Translations under genes and position numbers: made by a program
In this document: positions 1 to 64,000 of the stretch, piece after piece
How the letters are laid out: each line of letters opens with the position of its first letter
Numbering within the stretch: the first letter of the stretch is position 1
Notes under the pieces: model-generated
The model's input: the letters and a program-made list of their open reading frames with translations, nothing else
What the model was told of the DNA's origin: nothing
Database searches by the model: none
Source of the DNA: a virus
Taxonomy: Duplodnaviria > Heunggongvirae > Uroviricota > Caudoviricetes
DNA: 64,000 nucleotides
Virus record (IMG/VR): IMGVR_UViG_3300042895_002216
Strand: one strand, 5' to 3'

Positions 1-1
1 A

Positions 2-247
2 CAGGGTCGATTCGCCGATCATAATTTAGTTGAAATAATTAATGTGTCCTCTACTCGAATTAAAACAGATGAGTATTACGCGTTCTTAATTCTAATTAAA
101 TACGATTCTAAATTCAAATTTTCAAATCTATTAAGAGTCCTAGGGTTTGCCCTAATCGCCTATTTCGGAATAACTTACATTGGCTATTTAGTTAATAACA
201 TCAGCCAAATACAAGAGTCGGCTCTTCAAATTATTAACGGAAAGTAA
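2..247 (+). CDS. 5'-truncated membrane protein
   Basis: Frame is open from position 2 to the stop at 247; C-terminal hydrophobic helix. Confidence 0.6.
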   Translation, partial: QGRFADHNLVEIINVSSTRIKTDEYYAFLILIKYDSKFKFSNLLRVLGFALIAYFGITYIGYLVNNISQIQESALQIINGK

Positions 248-273
248 ATAAATAACTAAAAGAAATAACTTTT

Positions 274-573
274 ATGAAATTCATTAAATTACATTTTGAG
301 AAAATTGTACTTGGATTACTGTTAATCCTAATGGTACAACAGTGCAATAATTCAAGTAAAATTGCAAAAGTTGAAAAACAGGAAAAGCTAATGAATCAAA
401 GAATTGATTCAGTGTATACCTCAGATCTTAAGAAAATGATTGAGGTTGAAGGTTTAAAAGCGTCCAAACGTACACTATACGACTGGAATTCAGTTATTAG
501 AACAACGGTTAGACCTGATGATCGTATGAACCAATACGATTTAGAAATAGAAAAAATCAGAAATTCTAAGTAA
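274..573 (+). CDS. Small membrane-anchored late protein
   Basis: N-terminal TM followed by QQC (possible lipobox); ATAAATAA at 248-255. Confidence 0.65.
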   Translation: MKFIKLHFEKIVLGLLLILMVQQCNNSSKIAKVEKQEKLMNQRIDSVYTSDLKKMIEVEGLKASKRTLYDWNSVIRTTVRPDDRMNQYDLEIEKIRNSK

Positions 574-1349
574 TGTCAAGCAAAGCAACAAAAATCTTTA
601 TTATTGGGACGTTTGTTACTCTATACTTATTAGTATCAGTAATTTCAACAATCCACGTTATTGATTTCTTTAGTATGTCTAACCCACCATGGTTAGCAAT
701 TAGCCTAGCAATCGCATTTGAGGTAGGAGCAGCAGCTTCTCTTGCATCAATTATCACATTAGATAAGATGAATAAGGGAATTGTTTGGGCTCTTTTTATT
801 CTATTAACTGCAATGCAGGCAATGGGAAATACCTATTACACATACGTTCACCTTAAGGATTTTCAAGGATGGATTGAATTATTTGGCCTAGTTGAAGAAG
901 AATTGATATACCAAAAACGAGTACTTTCAATTGTTAGTGGAGCAATTCTACCAATCGTTGCATTAGGCTTCATTAAATCACTAGTTGACTACATTAAACC
1001 GGCTGATACCGTAAATGATACCGTAAATGATATAGTAGGTGATCCTGTAAATCCACAAATTACTGACGCTGTTACTCAAGCAATTGAGATACCATCGGAT
1101 GATCTGTTTGAGGATTTGGAAAAAATTGAGACTTTTCCTGCTAGCGAGCAAGAAGTATACGAAACCGAACCGGTTGTAATTGAAGAAGACGTGATCACGG
1201 ATGAAGTAGAGATTTCTCCAAGTCAAATTGAAGAAATTCCAACTGAAACACAGGTAGATAATAAAGATATACAAATGTCAATCGATGATAAAATAGCCAG
1301 AGGCCTTACTTCACACAAAAGTGGAATATTATTTAGCGACGTTATTTAA
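573..1349 (+). CDS. Multi-TM protein with acidic C-terminal tail
   Basis: About four hydrophobic segments, then an E/D-rich tail; overlaps the upstream stop. Confidence 0.75.
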   Translation: MSSKATKIFIIGTFVTLYLLVSVISTIHVIDFFSMSNPPWLAISLAIAFEVGAAASLASIITLDKMNKGIVWALFILLTAMQAMGNTYYTYVHLKDFQGWIELFGLVEEELIYQKRVLSIVSGAILPIVALGFIKSLVDYIKPADTVNDTVNDIVGDPVNPQITDAVTQAIEIPSDDLFEDLEKIETFPASEQEVYETEPVVIEEDVITDEVEISPSQIEEIPTETQVDNKDIQMSIDDKIARGLTSHKSGILFSDVI

Positions 1350-1364
1350 AAAAGTCAACCATGA

Positions 1365-2063
1365 ATGTCATACATTAAATTTCAAGACGATCCGATTGCC
1401 CAAAGATTTAACAATTCATTTGCTAATCTATGCGCGGGCGATCCTACTAAAAAGGTTTTAAAATTACTAGATCGTTGTTTTAAGATTTTTAACAATGGAA
1501 AATCTGAAGCAAGTTTTTGTGATTTAGAGAAATTTCTATATCCAGTAGACGGAAGTCAATCTATTGATTTTGAAGTATGTGGAGGAAACCCTGGCGAAAC
1601 TTTAGTGATCTATGATAATTCACTAGATTCAATAATTCCAACTTACCAAGCAAACGTAACTACTCCCACTAATTATCCAGCTGTATCAAATCCATTAGAA
1701 TACTTTACAGCAATTCCAGCAGGAACTTCTTCAAGCCCAGCGTATTATCTACTACAGAATGACAGAAATTACGCACGTGGCTGTATCTTGTACATCGACT
1801 ATCCGAGTCTTGATAAAAACGGTGAGGCCATTGTGCCAGCCGCTCTATCTTGCGATATAATTATTACGGACTACACAGGTTCGTCTATTTCATATCCAAT
1901 TTCACAGTTCTTTTCACAGTTCAGTAATCCTGAGACTCTTAACGCAACTAAGCTGATAAATAAGATAGAGATACATAATCCAAATCTAGACTTTAGTATT
2001 AAGGTTAAAGGCTTGGTAGTATATGTAAAAAGCAACACTGATCCAAACAATTGTGCTTGCTAA
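1365..2063 (+). CDS. Hypothetical protein, probably virion structural
   Basis: 232 aa ORF in the late operon. Confidence 0.65.
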   Translation: MSYIKFQDDPIAQRFNNSFANLCAGDPTKKVLKLLDRCFKIFNNGKSEASFCDLEKFLYPVDGSQSIDFEVCGGNPGETLVIYDNSLDSIIPTYQANVTTPTNYPAVSNPLEYFTAIPAGTSSSPAYYLLQNDRNYARGCILYIDYPSLDKNGEAIVPAALSCDIIITDYTGSSISYPISQFFSQFSNPETLNATKLINKIEIHNPNLDFSIKVKGLVVYVKSNTDPNNCAC

Positions 2064-2078
2064 AAATACTAAAATGAA

Positions 2079-2408
2079 ATGAACAATATTGTTGCAAAAC
2101 TTGTAAAAAAACACGGAACCGCTAATAACAGTACAAATTACACGCCGGTCTTTACTACTCAAAGTACTAGAGATACTGCGTCCGATGCAACTACTGGAGT
2201 AGGTTACTTTACTGATACATGGTTCGGAGTTCACAATCCTCAAACTACTGCACAAACTGTTACGGTATGGACCGTTGACCAAGGAATTGGAGGATCTGGC
2301 GTAGACGTACGAATTCTCCCAGGAGAAACTTTCTATGCAACTCTTTCTAAATTAACAGTATCTGCTGACATGGTTCTATTAGGTATACCAACAACATTTA
2401 GTAGATAA
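2079..2408 (+). CDS. Hypothetical beta-rich protein
   Basis: 109 aa ORF in the same operon. Confidence 0.6.
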   Translation: MNNIVAKLVKKHGTANNSTNYTPVFTTQSTRDTASDATTGVGYFTDTWFGVHNPQTTAQTVTVWTVDQGIGGSGVDVRILPGETFYATLSKLTVSADMVLLGIPTTFSR

Positions 2409-2860
2409 TGACGCCAATCTTAACATTCGGTCAGAGACAGCAAGCAATGAGAGGTCTTCCTTTTTATGGGAAGGGCGATTTTAATTTTGTTGCATCAAGA
2501 AGCGGTTTCTCAAACGGTATTGCAATTAGTATTTTACCGTTATCCGATTTGTCTAGACCTCAACAGGTTGAAGTAGACGACTTTGTCCAAGATGTTAAGG
2601 CTTTAAATCAAGCATTCAAAAAGGGTTCTAGATTAACTGGAGTTAAGGTTAACTCTACTTTTAAAAACAAGAAACATGAACCTGAAAATATTATCGGAAA
2701 GTTTGAAGCTTTCAAAATTGATAAAAAGCACAAAACCATCAGAGCTTTCATTAGGGATCCAAAAACAATGGAAGTAATTGAAGTTTATCCTGAAACTTTA
2801 AATAGACTTAATGAGTCTAAATCGTATCTTGCGAAAACCTTCCTAGATTTCGTGATATAA
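2408..2860 (+). CDS. Hypothetical late protein
   Basis: 150 aa; contains an LNE motif like putative prohead-protease sites elsewhere. Confidence 0.65.
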   Translation: MTPILTFGQRQQAMRGLPFYGKGDFNFVASRSGFSNGIAISILPLSDLSRPQQVEVDDFVQDVKALNQAFKKGSRLTGVKVNSTFKNKKHEPENIIGKFEAFKIDKKHKTIRAFIRDPKTMEVIEVYPETLNRLNESKSYLAKTFLDFVI

Positions 2861-2880
2861 TTCTAAAAAACTGTTTATTT

Positions 2881-3909
2881 ATGGGCAACGAACAAGACCG
2901 TCCGCTTAATCAAGAGGATGAAGTTCAAGCATTCCTTGAATCTGAGGACGCTAAATACGGCAAGAACTCTAATAACTCCAATAAATCAATTGAATCTGAA
3001 AAACCAGTCACTAGTTTAGGCCAAGCTATCTCAGCCGGACCAATTCAATCGACCATTTCTGGCGCAAATGATAACTTTTGGAAAAACATTCCATTAGAAA
3101 ATTTACCGTCACGTGGACTATTCTACGCTAAAGGCTCTGAGTTAACGGTTAGAGCAGCGACTGTTTCTGAGATTCGACACTGGTCGACTATCGACGATAG
3201 CGATGTCTTAGACATAGACGACAAACTAAATTTTATAATTGAGAAATGTACACGTTTTAAAGTAAACGGCGGACAATCCTGGTTAACTTGGAGAGATATT
3301 TCAGAAGTCGACCGATTGTACATCATCTTTGTAATTCACGAAATAACTTTTCCAGAAGGACAAAATGAGCTATTTACTAAAATTGCGTGTACTCAAACTT
3401 GCTCAGAAGACGGTGCTTGGAGCGATGACGTTAAGGTCAGAAGCAACATGTTACAACTATTCGATCTTCCTGAAGAAGTTGAGGTTTGGTATTCTGACGA
3501 ATATCGATGCTTTGAAGTAGTTTCCCAGAAGTTAAATGAGACGTTTTACCTGTACATGCCGACTCTCGGTGTAATTGAAAGACTTCGTAAACGAATAGCT
3601 GAGTCTAAATTAACTGGTCGCCAAATTGATAAATCTTTTATTAAAATTGCACCATACCTTATTCAAGACTGGTCAAAGTTTGGACAGGAACAATATTCAT
3701 CTATTCAATCTGAATCATTTTCCTGGAACCTAAATAAATTTACATTTATTACAAAGTTCTCAGAAATGATGCAAGCTTCACGAGATAATTCAATCGGAAC
3801 AATTTGTCCTAAATGTGGGTCAAAATTATCCAGTTCAATTTTTTCGTCAGACAGCTTCACGATCAAAGATCTTTTCCTTATTTCAGGTAGACTTAATGAA
3901 CTTATTTGA
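2881..3909 (+). CDS. T4 gp26-like baseplate hub assembly protein
   Basis: ENLPSRGLFY motif, internal C residues and a C-terminal CPKCG; followed by a gp51-like ORF. Confidence 0.6.
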   Translation: MGNEQDRPLNQEDEVQAFLESEDAKYGKNSNNSNKSIESEKPVTSLGQAISAGPIQSTISGANDNFWKNIPLENLPSRGLFYAKGSELTVRAATVSEIRHWSTIDDSDVLDIDDKLNFIIEKCTRFKVNGGQSWLTWRDISEVDRLYIIFVIHEITFPEGQNELFTKIACTQTCSEDGAWSDDVKVRSNMLQLFDLPEEVEVWYSDEYRCFEVVSQKLNETFYLYMPTLGVIERLRKRIAESKLTGRQIDKSFIKIAPYLIQDWSKFGQEQYSSIQSESFSWNLNKFTFITKFSEMMQASRDNSIGTICPKCGSKLSSSIFSSDSFTIKDLFLISGRLNELI

Positions 3910-4066
3910 GACAAACCGTCTCTTGGCCGTGAAGCTGAATCAATCGATAACCGAACTGTACACTCTACCGTTCTATGAGTATTTAAGTTACGTTAAATTT
4001 CTAGTAGACGAGTCTGGAGAATCTGTTCAAGAAACATTTGAAATTCAAACAGGACTTGAGGACTAA
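3896..4066 (+). CDS. Small gp51-like baseplate hub protein
   Basis: ATG at 3896 (MNLFETN...SITELYTLPFYEY); overlaps the end of the gp26-like gene, as in T4-like phages. Confidence 0.5.
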   Translation: MNLFETNRLLAVKLNQSITELYTLPFYEYLSYVKFLVDESGESVQETFEIQTGLED

Positions 4067-4089
4067 TCGACTCAAGTCCTTCTTTTTTT
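4051..4089 (+). terminator. Rho-independent terminator
   Basis: GGACTTGAG/CTCAAGTCC stem followed by a T tract. Confidence 0.7.
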
Positions 4090-4114
4090 AATAAATAACT
4101 AAAAAGATTACACA

Positions 4115-5242
4115 ATGACTAACCTAGAAAACTCTTCTGCCTTTGAAACTGATCAAGAGTCAGTTCTTCTTGCTGCATTAGATAGAGTTTTCAGTAAAAA
4201 AGCTCCAACTGGCGACGCGATACTCGAAGGTGAACTCTTAAAGAATGTAAATACTCAAGCGACTACTTCAGTTAGATCAGTTCCAATTGAAACTCCTTCG
4301 CCCACAGTTGATGGAGTTGACTTAAACCCAGTAGATTTAGATAAACCAGTAGTTATTGAACTTAAGCCTATTGAGGTACTTGTAAAACCAACTGACGCTA
4401 CTTCTGGAAAAGTCACAACTGCTGAGATTGAGAAAAGCCAATTACAATTAGCTCCAGCTAATACAACTACTGTTAATAATACGTCAATTTCTAATTCTTT
4501 ACCTAGTCAATTAGCAGCAGCTGCCTCAAATTCGTCAGTGAATTCATCTAATATATTAGTAGACTCCAGTAAAAATGTAATGGAGTCAATACAGTCGTTA
4601 ACTAAAAATTTGAGCAAGACCGACTCGATCAACTCAATCGTTAACAATTCAGCTCTTATTGAATCGCTTAGATCATTAGCTAACGGGTCGAAGGATGCCG
4701 ATGCAATTAACTTATTAACTAAAGACTCACTAACGAAGGTAACCTCTAATTCTGAAAAATCAAAGGCCGAGTCTTCTAATTTATCTACATTAGAGAGTTC
4801 AATACTCTCGACGCTTACCGGAAAGTCTGACTCGACTAATACTAAAACCGATGAGGTTACGAATAACTTAACTCAAGTAAAAAGTTCAAAATTAGTTGAG
4901 TCGTCAAATGTTAAAAAAATGCTAGCTCCAGATAAAACGTTAGAAAAAAGCGTAACTAGCTTATCTAAATCTTTACCGGACGCAGTTAATAACTTAAGTA
5001 ACTCAGTAACTTCAATTTCGCCGCAAACCAGCTCGTCAACCTCAGTTATGAATGAAGGGGCAAAGATTGATCAACGTAACCAAACTACGATTAATAGTCC
5101 TACTTCTGGAAATATGAATAAGGCTGAGTCTGCTGACTCTAAGCCAGTAGCTATTGCTCCAGGCATAAACAATGACTATTACTTACAGGCAATATACTCG
5201 GCACTAATGTCTGGAAAAATAAAAGTAACCTTAGGATACTAA
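4115..5242 (+). CDS. S/T/N-rich late protein (possible baseplate or tail component)
   Basis: 375 aa, low complexity; ATAAATAA at 4091-4098. Confidence 0.6.
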   Translation: MTNLENSSAFETDQESVLLAALDRVFSKKAPTGDAILEGELLKNVNTQATTSVRSVPIETPSPTVDGVDLNPVDLDKPVVIELKPIEVLVKPTDATSGKVTTAEIEKSQLQLAPANTTTVNNTSISNSLPSQLAAAASNSSVNSSNILVDSSKNVMESIQSLTKNLSKTDSINSIVNNSALIESLRSLANGSKDADAINLLTKDSLTKVTSNSEKSKAESSNLSTLESSILSTLTGKSDSTNTKTDEVTNNLTQVKSSKLVESSNVKKMLAPDKTLEKSVTSLSKSLPDAVNNLSNSVTSISPQTSSSTSVMNEGAKIDQRNQTTINSPTSGNMNKAESADSKPVAIAPGINNDYYLQAIYSALMSGKIKVTLGY

Positions 5243-5246
5243 TAAC

Positions 5247-5474
5247 ATGAAGCACTTTAAAGAAATTAAGCAAATCATATCAGAATACGACCGAATCAAT
5301 GCAGGTTTATCTGAACTTGAAAAAATGACAAATCTTCTTCAGCTTAGAAAAACTGAGTTGGAGCATGCACTAAATTCAAATAAGGAAAAGGAGAAGACTC
5401 TAATAGATAAAATAGTAAAGGAAACAGGCGAACAGCCTGATTACTACAAAATTATGCAAGAATTAAATGTTTAA
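5247..5474 (+). CDS. Small coiled-coil protein
   Basis: 75 aa with heptad pattern. Confidence 0.65.
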   Translation: MKHFKEIKQIISEYDRINAGLSELEKMTNLLQLRKTELEHALNSNKEKEKTLIDKIVKETGEQPDYYKIMQELNV

Positions 5475-6096
5475 ATCCCTTCTTAAACTAGACATTAAAA
5501 CTCTATTGCTTATCGCATTAGTGATTATAATAGTCTTAATGAGATCGTGTGACGGTTCAGGAAAAAACCCCGGAGAAATCATCAATATTGATGGTAAGAA
5601 ATACGAAGTATTAAAACACACAATTGATACGGTAATTGTACCTCATGATACTATTGTATACCGAAAGGGTAAAGATATTTACCATGAAGTCCCAGTGTAT
5701 CAAGTAGTGCCAATTGATGTAGACACACTCGCTATACTTAAGGATTTTTATGCAAAGCACGTTTACATCGATACTCTAAAATTAGCCGATTCACTAGGAT
5801 ACATTGTAGTAAATGATACAATCTCTGAGAATTCTCTTCTCGGTAGACTTTGGACCGCTCAAGTAAATAAAACAACGATCAAGGAACAAATAATCGTTAA
5901 GGAACTTCCTAAAAACCAAGTTTACATTGGAGTAGTTGGAGGATTTGACAAGGTAAATATCGTTAATTTTGCAGGCCCTTCTCTATTATTAAAAACCAAA
6001 ACCGACAAGATTTATAGTGTCGGAGTCGGTTATGCTGGAAGCGGAGCAGTTTCAATCCAAGGAGGAATCTACTGGAAAATTAAATTAAAGAAATAA
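5467..6096 (+). CDS. Putative lipoprotein, spanin-like
   Basis: Signal peptide with LMRSC lipobox, DT-rich linker and amphipathic beta-strand C-terminus. Confidence 0.5.
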   Translation: MFKSLLKLDIKTLLLIALVIIIVLMRSCDGSGKNPGEIINIDGKKYEVLKHTIDTVIVPHDTIVYRKGKDIYHEVPVYQVVPIDVDTLAILKDFYAKHVYIDTLKLADSLGYIVVNDTISENSLLGRLWTAQVNKTTIKEQIIVKELPKNQVYIGVVGGFDKVNIVNFAGPSLLLKTKTDKIYSVGVGYAGSGAVSIQGGIYWKIKLKK

Positions 6097-6106
6097 TTAA
6101 ATACGC

Positions 6107-8047
6107 ATGACATCAAGGTTTGTAACTCTATCTGACTATTGTATATTGGAGTACATGTTGACTCCAGCGGGCGATCCTGCACCAGAGATAATTAATACGA
6201 ACTATTATTTTCTCGAAAATGCTCATGTTGATCTGTTTCAGATTTACAATACTGATGCCTATGCAGCAACGACTAAAAACTCAAGAGGATTAAGTGTAGT
6301 ACCGGTTGGAGGATCTAAGCTGATTAGAGTTGACTTAACTGATATTCCAATTTATACTGCATACGATCCAGCAATAAGTGAAACTGAATTATCTAATAGC
6401 TATAGTAATGCTCTAGTCATGGACACTATGCGATTCCATTTTGCATCAGGGTTCAATTTTACAGAAGTTGAAAATATTATATTAGGAGCTCGCCAAAAAT
6501 TAAATGACTTAAAGCAGATCCAGCTAGTTAATATTTTAGTGACTTCAGTTACTGCACAAGACCTTTTAACCTTCAACAATAAACCGCTTTTCTTAGCAAA
6601 TACAATTTACGATAAGTACATTGATATTAAAGTCCCAGCATGTTCGTATCTAGATGAAGACTTTACGCAATTCGGGTCAGCTTCCTTTGAACATGCGATT
6701 ACGAACGGTACTGGTTTTATTAAAAACTCACCAATCACCGTATCTTTAAGTGAAGCTGAATATGAAGACCTATTTGCAGATAACGGCGAGCAGTATGAAG
6801 CCTACCGCGTTGTTAATTATTACGAAGGTTCAGTTGCGCAAGTAAATGAATTTGATAGTTTAGGAGCAGTTATTCAAGAAGCAATAGATGGAGACTATAT
6901 TGAATTCTTTGCAACATGGAACGGCGCATTCCCAGAAGACTTAATATCTACTCTTAATGCAAAAGGCGTAGATAATGACTGGATCTTAATTCATAACTTA
7001 CAAGTATACGAACAGGTTGGAAGTATTATAACTCCTTCTGGAAATTTTCTAGTCTATCAAGAAGACAATTTTGATGTTCCATTATCATACAGACCAATTC
7101 TAAAGGATGCAGGTTTTGCAGTTTCAATGTCAATCGACTATATCGTACGGTTACTTAACAAAAAGACCGGAGATCAAGTAATCAGAACCGGGTCAATGTC
7201 TCTGTTTAATCCAAATAAGTATGGAAAGCACTTAGCTAAATTGGAACTGGCAGATAAGCCTCAATCTATGAAAGTTTATAATAAAATTGTTCAAAAGAAT
7301 TTAGAGATAAGTAACTTATTTACTGGTAAAAAAATACCAACAACAGCTACGCCAACTGCATCAATTGTGTATGTAGACAAACCAGTTAACGTAGCAGTTC
7401 CGACTTTTTATAAACAGGCAAATATTCGAATCAGCCAAAAGAACGCTCTACTAAAAGCTACTAACGGAACGTCTGAAGTAATTTTTGGACAAGGCGACAT
7501 GGTTTTACCAATTGACCCAACTGACAATTACATTAAGTTTTCAGTGTATGAGGCTAACCCAGCTAAACCTAGCGAGCAGACTCCAGCTAATTTGAATCCC
7601 ACTTCAACTTTCACCCTTAACTTCGGTAAAGACTCGAAGTATACATATAATTCACTAAGTGATCCGGCTGTCTCGGAACCAGCTAGTGGAAAACTGGCCT
7701 TTCGTATACCTAAGGATCAAGCGAAACAGATTCTTGAATCGACTGACTCGCTAATGTTTATTTCATTAATTGGAGTAGACGGAAGCGAAACTTTATTATA
7801 CACAGGAAAATGGATGGCTTCTTCTGACTACGGCGCAATTTTAAGAGCAAATGATGCTGCTAAAAATGCACTACTAAATGACCCGTATGAAACAATTGCA
7901 ACTTTAAACAAGTCAATTGCGGATCTTACGACCGAGAATGAAAAACTTAAAACCAAGATAGTTAGTTCAAAGAGCGTAAGATACTCAAGGGTTGACGAAA
8001 CCTCTAAATCAATCAACCCGATGGCTGGATTTAGGAATGCAACATAA
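6107..8047 (+). CDS. Large structural protein
   Basis: 646 aa beta-rich ORF in the late operon. Confidence 0.6.
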   Translation: MTSRFVTLSDYCILEYMLTPAGDPAPEIINTNYYFLENAHVDLFQIYNTDAYAATTKNSRGLSVVPVGGSKLIRVDLTDIPIYTAYDPAISETELSNSYSNALVMDTMRFHFASGFNFTEVENIILGARQKLNDLKQIQLVNILVTSVTAQDLLTFNNKPLFLANTIYDKYIDIKVPACSYLDEDFTQFGSASFEHAITNGTGFIKNSPITVSLSEAEYEDLFADNGEQYEAYRVVNYYEGSVAQVNEFDSLGAVIQEAIDGDYIEFFATWNGAFPEDLISTLNAKGVDNDWILIHNLQVYEQVGSIITPSGNFLVYQEDNFDVPLSYRPILKDAGFAVSMSIDYIVRLLNKKTGDQVIRTGSMSLFNPNKYGKHLAKLELADKPQSMKVYNKIVQKNLEISNLFTGKKIPTTATPTASIVYVDKPVNVAVPTFYKQANIRISQKNALLKATNGTSEVIFGQGDMVLPIDPTDNYIKFSVYEANPAKPSEQTPANLNPTSTFTLNFGKDSKYTYNSLSDPAVSEPASGKLAFRIPKDQAKQILESTDSLMFISLIGVDGSETLLYTGKWMASSDYGAILRANDAAKNALLNDPYETIATLNKSIADLTTENEKLKTKIVSSKSVRYSRVDETSKSINPMAGFRNAT

Positions 8048-8142
8048 CGTAAGTAATTAGGCTATCCTATAAATAATATAGACGATAGCAGATAAATAAA
8101 CTTATCAAAAACGGATAAATAATAAAAAAGACAAGCGTTTCA

Positions 8143-9681
8143 ATGAACGGTCTCATACAAGAACTAACTAACGAGCTCAAAAATAATTCGAGCGTAAATT
8201 CTAGCATTGCTGCTAAAGTAGTATTAGAATCAATTAACAACTCACTAATGTTGGGGGTTGCAAATGATCAGATTTTAGAAAACTCTCTAAATACACTAGA
8301 TCAATTCGCTACTGAATTGGTAAACGAGAATATTAAAGAAGTGGTAGCTAAATTCAAAAAAATGGCAGAAAAACCAACAAGCCGTCTTCAAAACATGGCT
8401 AAAGAAGCAGGTCTTTCTATCAAGATTCAAGCTATCAAAGAGGCACAAATTTACAAAGATCCAGTAGTTAAGCATACAGTTGCTAGACTAGAGGAAGCTG
8501 TTAAATCTATGCCTGAATTTAGAGCAATCCATTTCTTCTTTGAAGGTCTATCTAAGTTTAACTACGATACGACTGTTTCTGAAGTTTTAGAATCATTATC
8601 AACTTACGTTAATGAGAATCGTATTAAACTTGAAATCTTAAATTCAATTTTCGAAATGAGAGTAACTGGTGCAGTTCTTTATAAAGATGCATGTTCTCTA
8701 TTGGAACAAGCTCTATTGGAAAATGTACAGACAGCTGATTCATTAAAAATGAAATTACGTTCTCATTCTAATTTGCCAGTAGTTAACCAATTGATTAATA
8801 AAATTAGCATGCTAGAATCTAAAGAAACTGGTTCGTTTAATTTAGGTATTGGTAACGGCGATGCATTCGTAAAACCTATTATTGCTCCTTTTTATAAAGT
8901 TAGCGAAAACTCAGCACTAATCTTTGTAGATAATAAATTTATCAAAGTATCGGAAGATGCGGATCCTACTCAAGTATCAGCAGACGATGCAAAAGACTTT
9001 CCAGATTTCTTTGAAACTTGCGAAGCCTTCAGTGCCCTAAACTTCAAAGAGAAGAGCACAGAATTAGTATCAGCTAGTAGAAATTTAACAGTTGCTTTTG
9101 GAATTAACGAAAACGGCTCATTGAACCTAAAAATCAATGGTTCAGTAATTGATAATATCGATTCAGTTAAATTTTCAGAAATCGTATTAATGGAGACCAT
9201 TGATACTCGTAATGCTCTTACTAAAATCTTCAAAAACTTAGACCTAATCGTTAATTTAGAGTTTGGAAAAACAATCGTTAATGAAAGACTTGGTAAAGAA
9301 TCGATCGTTTTAAATTTCGGAGAAGATATTTACGTATTCGAGAAATTAGCTGAGACTAGAATTCTTAAGAAAATGAAAGGTTTAACTTTCCATAATTATG
9401 TTATGGAAAACTTCAAATACGATGTTAGCGAAATGTACTCTATTCAATTGGAGGAAAGAGAAGCCAACCTTAAATCACTTGATGCTGAAAAAGTTACGAT
9501 TGAGCAAAATCTTGCTAAATTAGAAACTTCAATCTCTCAAATTCAAGAGGCCTTAACTGATACATCTCTTACGGCAGACTATCGTGAGAAACTTAATGAA
9601 CTTAAGATGTCAATCGAGAAGAACGTTAATGCTCTTAAGAATCAATACATTTTAGTAGACCAGTCCAAAAAAAAAGCCTAA
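8143..9681 (+). CDS. Coiled-coil late protein
   Basis: 512 aa; ATAAATAA at 8115-8122. Confidence 0.7.
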   Translation: MNGLIQELTNELKNNSSVNSSIAAKVVLESINNSLMLGVANDQILENSLNTLDQFATELVNENIKEVVAKFKKMAEKPTSRLQNMAKEAGLSIKIQAIKEAQIYKDPVVKHTVARLEEAVKSMPEFRAIHFFFEGLSKFNYDTTVSEVLESLSTYVNENRIKLEILNSIFEMRVTGAVLYKDACSLLEQALLENVQTADSLKMKLRSHSNLPVVNQLINKISMLESKETGSFNLGIGNGDAFVKPIIAPFYKVSENSALIFVDNKFIKVSEDADPTQVSADDAKDFPDFFETCEAFSALNFKEKSTELVSASRNLTVAFGINENGSLNLKINGSVIDNIDSVKFSEIVLMETIDTRNALTKIFKNLDLIVNLEFGKTIVNERLGKESIVLNFGEDIYVFEKLAETRILKKMKGLTFHNYVMENFKYDVSEMYSIQLEEREANLKSLDAEKVTIEQNLAKLETSISQIQEALTDTSLTADYREKLNELKMSIEKNVNALKNQYILVDQSKKKA

Positions 9682-9704
9682 CTGAGTCTGAGGACATTAC
9701 TATA

Positions 9705-9968
9705 GTGTCCGCGACCGCAGCTAAGTACGTAACTGGCCAAAAGGTCATGTTAAAGTCTGGGCAAAGTGCTACAATTGTTGGAATCGATCCAGTAGGTCAA
9801 ACCTATAAAGTAATGGGAGCAGACAATCAATATAAATCAGTAAAACCTGATGAGATTGATAAACTCGATACTGGTAAATTTACCGATTATCAAGCTTCAG
9901 GACCTGATCCAAAGAATCCAGACGAACTCTCAATTAAAACAAAGGACGTTGCCGTAGACCAAAAGTAA
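9705..9968 (+). CDS. Small SH3-like protein
   Basis: GTG start; GQKVMLK...ATIVGID...YKV pattern. Confidence 0.5.
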   Translation: MSATAAKYVTGQKVMLKSGQSATIVGIDPVGQTYKVMGADNQYKSVKPDEIDKLDTGKFTDYQASGPDPKNPDELSIKTKDVAVDQK

Positions 9969-10003
9969 GTATCTGTAGTATAATTACTAAAAGAAACTTA
10001 CAA

Positions 10004-10816
10004 ATGGCTGACGTATTATGCTCAATTGAAGAGGCTCGCGAAAATGGCACCCTTCAGGTTTTCGAAAAGAAGACCAAATATCACGATTATCAATTCTTAG
10101 TTAGATCTTCTGAAGAGATTAAATTTAACGTGTCTCAGAATATCTCTACTAAACCTACTGGTGGAGAATACTTCAAACCTCTGTTCATACCGCATTATGC
10201 ACAAAACGGCGGCCCTATGCTCTTAGAAGACTTGGACCACGAAGACGTTTGGTTGGATGCAGGCGGCCACATTGGCATATTTGCAACTCGTTTACTAACG
10301 CAATTTCCAAAAGTAAAGAAAGTATACTCATACGAACCTTTCCATAATAACGTGGAGTTCCTAGAACAAAACCTTCAAATGAATAGTGTTGAAGATCGTT
10401 GTGAAATTATCGAAAAAGCAATTGTCGCGGACGATTCAACTGAAGTTGAATTCTACTTATCACAAGATTCAGGTAAGCATAGCGTCCATCACATTAGAGG
10501 TCGTCAGGTCACCACCGTACCTGCTGAGAATATTAACACTATAATCAAAGAAAAGGGTATCACTGCGATCAAGATGGATATTGAAGGTCTTGAATACGAT
10601 ATGATTAAAGCTTTAAATCAAGAAAGTTTAGATCAAATCAGGTTATTCATAGTTGAATACCATTTTCACTACAGCTGGTTATTGGAAAATCGCTCAGCGA
10701 AATTTACAGAGATCCTAGATATTTTTAGAGCTAACTTTGGAGAACTCTTCGTTAACCCTAAAACAATAAACGGCAAACACTTTATTACTCACTTCGCAGG
10801 ATTTAAAGGACGTTAA
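10004..10816 (+). CDS. FkbM-family SAM methyltransferase
   Basis: LDAGGHIG, YSYEP and IKMDIEGLE motifs; TAGTATAAT at 9976-9984. Confidence 0.85.
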   Translation: MADVLCSIEEARENGTLQVFEKKTKYHDYQFLVRSSEEIKFNVSQNISTKPTGGEYFKPLFIPHYAQNGGPMLLEDLDHEDVWLDAGGHIGIFATRLLTQFPKVKKVYSYEPFHNNVEFLEQNLQMNSVEDRCEIIEKAIVADDSTEVEFYLSQDSGKHSVHHIRGRQVTTVPAENINTIIKEKGITAIKMDIEGLEYDMIKALNQESLDQIRLFIVEYHFHYSWLLENRSAKFTEILDIFRANFGELFVNPKTINGKHFITHFAGFKGR

Positions 10817-11235
10817 TGAGCCCATACGAACTTTTACAGGAAATTTATCATGATGACCCGTGGAAGTCGCAAGTCTGCTGTATTCTATTGAATTGTACTC
10901 GTAGAAAACAGGTAGACCGAATAAGAGAAGAACTATTTAACACATATCGAGACGCGGCTGAGTTATCAAACGCTGATCCTATTCAATTGGCCGAAGTAAT
11001 TCGGCCTCTTGGTTTTTATAATCGCAGGTCACGATCATTAATTAAGTTTAGTACTGAGTGGATTACAAAAGAGTGGGATCATCCTCGAGAACTTCATGGA
11101 ATTGGGCAGTATGCAGCAGACTCATGGGATATTTTTTACAATAATAGACTTGACATAGAACCCAATGATGGAGTTCTAGTAAAATACTTAGAATGGAAAA
11201 GACAAAATCATTATACTGCTACTTTGGCGAACTAG
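10816..11235 (+). CDS. MBD4-like HhH-GPD DNA glycosylase
   Basis: DPWK..CCILLN, LGFYNRR and LHGIGQYAADSW motifs. Confidence 0.85.
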   Translation: MSPYELLQEIYHDDPWKSQVCCILLNCTRRKQVDRIREELFNTYRDAAELSNADPIQLAEVIRPLGFYNRRSRSLIKFSTEWITKEWDHPRELHGIGQYAADSWDIFYNNRLDIEPNDGVLVKYLEWKRQNHYTATLAN

Positions 11236-12251
11236 GAATTTTTGAAGAAAATATCCCAGGCCATACTTTTTATCAAATTGGATTACTTGATGCAATCTCT
11301 GAAAAATACGGAAACGAGAATTTCGATTTCTATAATTACATGGACACAGAACGTGCATTTGCCGTTAGGCCGATATATCCAGACGGAATACTTGGACAGG
11401 TGTTTGAGGGTTTTACTCAACACTTAATCAAGGAGTATCGAATTGGCTATGAGGATGTTCTTCTGAATATGTCAAATAAAGAATACGATAAAATTTTCTT
11501 AAAGGCTAGATTCAGAAATCTTTCAACTCTCCAAAAGAAGTTAAAGGATGCTCAGAGATTTGAGACATTTATAAAACATGCATTGGCTTGCGGATACGCT
11601 CCATCTGACATCGTTATTTTAGATACTGACTTATCTCTAAGTCCGGAATTCTTAGAAACGATTGAGAATCTTGGGATAACTAGAGAAATTGTCTCAGTAA
11701 CTATTCCAGGAATAGGATCAAAATTCTTAGATTCGTGTTTGTCTGTGCATGAGAACTCAATAAAGCCGACTGTTAACAGCTTACTATATTACGGAAATCT
11801 GTCATTTGATAATTATAAAGAAGGTCACACAAAAAACCCAATAATAAATGATATTATTACTCAGGTGGAAAATGTGAAAATGTTCAACGGTGATACTTTT
11901 CAATTAACTGTATCGGCTAAAGAAACTGAGGACTTAACTAATTGGATCAATTCATTAGATCGAGCGTACTTGATTCCTAGACAGAATCGTGAAGCGATTT
12001 GGAATTCATTCACTAACTCGCTCGTATCAATTAATGTAAGTAAAGATCTTTATTTACAGGCAGGTTTTACTCCAGCTAGAGTGTACGAATCCATTATTTT
12101 TGGAGTAATTCCAGTTTCATATATGAAAGGCCACCATTCAGCAATGACATTTGAAACAGTAGATGACTTCTTTGAGATTTGCAAGTTCCTTTCCGAGTGC
12201 TCATCGGGTGACTATTTTAAAATACTTCGAGAAATCGCAAAGGCGCTTTAG
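11193..12251 (+). CDS. GT-B glycosyltransferase resembling T4 beta-glucosyltransferase
   Basis: LLYYGN and SINVSKDLY...FTPARVYESIIFGVIP align by eye with the BGT motifs VIYGG and FITLRVWETMASDAV. Confidence 0.55.
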   Translation: MEKTKSLYCYFGELGIFEENIPGHTFYQIGLLDAISEKYGNENFDFYNYMDTERAFAVRPIYPDGILGQVFEGFTQHLIKEYRIGYEDVLLNMSNKEYDKIFLKARFRNLSTLQKKLKDAQRFETFIKHALACGYAPSDIVILDTDLSLSPEFLETIENLGITREIVSVTIPGIGSKFLDSCLSVHENSIKPTVNSLLYYGNLSFDNYKEGHTKNPIINDIITQVENVKMFNGDTFQLTVSAKETEDLTNWINSLDRAYLIPRQNREAIWNSFTNSLVSINVSKDLYLQAGFTPARVYESIIFGVIPVSYMKGHHSAMTFETVDDFFEICKFLSECSSGDYFKILREIAKAL

Positions 12252-12296
12252 CATCAGGGCCCACGAATAAATAATAAGAAATTACTATTTTTATAA

Positions 12297-14567
12297 ATGT
12301 CATACGTAGTTTCGTCCCAACAGTTTTTTGAATCGTTATCGACTTCAGGAAACTCTACTGATAAGCTGACCCAATACTTTAATCAAATACCTGCTGCCTT
12401 TTTTGAGGCTCTAGATAAAGTTGATTTTAGTATTTTGGCAACGCCAGTTACAATCAAAAGAAAACATTCTGAATCAGAAGTTTTTGCTCACCAAGTATAC
12501 TTATTTGAGAATTTTGAAGATATTCAAGATATTATTCGAAAGGAAGATTTTTTAGCTCGAGCTGGATATGATACGATTGAATTAAGAATCAATGAATCTT
12601 ATTTAGAAACAATTGAAACTCTTAACGAGGGTCTATTAGGGTCTATTGGAGACTTCTTAGCTAGCCTAGTAAGTGATCCGGATCCAGTAGAAATGGGTCT
12701 TAATATCTTACGTCTTGTGCTGGATATTATTGGACTTGTGCCATTCACATGGGTAGGTTTTCCTATTGATATTGTTGCAAACGTTCTATCTGCTCTAATT
12801 TCATTGTATAAAGGGGAGTACGTCTCAATGGTATTAAGCCTTCTTTCAGCAATTGATATTACTCAAGCCTCTGATGTATTGAAGATAGTACTAAAACCAG
12901 CAATGCCGTTATTGGAAAAAATTCTACCTCTCATATTTAGATCTGGGAAGGACGTTGTTGCTCTAGAAAAAGGAGTAATTGCACTAAAAGATGGAATTAT
13001 CCGAATCGGCGGAAAGAGTTTATTAGACAATGTGATTAGCTTATTTAAAGGACTTGCTAAGTTTTTCCTAAACACCGCAGTCTCAGTAGTTAGAATGATC
13101 GCCGGGTTTATGGATACTGCGATTAATCTTGCAACCTTTGGTATGGCTGGAAAATTTGGATTTAAAATTTCAAAATTAGTAGACTCTATTGTAGTGAACG
13201 TCTCGATGATTGGTAGAAATTTCGATACAGCTACTCAAATTCTTACAAAGCCTGGAGTAGGAAAAGAAATTGCTCAAAGTGCGGATGACTTGGCTAAAGC
13301 TGCTCGTAAAGAAGTTGCCCTAGGTGCTCAAGATCAAGCTCTTAAAGCTGGAAAAACTTCATCTGAAGTCGGAGCAGATATCAGTGCAGCACTTAAAGAC
13401 TTTGATGCAACTCAAGCAGATAAGTACATTAGAGCTAGAGGAGGTTACTTAAGTGATCTAAAGCAGACAGTTACTTCAAATACGAAATTCATGGATTCAA
13501 TTAGCCAATTATCTTCCAAGCAGAAAGACATTGCGATCGCTGCAAAAATGGAAAATGAATTAATTGGACAAGCTAAACTGTCAGTTGATAGGATAATGAA
13601 AGATCCTGAGGCAGTTAAACTGTTAGGTGCAGCCGGCTGGAGACCAGGTGGAGATCACTTAATTAGATTAGCTAGAGGAGGAAACCCTCAAGAAGTTAAG
13701 AAATTCTTTGAAGTGTTCTTAACTAATCCAGCAATAGCTAAGAACTTATCTAAATCTGAAATTAGAGCATTTGCACCGTTTGTTGCTAAGCCGGAAGCAT
13801 TCATCGAGGGAGTTGCTAAATTTAATGGTAGCGTTAAGACTCTTGAAATTCTCACAAAGAAAGGCGGCGCTATTGGAATGAGAGCCGTACCTTTCAAGCG
13901 AGTTCTTAACCTGGTAGCTAGATTAGTTTGGCAAAAATACGGATCACTTGAATGTATTATCCAAGCCGGCGCAAATAAAGCAGGAGATGTAGCTCTTGGC
14001 GCAACTTCATCGTTAGTTAGAACAGGAATATCTGCATTGGAAGAAGCAGAAGAAAGTTCAAACCCACAAAGGACTGTCGCAAAGGTAGATTGCGGATTAC
14101 AGGCGGCGGCTGTTCAAGCAACAACCGGCTCATTCGTTGCAGATTTTCCAGGAAGTACTGCAAATTTAGGAGGAACTGCTAACATGGGAGAAGATCCTGC
14201 ACAAGCAGCTGAATTCCAAAAGAAGAGCACAGACTACTCAAAACAGGTACTAGCTTCACTAGGATTAGATACATCAATTGATGTTCAACATGCTCTTGAC
14301 TATAATGAGCCTGTCGTCCAAGCCTATTTCGCAGATGTTTACGATCCTGAATCTGGAGTAATTAATGTAAATCTAGTCGATAAGTCTCGGTTAGACAGCA
14401 CCATTCAAGAGATGGTTCGTATGGGAAAAATCCGACCGGAAGAGGCTGCTGGTATAAAAGCAGAAGCCTTGAAACTTATTCAATCGGGCGAAGAACCTGA
14501 AATTAAGTTACCTCCAGTAAACGAAGGGCTCTTCTCAGTTAAAGGCCTTTCATTCGGAAATAAATAA
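12297..14567 (+). CDS. Large late protein with capsid-targeting-like N-terminus and pre-toxin-TG-like motif
   Basis: ATAAATAA at 12267; internal INE/LNE/VNE motifs; LDIIGLVP...KGEYVSMVLSLLSA. Confidence 0.7.
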   Translation: MSYVVSSQQFFESLSTSGNSTDKLTQYFNQIPAAFFEALDKVDFSILATPVTIKRKHSESEVFAHQVYLFENFEDIQDIIRKEDFLARAGYDTIELRINESYLETIETLNEGLLGSIGDFLASLVSDPDPVEMGLNILRLVLDIIGLVPFTWVGFPIDIVANVLSALISLYKGEYVSMVLSLLSAIDITQASDVLKIVLKPAMPLLEKILPLIFRSGKDVVALEKGVIALKDGIIRIGGKSLLDNVISLFKGLAKFFLNTAVSVVRMIAGFMDTAINLATFGMAGKFGFKISKLVDSIVVNVSMIGRNFDTATQILTKPGVGKEIAQSADDLAKAARKEVALGAQDQALKAGKTSSEVGADISAALKDFDATQADKYIRARGGYLSDLKQTVTSNTKFMDSISQLSSKQKDIAIAAKMENELIGQAKLSVDRIMKDPEAVKLLGAAGWRPGGDHLIRLARGGNPQEVKKFFEVFLTNPAIAKNLSKSEIRAFAPFVAKPEAFIEGVAKFNGSVKTLEILTKKGGAIGMRAVPFKRVLNLVARLVWQKYGSLECIIQAGANKAGDVALGATSSLVRTGISALEEAEESSNPQRTVAKVDCGLQAAAVQATTGSFVADFPGSTANLGGTANMGEDPAQAAEFQKKSTDYSKQVLASLGLDTSIDVQHALDYNEPVVQAYFADVYDPESGVINVNLVDKSRLDSTIQEMVRMGKIRPEEAAGIKAEALKLIQSGEEPEIKLPPVNEGLFSVKGLSFGNK

Positions 14568-14588
14568 TTAAAATAATAACAGAAACAA

Positions 14589-15593
14589 ATGACCTTTGTT
14601 AAAACATTTGAAAGCTTTAGAGCAACTTCGTTAACTGAAGCAGTCGATAAAGCAAACATAACTAAGATTTCACCAGAAGCCGGCGAACTTGCTAGATGGA
14701 AAGTTGTACTAAAGAGTGGATCTGCTGATTCAATCAGCAATGCAACACCAATTCAGTCGATTATCGACAGTTTAGTAATGAACGGCGATTTTAAAAATTG
14801 GTGGACTACTACTAAATTTGAAGGAACTCCTGCGAGCATGACCCTTGGTATTGTGTACAGTGGAGTTATGAACAAGACGAATTTAGTTGGAAAAGAGGTA
14901 GCTAAAGCTGAAATTGCCTTTGTTACGTATAGAAGACAACACACAGGCGAATCTGCTGGAGTTGACAAACCTGCAGCCGACGTATTCTATGATGTAACTA
15001 AAGCTGAACCAATCGCAACCGCGACCGTTTCAGGTTCAAAGATTCCGTTAGCTGTATGGCATCAAGAAAAATTAATTGATATTAAGTTGGCGCAGCCAGT
15101 ACCAGCAAGGGATAAATCGGGCAAGCTTATTGAAATCGATAAAGTTTATCCGTCTTACATGAAAAGCGAAGGCCAATCAGCTACTGATAAACCTACGACT
15201 ACTGATACAACGACAGTTTCACCTACTACTTCTACACAAACGGTCGACTCGCCACAAGGCTCTCAATCGAACTCAACTACCTTCGTTGATCTTAAGAAAG
15301 CCCCAGGATTTAATCAAAAGGTTCAAGATCTACAGAAGAAGATCAAGACACTAGGCGGAGACGCAGCAACGGCTCTTGGTAAATTCGGAGCAGACGGTAA
15401 ATATGGAAGCGGTACAGCTAATGCAATTGGAAAACTTGTAAATAACGGTACTCCAGTTGACTCAATTAATGCAGAGATTTCTGCTAAATTAGATGCAGCC
15501 TTTGTGAACTTAACTCAAGCTCAAATCGATGCAGCTAATAAGAAAGTAGAAAAGCCAGTCGACCGTAAAGTTCAAAGGCCTAGTCCATTTTAA
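14589..15593 (+). CDS. Putative internal virion protein with C-terminal peptidoglycan-binding domain
   Basis: MTFVKTFESF...LTEA N-terminus; VQDLQ...GADGKYGSGTANAI motif; late promoter at 14560. Confidence 0.7.
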   Translation: MTFVKTFESFRATSLTEAVDKANITKISPEAGELARWKVVLKSGSADSISNATPIQSIIDSLVMNGDFKNWWTTTKFEGTPASMTLGIVYSGVMNKTNLVGKEVAKAEIAFVTYRRQHTGESAGVDKPAADVFYDVTKAEPIATATVSGSKIPLAVWHQEKLIDIKLAQPVPARDKSGKLIEIDKVYPSYMKSEGQSATDKPTTTDTTTVSPTTSTQTVDSPQGSQSNSTTFVDLKKAPGFNQKVQDLQKKIKTLGGDAATALGKFGADGKYGSGTANAIGKLVNNGTPVDSINAEISAKLDAAFVNLTQAQIDAANKKVEKPVDRKVQRPSPF

Positions 15594-15617
15594 TAAAAAA
15601 TAAATATACTACAACAA

Positions 15618-16616
15618 ATGAATATTTCAAATTACGCGCTTATTTTAGAGAAAAAGTCTCATGGCTACTTACTGGTCAATGAGGCCGCTGATATGCAAAC
15701 AGCTGACGGTTTAACTAAACTATTATCTGGTCAAAATGGAGGACCTTATGCAAACCAATGGAACCAATTCATGGATGAAGTTGAATCAAAGAAGGCAGCT
15801 GGTAACTATACGTTCATGGTTAAACACGATAACGGAAAAGACATGATTAACGTCGCTTATCAAATCGGAACAGACTTAAAGCCAGTAAAAGGAAGTCTTA
15901 AGCTAGCAGCGGCAACCTCGTCGTCTCCAGTTTCCGGCTCATCTATTGACATTAATAAGATTGCCGAATATGACCCAAAGGGTAAAATGTATGAATTTAT
16001 TGCTGCATTAATCACAATATCGATTCAAAAATTCGGAAAGGCATGGACTCCTGATCATATTAAATGGGTTACTGCTCAAACCAATAAGGTTAAAGCATTA
16101 GGCGGCTCCTTCGCAGGAATCGAAAAAGCAGCAAATGCCAGCTTTTTACTAGGTGACGGTAATATCGCAGACAATTGGATTAAGCTGACCGGTGGAGATT
16201 TACCTACACAAGTAACCACAATTACCTCAAAATACAAGAAAGCCGGCTCAGTTGAGTCAGATGCTGATATTAAGATGATCATGGACGCAGTTGATCTTAA
16301 GCTAAATGAGACAGTTACATCATTTGCTGATAGTGCAGCTATGCACGGTTTGTACATGCTAATTTCACCAAAATTCTCCGCTGATCAACTTGCCAAGATG
16401 TGGACAGCGTCCGGTAAATCTGGCGGTTTTTTAACAGGTATTGCTGGGGAAATCGACGAGATTATGGGTACTACCCAAAAATGGCCTGAAAAATTTGCGG
16501 CCTGGACAGTTGGAATAAGAGGTCTCACGCTTTGGTCCGGTTTTTACACAGCATACAGATTCGATACGGTCACGTATACTGAGAGTATCGCAGCAATAAA
16601 GGCAGCTTTAGTATAA
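15618..16616 (+). CDS. Putative internal virion protein
   Basis: 332 aa; LLVNEA near the N-terminus. Confidence 0.65.
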   Translation: MNISNYALILEKKSHGYLLVNEAADMQTADGLTKLLSGQNGGPYANQWNQFMDEVESKKAAGNYTFMVKHDNGKDMINVAYQIGTDLKPVKGSLKLAAATSSSPVSGSSIDINKIAEYDPKGKMYEFIAALITISIQKFGKAWTPDHIKWVTAQTNKVKALGGSFAGIEKAANASFLLGDGNIADNWIKLTGGDLPTQVTTITSKYKKAGSVESDADIKMIMDAVDLKLNETVTSFADSAAMHGLYMLISPKFSADQLAKMWTASGKSGGFLTGIAGEIDEIMGTTQKWPEKFAAWTVGIRGLTLWSGFYTAYRFDTVTYTESIAAIKAALV

Positions 16617-16623
16617 TAACTAA

Positions 16624-17094
16624 ATGAAGATTAAAGCATTCTCTGAATTCTTAGCTGAGTCATCAGCTGGCCACGATACGGCCGGTGTAGCAATATTATA
16701 CAATCAAAAAATTTTACTAGTTCATCCAACTAATGGAAGTTGGGTTAGACCAATCATGGGAATTCCAAAGGGCAAGGTCGAAGCTGGCGAAGACCTAATG
16801 AATGCTGCTCTACGAGAACTTAGCGAAGAGACAGGAATCTATCTTTCTCCAGATAAATTAGAATTGCCCGTGCAGACAGTTGAAGTTTACGATAAAGACG
16901 GCAAGTACAAGAATGCACTACACTATTTCGTTTTCCGAATTGAGGATCTATCTGAGATTGAGCTGGAGTCATTAACTATTCCAAAGAGCCAACTTCAGGC
17001 AGAAGAGATTGACTGGGCCGGATTCATCGATATCAAAGAGGCTTACTCAAAAGTTTCGCGAGCCCAACTTATAATTTTAGACAGACTTTCCTAA
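16624..17094 (+). CDS. Nudix hydrolase with capsid-targeting-like N-terminus
   Basis: Nudix box GKVEAGEDLMNAALRELSEETG; N-terminus MKIKAFSEFLAES. Confidence 0.9.
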   Translation: MKIKAFSEFLAESSAGHDTAGVAILYNQKILLVHPTNGSWVRPIMGIPKGKVEAGEDLMNAALRELSEETGIYLSPDKLELPVQTVEVYDKDGKYKNALHYFVFRIEDLSEIELESLTIPKSQLQAEEIDWAGFIDIKEAYSKVSRAQLIILDRLS

Positions 17095-17147
17095 AACTAG
17101 TTCAAGTTTCCTAGTAGAATAATAATCTAAACAATATCTTTATTCAA

Positions 17148-17714
17148 ATGGAAAACTCACAAGAACTAGCAACCGACTTATTAGTTGAAGAAACTGTAAT
17201 GGTCGAAGAAACTTCTCCAGAAATGGAACCAACACAAGAAGGCGGCGAAGAGCCTGTACAAGAAATGTCAGAACTTGACATGCTTATCAATCGTCGTACT
17301 GGATACTTCCCAGTTAAATTAGAATTAGCTGATCTTAAATGGATCAAAAATGCATGCAATGGAGGTAAATTTACTTTCACTGGCCCTAATGAAGCATTCA
17401 TGGTAATGAATTGTTTCTTGGGATTCTCTTCTGCAATTGCGCGATTGGAGCAGGAACAGGACGAAAACACTGAATCGAGTGGAGCAGTTCAAATTCAGGC
17501 ATCTGCCCTAGAAGCTGCAGCAATTCTACTTAACAAGTTCGAAGGATCTAGCCTTGAATCAGCACAACGTGTATTTCGTATCGCAGTAGCTCTTAACACT
17601 TCAGTAATGGAAATGAAAGAGCTTGATCGTATTATCCAAACTATCAAAGTTGGAATGGCGAAACAAGACGAACTTGATAACTTGGCTAACGAAGAGGTTG
17701 TAAACCCTAGCTAA
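17148..17714 (+). CDS. Acidic hypothetical protein
   Basis: 188 aa ORF ending before a terminator. Confidence 0.7.
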   Translation: MENSQELATDLLVEETVMVEETSPEMEPTQEGGEEPVQEMSELDMLINRRTGYFPVKLELADLKWIKNACNGGKFTFTGPNEAFMVMNCFLGFSSAIARLEQEQDENTESSGAVQIQASALEAAAILLNKFEGSSLESAQRVFRIAVALNTSVMEMKELDRIIQTIKVGMAKQDELDNLANEEVVNPS

Positions 17715-17732
17715 TAATTTATAAATTTTATG

Positions 17733-17758
17733 AAAAAGCCGCGACAGCGGCTTTTTTT
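17733..17758 (+). terminator. Bidirectional terminator
   Basis: AAAAAGCCGC gaca GCGGCTTTTTTT. Confidence 0.8.
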
Positions 17759-17777
17759 GTTTAGTATAATAATCAAT

Positions 17778-19067
17778 ATGAAAACATCAGATTTTAAACA
17801 GGTTGCCGAGTTCATTGAAGAAATGAAGGCTACTTCTTCAACCAACGATAAAAAGGAGATACTTAAAAAGTATGATACCTCGACCTTGCGTAAGTTATTT
17901 GAATACGTATACTCTCCGTTTAAGCAGTACTACGTTACCTCAGATAACTTGAAAAAGCGTCAAGATCTTACTGTCGATAGTTACGATAACTTGTTTCAAT
18001 TACTTGACGATCTGAATGAACGTCGTGTCACTGGCCATAATGCTATACAGGTAGTTAATGGTTTTATTGCCAAGAATCAGGAGTTCGCAGATGTGATCTA
18101 TGATGTGATAGATCGTAACTTAAAGACTAGAGCTACGGCTACTTTAATTAACTCAGTAATGCCCGGAACGGTTCCTACTTTTGATGTCGCTCTCGCTGAG
18201 AAGTTTGACGGAAATGAAAAGAAGGTAAATTTCGAATCTGGAGAATGGTGGGCAAGTCGTAAGCTTGATGGAGTTCGGTGTATTACAATAATTGACGAAC
18301 ACGGAGAACCTAAATTTTATTCACGAGCGGGCAATGAATTCTTAACTCTTTCAGTTTTAGCAGAGGACATTAAGAAACTTGGTCTCAGAAACAAAGTATT
18401 GGACGGAGAAGTTTGCGTTATGAAAGAAGGTGGACTTGAAGATTTCCAAGGAATTATCAAGGAGATCGGCAGAAAGAACCATACGATTCAGACTCCAAAG
18501 TATTACGTATTTGACTTCTTAGAAATGGCTGAATTTAATAATCAAGCAGGGGAAGTTTCTCTTTCAGCTCGATTAATTATCTTAAATGCAATCGTAACTG
18601 ACTTAACCTATGCAGAACCACTTCCACAATTTCAAATAAAATCGGTTGACGAATTTGAAAAGATTGTAGCTGATGCAACTGAAATGGGTTACGAAGGAGT
18701 AATGATGCGTAAGGATATTGGTTACGAAGGCAAACGCTCAAAGAATCTGCTTAAAGTTAAAAAGATGCACGATGCAGAATACGTCGTAATTGATCTTGAA
18801 TCTGACGTAAATCGTATCATTGACATGGGAAAAGAGGTTGAGGAGGTCATGTTGAAAGCAGTAATCGTAGAGCATAAAGGCAATACAGTTAGAGTGGGTT
18901 CAGGTTTTAATATTGAACAGCGAAGATACTATCACAAAAACCCAAATGAAATTTTAGGTAAAACAATTACCGTTCAATTCTTTGAAGAAACTACTGATCA
19001 ACACGGAGCTCATTCCCTAAGATTTCCAGTATTCAAAGCAATCCACGGTCAAAAGAGAGAATTTTAA
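17778..19067 (+). CDS. lig: ATP-dependent DNA ligase
   Basis: SRKLDGVR, LDGEV, YYVFD, EGVMMR, LLKVK and VGSGF motifs; start moved to ATG 17778, downstream of TAGTATAAT. Confidence 0.95.
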   Translation: MKTSDFKQVAEFIEEMKATSSTNDKKEILKKYDTSTLRKLFEYVYSPFKQYYVTSDNLKKRQDLTVDSYDNLFQLLDDLNERRVTGHNAIQVVNGFIAKNQEFADVIYDVIDRNLKTRATATLINSVMPGTVPTFDVALAEKFDGNEKKVNFESGEWWASRKLDGVRCITIIDEHGEPKFYSRAGNEFLTLSVLAEDIKKLGLRNKVLDGEVCVMKEGGLEDFQGIIKEIGRKNHTIQTPKYYVFDFLEMAEFNNQAGEVSLSARLIILNAIVTDLTYAEPLPQFQIKSVDEFEKIVADATEMGYEGVMMRKDIGYEGKRSKNLLKVKKMHDAEYVVIDLESDVNRIIDMGKEVEEVMLKAVIVEHKGNTVRVGSGFNIEQRRYYHKNPNEILGKTITVQFFEETTDQHGAHSLRFPVFKAIHGQKREF

Positions 19068-19074
19068 TTTATAT

Positions 19075-19554
19075 ATGAGCAAACGAATAATTGTAGTCGG
19101 CAGAGCCGCAAGCGGAAAAGATTTTCTTCGTAAAAAATTCGAAGATAGAGGTTTTAGGTACGCAGTAAGTTACACAACACGCCCTCCACGCGAAGGGGAA
19201 GTTGAAGGAAGAGATTACTTCTTCTTAAGTCCAGAACAGGCAGCTGATCTAATTAAAAATGACGAGTTCTATGAATACGTTGAGTTTAATGGCTGGATTT
19301 ACGGAACTACTCGTGACCAATTCGATGAGGATGACGTATTCATCATGACACCTAGTGGCTTAGCTCACCTGTCTGATGATGCGCGTAAAGAGTCATTGGT
19401 AATATTCTTTGATATTGCTGAGGATGTTAGGCGTCAACGTATGATGGACCGAGACATGCCCGGTGATTCAGTAGACAGACGATTAGAGGCCGATCGTAAA
19501 GATTTTGAAGGCTTCACAAATTATGATATAAAAATAACTAACCACGATTTCTAA
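19075..19554 (+). CDS. gmk: Guanylate kinase
   Basis: GRAASGKD P-loop and SYTTRPPREGEVEGRDYFF. Confidence 0.9.
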   Translation: MSKRIIVVGRAASGKDFLRKKFEDRGFRYAVSYTTRPPREGEVEGRDYFFLSPEQAADLIKNDEFYEYVEFNGWIYGTTRDQFDEDDVFIMTPSGLAHLSDDARKESLVIFFDIAEDVRRQRMMDRDMPGDSVDRRLEADRKDFEGFTNYDIKITNHDF

Positions 19555-19555
19555 T

Positions 19556-19984
19556 ATGGCATTTGAACTAAACGGAATAATCATTGAGATTTTCCCAGCA
19601 CAGACTTTCAATAAAGGCTTTCGTAAGAGAGAATTTGTAATTGAATCGGGAGATAAGTACCCGCAAAAAATTGTATTTGGACTTGTACAGGACAAATGTG
19701 ACATGATTGATTCTTATGGAATCGGAGATACTGTCTCAGTTGCGTTTGATGTAAAAGGCCGAGACTGGACAGACAAGTCAGGTCAGACAAAATACTTTAA
19801 TAGCCTTGAGGCTTACCGAATCAACGGACAGCAGAGAGCTAACGTAAGTAAACCTGCTTCTGATTTTAATGATGAGGACGATGACGAAATCTTCCGTAGC
19901 CTTGGAATTGAGACCTCTGCACCAAAAAAATCAACATCGACTCAGTCTACTTTGACTGATGACGATTTACCATTCGACTTTTAA
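19556..19984 (+). CDS. DUF3127-like, SSB-like OB-fold protein
   Basis: KREFVIE...YPQKI..L..DK...FDVKGRDW core and SSB-type acidic tail DDDLPFDF. Confidence 0.8.
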   Translation: MAFELNGIIIEIFPAQTFNKGFRKREFVIESGDKYPQKIVFGLVQDKCDMIDSYGIGDTVSVAFDVKGRDWTDKSGQTKYFNSLEAYRINGQQRANVSKPASDFNDEDDDEIFRSLGIETSAPKKSTSTQSTLTDDDLPFDF

Positions 19985-19986
19985 TT

Positions 19987-20613
19987 ATGAAATACGTATC
20001 GATTGATATTGAAACGACGGGTCTTGATCCAGAGACCTGTCAAATTTTACAGATTGGAGCTGTCATTGAGGACACCCTAAATCCAGCCTCATTGGAAGAA
20101 CTACCTAAATTTCAGTGTATTGTGGAACACACTACGTATGTAGGAAGTCCATTTGCCCTATCTCTAAACTCTTGGATTCTAAAAATTCTTGGCGGTTTAG
20201 AGAATCTAACAAAGGACGAACGTCTCGCATACCGAAAGTATCATAACATTTTACCGGTTGGACTAGTAGCCCACTCATTTCAAATGTGGCTAGCTTCAAA
20301 TGGTATCCCAGCTGAGGCGACTGGTTGCGTAAAAATTAATGCAGCAGGTAAGAACTTTGCAAGTTTTGACAAAGTATTTCTGCAGAAACTTCCAAACTGG
20401 AGTTCAAACGTGCAGATTAGACAGAGAATCTTGGATCCAGCCATTCTGTTAATGAATTGGAAAACTGACGAGAGCTTACCTAATTTACAGACGTGCATGG
20501 ATCGATGCCAATTATCTGGAGAAGTAACCCATGATGCTCTGCAAGATGCATTAGATGTAGTTAGAGTCATCCGAACTGTAACTAGTAATTATAACTTTGT
20601 TAATATTAATTAG
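19987..20613 (+). CDS. DEDDh 3'-5' exonuclease
   Basis: SIDIETTG, GKNFASFD and HDALQDA motifs. Confidence 0.85.
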   Translation: MKYVSIDIETTGLDPETCQILQIGAVIEDTLNPASLEELPKFQCIVEHTTYVGSPFALSLNSWILKILGGLENLTKDERLAYRKYHNILPVGLVAHSFQMWLASNGIPAEATGCVKINAAGKNFASFDKVFLQKLPNWSSNVQIRQRILDPAILLMNWKTDESLPNLQTCMDRCQLSGEVTHDALQDALDVVRVIRTVTSNYNFVNIN

Positions 20614-20649
20614 GCTGAAATAGATAACATTATAAAAATATTACGTGTT

Positions 20650-21240
20650 ATGATTAAGACCTTTAAAACTTTTACAAATGAAGCACTTAGTCCAGCTATT
20701 TTAACTAGTTCAATTAATGAGTGTACAGCTAATCAACTTAAGAGTATTTCTGAATTTAAAAGTACTTATAAAACTGAGTTAGATAAAGCAAATAAGATTG
20801 TTAACGTATACCAGGTAATTGATAAATTTAGTACCTGGCTAGTTGGTAAAACTCCAGCAATGGTCCAAGCTGCTCTATTAAATTCGCCAGGAACTGCTGA
20901 TAAACTGGTAATTGAGGCATATACTTTCATTTATATGGAAATACAAAATCAATTAAAGTCAATTGGTACACTTAAAAAATCAGCACTTAAATTACTGGCT
21001 CCATCCGCTGCTGACTTTGATTCGCAAAAAACTGACTCAGACTTAGTGAATCAAATTATACAATTAGTGGAATCGTTATTTGATGTAGGCTTTATGATTG
21101 GTTACAAATTTGACAGTAAGTCAATTGAGGCAAATAATGCTTCAAACTGGTCAGTTTCTTTTACCAAATCTCTTAATTCTAGGAAATCTTTAATATTCAA
21201 AAATATTAAACTATTAATTCGTAACTTTTTATATAACTAA
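20650..21240 (+). CDS. Putative internal virion protein
   Basis: N-terminus MIKTFKTFTNEA. Confidence 0.65.
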   Translation: MIKTFKTFTNEALSPAILTSSINECTANQLKSISEFKSTYKTELDKANKIVNVYQVIDKFSTWLVGKTPAMVQAALLNSPGTADKLVIEAYTFIYMEIQNQLKSIGTLKKSALKLLAPSAADFDSQKTDSDLVNQIIQLVESLFDVGFMIGYKFDSKSIEANNASNWSVSFTKSLNSRKSLIFKNIKLLIRNFLYN

Positions 21241-21246
21241 TTGTCT

Positions 21247-21519
21247 ATGACAAAATTAAAAGAATGTTTATTATTATTTGCAATTCAGCTTGTACTGTAT
21301 GGAATTTTATGCATAAATTTTAGAGCAGTTGCTGAAACTCAATATCACTTAGCAGCAGTTAGTGATTTTACAATAGCTTCACTAAATTTTTTCGTAATCC
21401 GAAAAATTGCAAAGAGCGAAGATTCACTACACCAATGGTTTGGTTATGTTACTGGCTCAGTAGCCGGGTCATATTTAGGAATTTGGTTATCGGTTCAACT
21501 AGCCAATACAATTTTGTAG
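21247..21519 (+). CDS. Small three-TM membrane protein
   Basis: Three hydrophobic segments. Confidence 0.65.
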   Translation: MTKLKECLLLFAIQLVLYGILCINFRAVAETQYHLAAVSDFTIASLNFFVIRKIAKSEDSLHQWFGYVTGSVAGSYLGIWLSVQLANTIL

Positions 21520-21531
21520 TATAATAACTAC

Positions 21532-22506
21532 ATGAAAGATACTAACGTCCGTTTGGGTTACTGTTGCATTAACTTGTCTCTAGCCGACCAAAAAATTACA
21601 GCCAATCGAGGTATGATCCGTAAAACCTTTCAAGAAAAGGGCGTTTCATATTGTGCTGAGCTTGCGCATCAAAATATAAAAGATGTTCTAAAAATTCTAC
21701 AATGGAATTTAGCTAATGGCATTTACGTATATCGAATGTCAAGCGATATTTTTCCATGGATGTCAGAGTACGAAATTACTCAGCTTCCAAACTTTATGGA
21801 AATCTTGCCAGACATGCAGGCAATCGGCAAGTTTGTAATTGCAAACGGCATGCGAATCTCAATGCATCCAGGCCAGTTCGATGTTCTGCCATCTCCCAAT
21901 CCAGCGGTTGTCACAAAAACAGTCAAGGATCTGGACCAGCATGCGCAAATTATGACCTTAATGGGCTTGCCAATTGACCATAATTATCCAATTAACATTC
22001 ATGTCGGTGGGACCTATGGCGATAAGGAGTCCGCTGCTCAACGATTCTGTCAGAATTTTCAACGTCTCCACGAAAATACTAAGGCCAGGCTTGTTGTCGA
22101 AAACGACGATAAGGCTACACAGTACTCGGTACTCGATCTTTTTCAATTAGTCTATACGAATATTGGCACGCCAATTACATTTGATTTCCATCATCACCGT
22201 TTTAACACCAGCGATCTTACTGAGGAAGCTGCACTCGCCCTAGCTGCCACTACCTGGGGACGCGTGACTCCGCTCACTCATTACTCTAGTAGTAAAAAAA
22301 CATTTGAAGATCCGTCAGTTATTGCCAGATCCCATGCTGATTACGTTTACGAACAGATAAATACTTATAATCGCAGTTTCGATATTGAGATAGAGGCCAA
22401 GGCAAAAGACCTAGCCGTACTTAAGTATCGTGACTCTTCTGTGAGTCTTCTTGAAAACTACTTGGAGTTCGATGATAAAAGATACTTTGAAAAAATAGCA
22501 GACTAA
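21532..22506 (+). CDS. uvsE: UV-damage endonuclease
   Basis: LGYCCIN, YRMSSD.FP, SMHPGQF, NIHVGG, LVVENDD and FDFHHH motifs. Confidence 0.95.
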   Translation: MKDTNVRLGYCCINLSLADQKITANRGMIRKTFQEKGVSYCAELAHQNIKDVLKILQWNLANGIYVYRMSSDIFPWMSEYEITQLPNFMEILPDMQAIGKFVIANGMRISMHPGQFDVLPSPNPAVVTKTVKDLDQHAQIMTLMGLPIDHNYPINIHVGGTYGDKESAAQRFCQNFQRLHENTKARLVVENDDKATQYSVLDLFQLVYTNIGTPITFDFHHHRFNTSDLTEEAALALAATTWGRVTPLTHYSSSKKTFEDPSVIARSHADYVYEQINTYNRSFDIEIEAKAKDLAVLKYRDSSVSLLENYLEFDDKRYFEKIAD

Positions 22507-22767
22507 ATGACTGATCAAACTACTGAAGACTGCGGATGCGGTTCAACGCCAGCAACTCCAAAACCTACGGTACTTAGCCGAATCATCGATAAAGTGTTTG
22601 TTAGTGAAGATCTAAAGAATCACCGAATGTCCATTTGCAAACAGTGTCCTCATTTTGGAGAGACCCTATCCCAATGTGGAATATGCGGCTGTTTTCTTGA
22701 AGCAAAGACTCGACTGGTAGGATTTCACTGCGCGCTAGATCAAATAGGCGAGCAACCTAAGTGGTAA
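22507..22767 (+). CDS. Small Cys-rich Zn-binding protein
   Basis: CKQC...CGICGC...C. Confidence 0.7.
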   Translation: MTDQTTEDCGCGSTPATPKPTVLSRIIDKVFVSEDLKNHRMSICKQCPHFGETLSQCGICGCFLEAKTRLVGFHCALDQIGEQPKW

Positions 22768-22825
22768 TAAATAATCTTGAAATTTACTTTTAATTTCCTA
22801 GAGTCAATCACTGACTCTTTGAAAA

Positions 22826-23083
22826 ATGATAACCCTATGGACAGTGAGAGTCAAAACTTGGAGACAAACCTTAATGGCCAACCTGGCAACATGGTGCATG
22901 ATGATCGCACTGTTCTTCAATCCGTTCGGTTTCGATATCGTACAGTATTGGCTAATGCAGGTAACTGGCAGTTTATGGAGAGCCAACTTCGTTTTGTACT
23001 GCATAGCGGCACTATTCTTTGGCTGCTCTTTCTACTTTCGTTGGCGATATAAAAAACTTGTTAAACAAAAAAGGACTCTTTAA
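22826..23083 (+). CDS. Small membrane protein
   Basis: Two TM segments (FFNPFGFD); ATAAATAA at 22767. Confidence 0.6.
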   Translation: MITLWTVRVKTWRQTLMANLATWCMMIALFFNPFGFDIVQYWLMQVTGSLWRANFVLYCIAALFFGCSFYFRWRYKKLVKQKRTL

Positions 23084-23095
23084 GAGTCCTTTTTT
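23067..23095. terminator. Bidirectional terminator
   Basis: AAAAAAGGACTCT tta AGAGTCCTTTTTT between convergent genes. Confidence 0.85.
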
Positions 23096-23113
23096 GTTAG
23101 TTATATTAACCGA

Positions 23114-24256
23114 TTAAACTGTATACAGACTACTTACAATTGGATAATTAGCGGAATGTAAAAGTTGCTGTAAATCCCTATGGCCAGCAGCTGAATCATT
23201 AGCTAAGTGTATTTTAAAAGACTTAACGGTCTGTACTTGCTCACTATATGTTCCAGCATTTAAATGTGATCCAACTACCCATTTAGTAGTGTTTGTCCAG
23301 GTAATAGGCGTAATTACTGATAAATTGCGGCTCTCTCCGCCGTTCGCTCGAATGATCGGAGTTTCTCCAGCTTTATGAGCGAAGGTAATGTACGTGGACG
23401 GTTGAGTTAGAGCCAAGTCATAGTCGACTTGATAACAAATCGATCCACTGATATTCAACACCTGAATACCTGAATCAGCTGTTCGAACTTGGTAAATTGC
23501 TTTATTTGCGACAGTGTCATATAATTCAAAAAGTGTTTTGTCAGGTACAAGTTCTCCAAATACTCCCTCAAATACAAAGCCATTCGAGTAAACGCTTGCA
23601 GCCGTTGCTGTGGTCTGTACAAGACCGCCTGCTCCTCCTAATACAAATCCGCCCTCCGAGCCAAGGCCGTTACCATTTGGGGTGACTCCAGTCGCGCTAA
23701 TTAAATTAAAATCTTTAACTTTGAATGCAGCTGGAGCGTGTGTTCCAAATCCAACGGATGTTGTGGGATTTGCTAAGTTAAACATTTCAGTGTCTCCTCC
23801 GCCGTAATAGCTTCCCAAGTAACCTGATTCAATATTCGCAACCGTTTGACAACCAGTCAGTGACTCTGCGAACGTATATTCTGGGTAATCACAGTTAATT
23901 AGTGCATATTTGCCGCTGGCCTTTAACCAGGCAAGTGTCTCTGTGTAACTCATCAGTGCATAATTATTTGCACTTCGGTCAGGTAGTCTACTTACTAATT
24001 CGGCGATTTTGTCAGTGTAGGTTCCAGTTCCATCGATCCACCAGATACGCGGTACTGCATTATCTTCGGTGTCTATTCCTCTACTAAAAGTATCTGAATA
24101 CAGAACTATATTTGTGTTTGGAGAAATACCCGCTCTCCATTTTCGAGCAGTGTCCGCTCGGTAATCCTTAGGAGTAAGTCCCAAAGAAACGGTTCCTATA
24201 TGAATCGCTGCCGGTGATTGGCTAAGGCGATTATAACATACTGGATTTGGTGTCAT
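23114..24256 (-). CDS. Late beta-rich virion protein (fibre or LamG-like)
   Basis: 380 aa, G/T-rich; minus-strand late promoter at 24278-24285. Confidence 0.55.
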   Translation of the reverse strand: MTPNPVCYNRLSQSPAAIHIGTVSLGLTPKDYRADTARKWRAGISPNTNIVLYSDTFSRGIDTEDNAVPRIWWIDGTGTYTDKIAELVSRLPDRSANNYALMSYTETLAWLKASGKYALINCDYPEYTFAESLTGCQTVANIESGYLGSYYGGGDTEMFNLANPTTSVGFGTHAPAAFKVKDFNLISATGVTPNGNGLGSEGGFVLGGAGGLVQTTATAASVYSNGFVFEGVFGELVPDKTLFELYDTVANKAIYQVRTADSGIQVLNISGSICYQVDYDLALTQPSTYITFAHKAGETPIIRANGGESRNLSVITPITWTNTTKWVVGSHLNAGTYSEQVQTVKSFKIHLANDSAAGHRDLQQLLHSANYPIVSSLYTV

Positions 24257-24347
24257 AGTGTATAAAATTATTTGAATTTATTTATTTGCGAAAGTTTAGC
24301 AAGTCTTCGATGTAACCTTTTATTCTCTACTGTAGTATAATAATAGC

Positions 24348-24587
24348 ATGAGCTTTAATAAATATTTTATTCCAGAACCAGAAGTGGTTGCTGATCTAGT
24401 AAAGAAGAAAGGGCCAAAGGCTTTTATCTCCAGAAAAATAGATGCAGTGATCGGAAATCCAGTCAGCATAGATATACTAGATCACATCTATGAAGAGGTG
24501 ACCTTAGGTAAAGATGATGCAACTGTGATGCAGAGCTTGCGTAAAAAATTTCCAACCTATTTCAATGGCGAGTCCGTTAAGAGCTAA
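24348..24587 (+). CDS. Hypothetical protein
   Basis: TAGTATAAT at 24333. Confidence 0.65.
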   Translation: MSFNKYFIPEPEVVADLVKKKGPKAFISRKIDAVIGNPVSIDILDHIYEEVTLGKDDATVMQSLRKKFPTYFNGESVKS

Positions 24588-24852
24588 TGATGTCTGTTTA
24601 GTAACACTAAGAGTTGGTGAAACTGAAGTACATAGCGGAGTTTCAAGCACATTCCGGTCAGCCTATAAACTTGCACTATTTGAGCAGGGCATCTCATTCC
24701 CAAATCTGCCAGAGCGTGCAGCCCTAACTGTAATGAACCGAAACGGTCAAGTATTTCTTTGGGATACTGGGAAATTTCAATACGAGGAGGAGGCCAGATG
24801 GTCGCCAGTCGGTAAAATGGCAATAATTCAAAAAATAAAAGTAAAGAGATGA
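24565..24852 (+). CDS. Hypothetical protein
   Basis: Overlapping member of the same operon. Confidence 0.55.
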   Translation: MASPLRANDVCLVTLRVGETEVHSGVSSTFRSAYKLALFEQGISFPNLPERAALTVMNRNGQVFLWDTGKFQYEEEARWSPVGKMAIIQKIKVKR

Positions 24853-25106
24853 ATTTAGAAAAACACGTAGTTATTTGTGACTGTCACTGTCCAGAACACC
24901 AGTTTATCCTAATCAAGGACACCACTGATCAAGAGGTTTGGTTGGAGGTCCACCTATGTCCAACTCCAGGCTTCTTTCGGAGATTATGGGCAGGCTTAAG
25001 GTATGCATTTGGCTACCGGTCCAGGTATGGACACTTTGATAATATCCTGGTAACGCCAGAAGATCAGGCAAAAATAGTTGACTTGTTACAAACTAAACCA
25101 CAATAA
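24849..25106 (+). CDS. Hypothetical protein (CDCHC motif)
   Basis: Operon member ending at a terminator. Confidence 0.65.
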   Translation: MNLEKHVVICDCHCPEHQFILIKDTTDQEVWLEVHLCPTPGFFRRLWAGLRYAFGYRSRYGHFDNILVTPEDQAKIVDLLQTKPQ

Positions 25107-25132
25107 AAAAGGGAGCAAGTGCTCCCTTTTTT
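25105..25132. terminator. Bidirectional terminator
   Basis: AAAAAAGGGAGCA ag TGCTCCCTTTTTT. Confidence 0.8.
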
Positions 25133-25151
25133 CTTTTTAATATCTGTAAAC

Positions 25152-25349
25152 TTATTCAATAAGTCCCAATATTCTTGATTCCTGAACTGCCTCTAACTGA
25201 CATGGGGAAATTCCTTCTCCAAATCTGTCAAGTAATTTCTGTTCAGCTTCTCCTACTGAGCTTGCCTCAACTAAGTACTGTTCACGAATCTTTTTTGTTT
25301 TGCCGTTGTCGTCTTCCGACTCGAATCTTAATTTTGCTAAGTAATACAT
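25152..25349 (-). CDS. DUF4494-like protein
   Basis: YLAKLRFE...GKTKKIREQYLVEASSVGEAE pattern, typical of Bacteroidota. Confidence 0.65.
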   Translation of the reverse strand: MYYLAKLRFESEDDNGKTKKIREQYLVEASSVGEAEQKLLDRFGEGISPCQLEAVQESRILGLIE

Positions 25350-25394
25350 AATTTATAAATTTATAGAGTGTTATACTGAGAATCTGGATTAGGT

Positions 25395-25871
25395 TTACTG
25401 TTTAGCAGCTGCTTGATTAGATCTCATCGATAACCTTTTACCAGGAGACTCAAAACTAGATTTTACAGGATTGGCTTGCATAATTTTATTATCCTTTACC
25501 TCTTTGTCCTTCTTGAATACTTTATCGCCATTCATTTTCTTGGTCTTCTTCTTTTCGTTAAGATCAGAACCTTCTGCATACTGAGCCAATAGAGTATCAG
25601 CTTCATCTGCGAATTCTTCAGCAATTGCCTCTCCCATTTCGTCATTAATCATAACAATTAAGTCATTCTCAAGGTCTGTTAATCGGGTAGCAGTGCCGTA
25701 TTTTTCAGAGTAAGGGTCAATATCAATGCCTGCTGAGCTGTATTGATTCGCCAATTCAATTAATTCTCTAGCCGTTTCGTGATAGAATCGGTCTGACTTC
25801 ATATCCGCTTTTTGGTGAAAATCGTCAAAGCTTTCTTCGAAACTTTCAAATAGTGCAACGTATCGTTTCAT
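25395..25871 (-). CDS. Putative internal virion protein
   Basis: MKRYVALFESFEES N-terminus; late promoter at 25899-25906. Confidence 0.7.
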   Translation of the reverse strand: MKRYVALFESFEESFDDFHQKADMKSDRFYHETARELIELANQYSSAGIDIDPYSEKYGTATRLTDLENDLIVMINDEMGEAIAEEFADEADTLLAQYAEGSDLNEKKKTKKMNGDKVFKKDKEVKDNKIMQANPVKSSFESPGKRLSMRSNQAAAKQ

Positions 25872-25908
25872 TATGTTTTTGGTATAATTTTAATAAATTT
25901 ATTTATCC

Positions 25909-26715
25909 ATGCCAGAAGGACCTGAATGTAGAAGAGTGTACGAAGGAATTGCCGAATTTTCCAAAGGAAAGACGGTTACTCAATTTGAAGTATTAGGCGG
26001 CCGCTTCCTAAAGAGAGCACCGGACCTAGTCGTTAGCCCCAGTTTACCCACCAGAGTAGTGGGCGGTGGAGTTAAAGGCAAATTCATTTGGCTTGAATTA
26101 AGTGACGAGACCTGCCTCTGGATAACACTGGGAATGAGCGGGTTCTGGTCAACTGACTTGAGACCACACAGCCATTTCCGTATAGGCTTCGATGATGGCA
26201 CTTCGTTATATTTCGTTGATCAACGCAGATTCGGTACACTAAAGTTCATGCAAACTTCAGATCTTGCAAAAAAACTGGCCGGCTTGGGGCTTGATATGCT
26301 AAACGATCAGACCTCAAGCATGTACGATTTTGTTAGAAAAGTTGAGTTACCTAAGGCTCAGAAGAAAACTGTAGCTGAAGCTTTAATGGACCAGTCGCTA
26401 TTTGCCGGGGTCGGTAACTATATCAAATGTGAAATGCTTTACCGGTGCAGAATATCCCCATATCGACTGGTCAGCGACCTAACTCAGGAAGATATTTGTG
26501 GATTATGGAATTGGGGAAAATTAATCATGCGATCTTCCTATACACAAGGCGGCGCCAGTATCCGAAATTATCGACAGGTAACTGGTGAGTCAGGTGGATT
26601 TACCTTTGACTTTGAAGTGTATGCACAAAAGACCGATCTATTGGGCAATCTGGTGGTTAGGGAAGAAACCTTAGACGGAAGAACCACTCATTGGGTTCCA
26701 AGTCTACAATTATAG
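25909..26715 (+). CDS. mutM: Fpg/Nei DNA glycosylase with zincless finger
   Basis: MPEGPE catalytic N-terminus, GK.IW, LGMSG, DQRRFG and H2TH motif GVGNYIKCE. Confidence 0.92.
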   Translation: MPEGPECRRVYEGIAEFSKGKTVTQFEVLGGRFLKRAPDLVVSPSLPTRVVGGGVKGKFIWLELSDETCLWITLGMSGFWSTDLRPHSHFRIGFDDGTSLYFVDQRRFGTLKFMQTSDLAKKLAGLGLDMLNDQTSSMYDFVRKVELPKAQKKTVAEALMDQSLFAGVGNYIKCEMLYRCRISPYRLVSDLTQEDICGLWNWGKLIMRSSYTQGGASIRNYRQVTGESGGFTFDFEVYAQKTDLLGNLVVREETLDGRTTHWVPSLQL

Positions 26716-26727
26716 TATAATAGTAGC

Positions 26728-27087
26728 ATGAAAGATATTATCGACCTCGGAAATGAGGTATTTAGTCATCTAATAAAACAACACAGGGAACTTGAAGAGT
26801 CTCGTACGCTATTCCTGTATGGAATTACAATGGGAAATACGTGGTTTGTAATTGATTCAGCTAATTGGATTATAGTAGAAGAAGCAGGTTTAACCTATAA
26901 TTTTGAGGATCCTGAAATTGCCAAATTAGATGCAGCCTGGAAGGACTCTAAATTTCAAAAAGAGTTAATCGCGGCTCAACGGATAATGAAGGAGATTAGC
27001 CCTCAATCCAGAAACGTTAATCCACAGGACGGAGATACTTTTGAATTTTGGAATAATGAAACTCCTTGGCGAGAAATAAACTTATAG
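26728..27087 (+). CDS. Hypothetical protein
   Basis: TAGTATAAT at 26713. Confidence 0.65.
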   Translation: MKDIIDLGNEVFSHLIKQHRELEESRTLFLYGITMGNTWFVIDSANWIIVEEAGLTYNFEDPEIAKLDAAWKDSKFQKELIAAQRIMKEISPQSRNVNPQDGDTFEFWNNETPWREINL

Positions 27088-27089
27088 CA

Positions 27090-27779
27090 ATGGCAATAAA
27101 CCTTTTTAATGTAGAAAAGATACGTCAGCAATGGATCGAAAAAAACTTCATTTCTTTTGAGGATTTTTTGGTGGATGCTGATGCTGAGCAAATTCAACAA
27201 TATTACTTTAATAAGCCTGCTGATTATTGGGATTTGGCAATTTATCCAGACCAATATAACTTGTCAGCAGCCTATCCAATTTATAGATGCAAGCCTGGAG
27301 ATCCTTCCATTCCAGAAAGATTAGCATACATTAGGGAATTAAATGATCAAAACCAATTCTCCTACACGTATAGAAGAACAGAAGATCATCATTATAACTT
27401 GGAAGTTTTTAAATCAGCTGAATTCATTGAAGCTCTTGAGTACATTACTGGATATTCTGGAATTACGCTTGATCCTAATTACACGTTTATGAATTGCTAT
27501 GAGGAAGGCCATTACAATGGACCTCATACTGATGGAGTAAATGGCCGAATTGCGTTTGTGTATCACCTTTCCAAAAATTGGAAACCGTGGAACGGTGGAC
27601 TTTTTGTTAGAATGGATTGGGATTGGAAAAACGCGGATGCAATAGTGGTTCCTAAATTTAATAACTTGGTTATGTTTAATGTATTTGGAAATGCAGCTAG
27701 TGGAGCTCCGCATTTCGTTACTGAAATTGCTCAAGGTTGCAAAAATAAAAGAATCAGCTTTACTGGCTGGTACAAATAA
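27090..27779 (+). CDS. 2OG-Fe(II) oxygenase (prolyl-hydroxylase-like)
   Basis: HTD...H...R.S facial triad (PHTDG, HFVTE, RISFTGWY). Confidence 0.85.
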   Translation: MAINLFNVEKIRQQWIEKNFISFEDFLVDADAEQIQQYYFNKPADYWDLAIYPDQYNLSAAYPIYRCKPGDPSIPERLAYIRELNDQNQFSYTYRRTEDHHYNLEVFKSAEFIEALEYITGYSGITLDPNYTFMNCYEEGHYNGPHTDGVNGRIAFVYHLSKNWKPWNGGLFVRMDWDWKNADAIVVPKFNNLVMFNVFGNAASGAPHFVTEIAQGCKNKRISFTGWYK

Positions 27780-27787
27780 TTATAATT

Positions 27788-28021
27788 ATGGCAGACTTAG
27801 ATACTCAAATAGAACAATTTGAAAACGTTAGCTACCGAATGAGAGCTGAAGGTATGCACTATTGCTTTGAGCACTATTCAAGTTTCGAAGAGGTAAAGGA
27901 TCCTAAATTCCATGAACTTAGAGAGGCTTACTTAAAAGCGGCTAGCGAATTAAAGAGTTACGTAGATACTCGAATTGAAGAATTAAACCAAGAGTCCAAT
28001 GGATTGGACGATTTATTATAA
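27788..28021 (+). CDS. Hypothetical protein
   Basis: 77 aa ORF in operon. Confidence 0.6.
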   Translation: MADLDTQIEQFENVSYRMRAEGMHYCFEHYSSFEEVKDPKFHELREAYLKAASELKSYVDTRIEELNQESNGLDDLL

Positions 28022-28041
28022 ACCTAAAAAATAGAAAAAGT

Positions 28042-28191
28042 ATGACACCAGATCAAGCAAAGGATGCACTAATCGAGGTATTGATGGACCAAGTTGCAGA
28101 CCTAACAATAATGTCTAAAATTGAATTAGGCGATGATGTAATTGCAGAAATTAAAAGATTAAGAGAAATTATCAATGAACCGACTCGATAA
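28042..28191 (+). CDS. 49 aa hypothetical protein (not in ORF track)
   Basis: MTPDQAKDALIEV...; overlaps the thyA start. Confidence 0.5.
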   Translation: MTPDQAKDALIEVLMDQVADLTIMSKIELGDDVIAEIKRLREIINEPTR

Positions 28192-29341
28192 ACAATACAC
28201 CGATCTTCTTCAATCGATTTTAGATTATGGAGTGGAGAAGAGTGACCGAACCGGTACTGGAACAATTTCAGTATTCGGTAGACAGATCCGTCATAAAATG
28301 AGTGAAGGGTTTCCTTTACTTACAACTAAGAAGATGCCATTCAAAACAATTGTAACTGAATTATTGTGGTTCTTGCGTGGTGATACAAATATTAAGTATT
28401 TGGTTGACAATAATTGTCATATTTGGGATGGTGATGCTTATAAGAAATACAAAAGTACAGCAGACCATACATTATCAATAATGGAGTTTATTGATACAAT
28501 AAAAAATGATTCGTTAAGAGCAAAGACCTGGGGTGAATTAGGTCCAATTTATGGTAGACAATGGAGAAATTGGGGCGCTATATTTGATGGAGGAGTAGAC
28601 CAAATCCAAAACCTAATCAACGACCTTAAAACAAATCCAGACTCAAGACGATTAATGGTAAATGCATGGAATGTAGGTGAATTAGACCAAATGACACTTC
28701 CACCTTGTCATTATGGATTTCAATGTTATACAAGAGAATTAAGTTTAGAAGAAAGAAGATCCTTAGTCAGTCAAGAAATGTTTAATCAAATCTATAATGG
28801 AGGTGGGCCGGATACCTTATCCCATTCTGAAATCAATCAATGGAATGTTCCAACCAGAGCAATCTCCCTTATGTGGAATCAACGTTCAGTAGATACATTC
28901 TTAGGCCTTCCGTTCAATATTGCAAGTTACGGACTTCTTCTAGAAATCATTGCAAAAGAAGTTAATATGATTCCTGATGAATTGATTGGAAACTTAGGAG
29001 ATACTCATTTATATTTGAACCACATTGAACAAGCAAAGGAACAAATTGGTAGAAAGTATACACCAGAAGAAAGGGAGACCATGTTAAAGGATGCTATGAG
29101 CTTGCGTTTATATAACAAAGCAGTTAATGAACTGATGCCATTCGGTGGAGGTATGTCTGAGTACTACGATGCTTATAAAATTCCGTACCGTACAAGAGAA
29201 CCATTTGAGTTACCTAAGTGCAATATCAAATTGCATTTTAAAAACGAACCATCATTCACGCCAGAACATTGGTTAATTGATGATTTTGAATTAGTCGATT
29301 ATCAATCACACCCATCAATTAAAGCACCACTAAGTAACTAA
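28175..29341 (+). CDS. thyA: Thymidylate synthase
   Basis: DRTGTGT, FPLLTTKK, LGPIYG.QWR, LPPCH, QRSVD..LGLPFN and GDTHLY motifs; contains insertions. Confidence 0.97.
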   Translation: MNRLDKQYTDLLQSILDYGVEKSDRTGTGTISVFGRQIRHKMSEGFPLLTTKKMPFKTIVTELLWFLRGDTNIKYLVDNNCHIWDGDAYKKYKSTADHTLSIMEFIDTIKNDSLRAKTWGELGPIYGRQWRNWGAIFDGGVDQIQNLINDLKTNPDSRRLMVNAWNVGELDQMTLPPCHYGFQCYTRELSLEERRSLVSQEMFNQIYNGGGPDTLSHSEINQWNVPTRAISLMWNQRSVDTFLGLPFNIASYGLLLEIIAKEVNMIPDELIGNLGDTHLYLNHIEQAKEQIGRKYTPEERETMLKDAMSLRLYNKAVNELMPFGGGMSEYYDAYKIPYRTREPFELPKCNIKLHFKNEPSFTPEHWLIDDFELVDYQSHPSIKAPLSN

Positions 29342-29461
29342 CATGAAAACTGAAACTTTATCCAGGATCAAAAGACTTGAACAGTTTTGGGATTTGTACA
29401 TTGGCTGGTTTTTCGTAAACGGTCGTAAGCAGGATCAGTACTTTATTAAAATTAAAAACAA

Positions 29462-29821
29462 ATGGAATCTATGATACTAGTAAAATTTAGAGACATTGAC
29501 CCAGATACTGGATCAATTAGTCAAGAAGGAACCGTTGCAACGTGTGCGGATGAACAATTAGCTAACTGGGTTAAGTCTGCTCTTGGGAGAGATAACGCTG
29601 AGAACGGCGATCCTAATCGTGAATTCTATTTAGACGATCAAGCGAATCGCGAAGCTACATACGAAGAGAGAGTTGCATGGTTCGTTGCAAACTATTACGA
29701 AACTGGAATGGAGTATGATGCTCTGCTTGAATCAATGAAAGAGGTTAACCTTGACTCATTCGAATGGTATGATGAAACGATAAGTATTCCAACTCACTTT
29801 AAGAATTACCGCTTAAATTAA
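29462..29821 (+). CDS. Hypothetical protein
   Basis: 119 aa, acidic. Confidence 0.6.
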   Translation: MESMILVKFRDIDPDTGSISQEGTVATCADEQLANWVKSALGRDNAENGDPNREFYLDDQANREATYEERVAWFVANYYETGMEYDALLESMKEVNLDSFEWYDETISIPTHFKNYRLN

Positions 29822-31071
29822 GCAACTTCTGCATCTAGGCTCTTAGCGAAGGCGCTTGCTTTCGCTATAGCTTCTCTACCGACAGTTGATCCCAATGAAG
29901 AGCCCCATCCGGCATTTGCCTGAACGTAGTCTTGTACTGCACTGTCTAAGTCAGTATATGCATTTGGATCTTTTCCTTTGCGATCAAACGAATCAATGAA
30001 ATAAATTACTGCGAATTCTGCTGCAACTTCAGGTTTTTCCAATTCTTCAGGATTCTCAACAATATTAACTTTTCCAAGTTTAGCTCCCATTTGGTCGTAT
30101 ATTCTTTGAAGATTTTCGTAATTTCCTTTAAACGTTATTCCATTAAATCCACGGCCTCTATACTTAGCTCCGTCTCCTGGAGAAACGTTTCCGTATTTTC
30201 CACCGTATACTGCTTCCCAAAATAGGCTATCGAATAATTCTTGGCCTTGGGTCCTCCAACCCTCAATTTGTTCATCGGTGTATTGGGATAATTTGCTTGG
30301 AAATACCTCACGTATTCTTGAAATAGGGGTACCGAAATAAGAAATTTCACTAGTTAAATTAGGAGACTCTTTTGAAATAACTCCAAGTACTGCCTTTCTA
30401 GCAAATTCATTAGTTATTCCGTTTTGATCCATCGCCTTTAGTAAGGCATCCATATTTTCTTCAGGGAATTTTGAGGTAGATTTAAAATTCTGCCCTTTTC
30501 CTGGGGTAAGAGTTGTGTGTTTATCTAGATCAGCTTGTGAAAAGTTTTTATCTTTAAGGGCTGTGATTAGTCGGTTAATAAGATTTGCATCAATTAAAAC
30601 AGAGTCAGTAGTTCGACCGGCTCCCTCTTTACCAGTCTTTGCAAATTCAACGCTGCCTTTGTGTTCCCAATGCCAAGACTCTCTTGGAATATTTGTGAAT
30701 CCATAAGTTGCAGCATTGTCCTTCAACCACTGAAGAGCTTCAGCACTAAGGTCTAAGTCAAGAGCGCTTCCCCATCCGTGATTGGAAGTTCCAGGAACTG
30801 CCGCAAGTCCTCCATTTTTATAGAGACCTTTACGTGCAGCGACATCAACTTGCGAATCGTAATCTCTGTACGAGTCAGTAATTCCCCAAGTTATTCCGTC
30901 TGCTTCGGCAGCAGCTCTCATTTCTTCGTATGCTTTCGCTGCAATTGAATTTAATTTATGACCTTTAGTCGGTTGTCCTGCACCAGCGATAGGTTCTAAT
31001 CCAGTAGTATCAAGTCGGCCATTTGCGGCTTCAGTTAAAAACTGTTTGAAATTTAATATCTTATTTTCCAT
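29818..31071 (-). CDS. M15B (VanY-like) peptidase fused to GH19-type lysozyme, with capsid-targeting-like N-terminus
   Basis: SYR...PGTSNHGWG..LD...E.WHW, then GDGAKYRGRGFNGIT; minus strand (track label is wrong); start MENKILNFKQF. Confidence 0.85.
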   Translation of the reverse strand: MENKILNFKQFLTEAANGRLDTTGLEPIAGAGQPTKGHKLNSIAAKAYEEMRAAAEADGITWGITDSYRDYDSQVDVAARKGLYKNGGLAAVPGTSNHGWGSALDLDLSAEALQWLKDNAATYGFTNIPRESWHWEHKGSVEFAKTGKEGAGRTTDSVLIDANLINRLITALKDKNFSQADLDKHTTLTPGKGQNFKSTSKFPEENMDALLKAMDQNGITNEFARKAVLGVISKESPNLTSEISYFGTPISRIREVFPSKLSQYTDEQIEGWRTQGQELFDSLFWEAVYGGKYGNVSPGDGAKYRGRGFNGITFKGNYENLQRIYDQMGAKLGKVNIVENPEELEKPEVAAEFAVIYFIDSFDRKGKDPNAYTDLDSAVQDYVQANAGWGSSLGSTVGREAIAKASAFAKSLDAEVA

Positions 31072-31426
31072 TATCTGAAGTGCTGATTTTTGTAGTATCC
31101 TCATTGAATTTCTGAATAGCTATTGCTGTTTCTGGTCCAAAATAACCATCAACTCCGTGTTCAGGTAATTCGTAACCTAAGAACTCTAGCGCTGCTTGAA
31201 TGTCTTCTACTAATTTAGAATAGGTATAGGTTCCGCCGTTTTGGACAGCTACTGATTTTCCAGAATTTGCAAAATCCTCCAATGTAGCATAGAACGCTTC
31301 GACCTTATCGTCTAGGAGTGTGCCGTCTTCTTTTTTCTGAGCAGAGGTCTCTTCCTTCTTGCCGGTAAGCCAGTCCCAAAAACCCTCATTTGTTTTTTCT
31401 GTGAATTGATTAAAATTATGAATCAT
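31061..31426 (-). CDS. Peptidoglycan-binding protein with capsid-targeting-like N-terminus
   Basis: IQAALEFLGY...GVDGYFGPETAIAIQKF; late promoter at 31465. Confidence 0.8.
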   Translation of the reverse strand: MIHNFNQFTEKTNEGFWDWLTGKKEETSAQKKEDGTLLDDKVEAFYATLEDFANSGKSVAVQNGGTYTYSKLVEDIQAALEFLGYELPEHGVDGYFGPETAIAIQKFNEDTTKISTSDNGK

Positions 31427-31477
31427 GTTAAACTTTACCTGTTTATTTTGTAATAGATACTAAATTATTTATCCTTA

Positions 31478-32233
31478 ATGAGTGAGAAAATAAAGAGAGT
31501 AGAGTTAAACGGATTTAGGTATTACGAAGTATCTGACTCATCTGGGATAATTGGCACATTCCCAAGCGTCACTTCAGTTCTTGGAGAAACCTCCGATAAG
31601 ACAGGTCTTGATGCTTGGCGAAACCGGGTAGGACATGAGGCAGCTGATCGAATAGGTCGAGATGCCGCCAATCGCGGAACGGTCATGCACAGGTTGTGTG
31701 AACTCTATTTAAGTTTGCCCGCGTCTATGAAACCCAAGGATCGATTAGAAGAGTGTCTTTTGCTATCTAGGTTAGACGATGAAATTGACGAGTTTGACAG
31801 TAGAGCCAAAATTGTGGGTGGAATGTTATTCTACAACTTCGTTAAGTCAAACTCATTCGATGAAATAAAGAGAGTAATTGCACAAGAAAGATTTCTATGG
31901 ACTCCAAGAGACGGCGGTTATGCTGGCACAGTCGATAATGTTTCTGAGTTAATAACTAATGACGTTGCAATAGTTGATTTTAAAACAGCGCGTAAACCCA
32001 AGGAAGAGAAATGGATTGAGGATTACAAGCATCAGGTCGCTGCGTATTCAGTTGCCGTTTGGGATAGAATGCAGATCAAAGCTGTTACTTGCCGAATTTG
32101 GATCTCAAACGAAATGCACCTTCAACCCCAGTACTTTAGAATGGACCAGGTCGAAATGCGTGAGTACTATTATAAATTCAGAGAAAGATTAGCTGACTTT
32201 TATAAAAAGAATCCTCCTATTACAATTCAATAG
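31478..32233 (+). CDS. PD-(D/E)XK exonuclease
   Basis: PSVTSVL, RGTVMH and YAGTVD...IVDFKT motifs. Confidence 0.85.
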   Translation: MSEKIKRVELNGFRYYEVSDSSGIIGTFPSVTSVLGETSDKTGLDAWRNRVGHEAADRIGRDAANRGTVMHRLCELYLSLPASMKPKDRLEECLLLSRLDDEIDEFDSRAKIVGGMLFYNFVKSNSFDEIKRVIAQERFLWTPRDGGYAGTVDNVSELITNDVAIVDFKTARKPKEEKWIEDYKHQVAAYSVAVWDRMQIKAVTCRIWISNEMHLQPQYFRMDQVEMREYYYKFRERLADFYKKNPPITIQ

Positions 32234-34190
32234 GCTGACCTGATACTTTACGTAAAAGATCTAATCTAACTGGTGTAGGTCGAGTAGCTCCACCGAATGT
32301 ATTTAAGTAGATAAATGGCTGATTTGCTGTATTTCGGGTAGTGTAATCGCAACTAGCAAAGATTCCCCAATTATTCATGTGATTAGCGATATAGTAACGG
32401 TCTCCTGCTCTAGCTCTTAATTTATCTTCCTCAGTTACTGTTTCCAATTCGTATGCCATCAGTCCAAGACCAGCAAATGGTCTTTCGATAATATGGCCAG
32501 TTACAACGTTTATTAATTTAGCATCGTAACCAGTGCGGTTCAATAGGTCGTCAACTGAATCTACTGGACGAATTGATCTTCCTGCTCTACTGAATGCTAC
32601 ATAAACTGGGATACCAAAAGATGATCTAAACGCTTCTCTCTCTTGAGGACCTAGTACAATGAACTTAGCAAAGTCGCCGGTTCTAATCTTTTTCAATAAG
32701 TCAAGTTCCGGTAAGAGTCCACGTGCTTCAACTCGACGTTTAAGATCAGATCCGCTCTGTGGCATTTCCGCAAATACTCCAGGTCGAGTAGCTCGTTCTG
32801 CATTTTGAGTACGTTCAGCTTCTCTTCTAGTAATAGCAGCCTGTCTTTCAGTTTCTCGACGTCTTTCAATTTCCTCAGGATCAATGAATGATCTCATGTA
32901 CTCTTGTTCAACTGTTGATAAATTAACACGACTAAGATCCGGAATTGCTTCTGGGATTACTTTAATCCATTGTGATTTATCGGTAGTCGTTCTAGTATCT
33001 CCAGCATTTCCTGGCTCAAGGTTACCATTGTCAATCTGTATAGCATTAGAAATTGAGGCAGCGACATACGAACCATTTCTATCTAAAATAACTCGTCGAA
33101 TTGGTAGAGACGAATATGATGCATCGTATAAGTAGCTCTTAACTACGATAAAGTCTCCAACGTTCCATTCAGCATCAGGATCTGCTCCGTATTGTGTAAT
33201 TCGGTCAGCTAGTCTTTGACGAGTTGCTGCCTCTTCACGAGTTCTACGTTCAGCTGCTTCAACTCTTTCACGTTCTCTTTGTTCTTCTTCTCTTCGTTGA
33301 GCCTCAGTTCGTGCAGCCAAGATAGCCTGAACTCTTTCAGGTGTTAATCGATTATCCGTAACTAATGAATTAAGATAATCTCTATTTAATAGAACTAGTG
33401 ATTCATCGGGTAAAATTGCAAGTAATTCATCGTCCATATCAAAACGATCAGGCTTTGTTTTATCTCTACCAATTACTCTTTCAATAAATCTGTTAGCCAC
33501 ATCAATTTTTGCAGCGGTTGACATGGATTTATCCATTGCCATCCAGTTGCCTGCGCCGATAATTGCGTGAGCATCATCTTCTGATGGAGAGCCATCTGGG
33601 TTGGATTTGTAAGTCAACATTGATCCCCATGCTTTATCCTTCTCAGTAGTACCAGATGGATTAGACGAAATATAGTCTGCGTATTTTAATAGAGTTCGGT
33701 ACATTTTATAACCCAAACCAGCTCCTCTTAATCCGCTTGGAATACCTCCATTTGGAAAGTGGCTTCGTTGAAAATCCGAAGGTCCTTCAGTACGAAAGTG
33801 AATTGCATTATCGTCTCCTGGGTAAACGTCTCTCCATCTTCCGAATTCATTAGCGAATCGGCTAGCGTCAACATTTTTAAGTTCAGCCATTAAGTCAACG
33901 ATAGGTTGTGGAAATTTAGGGTAATAATCTCTGGAGTTTGAAGGTTTTTCCATTGTAATATCCAATCGTCGAACTCCCTTAAGGGCTCTAACTAGATCTA
34001 CTGAAATTTCCGCAAACGATCGGGTCTCTGGCCTGTTTGCTAATTGTTGATTTCTGTCAATTGTTGATTGTCTAACTCTACCCATGTGACTTTGAGCAAG
34101 TCTCTCTGGTCGTTTAACTCCCATTTCGCCAACCAGGCCGTCTTGATTAAAAGCGGACTCGTTAACTATGTCTCTTAAGGAATTTATCAT
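32220..34190 (-). CDS. Large late protein with GNAT-like motif and coiled coil
   Basis: LRGAGLGYKMY acetyl-CoA-binding-like motif; N-terminus MINSLRDIVNES; late promoter at 34214; minus strand (track label is wrong). Confidence 0.7.
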   Translation of the reverse strand: MINSLRDIVNESAFNQDGLVGEMGVKRPERLAQSHMGRVRQSTIDRNQQLANRPETRSFAEISVDLVRALKGVRRLDITMEKPSNSRDYYPKFPQPIVDLMAELKNVDASRFANEFGRWRDVYPGDDNAIHFRTEGPSDFQRSHFPNGGIPSGLRGAGLGYKMYRTLLKYADYISSNPSGTTEKDKAWGSMLTYKSNPDGSPSEDDAHAIIGAGNWMAMDKSMSTAAKIDVANRFIERVIGRDKTKPDRFDMDDELLAILPDESLVLLNRDYLNSLVTDNRLTPERVQAILAARTEAQRREEEQRERERVEAAERRTREEAATRQRLADRITQYGADPDAEWNVGDFIVVKSYLYDASYSSLPIRRVILDRNGSYVAASISNAIQIDNGNLEPGNAGDTRTTTDKSQWIKVIPEAIPDLSRVNLSTVEQEYMRSFIDPEEIERRRETERQAAITRREAERTQNAERATRPGVFAEMPQSGSDLKRRVEARGLLPELDLLKKIRTGDFAKFIVLGPQEREAFRSSFGIPVYVAFSRAGRSIRPVDSVDDLLNRTGYDAKLINVVTGHIIERPFAGLGLMAYELETVTEEDKLRARAGDRYYIANHMNNWGIFASCDYTTRNTANQPFIYLNTFGGATRPTPVRLDLLRKVSGQPIEL

Positions 34191-34272
34191 AATGTAATAA
34201 AAATTTCTTTGAGTTATTTATTCATGAATCCGGTGGTACTAATGTAGTAAAATAGATAAACAAAACGAAATT

Positions 34273-34983
34273 ATGCAAAAGATCACATTCCATAAGAAAT
34301 CCATTCAAGTCTCCTTCTGGGATGAAACGGCAGAAGACTGGCAAGACCGAGATATTTCCAAATCTGAATTACCTATTACTTGGTACTTACCGTACGAAGT
34401 ATTCGTTGAGGAAGGTGTAACCATTCGGGAGGTACTTACTCTATTAAAACCTTACGCTGAACAAATTAATTTTGTTTTTATTAATTATCTAAAAACAGTT
34501 TCATTTGAGGGTCTACTAGATTCATTATTTGGAGCGGACCGTGAAGACTCAATTGAAGAGGTTGGTTTAATTTGTATGTTGTGGGTCGGCCAAGTTAAGC
34601 CACTCGACGAGGAAGATGCTGAACTTGACGCGTATCCTACTCTGATGGCACTAGATGAATCTGGCGATGAAGGCTCTGATGAAGATGAATTCATCAGCAT
34701 CCACGAAATATCAATCACCCAGCTATTAGACAAGCCTCTGGTCATCGATGATCTTCTTGAGTACGTTGACGAATCTATGGAATCGCAGTTCGGTGGAATT
34801 ACGAGCTGGAGCCTTTTTGATTTTATCAGAACCCTAGCGAATGAGTTAACCACTTATTCATTTGTTACTGGCGTTTTTCCAAAATCTGACCTGGATAATT
34901 TACCTCCACTTAGTTCAACTGAACTATTCGAGCACATGGAAGACTTGGACGATTTTTTTAAAAATAAGAATATTCGAAGCTAA
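34273..34983 (+). CDS. Acidic hypothetical protein
   Basis: 236 aa ORF ending before a terminator. Confidence 0.7.
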   Translation: MQKITFHKKSIQVSFWDETAEDWQDRDISKSELPITWYLPYEVFVEEGVTIREVLTLLKPYAEQINFVFINYLKTVSFEGLLDSLFGADREDSIEEVGLICMLWVGQVKPLDEEDAELDAYPTLMALDESGDEGSDEDEFISIHEISITQLLDKPLVIDDLLEYVDESMESQFGGITSWSLFDFIRTLANELTTYSFVTGVFPKSDLDNLPPLSSTELFEHMEDLDDFFKNKNIRS

Positions 34984-35010
34984 TTCACGAAGTCTATTGG
35001 TAGAATACAG

Positions 35011-35037
35011 AAAGCCTGATATTAATCGGGCTTTTTT
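35011..35037 (+). terminator. Terminator
   Basis: AAAGCCTGAT atta ATCGGGCTTTTTT. Confidence 0.7.
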
Positions 35038-35067
35038 GGTATATTATATTTAACAAAAGACCTAATT

Positions 35068-36063
35068 ATGCGATCTACTAAAATAAAGACGTTTTATAAT
35101 CCAAAGCAGGTTTTACAAAACGATAAAACTTCAAATTACAGCAAGTCTCCATTAAAGCCTAAGCTTTTATTGGAATACCTTGAAATGCACGGACTAATTG
35201 ATAATTTTGAAATTACTTCAGAGTTTAATCCATATTCGAATGCTGATTTCAGAATTGCCCATGAAAAAAGTTACGTGAAAGACTTTTTCAAAGGAAGGGG
35301 TCGATACTGTTCTAATGGATTGTCTTGGTCACCTCAATTCGCTGAATCAATAAGATACACAAACTCTTCGTTGTACTCAGCGATCAGAAATTCAATCGTA
35401 AATCCAGATCAAGTAAGCTTCAGCCCAACCAGTGGATTTCACCATGCTCGCCCAAGCGGAGGCAGCGGTTTCTGTACGTTTAGTGGACAGGTAATTGCAT
35501 CACTTAAAATATACGAAGAGTTTGGATTAAGCGGAGCGTACTTTGATCTTGACGGTCATTTCGGAAATTCAATTGAGGACAGCCGAACTTTTTGCAAAGA
35601 CTTAAATAAGGCAGTTCCTAGAGATTTCAATATTAATCCAATAGGCCATGATGATCGATACTTAGAAGATTTGGCAATTTGGTTGGAACGAACAAAGGCG
35701 GCGATCCTTGCCGGTAAAATTGGCTATGTTGTTTGGTGTCACGGAGCGGATTCTCATGCAGATGACAACTTAGGAAGCCAATGCGAAACTGATTATTGGG
35801 TTGCTTGCTCTACTCTTTTTTGGAGATGGGTAAAAGAAATGGACGAATTATTGGGAAAACCTCTACCGGTTTCATGTGCTCTTTTTGGAGGTTATCGGGA
35901 TGACCATTACGACTCTGTTCTAAGTCTACACACAGCGGATTTCGTTGAATGCATTACTGAATTACTTGGATCCAAGGTTAAATATACTATAGAGGTACAG
36001 CCTCGCCAAAAATTCGGGTACAGTCATGGCAATCGATATAGCAAACGAGAGAGAATGGACTAG
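35068..36063 (+). CDS. Histone deacetylase/AcuC-family deacetylase
   Basis: GFHHA...SGFC, DLDGHFGN, GADSH.DD.LG and GGY motifs. Confidence 0.9.
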   Translation: MRSTKIKTFYNPKQVLQNDKTSNYSKSPLKPKLLLEYLEMHGLIDNFEITSEFNPYSNADFRIAHEKSYVKDFFKGRGRYCSNGLSWSPQFAESIRYTNSSLYSAIRNSIVNPDQVSFSPTSGFHHARPSGGSGFCTFSGQVIASLKIYEEFGLSGAYFDLDGHFGNSIEDSRTFCKDLNKAVPRDFNINPIGHDDRYLEDLAIWLERTKAAILAGKIGYVVWCHGADSHADDNLGSQCETDYWVACSTLFWRWVKEMDELLGKPLPVSCALFGGYRDDHYDSVLSLHTADFVECITELLGSKVKYTIEVQPRQKFGYSHGNRYSKRERMD

Positions 36064-36214
36064 AAAGTATAAAGATGTCGATAAAAAAGGAATCACATCC
36101 GCCTACTGGAATGAAGTCCTAGATATAATTAAGTACTTGGAAAGCAAGGAAGAATACGAAAAGTGCCAAGAGTTATGGGCGTATTACAAAGAGATTACTG
36201 GTCATATCAAATGA
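36026..36214 (+). CDS. Small helical protein (UVR-like)
   Basis: EEYEKCQEL motif. Confidence 0.55.
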   Translation: MAIDIANEREWTRKYKDVDKKGITSAYWNEVLDIIKYLESKEEYEKCQELWAYYKEITGHIK

Positions 36215-36256
36215 CTTCACACAACAATCGCCCCATTGGGGCGATTGCTTTTTAAA

Positions 36257-36565
36257 TTAAGAATTTAAAGGTTCAGGTGAAGTAGGTTCTTCTTTAGCCT
36301 TAACCTTTTTCCCATTAACTATGTTCTTAACTCCAAGTAGAGCTGCTCCAATTGTAGTGAACATTACTGATTGATTAATAATGTCAATAGACTTGTCTAT
36401 AAACATTTTGTCAATGCAACCTAGAAAAAAACAGATTCCTCCAATAAAAATGATGTAAAGTCCAGCGCTTGATGTTCCAGATGTTTTACCGCTGTCGTTT
36501 GATGTCATTTCACCGAATGAAAACTTCTTAATGTCTCCGAGATTTTGAATTTTCATATTAGCCAT
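36257..36565 (-). CDS. Two-TM holin-like protein
   Basis: Two TM segments with a basic C-terminus; start MANMKIQ. Confidence 0.5.
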   Translation of the reverse strand: MANMKIQNLGDIKKFSFGEMTSNDSGKTSGTSSAGLYIIFIGGICFFLGCIDKMFIDKSIDIINQSVMFTTIGAALLGVKNIVNGKKVKAKEEPTSPEPLNS

Positions 36566-36572
36566 GATTTTT

Positions 36573-37370
36573 TTAGTTGACGTAATCTTGAAGTGCCACT
36601 TCAAGTGTGTCTGTGTTCTCAAGTTCTGACGATTGCTCGTCATAGTATTCGTTATATCGTTTCTCTAAAATTGCAGAAGCTTCACCGTATCCTAAATTCT
36701 CTAGGATTCGGATAGCTAACCAGTCAGCTTCTCTCTCCTGTCTCTCGTCGTAAGCTGCCATTCCTCGGTCAGAGCCTCCGTGATTTAGTAGTGAATGCGA
36801 AATTTCATGTGCTTCGATTGCCAACAGATGGTCGTCTCCTAGATTCTGAGACTCAACTTCCTGTCCATCGACGAATATTGTTTTTGAAACCATATCAGCG
36901 AAAGCAATTCCTAAGCTATCAAATATTTTTGCAACTTTTGCATAGAGCTCATCGTCCGAGAAAAGAACAATGACTGTCCATTCGGGATCAATTTCGCTTT
37001 TCCAAACCGCATCCTCTGCGCTTTCAGATAAGTTATACTTCTTCATTTTTGAAGCACGTTGACCAGTTAAGTCTCTCCATAATTCTCTGACGTCTGGCTG
37101 GGCAAGTGTATCTGCCTGAACCATTGAGTAAAATTGATTATCTGAATTCTGCATCATTGCGAACCATTCTTCAAGGCTAGGTTTTTTAGACAGAGCCTCA
37201 ATTCGAGGTTTTAGTCTTCTAAACATTGGAAATAGCTCAGTTTCGTACTTATCTCCAGTTTGTGGATTACGTCCGAATTTTCTGTTAATATCAAGTTCCG
37301 TTAACTTCCTTAGGGGTCTTGGATTATGATTTTCATTTAACCAATCGCTATATGTTGATAAAAGTTTCAT
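36573..37370 (-). CDS. HExxH metallopeptidase with capsid-targeting-like N-terminus
   Basis: AHEISH...EREAD; MKLLSTYSDWLNEN; late promoter at 37378. Confidence 0.75.
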   Translation of the reverse strand: MKLLSTYSDWLNENHNPRPLRKLTELDINRKFGRNPQTGDKYETELFPMFRRLKPRIEALSKKPSLEEWFAMMQNSDNQFYSMVQADTLAQPDVRELWRDLTGQRASKMKKYNLSESAEDAVWKSEIDPEWTVIVLFSDDELYAKVAKIFDSLGIAFADMVSKTIFVDGQEVESQNLGDDHLLAIEAHEISHSLLNHGGSDRGMAAYDERQEREADWLAIRILENLGYGEASAILEKRYNEYYDEQSSELENTDTLEVALQDYVN

Positions 37371-37421
37371 TACAGGTTTATTTATCCCAAGCGCAGATAA
37401 ATAACAAGAAAATCATAAGTA

Positions 37422-37883
37422 ATGATTCATAAATATCAACAATGGCTTGATGAATCTGAGAAACTAGAGGCAGTTGATACGCCGGTAACACCAGACGCTC
37501 CAGTTGAAGCTCCAGCAGAAGTTCCAGCGGAACCGGTTGCAGAAGTTCCAGCTGAGACTCCAGTTGATGCCGGGATTCCAGCAGAGGCTCCGGTTGAAGA
37601 CGACACAGCCGAATCAGAAATTGAAAAGTATCAAGAACTAGACACAGCTAGAAGAGATGCAATTAAAGCCTTTAAAAAGAAACAAGAAGAATTTTTAGAA
37701 ATTCCTAATGAGATTCGTAAGAGTCCAGTCGAAGAGGCTGATAAAACAAAGGTCGAGACATTAAAGAGCGAATTAGTTGAACTTAATAAGACAATGAAAG
37801 ACTCTATTAAAGCTTGGGACAACTTTAATTCTGAAGCCTTAGGGTTAGCAGATGATGAGACCTCTGAAGAGTACGAACCTTAA
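37422..37883 (+). CDS. Putative internal virion protein with P/A/E repeats
   Basis: MIHKYQQWLDES; late promoter at 37397. Confidence 0.7.
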   Translation: MIHKYQQWLDESEKLEAVDTPVTPDAPVEAPAEVPAEPVAEVPAETPVDAGIPAEAPVEDDTAESEIEKYQELDTARRDAIKAFKKKQEEFLEIPNEIRKSPVEEADKTKVETLKSELVELNKTMKDSIKAWDNFNSEALGLADDETSEEYEP

Positions 37884-37903
37884 AAAATATCAACTCTGGT
37901 AAC

Positions 37904-38092
37904 ATGAAAAATTTAGTTAACAGTTTTACGAAATTCGTAAACGAGAGCTGGGATCCAAGTGATGCTTTCTCTGGTGAGACTTCAAACTGTTGCGGTGCTC
38001 CTATTATGATGGGCGATATTTGCTCTGATTGTAAAGAACATTGTGAAGCAGAAGAAGACGAAGAAGATTACGAAGACGATTATCAACACTAA
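37904..38092 (+). CDS. Small Zn-finger protein with capsid-targeting-like N-terminus
   Basis: MKNLVNSFTKFVNES; SNCCGA...ICSDCKEHC. Confidence 0.7.
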   Translation: MKNLVNSFTKFVNESWDPSDAFSGETSNCCGAPIMMGDICSDCKEHCEAEEDEEDYEDDYQH

Positions 38093-38253
38093 TAACGGAC
38101 TTAGGACCGTAAAGTTACGCAAGTAACACAAAATCCGAGAAAAGTGTCGCTACCGATCTCGGATTTTTTTATGTGATTAGAATATTATGGGAAAGGTTTG
38201 GGTGTGGCCAGTGTGATCTAGTGAGTGACTGTACTGGTTACAGTAACCAAATA

Positions 38254-38457
38254 TTAGCCGAATTTTGCAATGCTCTTGTACCGCTTCTTAATATCTTCGA
38301 TCTCGGCCATTGCTGCGTTAAACTTGCCCTTGATCTCATCGTTTACTGTGAAGTCTAATATAACTTGACAGTTCGGGCAAACCGATACAGGATGTTGCAT
38401 TATGAATTGTAGGTCGATACCTAATGGAGTTCTACATGCTGGACAAGGTAATGCCAT
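38254..38457 (-). CDS. Small Zn-ribbon protein
   Basis: CPAC...CPNC. Confidence 0.7.
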   Translation of the reverse strand: MALPCPACRTPLGIDLQFIMQHPVSVCPNCQVILDFTVNDEIKGKFNAAMAEIEDIKKRYKSIAKFG

Positions 38458-38458
38458 A

Positions 38459-39172
38459 TTAAGAGGTTTTGTCAGTATGACCTACATCATCTAATTTTTG
38501 AATTAACATCTCAACCAGTCTGGAAACGGCTTCAGGTTTTTCGTCCTTTTTGAATTTAACTTTCACGGTTGCCATGCCAGCTTTGCTATCAGAGTTTGGT
38601 GCATTACTGTCAACTGAAATATTGGTTACAGTATGCGTGTAGTCAGACGCAGTTGAGACTCCAAGCAGTTTGCAAGTCTCGTCGTCTGCTTCACCAGTCT
38701 GCGGAATCCTGTTTTTTAATTGGTAACGCATTAGGGCTTCTCTACATTTTGGGCCAATAACTCCGTCAACTCCATTCTTCTTGGCGCCGGTTTTCCCAAG
38801 TAGAGTCTTATATGGCTCTCCTAATTTAACTAGAGCCTCTTGAACTCCACGAATAGTTTGATCCTCAATCTTCTTAAAAATCGGTAAAATATTCTCTTTA
38901 AGACTGGATGGTGTCTTATCGTCTGATGCAAGTAATCTGATATCAAAGTCTATTTCCAGTTCTTCTAGTCCCATTGACGAATGGTCAGCTAAGATATAGA
39001 GAGGAATTTCCAAGGTCTTGTCTCCGAGCAAAAATGTTTTAGTCAGAGGTTCGCCTTCCGGTGTAAAGTACTTTGAAATAGTATTAATGTGTTGTCTTTC
39101 CTGAATACCGAGAACGATTAACGCTGCTTCTTGTAGACCGCCGAGTAATTCTTCTAGATTAATTTTAGCCAT
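38459..39172 (-). CDS. DUF2589-like protein with inserted peptidoglycan-binding domain
   Basis: LEELLGGLQEAA and IPLYILADHSSMGLEELEIDF motifs; insert VQEAL..LG...DGVIGPKCREALMRYQ. Confidence 0.6.
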   Translation of the reverse strand: MAKINLEELLGGLQEAALIVLGIQERQHINTISKYFTPEGEPLTKTFLLGDKTLEIPLYILADHSSMGLEELEIDFDIRLLASDDKTPSSLKENILPIFKKIEDQTIRGVQEALVKLGEPYKTLLGKTGAKKNGVDGVIGPKCREALMRYQLKNRIPQTGEADDETCKLLGVSTASDYTHTVTNISVDSNAPNSDSKAGMATVKVKFKKDEKPEAVSRLVEMLIQKLDDVGHTDKTS

Positions 39173-39279
39173 AGTTGTGCGATTTGTATTAATAATTATA
39201 CTACTCAAGCTGAATCGGTTTAAACAAAAAAGAGACCAGATAAACTGGTCTCCTTAGGGGTTTATTGTCCGATTACTGA

Positions 39280-39876
39280 TTACTTGTTTGGATCAGCCGT
39301 AAGAGGAATTAAAGTTGGCTCTAACATTTGAGTCAAATAGTCAGAAAGCTTTAACATACCTTCAGTTGCAGGTAATTGCTCAGCGTGTACTTTTACATTG
39401 TACTTTGCAGAGTTATCTGTGCTACGTGTGTTCTCTTTGTGAGTCGCAACTTTACCAGCCATGCTCACCGAGTACTTCATTCCCCAGAATCCGCCAGAAG
39501 CAGAAGCTTGAATTGAAGATTCAGTATCAGTGCTTGATTTGTCTACTTCAGAAGTTTTTACTTCCATTGAGAATTCAATATCAGCTGATGTGATAGCTAA
39601 TGAAGGAAGTGGAACTAAAGGTAACATAGGAACCTTTGAGTATAAAGTTTGAACTGTTTGTTCGCCGGTTGTACCGTCAGTAACAACTCGGTTCATTTCT
39701 ACATCCAAAGAACGAGCTTGAGTTTTGCCGTCTTTGTCTGTTACGAATGCAACTTCAGAAATATATTTCCACGTTACATCGTTTAATTTTGCTTGCCCTT
39801 TTGCCATACCTACAATCGGAGACACAATAAGGTCTTCAATTGGTAATCCAGCAAATTGTTGTGCGATGTCTGCCAT
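39280..39876 (-). CDS. DUF2589-like protein
   Basis: FAGLPIEDLI..P...AKGQAKL, VPMLPLVPLPSLAI and STDNSAKYNVKV motifs; late promoter at 39896. Confidence 0.7.
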   Translation of the reverse strand: MADIAQQFAGLPIEDLIVSPIVGMAKGQAKLNDVTWKYISEVAFVTDKDGKTQARSLDVEMNRVVTDGTTGEQTVQTLYSKVPMLPLVPLPSLAITSADIEFSMEVKTSEVDKSSTDTESSIQASASGGFWGMKYSVSMAGKVATHKENTRSTDNSAKYNVKVHAEQLPATEGMLKLSDYLTQMLEPTLIPLTADPNK

Positions 39877-39921
39877 TTGTAATCTGGTTTTTTTATTATT
39901 TATCCAAACACAGTTTCATTA

Positions 39922-40575
39922 TTACTTAACCTTGAACCTATATCCTGTCAATTTCTCTACATCAGCTGGTTTAACCTTCCATTTATCAAGACCCACCGGT
40001 TTGTCGGGTGTATTATTAAAAATATAAGCCTCAAACGTTTTTGTCCTCTTAATAAAAATAACTTTCCAACATTTAGTCGGCACTGACGTCGTTCCAATTT
40101 TCTTGGCTGCTCCGACTGAACCGCACCATACCATAACTGAATCGTATTGGCTAGCAAGTTCTCTGGTTCGGACCTCTAATCTTTTCCAGTCTCCAGCATT
40201 TAAGGAATGGTATTGAGGAGCCATGTTTGAAAAGTAGAAGCACTCTTCTTGTAGAACTGGGCTGCACTGGTTATCTGCAGCCGGGCACATGTGACCTCTA
40301 TCGGTTCCTGAACCTACATAATCTTCCATAAGATCAGTTTCAGCTGGAAGTAATGGATCTGGCGCGAATCTGTCCTTGCGTGCAACCTTTGAGCCTGGAC
40401 ATTCAAGACGGGCTTTTGTGTCCCACCATTCAACCTTAAGAGAATAGTGTAACTGCTTACTATAATAAGCAGTATAGCCTTTGTGTTCTAATTTAACAGT
40501 AGTTGGCTCTGGAACAAAGCCAGTAGCCGTAATTAATAAAATTAGTGATACTATGAATAATTTAACGGTTTTCAT
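39922..40575 (-). CDS. Secreted DNA/RNA non-specific endonuclease
   Basis: Signal peptide, DRGH motif and SNMAPQ...LNAG.W..LE. Confidence 0.92.
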   Translation of the reverse strand: MKTVKLFIVSLILLITATGFVPEPTTVKLEHKGYTAYYSKQLHYSLKVEWWDTKARLECPGSKVARKDRFAPDPLLPAETDLMEDYVGSGTDRGHMCPAADNQCSPVLQEECFYFSNMAPQYHSLNAGDWKRLEVRTRELASQYDSVMVWCGSVGAAKKIGTTSVPTKCWKVIFIKRTKTFEAYIFNNTPDKPVGLDKWKVKPADVEKLTGYRFKVK

Positions 40576-40580
40576 ATTCT

Positions 40581-41543
40581 TTATTTAAGGAAATTTTTAA
40601 TATTAGTCATTGTTTTTTTATTACTAATAATATCTTTATTTACTTTATCAACAATGTATTGAGTAGTAGCCGGTCTTGAATCTGACATGTCGCTTTTCTT
40701 TTCATCATCAATCTCTAATTGAACTCTTAAATACTTTTCTAATATTTGTTGACATTCGTAAACAACTGATTTAGAAGAGGCTTGCATCATAACTGTTGTT
40801 ATAGGTTGTGCCCAATTAGCTATACCCCAACTTTCAGTTTTAATACCTAACGATTCTGAATGATTTCCGGTGCCTAACGATAAGCATTCAATATCTTCTA
40901 TCTTAATACCCGGTCTTGTTTTAAGAACTTCAGCAACTGCTGCCATTGCTGGATTGTTAATGTAAACACCACCATCCACTAAGATCCGGTCTTTGCCATC
41001 AAACACCATTTCGTATGACGGTAAGTAGGTCGGCGCGGCTGACGTAGCCCGACAAACATCTTTTAATCTAACATCAAATCGTTCTTTAGACCATTTAGCA
41101 GTTCTAGTTTTAAACATAATAACTTCATTGTTCTTTAGGTCATACGAACTAACGATGATAGGCTTTAGTGATTGCGATATCATCATATCACCAAAATAAT
41201 TTTCCAATAAACCGTCTAAACCTTTTGGAGAGAATTTAGGATTAAATACTGAATTAACTCCTCTAATTACTTTAGCTAATATATTTTTACTATAAGGGAA
41301 AATAACATTACCTTTAGTTGTGTAAAGTTCTATTAGCTGGTCGATTGTTAAATAAGGATTAACTCCGTCTTTCGTACAAGTTAATCCGCATGCAATAATA
41401 CCGCCAGTTGAGGTACCTACTATGACATCAAATAATTCGTGTATTTTTTTACCTTGCTGATTTTCAATTTCTTTAAGGATAAGTAATGGAACGATTCCTC
41501 TTAATCCACCACCGTCTATTGATAATATTCTAACTTTACTCAT
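40581..41543 (-). CDS. Patatin-like phospholipase
   Basis: DGGGLRG, GTSTG, SAAPTY and DGG motifs; late promoter at 41575. Confidence 0.93.
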   Translation of the reverse strand: MSKVRILSIDGGGLRGIVPLLILKEIENQQGKKIHELFDVIVGTSTGGIIACGLTCTKDGVNPYLTIDQLIELYTTKGNVIFPYSKNILAKVIRGVNSVFNPKFSPKGLDGLLENYFGDMMISQSLKPIIVSSYDLKNNEVIMFKTRTAKWSKERFDVRLKDVCRATSAAPTYLPSYEMVFDGKDRILVDGGVYINNPAMAAVAEVLKTRPGIKIEDIECLSLGTGNHSESLGIKTESWGIANWAQPITTVMMQASSKSVVYECQQILEKYLRVQLEIDDEKKSDMSDSRPATTQYIVDKVNKDIISNKKTMTNIKNFLK

Positions 41544-41548
41544 ACGTG

Positions 41549-41606
41549 TATTTTTATTTTTATTTTTTACTAGGTTATTTATCCGGATTTTAAGTATAAT
41601 AACTAT
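41549..41606. promoter_or_regulatory. Back-to-back late (-) / middle (+) promoter cassette, copy 1
   Basis: tactaggTTATTTATccggattttAAGTATAATaactata. Confidence 0.7.
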
Positions 41607-42152
41607 ATGAAAAAGCTAATACATATCATACTTTTTAGTTTTGCGATTAGCGCAACTGCTCAAGATTCTGAAAATAAAATCTTTTTAGAATTGGTGAATG
41701 CTCACAGAGCAAGTCACGGGCTTAGTCCAGTAGAATACTCAGCTACTCTCGACTCTGCTGTAACTCTTCATGTCAATTGGATGATACGTGCTGACACATT
41801 GGAGCACTACGAATATCCATTAACTCCAGATGGAATTTACTACACCGGCCCTCTTACCCGAATTGAAAAATTTGATCAGGACTGGAAGAAACACTTTTCA
41901 CGATATAGTTTCAGAGAAAATGTCGGTGCTCATTATAAAATCAGCAGTAATTATAACTCACTAAAATCGGTTAACGTTGATAAATCAACCGTTATTATAA
42001 TATTCAACGAATGGGTTAAATCAGCTAGTCATAATGCAGCGCTGCTCGACCCAAAAGTAACAGTAGCAGCATTCGATATAAACGGCGGCTATGATACTCA
42101 AAAGAACCGATTCTCAGCATACGCAAACTGTCTGTTTGCGGTTAAGCTATAA
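41607..42152 (+). CDS. Secreted CAP/SCP-domain protein 1
   Basis: Signal peptide; ELVNAHRASHGL...WVKSASHNAALL. Confidence 0.85.
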   Translation: MKKLIHIILFSFAISATAQDSENKIFLELVNAHRASHGLSPVEYSATLDSAVTLHVNWMIRADTLEHYEYPLTPDGIYYTGPLTRIEKFDQDWKKHFSRYSFRENVGAHYKISSNYNSLKSVNVDKSTVIIIFNEWVKSASHNAALLDPKVTVAAFDINGGYDTQKNRFSAYANCLFAVKL

Positions 42153-42153
42153 C

Positions 42154-42182
42154 AAAAAAGCCGAACTAGGTTCGGCTTTTTT
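42154..42182. terminator. Bidirectional terminator
   Basis: AAAAAAGCCGAAC tag GTTCGGCTTTTTT. Confidence 0.85.
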
Positions 42183-42198
42183 CTGGTGTAAATTAGTA

Positions 42199-43818
42199 TT
42201 AAAATATCGGGCATGCAGTAGAGCTTCCACCTTTATACATTGGTACTTTAGGTAAAGCGGTTCCGAATTGAATTCTAGGTAACTCAATTTGGAATGATTC
42301 ATCAGACCATGTAATTACTGAGTTCCATTCTCCACTAGGAGTTGCAGTTGACTTAACTGGAGTAGGTTCGGTTGATGTGATTGTATACGTTAACTGGAAG
42401 AACGCAACTGCATATCTCCATGGTCCGTAAGTTGCTTGGTACTCTGGAGTTCTTGCTCCAGGTTTACCCCACTTAGCATCAGTTTTATCTTTATCAGTCC
42501 AGTCAGGACCTCTATTCGGTTCAGCTAAATTTTTAGCATCAACGGTTGGTGCAATAGTTATTCCGTTTTCAGTAAGAGCGGCAGCTAGCGCGCTATTAAT
42601 AGACGCAAGTCTATCGTTTGCTAACGCAACGTTATTTTCCTTCTTTGAGGTTTTATCAGCTGACTTGTAAGTCGTTCCTACTTGTGAAGTACTTGCATAA
42701 CCCCAAGTTGAAACAGCTGTAATTGTACCGCCGGCTGCTTTAACTGCATCTACTGCAGATTTAACAGTTGCGGCTAATTCAGCTTGAGCAGTAGGTTGAA
42801 TAGTCACTCCATCATCTGGAAATAACTGTAAACCCTTTTGGAAAGCTGGGCTCTTAGCGTTACCGTTTGCACTTTCAGGATATGAAAAAGCCTGAACAAC
42901 TGGGGCAGCTGGTGCAGCTGGTGTTCCAGCGACAACTGTAATTTTTTCGTTCTTTGGTGCAATGTATAAATTCGTAGCAACTAAAATTGCTTTATCGAAA
43001 GTTACATTAGGATCCTTTTTACGAGCAGCATACGCTTCAGCTTTTGCTTTAAAGTTATCTAGCATAGACTTCTTTTCAGTATCGCTTAACGACATTGAGG
43101 CTATCCAGTATTGACTGACTGTTGCTTTATTGGTTCTCTGTGCAATCAGGAATTTAGCAGAAGTTAAAGGATCTACCATTAATTCCTTGCTTGCATTAGT
43201 ATTTAATCGGTAAGCAGTTAGTGCTTTCTTAAGAGTATCCATGACCTGAGGCTTGGCTAGTTCAGCAATCACATCAATTTTTTTACCGCCAGTATCGAAT
43301 ACTCCATCAGTTAGAGCACCTGGTATAATTGAACCGAATAGAGCTGATGTTCTTAATTCGAAACCTTCAGTCTTTGCAGTCTTTAATAAGTCAACCGCTT
43401 GTTTAAGTTGAGCTAGCTTTTCTGGAGTTACCCCAGCCTTTGCACCGTTTGCAATAATTGAATCTGCTACTTTATAAAACATATCTGCTCTAGGAGCTGC
43501 ACCCTTAACCGTACCGCCGCCTGTCCAGTAATATATCGATTTTAGGGAACGTAATCTGTCAGTTTTAGCAGATGAACTCTTTTTAAGAAGCGATTTGAAT
43601 AAGTTGAGGTCGCCCTCTCCGTTTTTCCACCATTGCATTACAGATTCGTAAGCTGGGTGAGCTTTTATTTCAGCAGAGTCTGCTGCCATTGCTGCATTTA
43701 CTAAACCTGCACGATCGCCAGCTTTGTAAAGAGCACCAATATCAGTTCCTTCAGCTTCTGCGATTAACAAGTTTTCGTTTAACCAGCTAGAGTAGCCTTT
43801 AATAATTGAATGTTTCAT
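42199..43818 (-). CDS. Putative internal virion protein with OmpA-like C-terminal fold
   Basis: MKHSIIKGYSSWLNEN; GYAS...NNVALANDRLASI motif. Confidence 0.65.
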   Translation of the reverse strand: MKHSIIKGYSSWLNENLLIAEAEGTDIGALYKAGDRAGLVNAAMAADSAEIKAHPAYESVMQWWKNGEGDLNLFKSLLKKSSSAKTDRLRSLKSIYYWTGGGTVKGAAPRADMFYKVADSIIANGAKAGVTPEKLAQLKQAVDLLKTAKTEGFELRTSALFGSIIPGALTDGVFDTGGKKIDVIAELAKPQVMDTLKKALTAYRLNTNASKELMVDPLTSAKFLIAQRTNKATVSQYWIASMSLSDTEKKSMLDNFKAKAEAYAARKKDPNVTFDKAILVATNLYIAPKNEKITVVAGTPAAPAAPVVQAFSYPESANGNAKSPAFQKGLQLFPDDGVTIQPTAQAELAATVKSAVDAVKAAGGTITAVSTWGYASTSQVGTTYKSADKTSKKENNVALANDRLASINSALAAALTENGITIAPTVDAKNLAEPNRGPDWTDKDKTDAKWGKPGARTPEYQATYGPWRYAVAFFQLTYTITSTEPTPVKSTATPSGEWNSVITWSDESFQIELPRIQFGTALPKVPMYKGGSSTACPIF

Positions 43819-43825
43819 TAACTAT

Positions 43826-43881
43826 GTCTATTTTTATTTTGTACTAGGTTATTTATTCGAGTTTTTAGGTATAATAACTAT
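43826..43881. promoter_or_regulatory. Back-to-back late (-) / middle (+) promoter cassette, copy 2
   Basis: tactaggTTATTTATtcgagttttAGGTATAATaactata; near-identical to copy 1. Confidence 0.7.
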
Positions 43882-43903
43882 ATAACCAAGTAATAAACAA
43901 GCC

Positions 43904-44407
43904 ATGAAAAAATTAGCAATCCTATTCGCAATCCTAATCTCAATCTCTGCCCAAGCGCAACAAGTTAGATCTAGTAGATTAGACTCTTTGATCTGGCAAG
44001 AAATTAACGTGTACCGTTTGGGCTTGGGTGGTTCACCAGTAACCAAATTCAATAATGGTGCTTTACGTAAAAGAAGTTATCAGTTAACTAATCTTAATGC
44101 AGGTAGACCTGAAATTGATCATACCCGTGGAGACAGTACTTTTGTTGGATATAATACTGAGTGTATCTACATGTATAAGACTAGTGGGACAACTGTTTCT
44201 AAAAAATACAGTGTGAATGCTTTAACTGATGAGGTATTGCAGGAAATCGCAAAAATTGTGGTACAGGCTTGGATCGATTCGCCTAATCATAATTTTAGAA
44301 TTGCAAGTAAATTTGCAGCTGAGTCAACGATTACCACAGTTATGGAATTTGGCAAAGACTCATTTAGAGTAACTGCATCTTACCATGCACTAGATAAAAA
44401 GTATTAA
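43904..44407 (+). CDS. Secreted CAP/SCP-domain protein 2
   Basis: Signal peptide; QEINVYR...AWIDSPNHN. Confidence 0.8.
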   Translation: MKKLAILFAILISISAQAQQVRSSRLDSLIWQEINVYRLGLGGSPVTKFNNGALRKRSYQLTNLNAGRPEIDHTRGDSTFVGYNTECIYMYKTSGTTVSKKYSVNALTDEVLQEIAKIVVQAWIDSPNHNFRIASKFAAESTITTVMEFGKDSFRVTASYHALDKKY

Positions 44408-44478
44408 GTAAAACACTAATCAAATAAAAAAGGGACTGATATTTCTATCGGTCCCTTTGTGTATTAAGTTTAAACTTA

Positions 44479-45732
44479 TTATTTAGCGGCTGCTGCAGTT
44501 AAAGTAAGTTTCAATTCAAAGAATTGAGCTTTTCCTCTAACGTTAGTAGTTGCATTTCCAGTTGAAACAGCAGTAGTCTTAGTAGTTTCTACAGCTTTAG
44601 GCTTAACTGCATTTTTTTCAATGTTTAGGTCAACGAAACGGTCAGCTGCATTTGCAGGTTGACCACTTGCACCGATTGACCATGCAACTTCGTATGCATC
44701 AAAACCTGGATGTCCTTTTGCTTTAAGTCCAGAGTTAAGAGCATTCATGAAAGCAACACCACGACGGTAAGCAAGATCTTGATTTTTAGTTGCATCATCC
44801 TTTGGAGTTACTGCACCAGTTCCGTCAGCCTTAGGCATTTGTTTACCGTTCCATTCAGTACTTGCACCAGAAGTTAAAGTAAATTTATCAGGGCGTGATC
44901 CTGCTGGGAATTTAGCTAAACATAACTCTACTGCTTTTGCAACCTCAGCTTGAATAGCTGGAGTAACTTGGTCAGAACCAGCTGCGAATTCTGCAGCGAA
45001 TTTGCCAGTAACTGCATCGGAACCTCCAGTTTGAGCAACGTCTACTTTAAGATCCTTACCTGCAGCAAGGTCGCCAAGTAATTGTTGAGTGTACAAATAT
45101 AGATTGTCAGCGTCTACTACTGGAGTAGTTGTAATATCTAGGTAACCGTCTTCTCCCATTCTTTGGCTCAAGATGAATTGACCTTGACCCATTTCAAATG
45201 CATTTTGGTTATATGCGTTAACAAATCCCAACAACATACCTGTACTAGAGGTTGCTTTACTCCAACGTGGATCAGTATCAATTTCCAGTGAATTAATCCC
45301 AATTCGACCCTGAGTCATGATTCTACCTGTACCGTCAGCTCCAGGATTGTAGTCCACCGTTGTTTTGCTGTAGGCAATTTTTGATTGACCTGCAATCAAA
45401 CTATCAAGAGTAGCGGTAACTACTTCGTCTAGGCTCTTACCGCCAAAGATTCCCAAGAAACCTTTTTTAGCCGTTTGGCCGTGTTTAGCAAGGCTTCCCA
45501 AAATTTCTTGATGAGCCTCTTTCTTTTTAATGTTTTGGATGTTAGACTTTGCAACCTCTTGCGTGAATAGTCTAAATTGTGCTCCAGCTTGACTTGCGAT
45601 GTACTGATCGTATTTTGCCTCGTCAATGCTAAAGTCATCAGTACTGAGAGTAACTGAATCGATTGACCAGTTTTCGTTTATAGCGTTTAGGTTTTCGTTT
45701 AACCATTGGCTATAGCCTTTAATTAAGTTCAT
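44479..45732 (-). CDS. Putative internal virion protein with OmpA-like C-terminal fold
   Basis: MNLIKGYSQWLNEN; FAAGSD...SGAS...NQDLAYRRG motif; late promoter at 45754. Confidence 0.65.
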   Translation of the reverse strand: MNLIKGYSQWLNENLNAINENWSIDSVTLSTDDFSIDEAKYDQYIASQAGAQFRLFTQEVAKSNIQNIKKKEAHQEILGSLAKHGQTAKKGFLGIFGGKSLDEVVTATLDSLIAGQSKIAYSKTTVDYNPGADGTGRIMTQGRIGINSLEIDTDPRWSKATSSTGMLLGFVNAYNQNAFEMGQGQFILSQRMGEDGYLDITTTPVVDADNLYLYTQQLLGDLAAGKDLKVDVAQTGGSDAVTGKFAAEFAAGSDQVTPAIQAEVAKAVELCLAKFPAGSRPDKFTLTSGASTEWNGKQMPKADGTGAVTPKDDATKNQDLAYRRGVAFMNALNSGLKAKGHPGFDAYEVAWSIGASGQPANAADRFVDLNIEKNAVKPKAVETTKTTAVSTGNATTNVRGKAQFFELKLTLTAAAAK

Positions 45733-45997
45733 AGTATACTAAAATATTTTAAGTTATTTATCTTGAGCAGGTTCCCATTTTTTTATTACCTGAACAGCTT
45801 TCCGACTGATTAGGCGACCGTCTCACCGGTACATAATAGTCACGGGTCTTCCGCAGCTTCACAGAGGTCTCCACGTCGCGGCCCCGCCTAGGGGGTTTTT
45901 GCGGCGGTGCAGGCACGCCCAATCTTTTTCAGGCCGGGCGACCAATTGCCGGGATTCTTTGGTACCTTAACCTTAAATCAAAAATAATTTGTTTAAC

Positions 45998-46378
45998 ATG
46001 AGAAAATCAAAAGCAACCGCAGCTACCAAGGTATCTGCACCAGCGGTAAAGGCCGCAACTCCTTCAACAACAAAGACCGCAAAAACTGCGAAGTCTAAAA
46101 AATCTACTGGGTCTACTGTTTCAGCGGTAACCGTAACAGCTACCGTTTCAACGGGTCGTAATGCTGGCCGTAAAGGTATGAGTTACGCAAAGTTAACTCC
46201 AGCTCAAAAGTTAGAGGTAATCTCTGCTCGCAAACGTCGTGGAGATAACTCAATGGTAGCTACGAAATTAGGGGTAGACTCTAAATTGGTAAGCGCTGTC
46301 GTAACTGGCCGTAAGTCAGACATGCGAGTTATGAATGCCCTATACAATACTGTACGTGGCCGTAAGGTAACTGCATAA
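45998..46378 (+). CDS. Basic DNA-binding protein with H1-like K/A/T tail and HTH
   Basis: KATAATKVSAPAVKAATPSTTKTAKTAKSKK tail; VATKLGVDSKLVSAVVTG HTH. Confidence 0.7.
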   Translation: MRKSKATAATKVSAPAVKAATPSTTKTAKTAKSKKSTGSTVSAVTVTATVSTGRNAGRKGMSYAKLTPAQKLEVISARKRRGDNSMVATKLGVDSKLVSAVVTGRKSDMRVMNALYNTVRGRKVTA

Positions 46379-46402
46379 CACAACACTTAGCCCAAAACAA
46401 AG

Positions 46403-46432
46403 AAAGGGGATCCTCAGAAGGGATCCCTTTTT
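46403..46432. terminator. Terminator (twin of 60053-60083)
   Basis: GGGATCC TCAGAAG GGATCCC TTTTT. Confidence 0.8.
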
Positions 46433-46546
46433 GGGGTATATAGATAACTTCATGAAAACGGTATATGTGTGGCTGGGGGTTACCCTGTGGTTCCTAGCTA
46501 TTATAGTCTACTCCGGATTGAAGAGGATAGAACGTAGAGGTTAAGG

Positions 46547-46978
46547 TTATCTTAAGAGATCCAGTCGGGGTACAGATCGCCCGCTGGGTACTTCCCGCCA
46601 GGTCTTGTCTCCCAATTCCCAAATAAGATCTACATCGTGTTCTTTAGCTAGATTCATGATAAACCCGTCAACAAACTCAACATCTCCAGGCTCGTCGGCC
46701 TTGACCATGCGAATAAGTTCAGCCGGTGGATACTCGTACCAAGAGTCCTCACCGTCAGCATTGGGAGCCGGATAGGCCTCCATGAACCAACACTTCATAA
46801 AGGTTTCTAGATTACCGGAAAAATCCTTTCGACCAATCTTTTCCCAGTCTACCCGGACTATCAGCACACGAAACCCAGGAATGGGAATCCCCAGCCTATG
46901 GAGTTCCATCTGATCGGTGTAATTCTGAGCCGACTCAGTTAGCGCAAATCCATTGAAATCGGTAATATAATTCTGCAT
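46547..46978 (-). CDS. Putative internal virion protein
   Basis: MQNYITDFNGFALTES; late promoter at 46983; minus strand (track label is wrong). Confidence 0.7.
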   Translation of the reverse strand: MQNYITDFNGFALTESAQNYTDQMELHRLGIPIPGFRVLIVRVDWEKIGRKDFSGNLETFMKCWFMEAYPAPNADGEDSWYEYPPAELIRMVKADEPGDVEFVDGFIMNLAKEHDVDLIWELGDKTWREVPSGRSVPRLDLLR

Positions 46979-46999
46979 GTGGTTATTTATACAGCCCCT

Positions 47000-47520
47000 A
47001 CCCGGGGGAGAATTTGCTCCAGGCAGAGAGTCTAGCTCGGGGAGAATTTCTAAAAAGCTATTAGGTAGACGAGGTTTCCTCGGGTAGTTTAGACCGGGAA
47101 TCCGCAGATACCAAGGACCTCGACGGAAATCGGCTGCATTGGCCAGAGCGCTATTCCCAGGCCGTGGAGAAATCAGAAGAAAGTAAAGTGCAGCACACCG
47201 CCTCCTGGAGTACTTTTTTTATGTCAGCAAGGTCACTCCTGGAGCACTTATTCAGCTGCCCGGTACCACTCCTGGAGTCACCTGGGTACTGCTCCTGGAG
47301 TCACCTGGCCGGTGACCCTGGCCGGCTCCTGGGGGCTGTCCTGGCCGGTACTATTCAGCCGGTACTGGACCGGTCCGGCTACTGATCTGGTCCGGACTCC
47401 GGCAGATCTTAGCTAGTTCGGATCCAGCTGGCCGGGTCTAGAGCAGGCTAGTCGTTATTCCGCCCGGCCAAAAGTTGTTAGACCCCGCCGAAAGTTGTTA
47501 AGCCCCGCCGAAAATTAGCA
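47000..47520. repeat. GC-rich non-coding repeat zone
   Basis: 2x GGGGAGAATTT; 4x CTCCTGGAG; 9x CCTGG in 47204-47344; three 20-bp units at 47461-47520. Confidence 0.9.
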
Positions 47521-47596
47521 ACTACCCGTCTTTCTGCTCTAGAGCTTAGAACTTTGGTCTACCGCTGTGTATAAGAAATATAATTACAGATTAGAG

Positions 47597-47908
47597 ATGA
47601 GTCAAGTTACAGAGTATTTAGTTGCGGAATTCCTAAGAATTCTAGACCGCAGCGGCCGGGACTGGCACCGTATCCAATGGGCAATACGCGGATTGGAAGC
47701 AGAGGTCCGGGCGTCAATCGCCCAGGACGATCCTTGGTCCGAGGAGTTAGAAGAGTATTTAGAGTCCAGAATCGTGGAAGCCCTGGTCCTCGCAAGAACC
47801 GAGGCAATAGGCTTAGAGGAGTTTGAATGGGCGCATGAAATAACGGCCAGGCTGGTAGAGCTTGGAATAGAACCTAAAAAAACCGAATCTGAATATGTAC
47901 AATGCTAA
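47597..47908 (+). CDS. Hypothetical protein
   Basis: Acidic helical ORF. Confidence 0.55.
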   Translation: MSQVTEYLVAEFLRILDRSGRDWHRIQWAIRGLEAEVRASIAQDDPWSEELEEYLESRIVEALVLARTEAIGLEEFEWAHEITARLVELGIEPKKTESEYVQC

Positions 47909-48092
47909 CCGACCGGATGTTATAGACCAAGAGATAATTCTCGAGCTTAACGGGCCGGGTCTAATTGACTGGACCGGAATACAGGCCAGACTCCTGGACA
48001 AGAAGATAAATGTAGAACGCGGACTTCTGCATAGACGTTGCAAAGAGCTGTTACGCTCTAGAGCCAGGGAACCTTGGCTATGGAGAGAGTAA
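47895..48092 (+). CDS. Hypothetical protein
   Basis: Overlaps the upstream stop. Confidence 0.5.
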   Translation: MYNANRPDVIDQEIILELNGPGLIDWTGIQARLLDKKINVERGLLHRRCKELLRSRAREPWLWRE

Positions 48093-48129
48093 GATATAAT
48101 ATTATTAAACAAAAATAACCCATAGGATT

Positions 48130-48348
48130 ATGAATTCAAAAAGAACAGAACAGATTGCAACTATACTTGGAGCTCTAGCGATTGGCTTGCTGGCTTCTAT
48201 CGTTGTTGCTTTTCCAGTAAAATGGTTGTGGAACTGGTTGGTACCCGAAATTTTTGGTGCTAAACCAATTAGCGCAGTGCAGGCTTGGGGTCTAGTATTC
48301 CTTGCCCATCTTATTTTTCCAAAGACCAAGTTAGAGTCTAAGAAATAA
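48130..48348 (+). CDS. Small two-TM membrane protein
   Basis: WLWNWLVPEIFG..PIS..QAWGL motif. Confidence 0.7.
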   Translation: MNSKRTEQIATILGALAIGLLASIVVAFPVKWLWNWLVPEIFGAKPISAVQAWGLVFLAHLIFPKTKLESKK

Positions 48349-48392
48349 GAGTAAATCTTTTTAAAAAATAATAGACCCTGGATTTTTTAGAT

Positions 48393-49004
48393 TCAGGGTT
48401 TTTTATTTAGGGTCTGCTCGCTTGAAGCCTGCACAGTTAAGCATTTACCCAATGTATTAGATGTTATTGGACCGTAGTGCATAATGCCAATCGCTAGCGC
48501 TGAAGTCGAAGACGGCTTGGCCGGAACCAGATAAGCAATCACTCCGCCGGTAGTCATTTCCCAAGTAAAACCAAAATTAGAGTTTGGGTTCCATGCGGTT
48601 GAGGTTGAAATCCTAAAAATTCCAACCTCTACTCCAGCTCCAGCCGGTATGGTGGGCGCGGTCTCGTTGGTAAAGATATTAGTTGCGGAAGAGAAATTTA
48701 ACTTTCGCTGGCCTGAAATATAGGGCAAGTTAGCAGTTACTCTAGGCCAGCCCAACCAGGACCGGTCAATATTATTATTCAGTGCTTTCCATGTTATAGT
48801 TCCAGTTGTTATCTTTGGGGAATGAACTCCTCGAATAATCAACGCGTTAAATTTAACGGTTGTCGTATTGGTATTTGTTAATCTAATCAGGAAGTCTGCC
48901 GTGTTTTCAGTTGAGGCTAACCATTCCATGTCTAGTCTGATTGAGACGGTTGGCGCGATGCTAGTTAACTCTTGTAATCTTTGGGTCTTTTTGTCTATAC
49001 TCAT
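48393..49004 (-). CDS. Beta-sandwich hypothetical protein
   Basis: 203 aa. Confidence 0.65.
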   Translation of the reverse strand: MSIDKKTQRLQELTSIAPTVSIRLDMEWLASTENTADFLIRLTNTNTTTVKFNALIIRGVHSPKITTGTITWKALNNNIDRSWLGWPRVTANLPYISGQRKLNFSSATNIFTNETAPTIPAGAGVEVGIFRISTSTAWNPNSNFGFTWEMTTGGVIAYLVPAKPSSTSALAIGIMHYGPITSNTLGKCLTVQASSEQTLNKKP

Positions 49005-49163
49005 TGTTTTTATTATTTTTTAAATTTGAGCTAGACGTTTCAACAACGGTTATACTTTTATATATTACCGGTTAATAACTCTACTGAAAATAATTCACAA
49101 AAAGTTTTTGGGTCTCAAAGATTAGTATTATATTTACAGTATAACCAATTAAACTACAGTACT

Positions 49164-49391
49164 ATGGGCAATGAAGTAATCGCAAAAGACAAGCAGGACT
49201 GGTGGAGACTTGTAAGACAGGATCTAGCCCAGTGGAATCTAAAAAACCACAATGAAGATAACCTAAGTATTCAAGATTGGATAGGCGAGGTGGGTCCGAA
49301 GATCCACGGAGGTATTGCGTTTAGAGACAGATACGGAGATTGGGATGTATCCCTTTCGGACCATGATGAAGATGAAGAAGACTCTTGGTAA
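49164..49391 (+). CDS. Early protein, W/D-rich
   Basis: Follows a promoter cassette. Confidence 0.65.
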   Translation: MGNEVIAKDKQDWWRLVRQDLAQWNLKNHNEDNLSIQDWIGEVGPKIHGGIAFRDRYGDWDVSLSDHDEDEEDSW

Positions 49392-49492
49392 TTGTTAATA
49401 ACTTCTGAAAAATAAATCACAAAAAGTTTTTTAGTCTCAAAAGTTCTTGTTATATTTACTTTATAAATCAAACCAATTAAAAACAAAACATT

Positions 49493-49633
49493 ATGAAAAA
49501 GGGAATTATCTTAGAAGGAGTTATGATGGTATGGGCGTTCACGCTAATGGCAATGGTCGTAGTAGGAATTGGATACGCAGCATTTAATGTCTTAACTGGA
49601 AACGTACACGGAACTGCAAGTTTTGAATTTTAA
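49493..49633 (+). CDS. 46 aa early membrane peptide (not in track)
   Basis: MKKGIILEGVMMVWAFTLMAMVVVGIGY...; follows a cassette. Confidence 0.65.
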   Translation: MKKGIILEGVMMVWAFTLMAMVVVGIGYAAFNVLTGNVHGTASFEF

Positions 49634-49651
49634 CCCGTAAAATCTAGCGAC

Positions 49652-49828
49652 ATGACAGACAGACAAAAAGCAGTAGCCAGCCTTGAAAATCTTAGAGCAC
49701 AAGGAATTCAAGAATCAGCGATACTCGATTTCATTATTAACGATTACCTAACCGGTTCAGAAGCAAGAGCCACGTTAGTAGCAGCAGAGTTAGAGTTACT
49801 TCCATTTACTGGATTCGAAGAAGATTAA
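49652..49828 (+). CDS. 58 aa early protein (not in track)
   Basis: MTDRQKAVASLENL... Confidence 0.6.
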   Translation: MTDRQKAVASLENLRAQGIQESAILDFIINDYLTGSEARATLVAAELELLPFTGFEED

Positions 49829-49896
49829 CCATTACTGAAGAACTGATGTACTGGGCCGAGAGATCGGCCCTTTCTTTTTTTGGTAAGATATACTTT

Positions 49897-50844
49897 ATGA
49901 AGAAGATAGATTCAAAGAATATAGTTAGAACAGTTGCTGATAACCGCGAAAGCTTTAACCGGTATTTGCAGGAAATCCGCCGGACTCCGGTTCTCTCGAG
50001 CGAGGAAGAGATAGCATTGTTTAGGCGGTTTAAAGCTGGAGACCCGACCGCGGAACAGCGGATTATAAAAGCGAATCTGCTTTTTGTAATTACGGTTGCC
50101 AAACAGTATTCAAGCCTAGTCAACAAGACCAGCCTAACACTGGAAGATCTGGTTTCTGAAGGTAATCTTGGTCTGGTCAAGGCGGTTCACAGGTTCGAGC
50201 CGGACCGTGGGTTTAAGTTTATATCATACGCGGTTTTTTGGATTAAACAAGCAATACTAGATTGTCTTCAACATAATGTCAAGACGGTTCGTGTTCCAAA
50301 CTCTGCCCAACTAATTGTAACTCGGGCTCTAAAAGCGGCGGAGCAGGTTGAGCACAAGACCGAGCGTAGCGCAACGTTTGAAGAAATAGCAGATATCGTA
50401 GCGGCGGATCCAGCAATGTCAGATACCAAGGTAACTGCGTCTAGAATAGCTGAGGTCTTAACCGCAACAAGTTGGGAAAAGAGTCTTAATCAAAAGATAG
50501 ACCCGGACTCGAACGAAGAATTTATAGACAGCCTTGCTTCAAGTATATCAACTGATTCAGATCTGCTTGGTCTCGAGAAAGAGTCTGTGGTTGAAGCAAT
50601 GCTCAAAACCTTGAAAGGAGATAATCGCTTGTTTATAGTAAAGCATTACGGTCTCGATGGATACCAACCGACTCCAATAAAGACAATAGCGGAAGAATTC
50701 GATTGCAGTGTCGAGACGGTTAGACAACGGATTAAATTATCTTTTAAATTATTAAAGAAGAATCAAAAAGATAAGTTAAGATATTTTAATCCTAATTTCC
50801 GAGAGTCAGCCATTGCATATACCCCGTTTGGCAGCGGTTGGTAA
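49897..50844 (+). CDS. Sigma70-family factor resembling the Bacteroidota primary sigma
   Basis: YLQEI, ANLLFVITVAKQY, DLVSEGNLGLVKAV.RFEPDRGFKFISYAVFWIKQAI and a region 4 HTH. Confidence 0.92.
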   Translation: MKKIDSKNIVRTVADNRESFNRYLQEIRRTPVLSSEEEIALFRRFKAGDPTAEQRIIKANLLFVITVAKQYSSLVNKTSLTLEDLVSEGNLGLVKAVHRFEPDRGFKFISYAVFWIKQAILDCLQHNVKTVRVPNSAQLIVTRALKAAEQVEHKTERSATFEEIADIVAADPAMSDTKVTASRIAEVLTATSWEKSLNQKIDPDSNEEFIDSLASSISTDSDLLGLEKESVVEAMLKTLKGDNRLFIVKHYGLDGYQPTPIKTIAEEFDCSVETVRQRIKLSFKLLKKNQKDKLRYFNPNFRESAIAYTPFGSGW

Positions 50845-50928
50845 ATTGTTAATAACTCTAGGATAAAATATTTTCTAGTATCAAAGATTATTATTATATT
50901 TGTATTATAACAACTAAAACCAGAAACC

Positions 50929-64000: not shown

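What the first reader, a model, noticed from the sequence alone, without database searches (positions are those of the whole stretch)
12297..46978. About 15 proteins share a T4-internal-protein-like capsid-targeting N-terminus
Seen N-termini: MSYVVSSQQFFES (12297), MTFVKTFESF..LTE (14589), MKIKAFSEFLAE (16624), MIKTFKTFTNE (20650), MKRYVALFESFEE (25871), MENKILNFKQFLTE (31071), MIHNFNQFTE (31426), MINSLRDIVNE (34190), MKLLSTYSDWLNE (37370), MIHKYQQWLDE (37422), MKNLVNSFTKFVNE (37904), MKHSIIKGYSSWLNE (43818), MNLIKGYSQWLNE (45732), MQNYITDFNGFALTE (46978), and more weakly 15618. Most follow an ATAAATAA promoter. Known: T4 IPII/IPIII carry the targeting peptide MKTYQEFIAE, removed by gp21 after Glu. 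Inference: a large injected payload (Nudix, GNAT-like protein, metallopeptidase, wall hydrolase, OmpA-like proteins) addressed by one portable tag.
Basis: partly seen in the sequence, partly recalled or inferred. Interest (0 to 1): 0.8.

Follow-up and report, generated by a model that had tools for sequence, protein, structure and literature searches.

The report
T4-style capsid-loading tag on many proteins
Twelve unrelated proteins in this stretch of an uncultured 271-kb phage (37 in the whole genome) start with a short helical tag that matches, residue for residue, the signal phage T4 uses to load proteins into its head and then cut them free, so the phage probably packs a large kit of enzymes and cell-wall binders into its particle, although no experiment has shown this.

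Summary
All 15 N-termini are at the stated coordinates. Twelve fit one motif, [ILV]-K-x-[FY]-x-x-[FW]-[LVI]-x-E. One (34190) is an aliphatic look-alike, and two (12297, 15618) do not fit. Genome-wide, 37 of 316 ORFs carry the tag (46-fold N-terminal enrichment, p 4e-20).

- **Portability:** the tagged proteins are unrelated to one another beyond the tag. Codon use shows that selection acts on the peptide.
- **Conservation:** orthologues keep the tag down to 43% identity.
- **Match to T4:** the conserved positions are the four shown by T4 mutagenesis to direct targeting (residues 4 and 7) and cleavage (8 and 10). A matrix built from this phage ranks T4 ipIII, ipII and ipI at 3, 4 and 7 of 260 T4 ORFs.
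- **Machinery:** the phage encodes gp21-type protease, gp23-type capsid, gp20-type portal and a weak gp55-like match.
- **Timing:** 31 of 37 tagged genes lie behind late-type promoters and 3 behind early-type ones.
- **Scaffold link:** the protease's scaffold-like tail holds ten 14-residue repeats in the tag's register.
- **Cargo here:** Nudix, VanY peptidase, PG_binding_1 and two OmpA-like proteins. No GNAT was found.

Packaging, cleavage and injection remain untested. The scan has flagged this tag before, in another window of this genome and in other jumbo phages.

The parts
14589..15593 (+). Tagged gene, 334 aa, MTFVKTFESF..SLTE; body of unknown function (weak peptidoglycan-binding lead only)
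   Evidence: Matrix score 16.1, ATAAATAA at -29. No Pfam or PHROG family. The Atlas lead to PG_binding_1 scores 0.86, below a reliable level.
16624..17094 (+). Tagged Nudix hydrolase, 156 aa, MKIKAFSEFLAE
   Evidence: Pfam NUDIX E 8.9e-15 from residue 18. Score 20.3; TAGTATAAT early-type box at -15 and late-promoter genes upstream. 92 of the 120 nearest homologues carry the tag, with a variable linker.
20650..21240 (+). Tagged gene, 196 aa, MIKTFKTFTNE; unknown function
   Evidence: Score 19.6, no promoter of its own. No family found.
25395..25871 (-). Tagged gene, 158 aa, MKRYVALFESFEE; unknown function
   Evidence: Score 13.2, ATAAATAA at -35. Only a sub-threshold HTH_19 match.
29818..31071 (-). 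Tagged VanY/M15-type peptidoglycan peptidase, 417 aa, MENKILNFKQFLTE
   Evidence: Pfam VanY E 1.3e-12. Score 21.4. The start at 31071 is chosen over 31104 because it puts the tag at the N-terminus; this is an inference.
31061..31426 (-). Tagged PG_binding_1 protein, 121 aa, MIHNFNQFTE; overlaps the VanY gene by 11 nt
   Evidence: Pfam PG_binding_1 E 1.2e-6. Score 17.4, ATAAATAA at -46.
36573..37370 (-). Tagged gene, 265 aa, MKLLSTYSDWLNE; possible metallopeptidase
   Evidence: Score 16.6, ATAAATAA at -15. Peptidase_M78 E 0.002, below cut-off. phrog_87 metallo-protease E 2.6e-4.
37422..37883 (+). Tagged gene, 153 aa, MIHKYQQWLDE; acidic, Pro/Ala/Glu-rich start of the body
   Evidence: Score 19.2, ATAAATAA at -25, divergent from the 37370 gene. 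pI 4.1.
37904..38092 (+). Tagged gene, 62 aa, MKNLVNSFTKFVNE
   Evidence: Score 17.0; second gene of the 37422 unit.
42199..43818 (-). Tagged gene, 539 aa, MKHSIIKGYSSWLNE followed by LLIAE; C-terminal OmpA-like fold
   Evidence: Score 21.3, ATAAATAA at -38. Tag kept in 27 of 29 listed homologues, down to 43% identity; the other two are one fragment and one with a degraded tag. AF2 pLDDT 78.5. All top PDB matches are OmpA/Pal/MotB peptidoglycan-binding domains, best E 7e-3. No Pfam match.
44479..45732 (-). Tagged gene, 417 aa, MNLIKGYSQWLNE followed by AINE; C-terminal OmpA-like fold
   Evidence: Score 24.2, ATAAATAA at -29. Tag kept in all full-length homologues down to 43% identity while its letters drift. 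In the AF2 model the tag is helix 2-14, followed by coil. OmpA-like PDB matches, best E 0.014.
46547..46978 (-). Tagged gene, 143 aa, MQNYITDFNGFALTE (weakest clear member)
   Evidence: Score 7.6, ATAAATAA at -12. No family.
32220..34190 (-). Borderline: 656 aa, MINSLRDIVNE; aliphatic hydrophobic-x-x-hydrophobic-hydrophobic-x-E pattern, as in T4 gp24 MAKINELLRE
   Evidence: Score 1.5, ATAAATAA at -31. T4 gp24 N-terminus read. No family.
12297..14567 (+).
   Evidence: Score -0.5, ATAAATAA at -30.
15618..16616 (+).
   Evidence: Score -0.6.

Best explanation
The shared N-terminus is a T4-type capsid-targeting propeptide.

**Setting.** The phage is a 271-kb relative of the T4 superfamily, and its host is probably in Bacteroidota. 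It makes the tagged proteins mainly late in infection.

**Proposed mechanism.**
1. The 10-14 residue amphipathic helix has hydrophobic residues at -3, 0, +3 and +4, with aromatics at 0 and +3. It docks the protein into the scaffolding core of the assembling prohead.
2. The core is built by the C-terminal part of the protease protein, which consists of 14-residue repeats in the same register as the tag.
3. When the shell closes, the gp21-family protease cuts after the Glu at +6 ([LVI]-x-E). Often it also cuts at a second [LIV]-x-E a few residues further on.
4. This cut destroys the scaffold and frees the cargo inside the head.
5. The cargo leaves with the DNA at the next infection.

**Cargo in this window.** A Nudix hydrolase, a VanY-type wall peptidase, a PG_binding_1 protein, two OmpA-like wall binders, a possible metallopeptidase and six proteins of unknown function.

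**Shown here.** The motif and its enrichment; its portability; peptide-level selection; conservation in orthologues; its match to T4's functionally mapped residues; the protease, capsid and portal homologues (with a weak gp55-like match); the bias to late promoters; and the scaffold repeats.

**Inferred.** Binding to the core, cleavage, residence in the virion and ejection.
For: 1. **Enrichment.** The motif is 46-fold enriched at N-termini, p 4e-20, against a shuffle mean of 0.46. It heads 37 of 316 ORFs.
2. **Portability.** The bodies of the 40 tagged or claimed proteins give no BLAST hit to each other at E 1e-3.
3. **Peptide-level selection.** Synonymous codons inside the tag mostly follow genome usage (F TTT/TTC 0.61/0.39 against 0.62/0.38; Leu codons mixed; K, N and Ser codons depart). 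So selection is on the peptide.
4. **Conservation.** The 417-aa and 539-aa families keep the pattern down to 43% identity while the letters change (GYSQWLNE, LFESWLQS, NFERFVNE). 92 of the 120 nearest Nudix homologues are tagged, with variable linkers.
5. **Match to T4 genetics.** In the T4 IPIII tag, residues 4 and 7 direct targeting and residues 8 and 10 direct processing; Asp at 10 blocks cleavage but not targeting (PMC9026906). These map onto positions 0, +3, +4 and +6. Positions 0, +3 and +6 are among the most conserved here. Position +4 is hydrophobic (L/V/I) in 22 of 37 but carries little information. Positions 0 and +3 were used to anchor the alignment.
6. **Cross-prediction.** The matrix from this phage ranks T4 ipIII, ipII and ipI at 3, 4 and 7 of 260 T4 ORFs, hypergeometric p 1.2e-5. 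The T4 gp23 maturation site reads FGSFLTE then AEIGG, in the same register.
7. **Machinery.** Peptidase_S77 at genome 100066-101904, directly followed by a Gp23-family capsid gene. BLAST to T4 gp20, gp21, gp23 and (weakly, E 1e-3) gp55.
8. **Timing.** Two promoter words emerge de novo: ATAAATAA before structural genes and TAGTATAAT before replication genes. By nearest promoter, tagged genes are 31 late and 3 early, untagged 112 late and 93 early; odds ratio 8.6, p 2e-5.
9. **Scaffold link.** The protease tail holds ten 14-aa repeats I-x-Y-S-[ED]-Y-[LVI]-[AG]-E-[NK]. It contains 8 of the 32 internal hits to [FYW]xx[FYW][LIVM]xE in the whole genome, where 0.2 are expected. 108 of 150 representative homologues have 6 or more units of this pattern, with modal consensus YSEY[LI]AEN. 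Compare T4 YQEFIAE.
10. **Capsid propeptide.** It has INE-16, VLE-23 and INE-53, and the commonest tag ending is [LVI]-N-E.
11. **Cultured relatives.** Sphingomonas phage PAU has 19 ORFs starting MKT[LI]..L[YF]E, 13 of them in the 100-114 kb head module around the protease, scaffold and capsid genes. In Chryseobacterium phage MA9V-1 the tags (MKNFFSFINE) match a site in the capsid propeptide (RWSEFINE followed by AAP).
12. **Structure.** The tag is predicted as a separate N-terminal helix followed by coil.
13. **No other route to the wall.** Five wall-directed proteins (VanY, PG_binding_1, two OmpA-like, plus the GH24 lysozyme noted earlier by the scan) lack any signal peptide. Delivery from the virion would give them access to the wall.
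Against: - No direct evidence places any tagged protein in a virion or shows it cleaved. No relative has published virion proteomics.
- Thirty-seven cargo species is far more than T4's handful.
- Three tagged genes sit behind early-type promoters, including the Nudix gene with its own TAGTATAAT box, and one (genome 122012) lies in a replication-type operon.
- 15 of 37 tags lack Glu at +6. Three have Asp, which in T4 blocks cleavage.
- A VanY peptidase could simply be the endolysin, which needs no delivery.
- T4 gene 61.1, in an early region and not known to be packaged, also starts MKTFKEFIKE, so the motif alone does not prove packaging.
- Depletion of [LI]-x-E inside tagged bodies is only marginal: observed/expected 0.96 against 1.15 in other proteins.
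- Calling ATAAATAA 'late' and TAGTATAAT 'early' is inferred from the genes that follow them, not measured.
Confidence: 0.65

Rival explanations
1. The tag does take proteins into the prohead core and is cut. But most tagged proteins are core or scaffold-type assembly components that are degraded or expelled at maturation. They are not a payload delivered to the next host.
For: - Several tagged proteins outside the window are small, very acidic or repetitive, like T4 core proteins: pI 4.1-4.4 for many.
- Genome 103709 is a basic repeat protein right after the capsid gene.
- Genome 106055 has a perfect internal tag between a basic and a very acidic half.
Against: - Folded enzymes and binding domains (Nudix, VanY, PG_binding_1, OmpA-like) make poor scaffolds.
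- Their tags sit at the extreme N-terminus with a linker, as in the T4 internal proteins, which stay in the head.
Confidence: 0.12
2. The helix is a general-purpose N-terminal address for something other than the capsid. Candidates are transient membrane association, hand-over to the phage's own GroEL/GroES, or docking to another late structure.
For: - The tag is a short amphipathic helix.
- The genome encodes GroEL-like and GroES-like genes at 136433 and 122577, judged from their N-termini.
- A paper title cited (Snyder and Tarkowski 2005) reports that the T4 gp23 N-terminus directs proteins to GroEL.
Against: - The conserved Glu in [LVI]-x-E, the second [LIV]-x-E just downstream, the same motif in the protease's own repeats and in capsid propeptides of relatives, and the head-module clustering in PAU all point to the head protease.
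- The tag has no hydrophobic core long enough for Sec or Tat export.
Confidence: 0.1
3. The shared start has no function as a peptide. It is either a nucleotide-level feature (a translation-initiation region rich in A/T codons) or a relic of a promoter-plus-leader cassette copied in front of many genes.
For: - Many tagged genes share the ATAAATAA box at a similar distance.
- The tag is rich in Lys, Ile, Phe and Asn codons.
Against: - Synonymous codons vary freely at conserved residues.
- Orthologues at 43-50% identity change the letters but keep the hydrophobic/Glu pattern.
- 17 tagged genes have no promoter box of their own.
Confidence: 0.03

Closest known systems
Phage T4 capsid targeting sequence (CTS) of internal proteins IPI, IPII and IPIII, and the short propeptides of Alt and gp24, removed by gp21 (Mullaney and Black 1996; review PMC9026906)
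   Same: - N-terminal, about 10 residues, portable between unrelated bodies.
- Aromatic residues three apart for targeting, then [LIV]-x-E for cleavage.
- MKTYQEFIAE fits this phage's motif in register, and the phage has gp21-, gp23- and gp20-family genes and a weak gp55-like match.
   Different: - Here the tag is about three residues longer at the front ([ILV]-K-x before the first aromatic).
- It heads 37 genes (12% of ORFs) instead of a handful, and sits on recognisable enzymes and wall-binding domains.
- The host is probably Bacteroidota, and the scaffold is fused to the protease and made of tag-like repeats. T4 gp22 shows one such site only.
- No experiment exists.
CTS-like ORFs in the variable internal-protein loci of T-even phages (mentioned in PMC9026906, section 3.1)
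   Same: The idea that a conserved CTS lets a phage swap in different head-packaged proteins.
   Different: Those are a few small basic proteins in one locus of close T4 relatives. Here the tagged genes are spread over the genome of a distant jumbo phage and include enzymes.
Propeptides of ejection and inner-body proteins in phiKZ, 201phi2-1 and SPN3US (PMC5694885, PMC10052503)
   Same: Jumbo phages with a gp21-related protease that cuts many head proteins after Glu. Dozens of proteins are packaged and ejected.
   Different: Those propeptides are mostly over 100 residues, are not one shared short tag, and the cleavage motif is S/A-x-E. Here there is one 10-14 residue consensus ending [LVI]-x-E.
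Ejection proteins of T7 (gp14/15/16) and P22 (gp7/16/20) that form a trans-envelope conduit (PMC8402733 for P22; T7 from general knowledge)
   Same: Virion-internal proteins that act in the periplasm at infection. This gives a rationale for tagged wall hydrolases and wall binders that have no signal peptide.
   Different: No shared cleavable tag is known for them. No homology to the proteins here was seen.

Membership tests
T4-type capsid targeting sequence (CTS) propeptide | Located at the extreme N-terminus, about 10-20 residues, in front of an otherwise independent protein | tested here: met
   First aromatic at residues 5-8 in 32 of 37 tags. The Nudix domain starts at residue 18 and VanY at 38. 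In the AF2 model, helix 2-14 is followed by coil.
T4-type capsid targeting sequence (CTS) propeptide | Targeting determinants: the residues equivalent to T4 IPIII positions 4 and 7 (Tyr, Phe) | tested here: met
   Positions 0 and +3 are F/Y (37 of 37) and F/W/Y (36 of 37). They were used as the alignment anchor, so their conservation is partly by construction. The strict pattern is still 46-fold enriched at N-termini.
T4-type capsid targeting sequence (CTS) propeptide | Processing determinants: L/I-x-E, cleaved after Glu (T4 positions 8 and 10) | tested here: inconclusive
   Sequence requirement: +4 is L/V/I in 22 of 37 and +6 is Glu in 22 of 37; three have Asp, and the others often have a Glu site slightly downstream. 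Cleavage itself could not be tested.
T4-type capsid targeting sequence (CTS) propeptide | A gp21-family prohead protease and a gp23-family shell encoded by the same phage | tested here: met
   PF03420 38 bits and PF07068 E 3e-41, in adjacent genes. BLAST to T4 gp21, gp23 and gp20.
T4-type capsid targeting sequence (CTS) propeptide | Portability: the same tag on unrelated proteins | tested here: met
   No pairwise BLAST hit among 40 bodies. Different Pfam families.
T4-type capsid targeting sequence (CTS) propeptide | Tagged proteins are found inside virions with the tag removed | not testable with these tools
   The phage is uncultured. The nearest cultured relatives have no virion mass spectrometry in the library.
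T4-type capsid targeting sequence (CTS) propeptide | Made when proheads assemble (late expression) | tested here: inconclusive
   31 of 37 lie behind ATAAATAA-type boxes shared with structural genes, 3 behind TAGTATAAT boxes. Promoter classes are inferred from sequence only.
Sec/Tat signal peptide (considered for the wall-directed proteins) | Hydrophobic core of about 10 or more residues after a basic N-region | tested here: not met
   The tags have alternating polar and hydrophobic residues and end in Glu. True signal peptides elsewhere in this genome look quite different, for example MKKIIFILFALVTCALSTGVYAQ.
OmpA-like peptidoglycan-binding domain (for 42199-43818 and 44479-45732) | OmpA_C fold and sequence family match | tested here: inconclusive
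   The top Foldseek PDB hits are nearly all OmpA/Pal/MotB domains (probability up to 1.0, TM by target up to about 0.6), but E is only 7e-3 to 1.4e-2. No Pfam hit. The two families share only an N..LA..R core.
NUDIX hydrolase (16624-17094) | Pfam PF00293 above the gathering score | tested here: met
   55.3 bits against a cut-off of 21.1.

The most novel reading that the evidence does not exclude
The tag works because it is a single copy of the scaffold's own repeat. In this large clade of T4-related jumbo phages the protease carries a tail of 6-18 units of Y-S-E-Y-[LI]-A-E-N.

- Cargo proteins bearing one such unit co-assemble with the scaffold. The same protease cut that dissolves the scaffold releases them.
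- If so, the ejected proteome of any uncultured member could be read from sequence alone.
- Here that proteome would be about 37 proteins. They would include a Nudix enzyme, wall hydrolases and OmpA-like anchors, which may pin an ejection conduit to the peptidoglycan.
Probability: 0.35. Interest if true: 0.8.

Novelty: new variant of a known kind. Interest (0 to 1): 0.6.

Why it matters
What a phage injects besides DNA is usually learned only by proteomics of cultured phages. A short tag that can be read in the sequence would identify the protein payload of uncultured jumbo phages directly.

It would point to candidate first-minute effectors: anti-defence enzymes, wall-breaching proteins and wall-anchoring proteins.

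It would extend the T4 capsid-loading principle, already used to package foreign proteins, to Bacteroidota phages.

The resemblance between the tag and the scaffold repeats also offers a testable answer to a question left open in T4, namely what the CTS actually binds.

Tried and rejected
- **Complex prediction.** The tag-bearing first 36 residues of the 417-aa protein were folded against the scaffold repeat region (residues 232-400 of the protease ORF). The tool returned no answer, score 0.00, so it counts neither way.
- **DNA and protein searches in cultured phages.** Megablast of window 12297-20000 against cultured phages found no match. tblastn of the 417-aa protein against cultured phages found no match.
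- **Family searches.** PHROGs found nothing for 9 of the 10 window cargo proteins submitted. The Atlas search gave nothing usable for 20650-21240 and only a sub-threshold PG_binding lead for 14589-15593.
- **GNAT.** No GNAT-like protein was found.
- **Literature.** No published virion proteomics exists for PAU, MA9V-1 or pT24. MA9V-1 has an SDS gel only. No paper in the held library describes CTS-like tags outside T-even phages.
- **Motif depletion.** Depletion of [LI]-x-E inside cargo bodies was too weak to use.
- **T4 controls.** T4 gp22 does not show the tandem motif. The matrix also ranks T4 Soc first, a false positive, and 61.1 second.
- **Rejected explanation.** A nucleotide-level or cassette origin of the tag was rejected on codon evidence.

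Full report
**What the window is.** The window is bases 201691-265690 of a 270,962-bp virus record with direct terminal repeats, rated complete.

- The genome encodes a Gp23-family major capsid protein and, directly upstream, a Peptidase_S77 (T4 gp21-type) prohead protease. It also has BLAST-detectable homologues of T4 gp20 and, weakly (E 1e-3), gp55.
- The nearest capsid proteins belong to uncultured huge phages and Lak megaphages. More distant ones are Tenacibaculum phage pT24, Flavobacterium phage MaF61, Sphingomonas phage PAU and Chryseobacterium phage MA9V-1.
- Signal peptides of the Bacteroidota type elsewhere in the genome suggest the host phylum. That is an inference.

- Aligned on the first aromatic residue, the motif is [ILV]-K-x-[FY]-x-x-[FW]-[LVI]-x-E.
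- A strict regular expression finds it at 20 N-termini and only 8 internal positions in the whole proteome. That is 46-fold per position, p 4e-20; residue-shuffled proteins give 0.46 hits on average.
- With a crude ATG-only ORF call of 316 genes, 37 carry the tag. The score distribution is bimodal.
- In the window, 12 of the 15 claimed genes are clear members. 34190 (MINSLRDIVNE) fits only an aliphatic version of the pattern, like T4 gp24 MAKINELLRE. 12297 and 15618 are not members.
- Ten of the 15 have ATAAATAA within 70 nt upstream.
- MaF61 has no ORF reaching the score threshold, and pT24 and MA9V-1 have three each. So the abundance is a property of this genome, not of phage N-termini in general.

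**It is a peptide signal and it is portable.**

- The bodies behind the tags have no detectable similarity to one another.
- Codons at the conserved residues mostly follow genome-wide usage (Phe TTT/TTC 0.61/0.39 against 0.62/0.38; mixed Leu codons; K, N and Ser codons depart somewhat). This excludes a nucleotide-level element or a recently copied cassette.
- Orthologues of the 417-aa and 539-aa proteins keep the pattern down to 43% identity while the actual letters change.
- The Nudix protein belongs to a metagenomic family in which 92 of the 120 nearest members are tagged. The linker between tag and catalytic domain varies in length and sequence.

**Match to the T4 capsid-targeting sequence.**

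- T4 ipII and ipIII start MKTYQEFIAE and ipI starts MKTFKEF...ITE. These were read from the T4 record, and the genes are annotated as internal virion proteins.
- According to the review PMC9026906, the first ten residues of IPIII suffice for packaging. Targeting depends mainly on residues 4 and 7, and processing on residues 8 and 10. Asp at 10 blocks cleavage but not targeting. gp21 cuts after Glu in L/I-x-E.
- Those four residues are positions 0, +3, +4 and +6 of the motif here. Positions 0, +3 and +6 are among the most conserved; +4 is hydrophobic in 22 of 37 but carries little information.
- A matrix built only from this phage's tags ranks ipIII, ipII and ipI at 3, 4 and 7 among 260 T4 ORFs, p 1.2e-5.
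- The T4 gp23 maturation site is FGSFLTE followed by AEIGG, in the same register. That gp23 is cut after residue 65 is textbook knowledge.

**Timing.** An unbiased 8-mer search of upstream regions gives two words.

- ATAAATAA, often [GA]ATAAATAAC, lies in front of capsid, sheath and other large structural genes.
- TAGTATAAT lies in front of topoisomerase, recombinase, chaperonin and nucleotide-metabolism genes.
- Each gene was assigned to the nearest same-strand box. Tagged genes are 31 late, 3 early and 3 unassigned; untagged genes are 112, 93 and 74. The odds ratio is 8.6, p 2e-5.
- The exceptions are the Nudix gene (own early-type box, plus late genes upstream), 20650, and a gene at genome 122012.

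**Link to the head machinery.**

- The protease ORF continues for about 450 residues beyond the S77 domain. Residues about 256-395 are ten 14-residue repeats, I-x-Y-S-[ED]-Y-[LVI]-[AG]-E-[NK].
- The generic pattern [FYW]xx[FYW][LIVM]xE occurs internally 32 times in the whole proteome. Eight of these are in this one protein, where 0.2 are expected. The repeats are not independent events.
- An exhaustive search found 3475 homologues. Of the 150 best representatives, 108 have six or more units of this pattern. The commonest consensus is YSEY[LI]AEN, close to T4's YQEFIAE.
- Their N-termini carry an L-I-L-E type site, like LIE-9 of T4 gp21.
- The capsid propeptide here has INE-16, VLE-23 and INE-53, and [LVI]-N-E is the commonest tag ending.
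- In PAU, 19 ORFs start MKT[LI]..L[YF]E. Thirteen of them lie in the 100-114 kb block that holds protease, scaffold and capsid genes, and the PAU protease ends with ...KKLYESIKSK.
- In MA9V-1 the tags (MKNFFSFINE, MKTFTCFINE) match a site in the capsid propeptide, RWSEFINE followed by AAP.
- Next to a divergent protease in a 381-kb contig, most neighbouring genes have [IV]-N-E within their first 10-25 residues, and one has a perfect tag.
- The scan had noted the tag-scaffold resemblance in other genomes. I found it independently here.

**Cargo in the window.**

- Nudix hydrolase (16624), VanY/M15 peptidase (31071) and PG_binding_1 (31426) are supported by Pfam.
- The 539-aa and 417-aa proteins end in an OmpA/Pal/MotB-like fold in AlphaFold models with pLDDT about 79. 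The top PDB matches are nearly all of that family, but with weak E-values.
- A possible metallopeptidase at 37370 is weak.
- The rest have no family, and no GNAT was found.
- Four wall-directed proteins here have no signal peptide. That is what one would expect if they reach the wall from the virion. A lysis role for the peptidase cannot be excluded.

**What remains open.**

- Nothing here shows packaging, cleavage or ejection.
- A complex prediction of tag against scaffold repeats gave no answer.
- T4 61.1, an unstudied gene in an early region, also carries a CTS-like start. So the motif alone is not proof.
- I put the capsid-targeting reading at about 0.65. The main rivals are a core-component role without delivery (0.12), another docking role for the helix (0.10), and a non-peptide origin (0.03).

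**Novelty.**

- The principle is known from T4, and CTS-like ORFs are known in T-even internal-protein loci.
- I found no paper describing such tags in jumbo phages outside that group.
- The scale (12% of genes), the enzyme cargo, the extended consensus and the scaffold made of tag-like repeats make it a new variant of a known kind.
- The scan has already reported the same tag in another window of this genome (e1-1682135, e1-1682136) and in other jumbo phages. This window adds members and tests rather than a first sighting.

Noticed in passing
genome 100066-101904 (outside the window; L010:1067-2902): The prohead protease ORF has a long tail with ten 14-residue repeats I-x-Y-S-[ED]-Y-[LVI]-[AG]-E-[NK], conserved across more than 100 representative homologues. 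Homologues start about 50 residues upstream of the ATG used here, so the real start is probably a non-ATG codon.
   Followed up: yes
genome 106055-106708 and 64279-65247 (outside the window): There are perfect tag copies inside proteins. IKRFEQFVNE at residue 105 lies between a basic and a very acidic half, and two copies lie in a 322-aa late protein. They may be internal cleavage sites of core proteins.
   Followed up: partly
genome 103709-104074 (outside the window): A tagged 121-aa protein directly after the capsid gene is very basic (pI 10.3) and made of LPKGKG-type repeats. This is reminiscent of the small basic T4 internal proteins.
   Followed up: no
window 29818-31426, minus strand: The PG_binding_1 gene and the VanY peptidase gene overlap by 11 nt, and each has its own tag. 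They look like the two halves of a common endolysin architecture, split and tagged separately.
   Followed up: partly
window 37371-37421: A 51-nt intergenic region holds two ATAAATAA boxes in opposite orientation (at 37385 and 37397), driving two divergent tagged genes.
   Followed up: no
window 40581-41543, minus strand: An untagged late gene starts MSKVRILSIDGGGLRG, which looks like the glycine-rich loop of patatin-like phospholipases. This was not tested against a family library.
   Followed up: no
whole genome: A second promoter-like word, TTTAGTATAAT (32 sites), precedes replication and nucleotide-metabolism genes. It is probably the early or host-type promoter of this phage.
   Followed up: partly
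T4 record NC_000866, 18966-19130 minus strand (L014): T4 gene 61.1 (54 aa, hypothetical) starts MKTFKEFIKE, a near copy of the T4 capsid-targeting sequence, although it lies in an early region.
   Followed up: no
window 46001-48000 and 60001-62000: Two GC-rich islands (0.49 and 0.52 against about 0.38 elsewhere). Other notes of the scan place tRNA-like elements near 62011-62303.
   Followed up: no
L071:12068-13480 (381-kb metagenomic phage contig): Next to a related protease, a RimK/ATP-grasp protein and an ADP-ribosyltransferase-like gene sit among genes whose N-termini carry [IV]-N-E sites. These are further candidate packaged enzymes in a relative.
   Followed up: no
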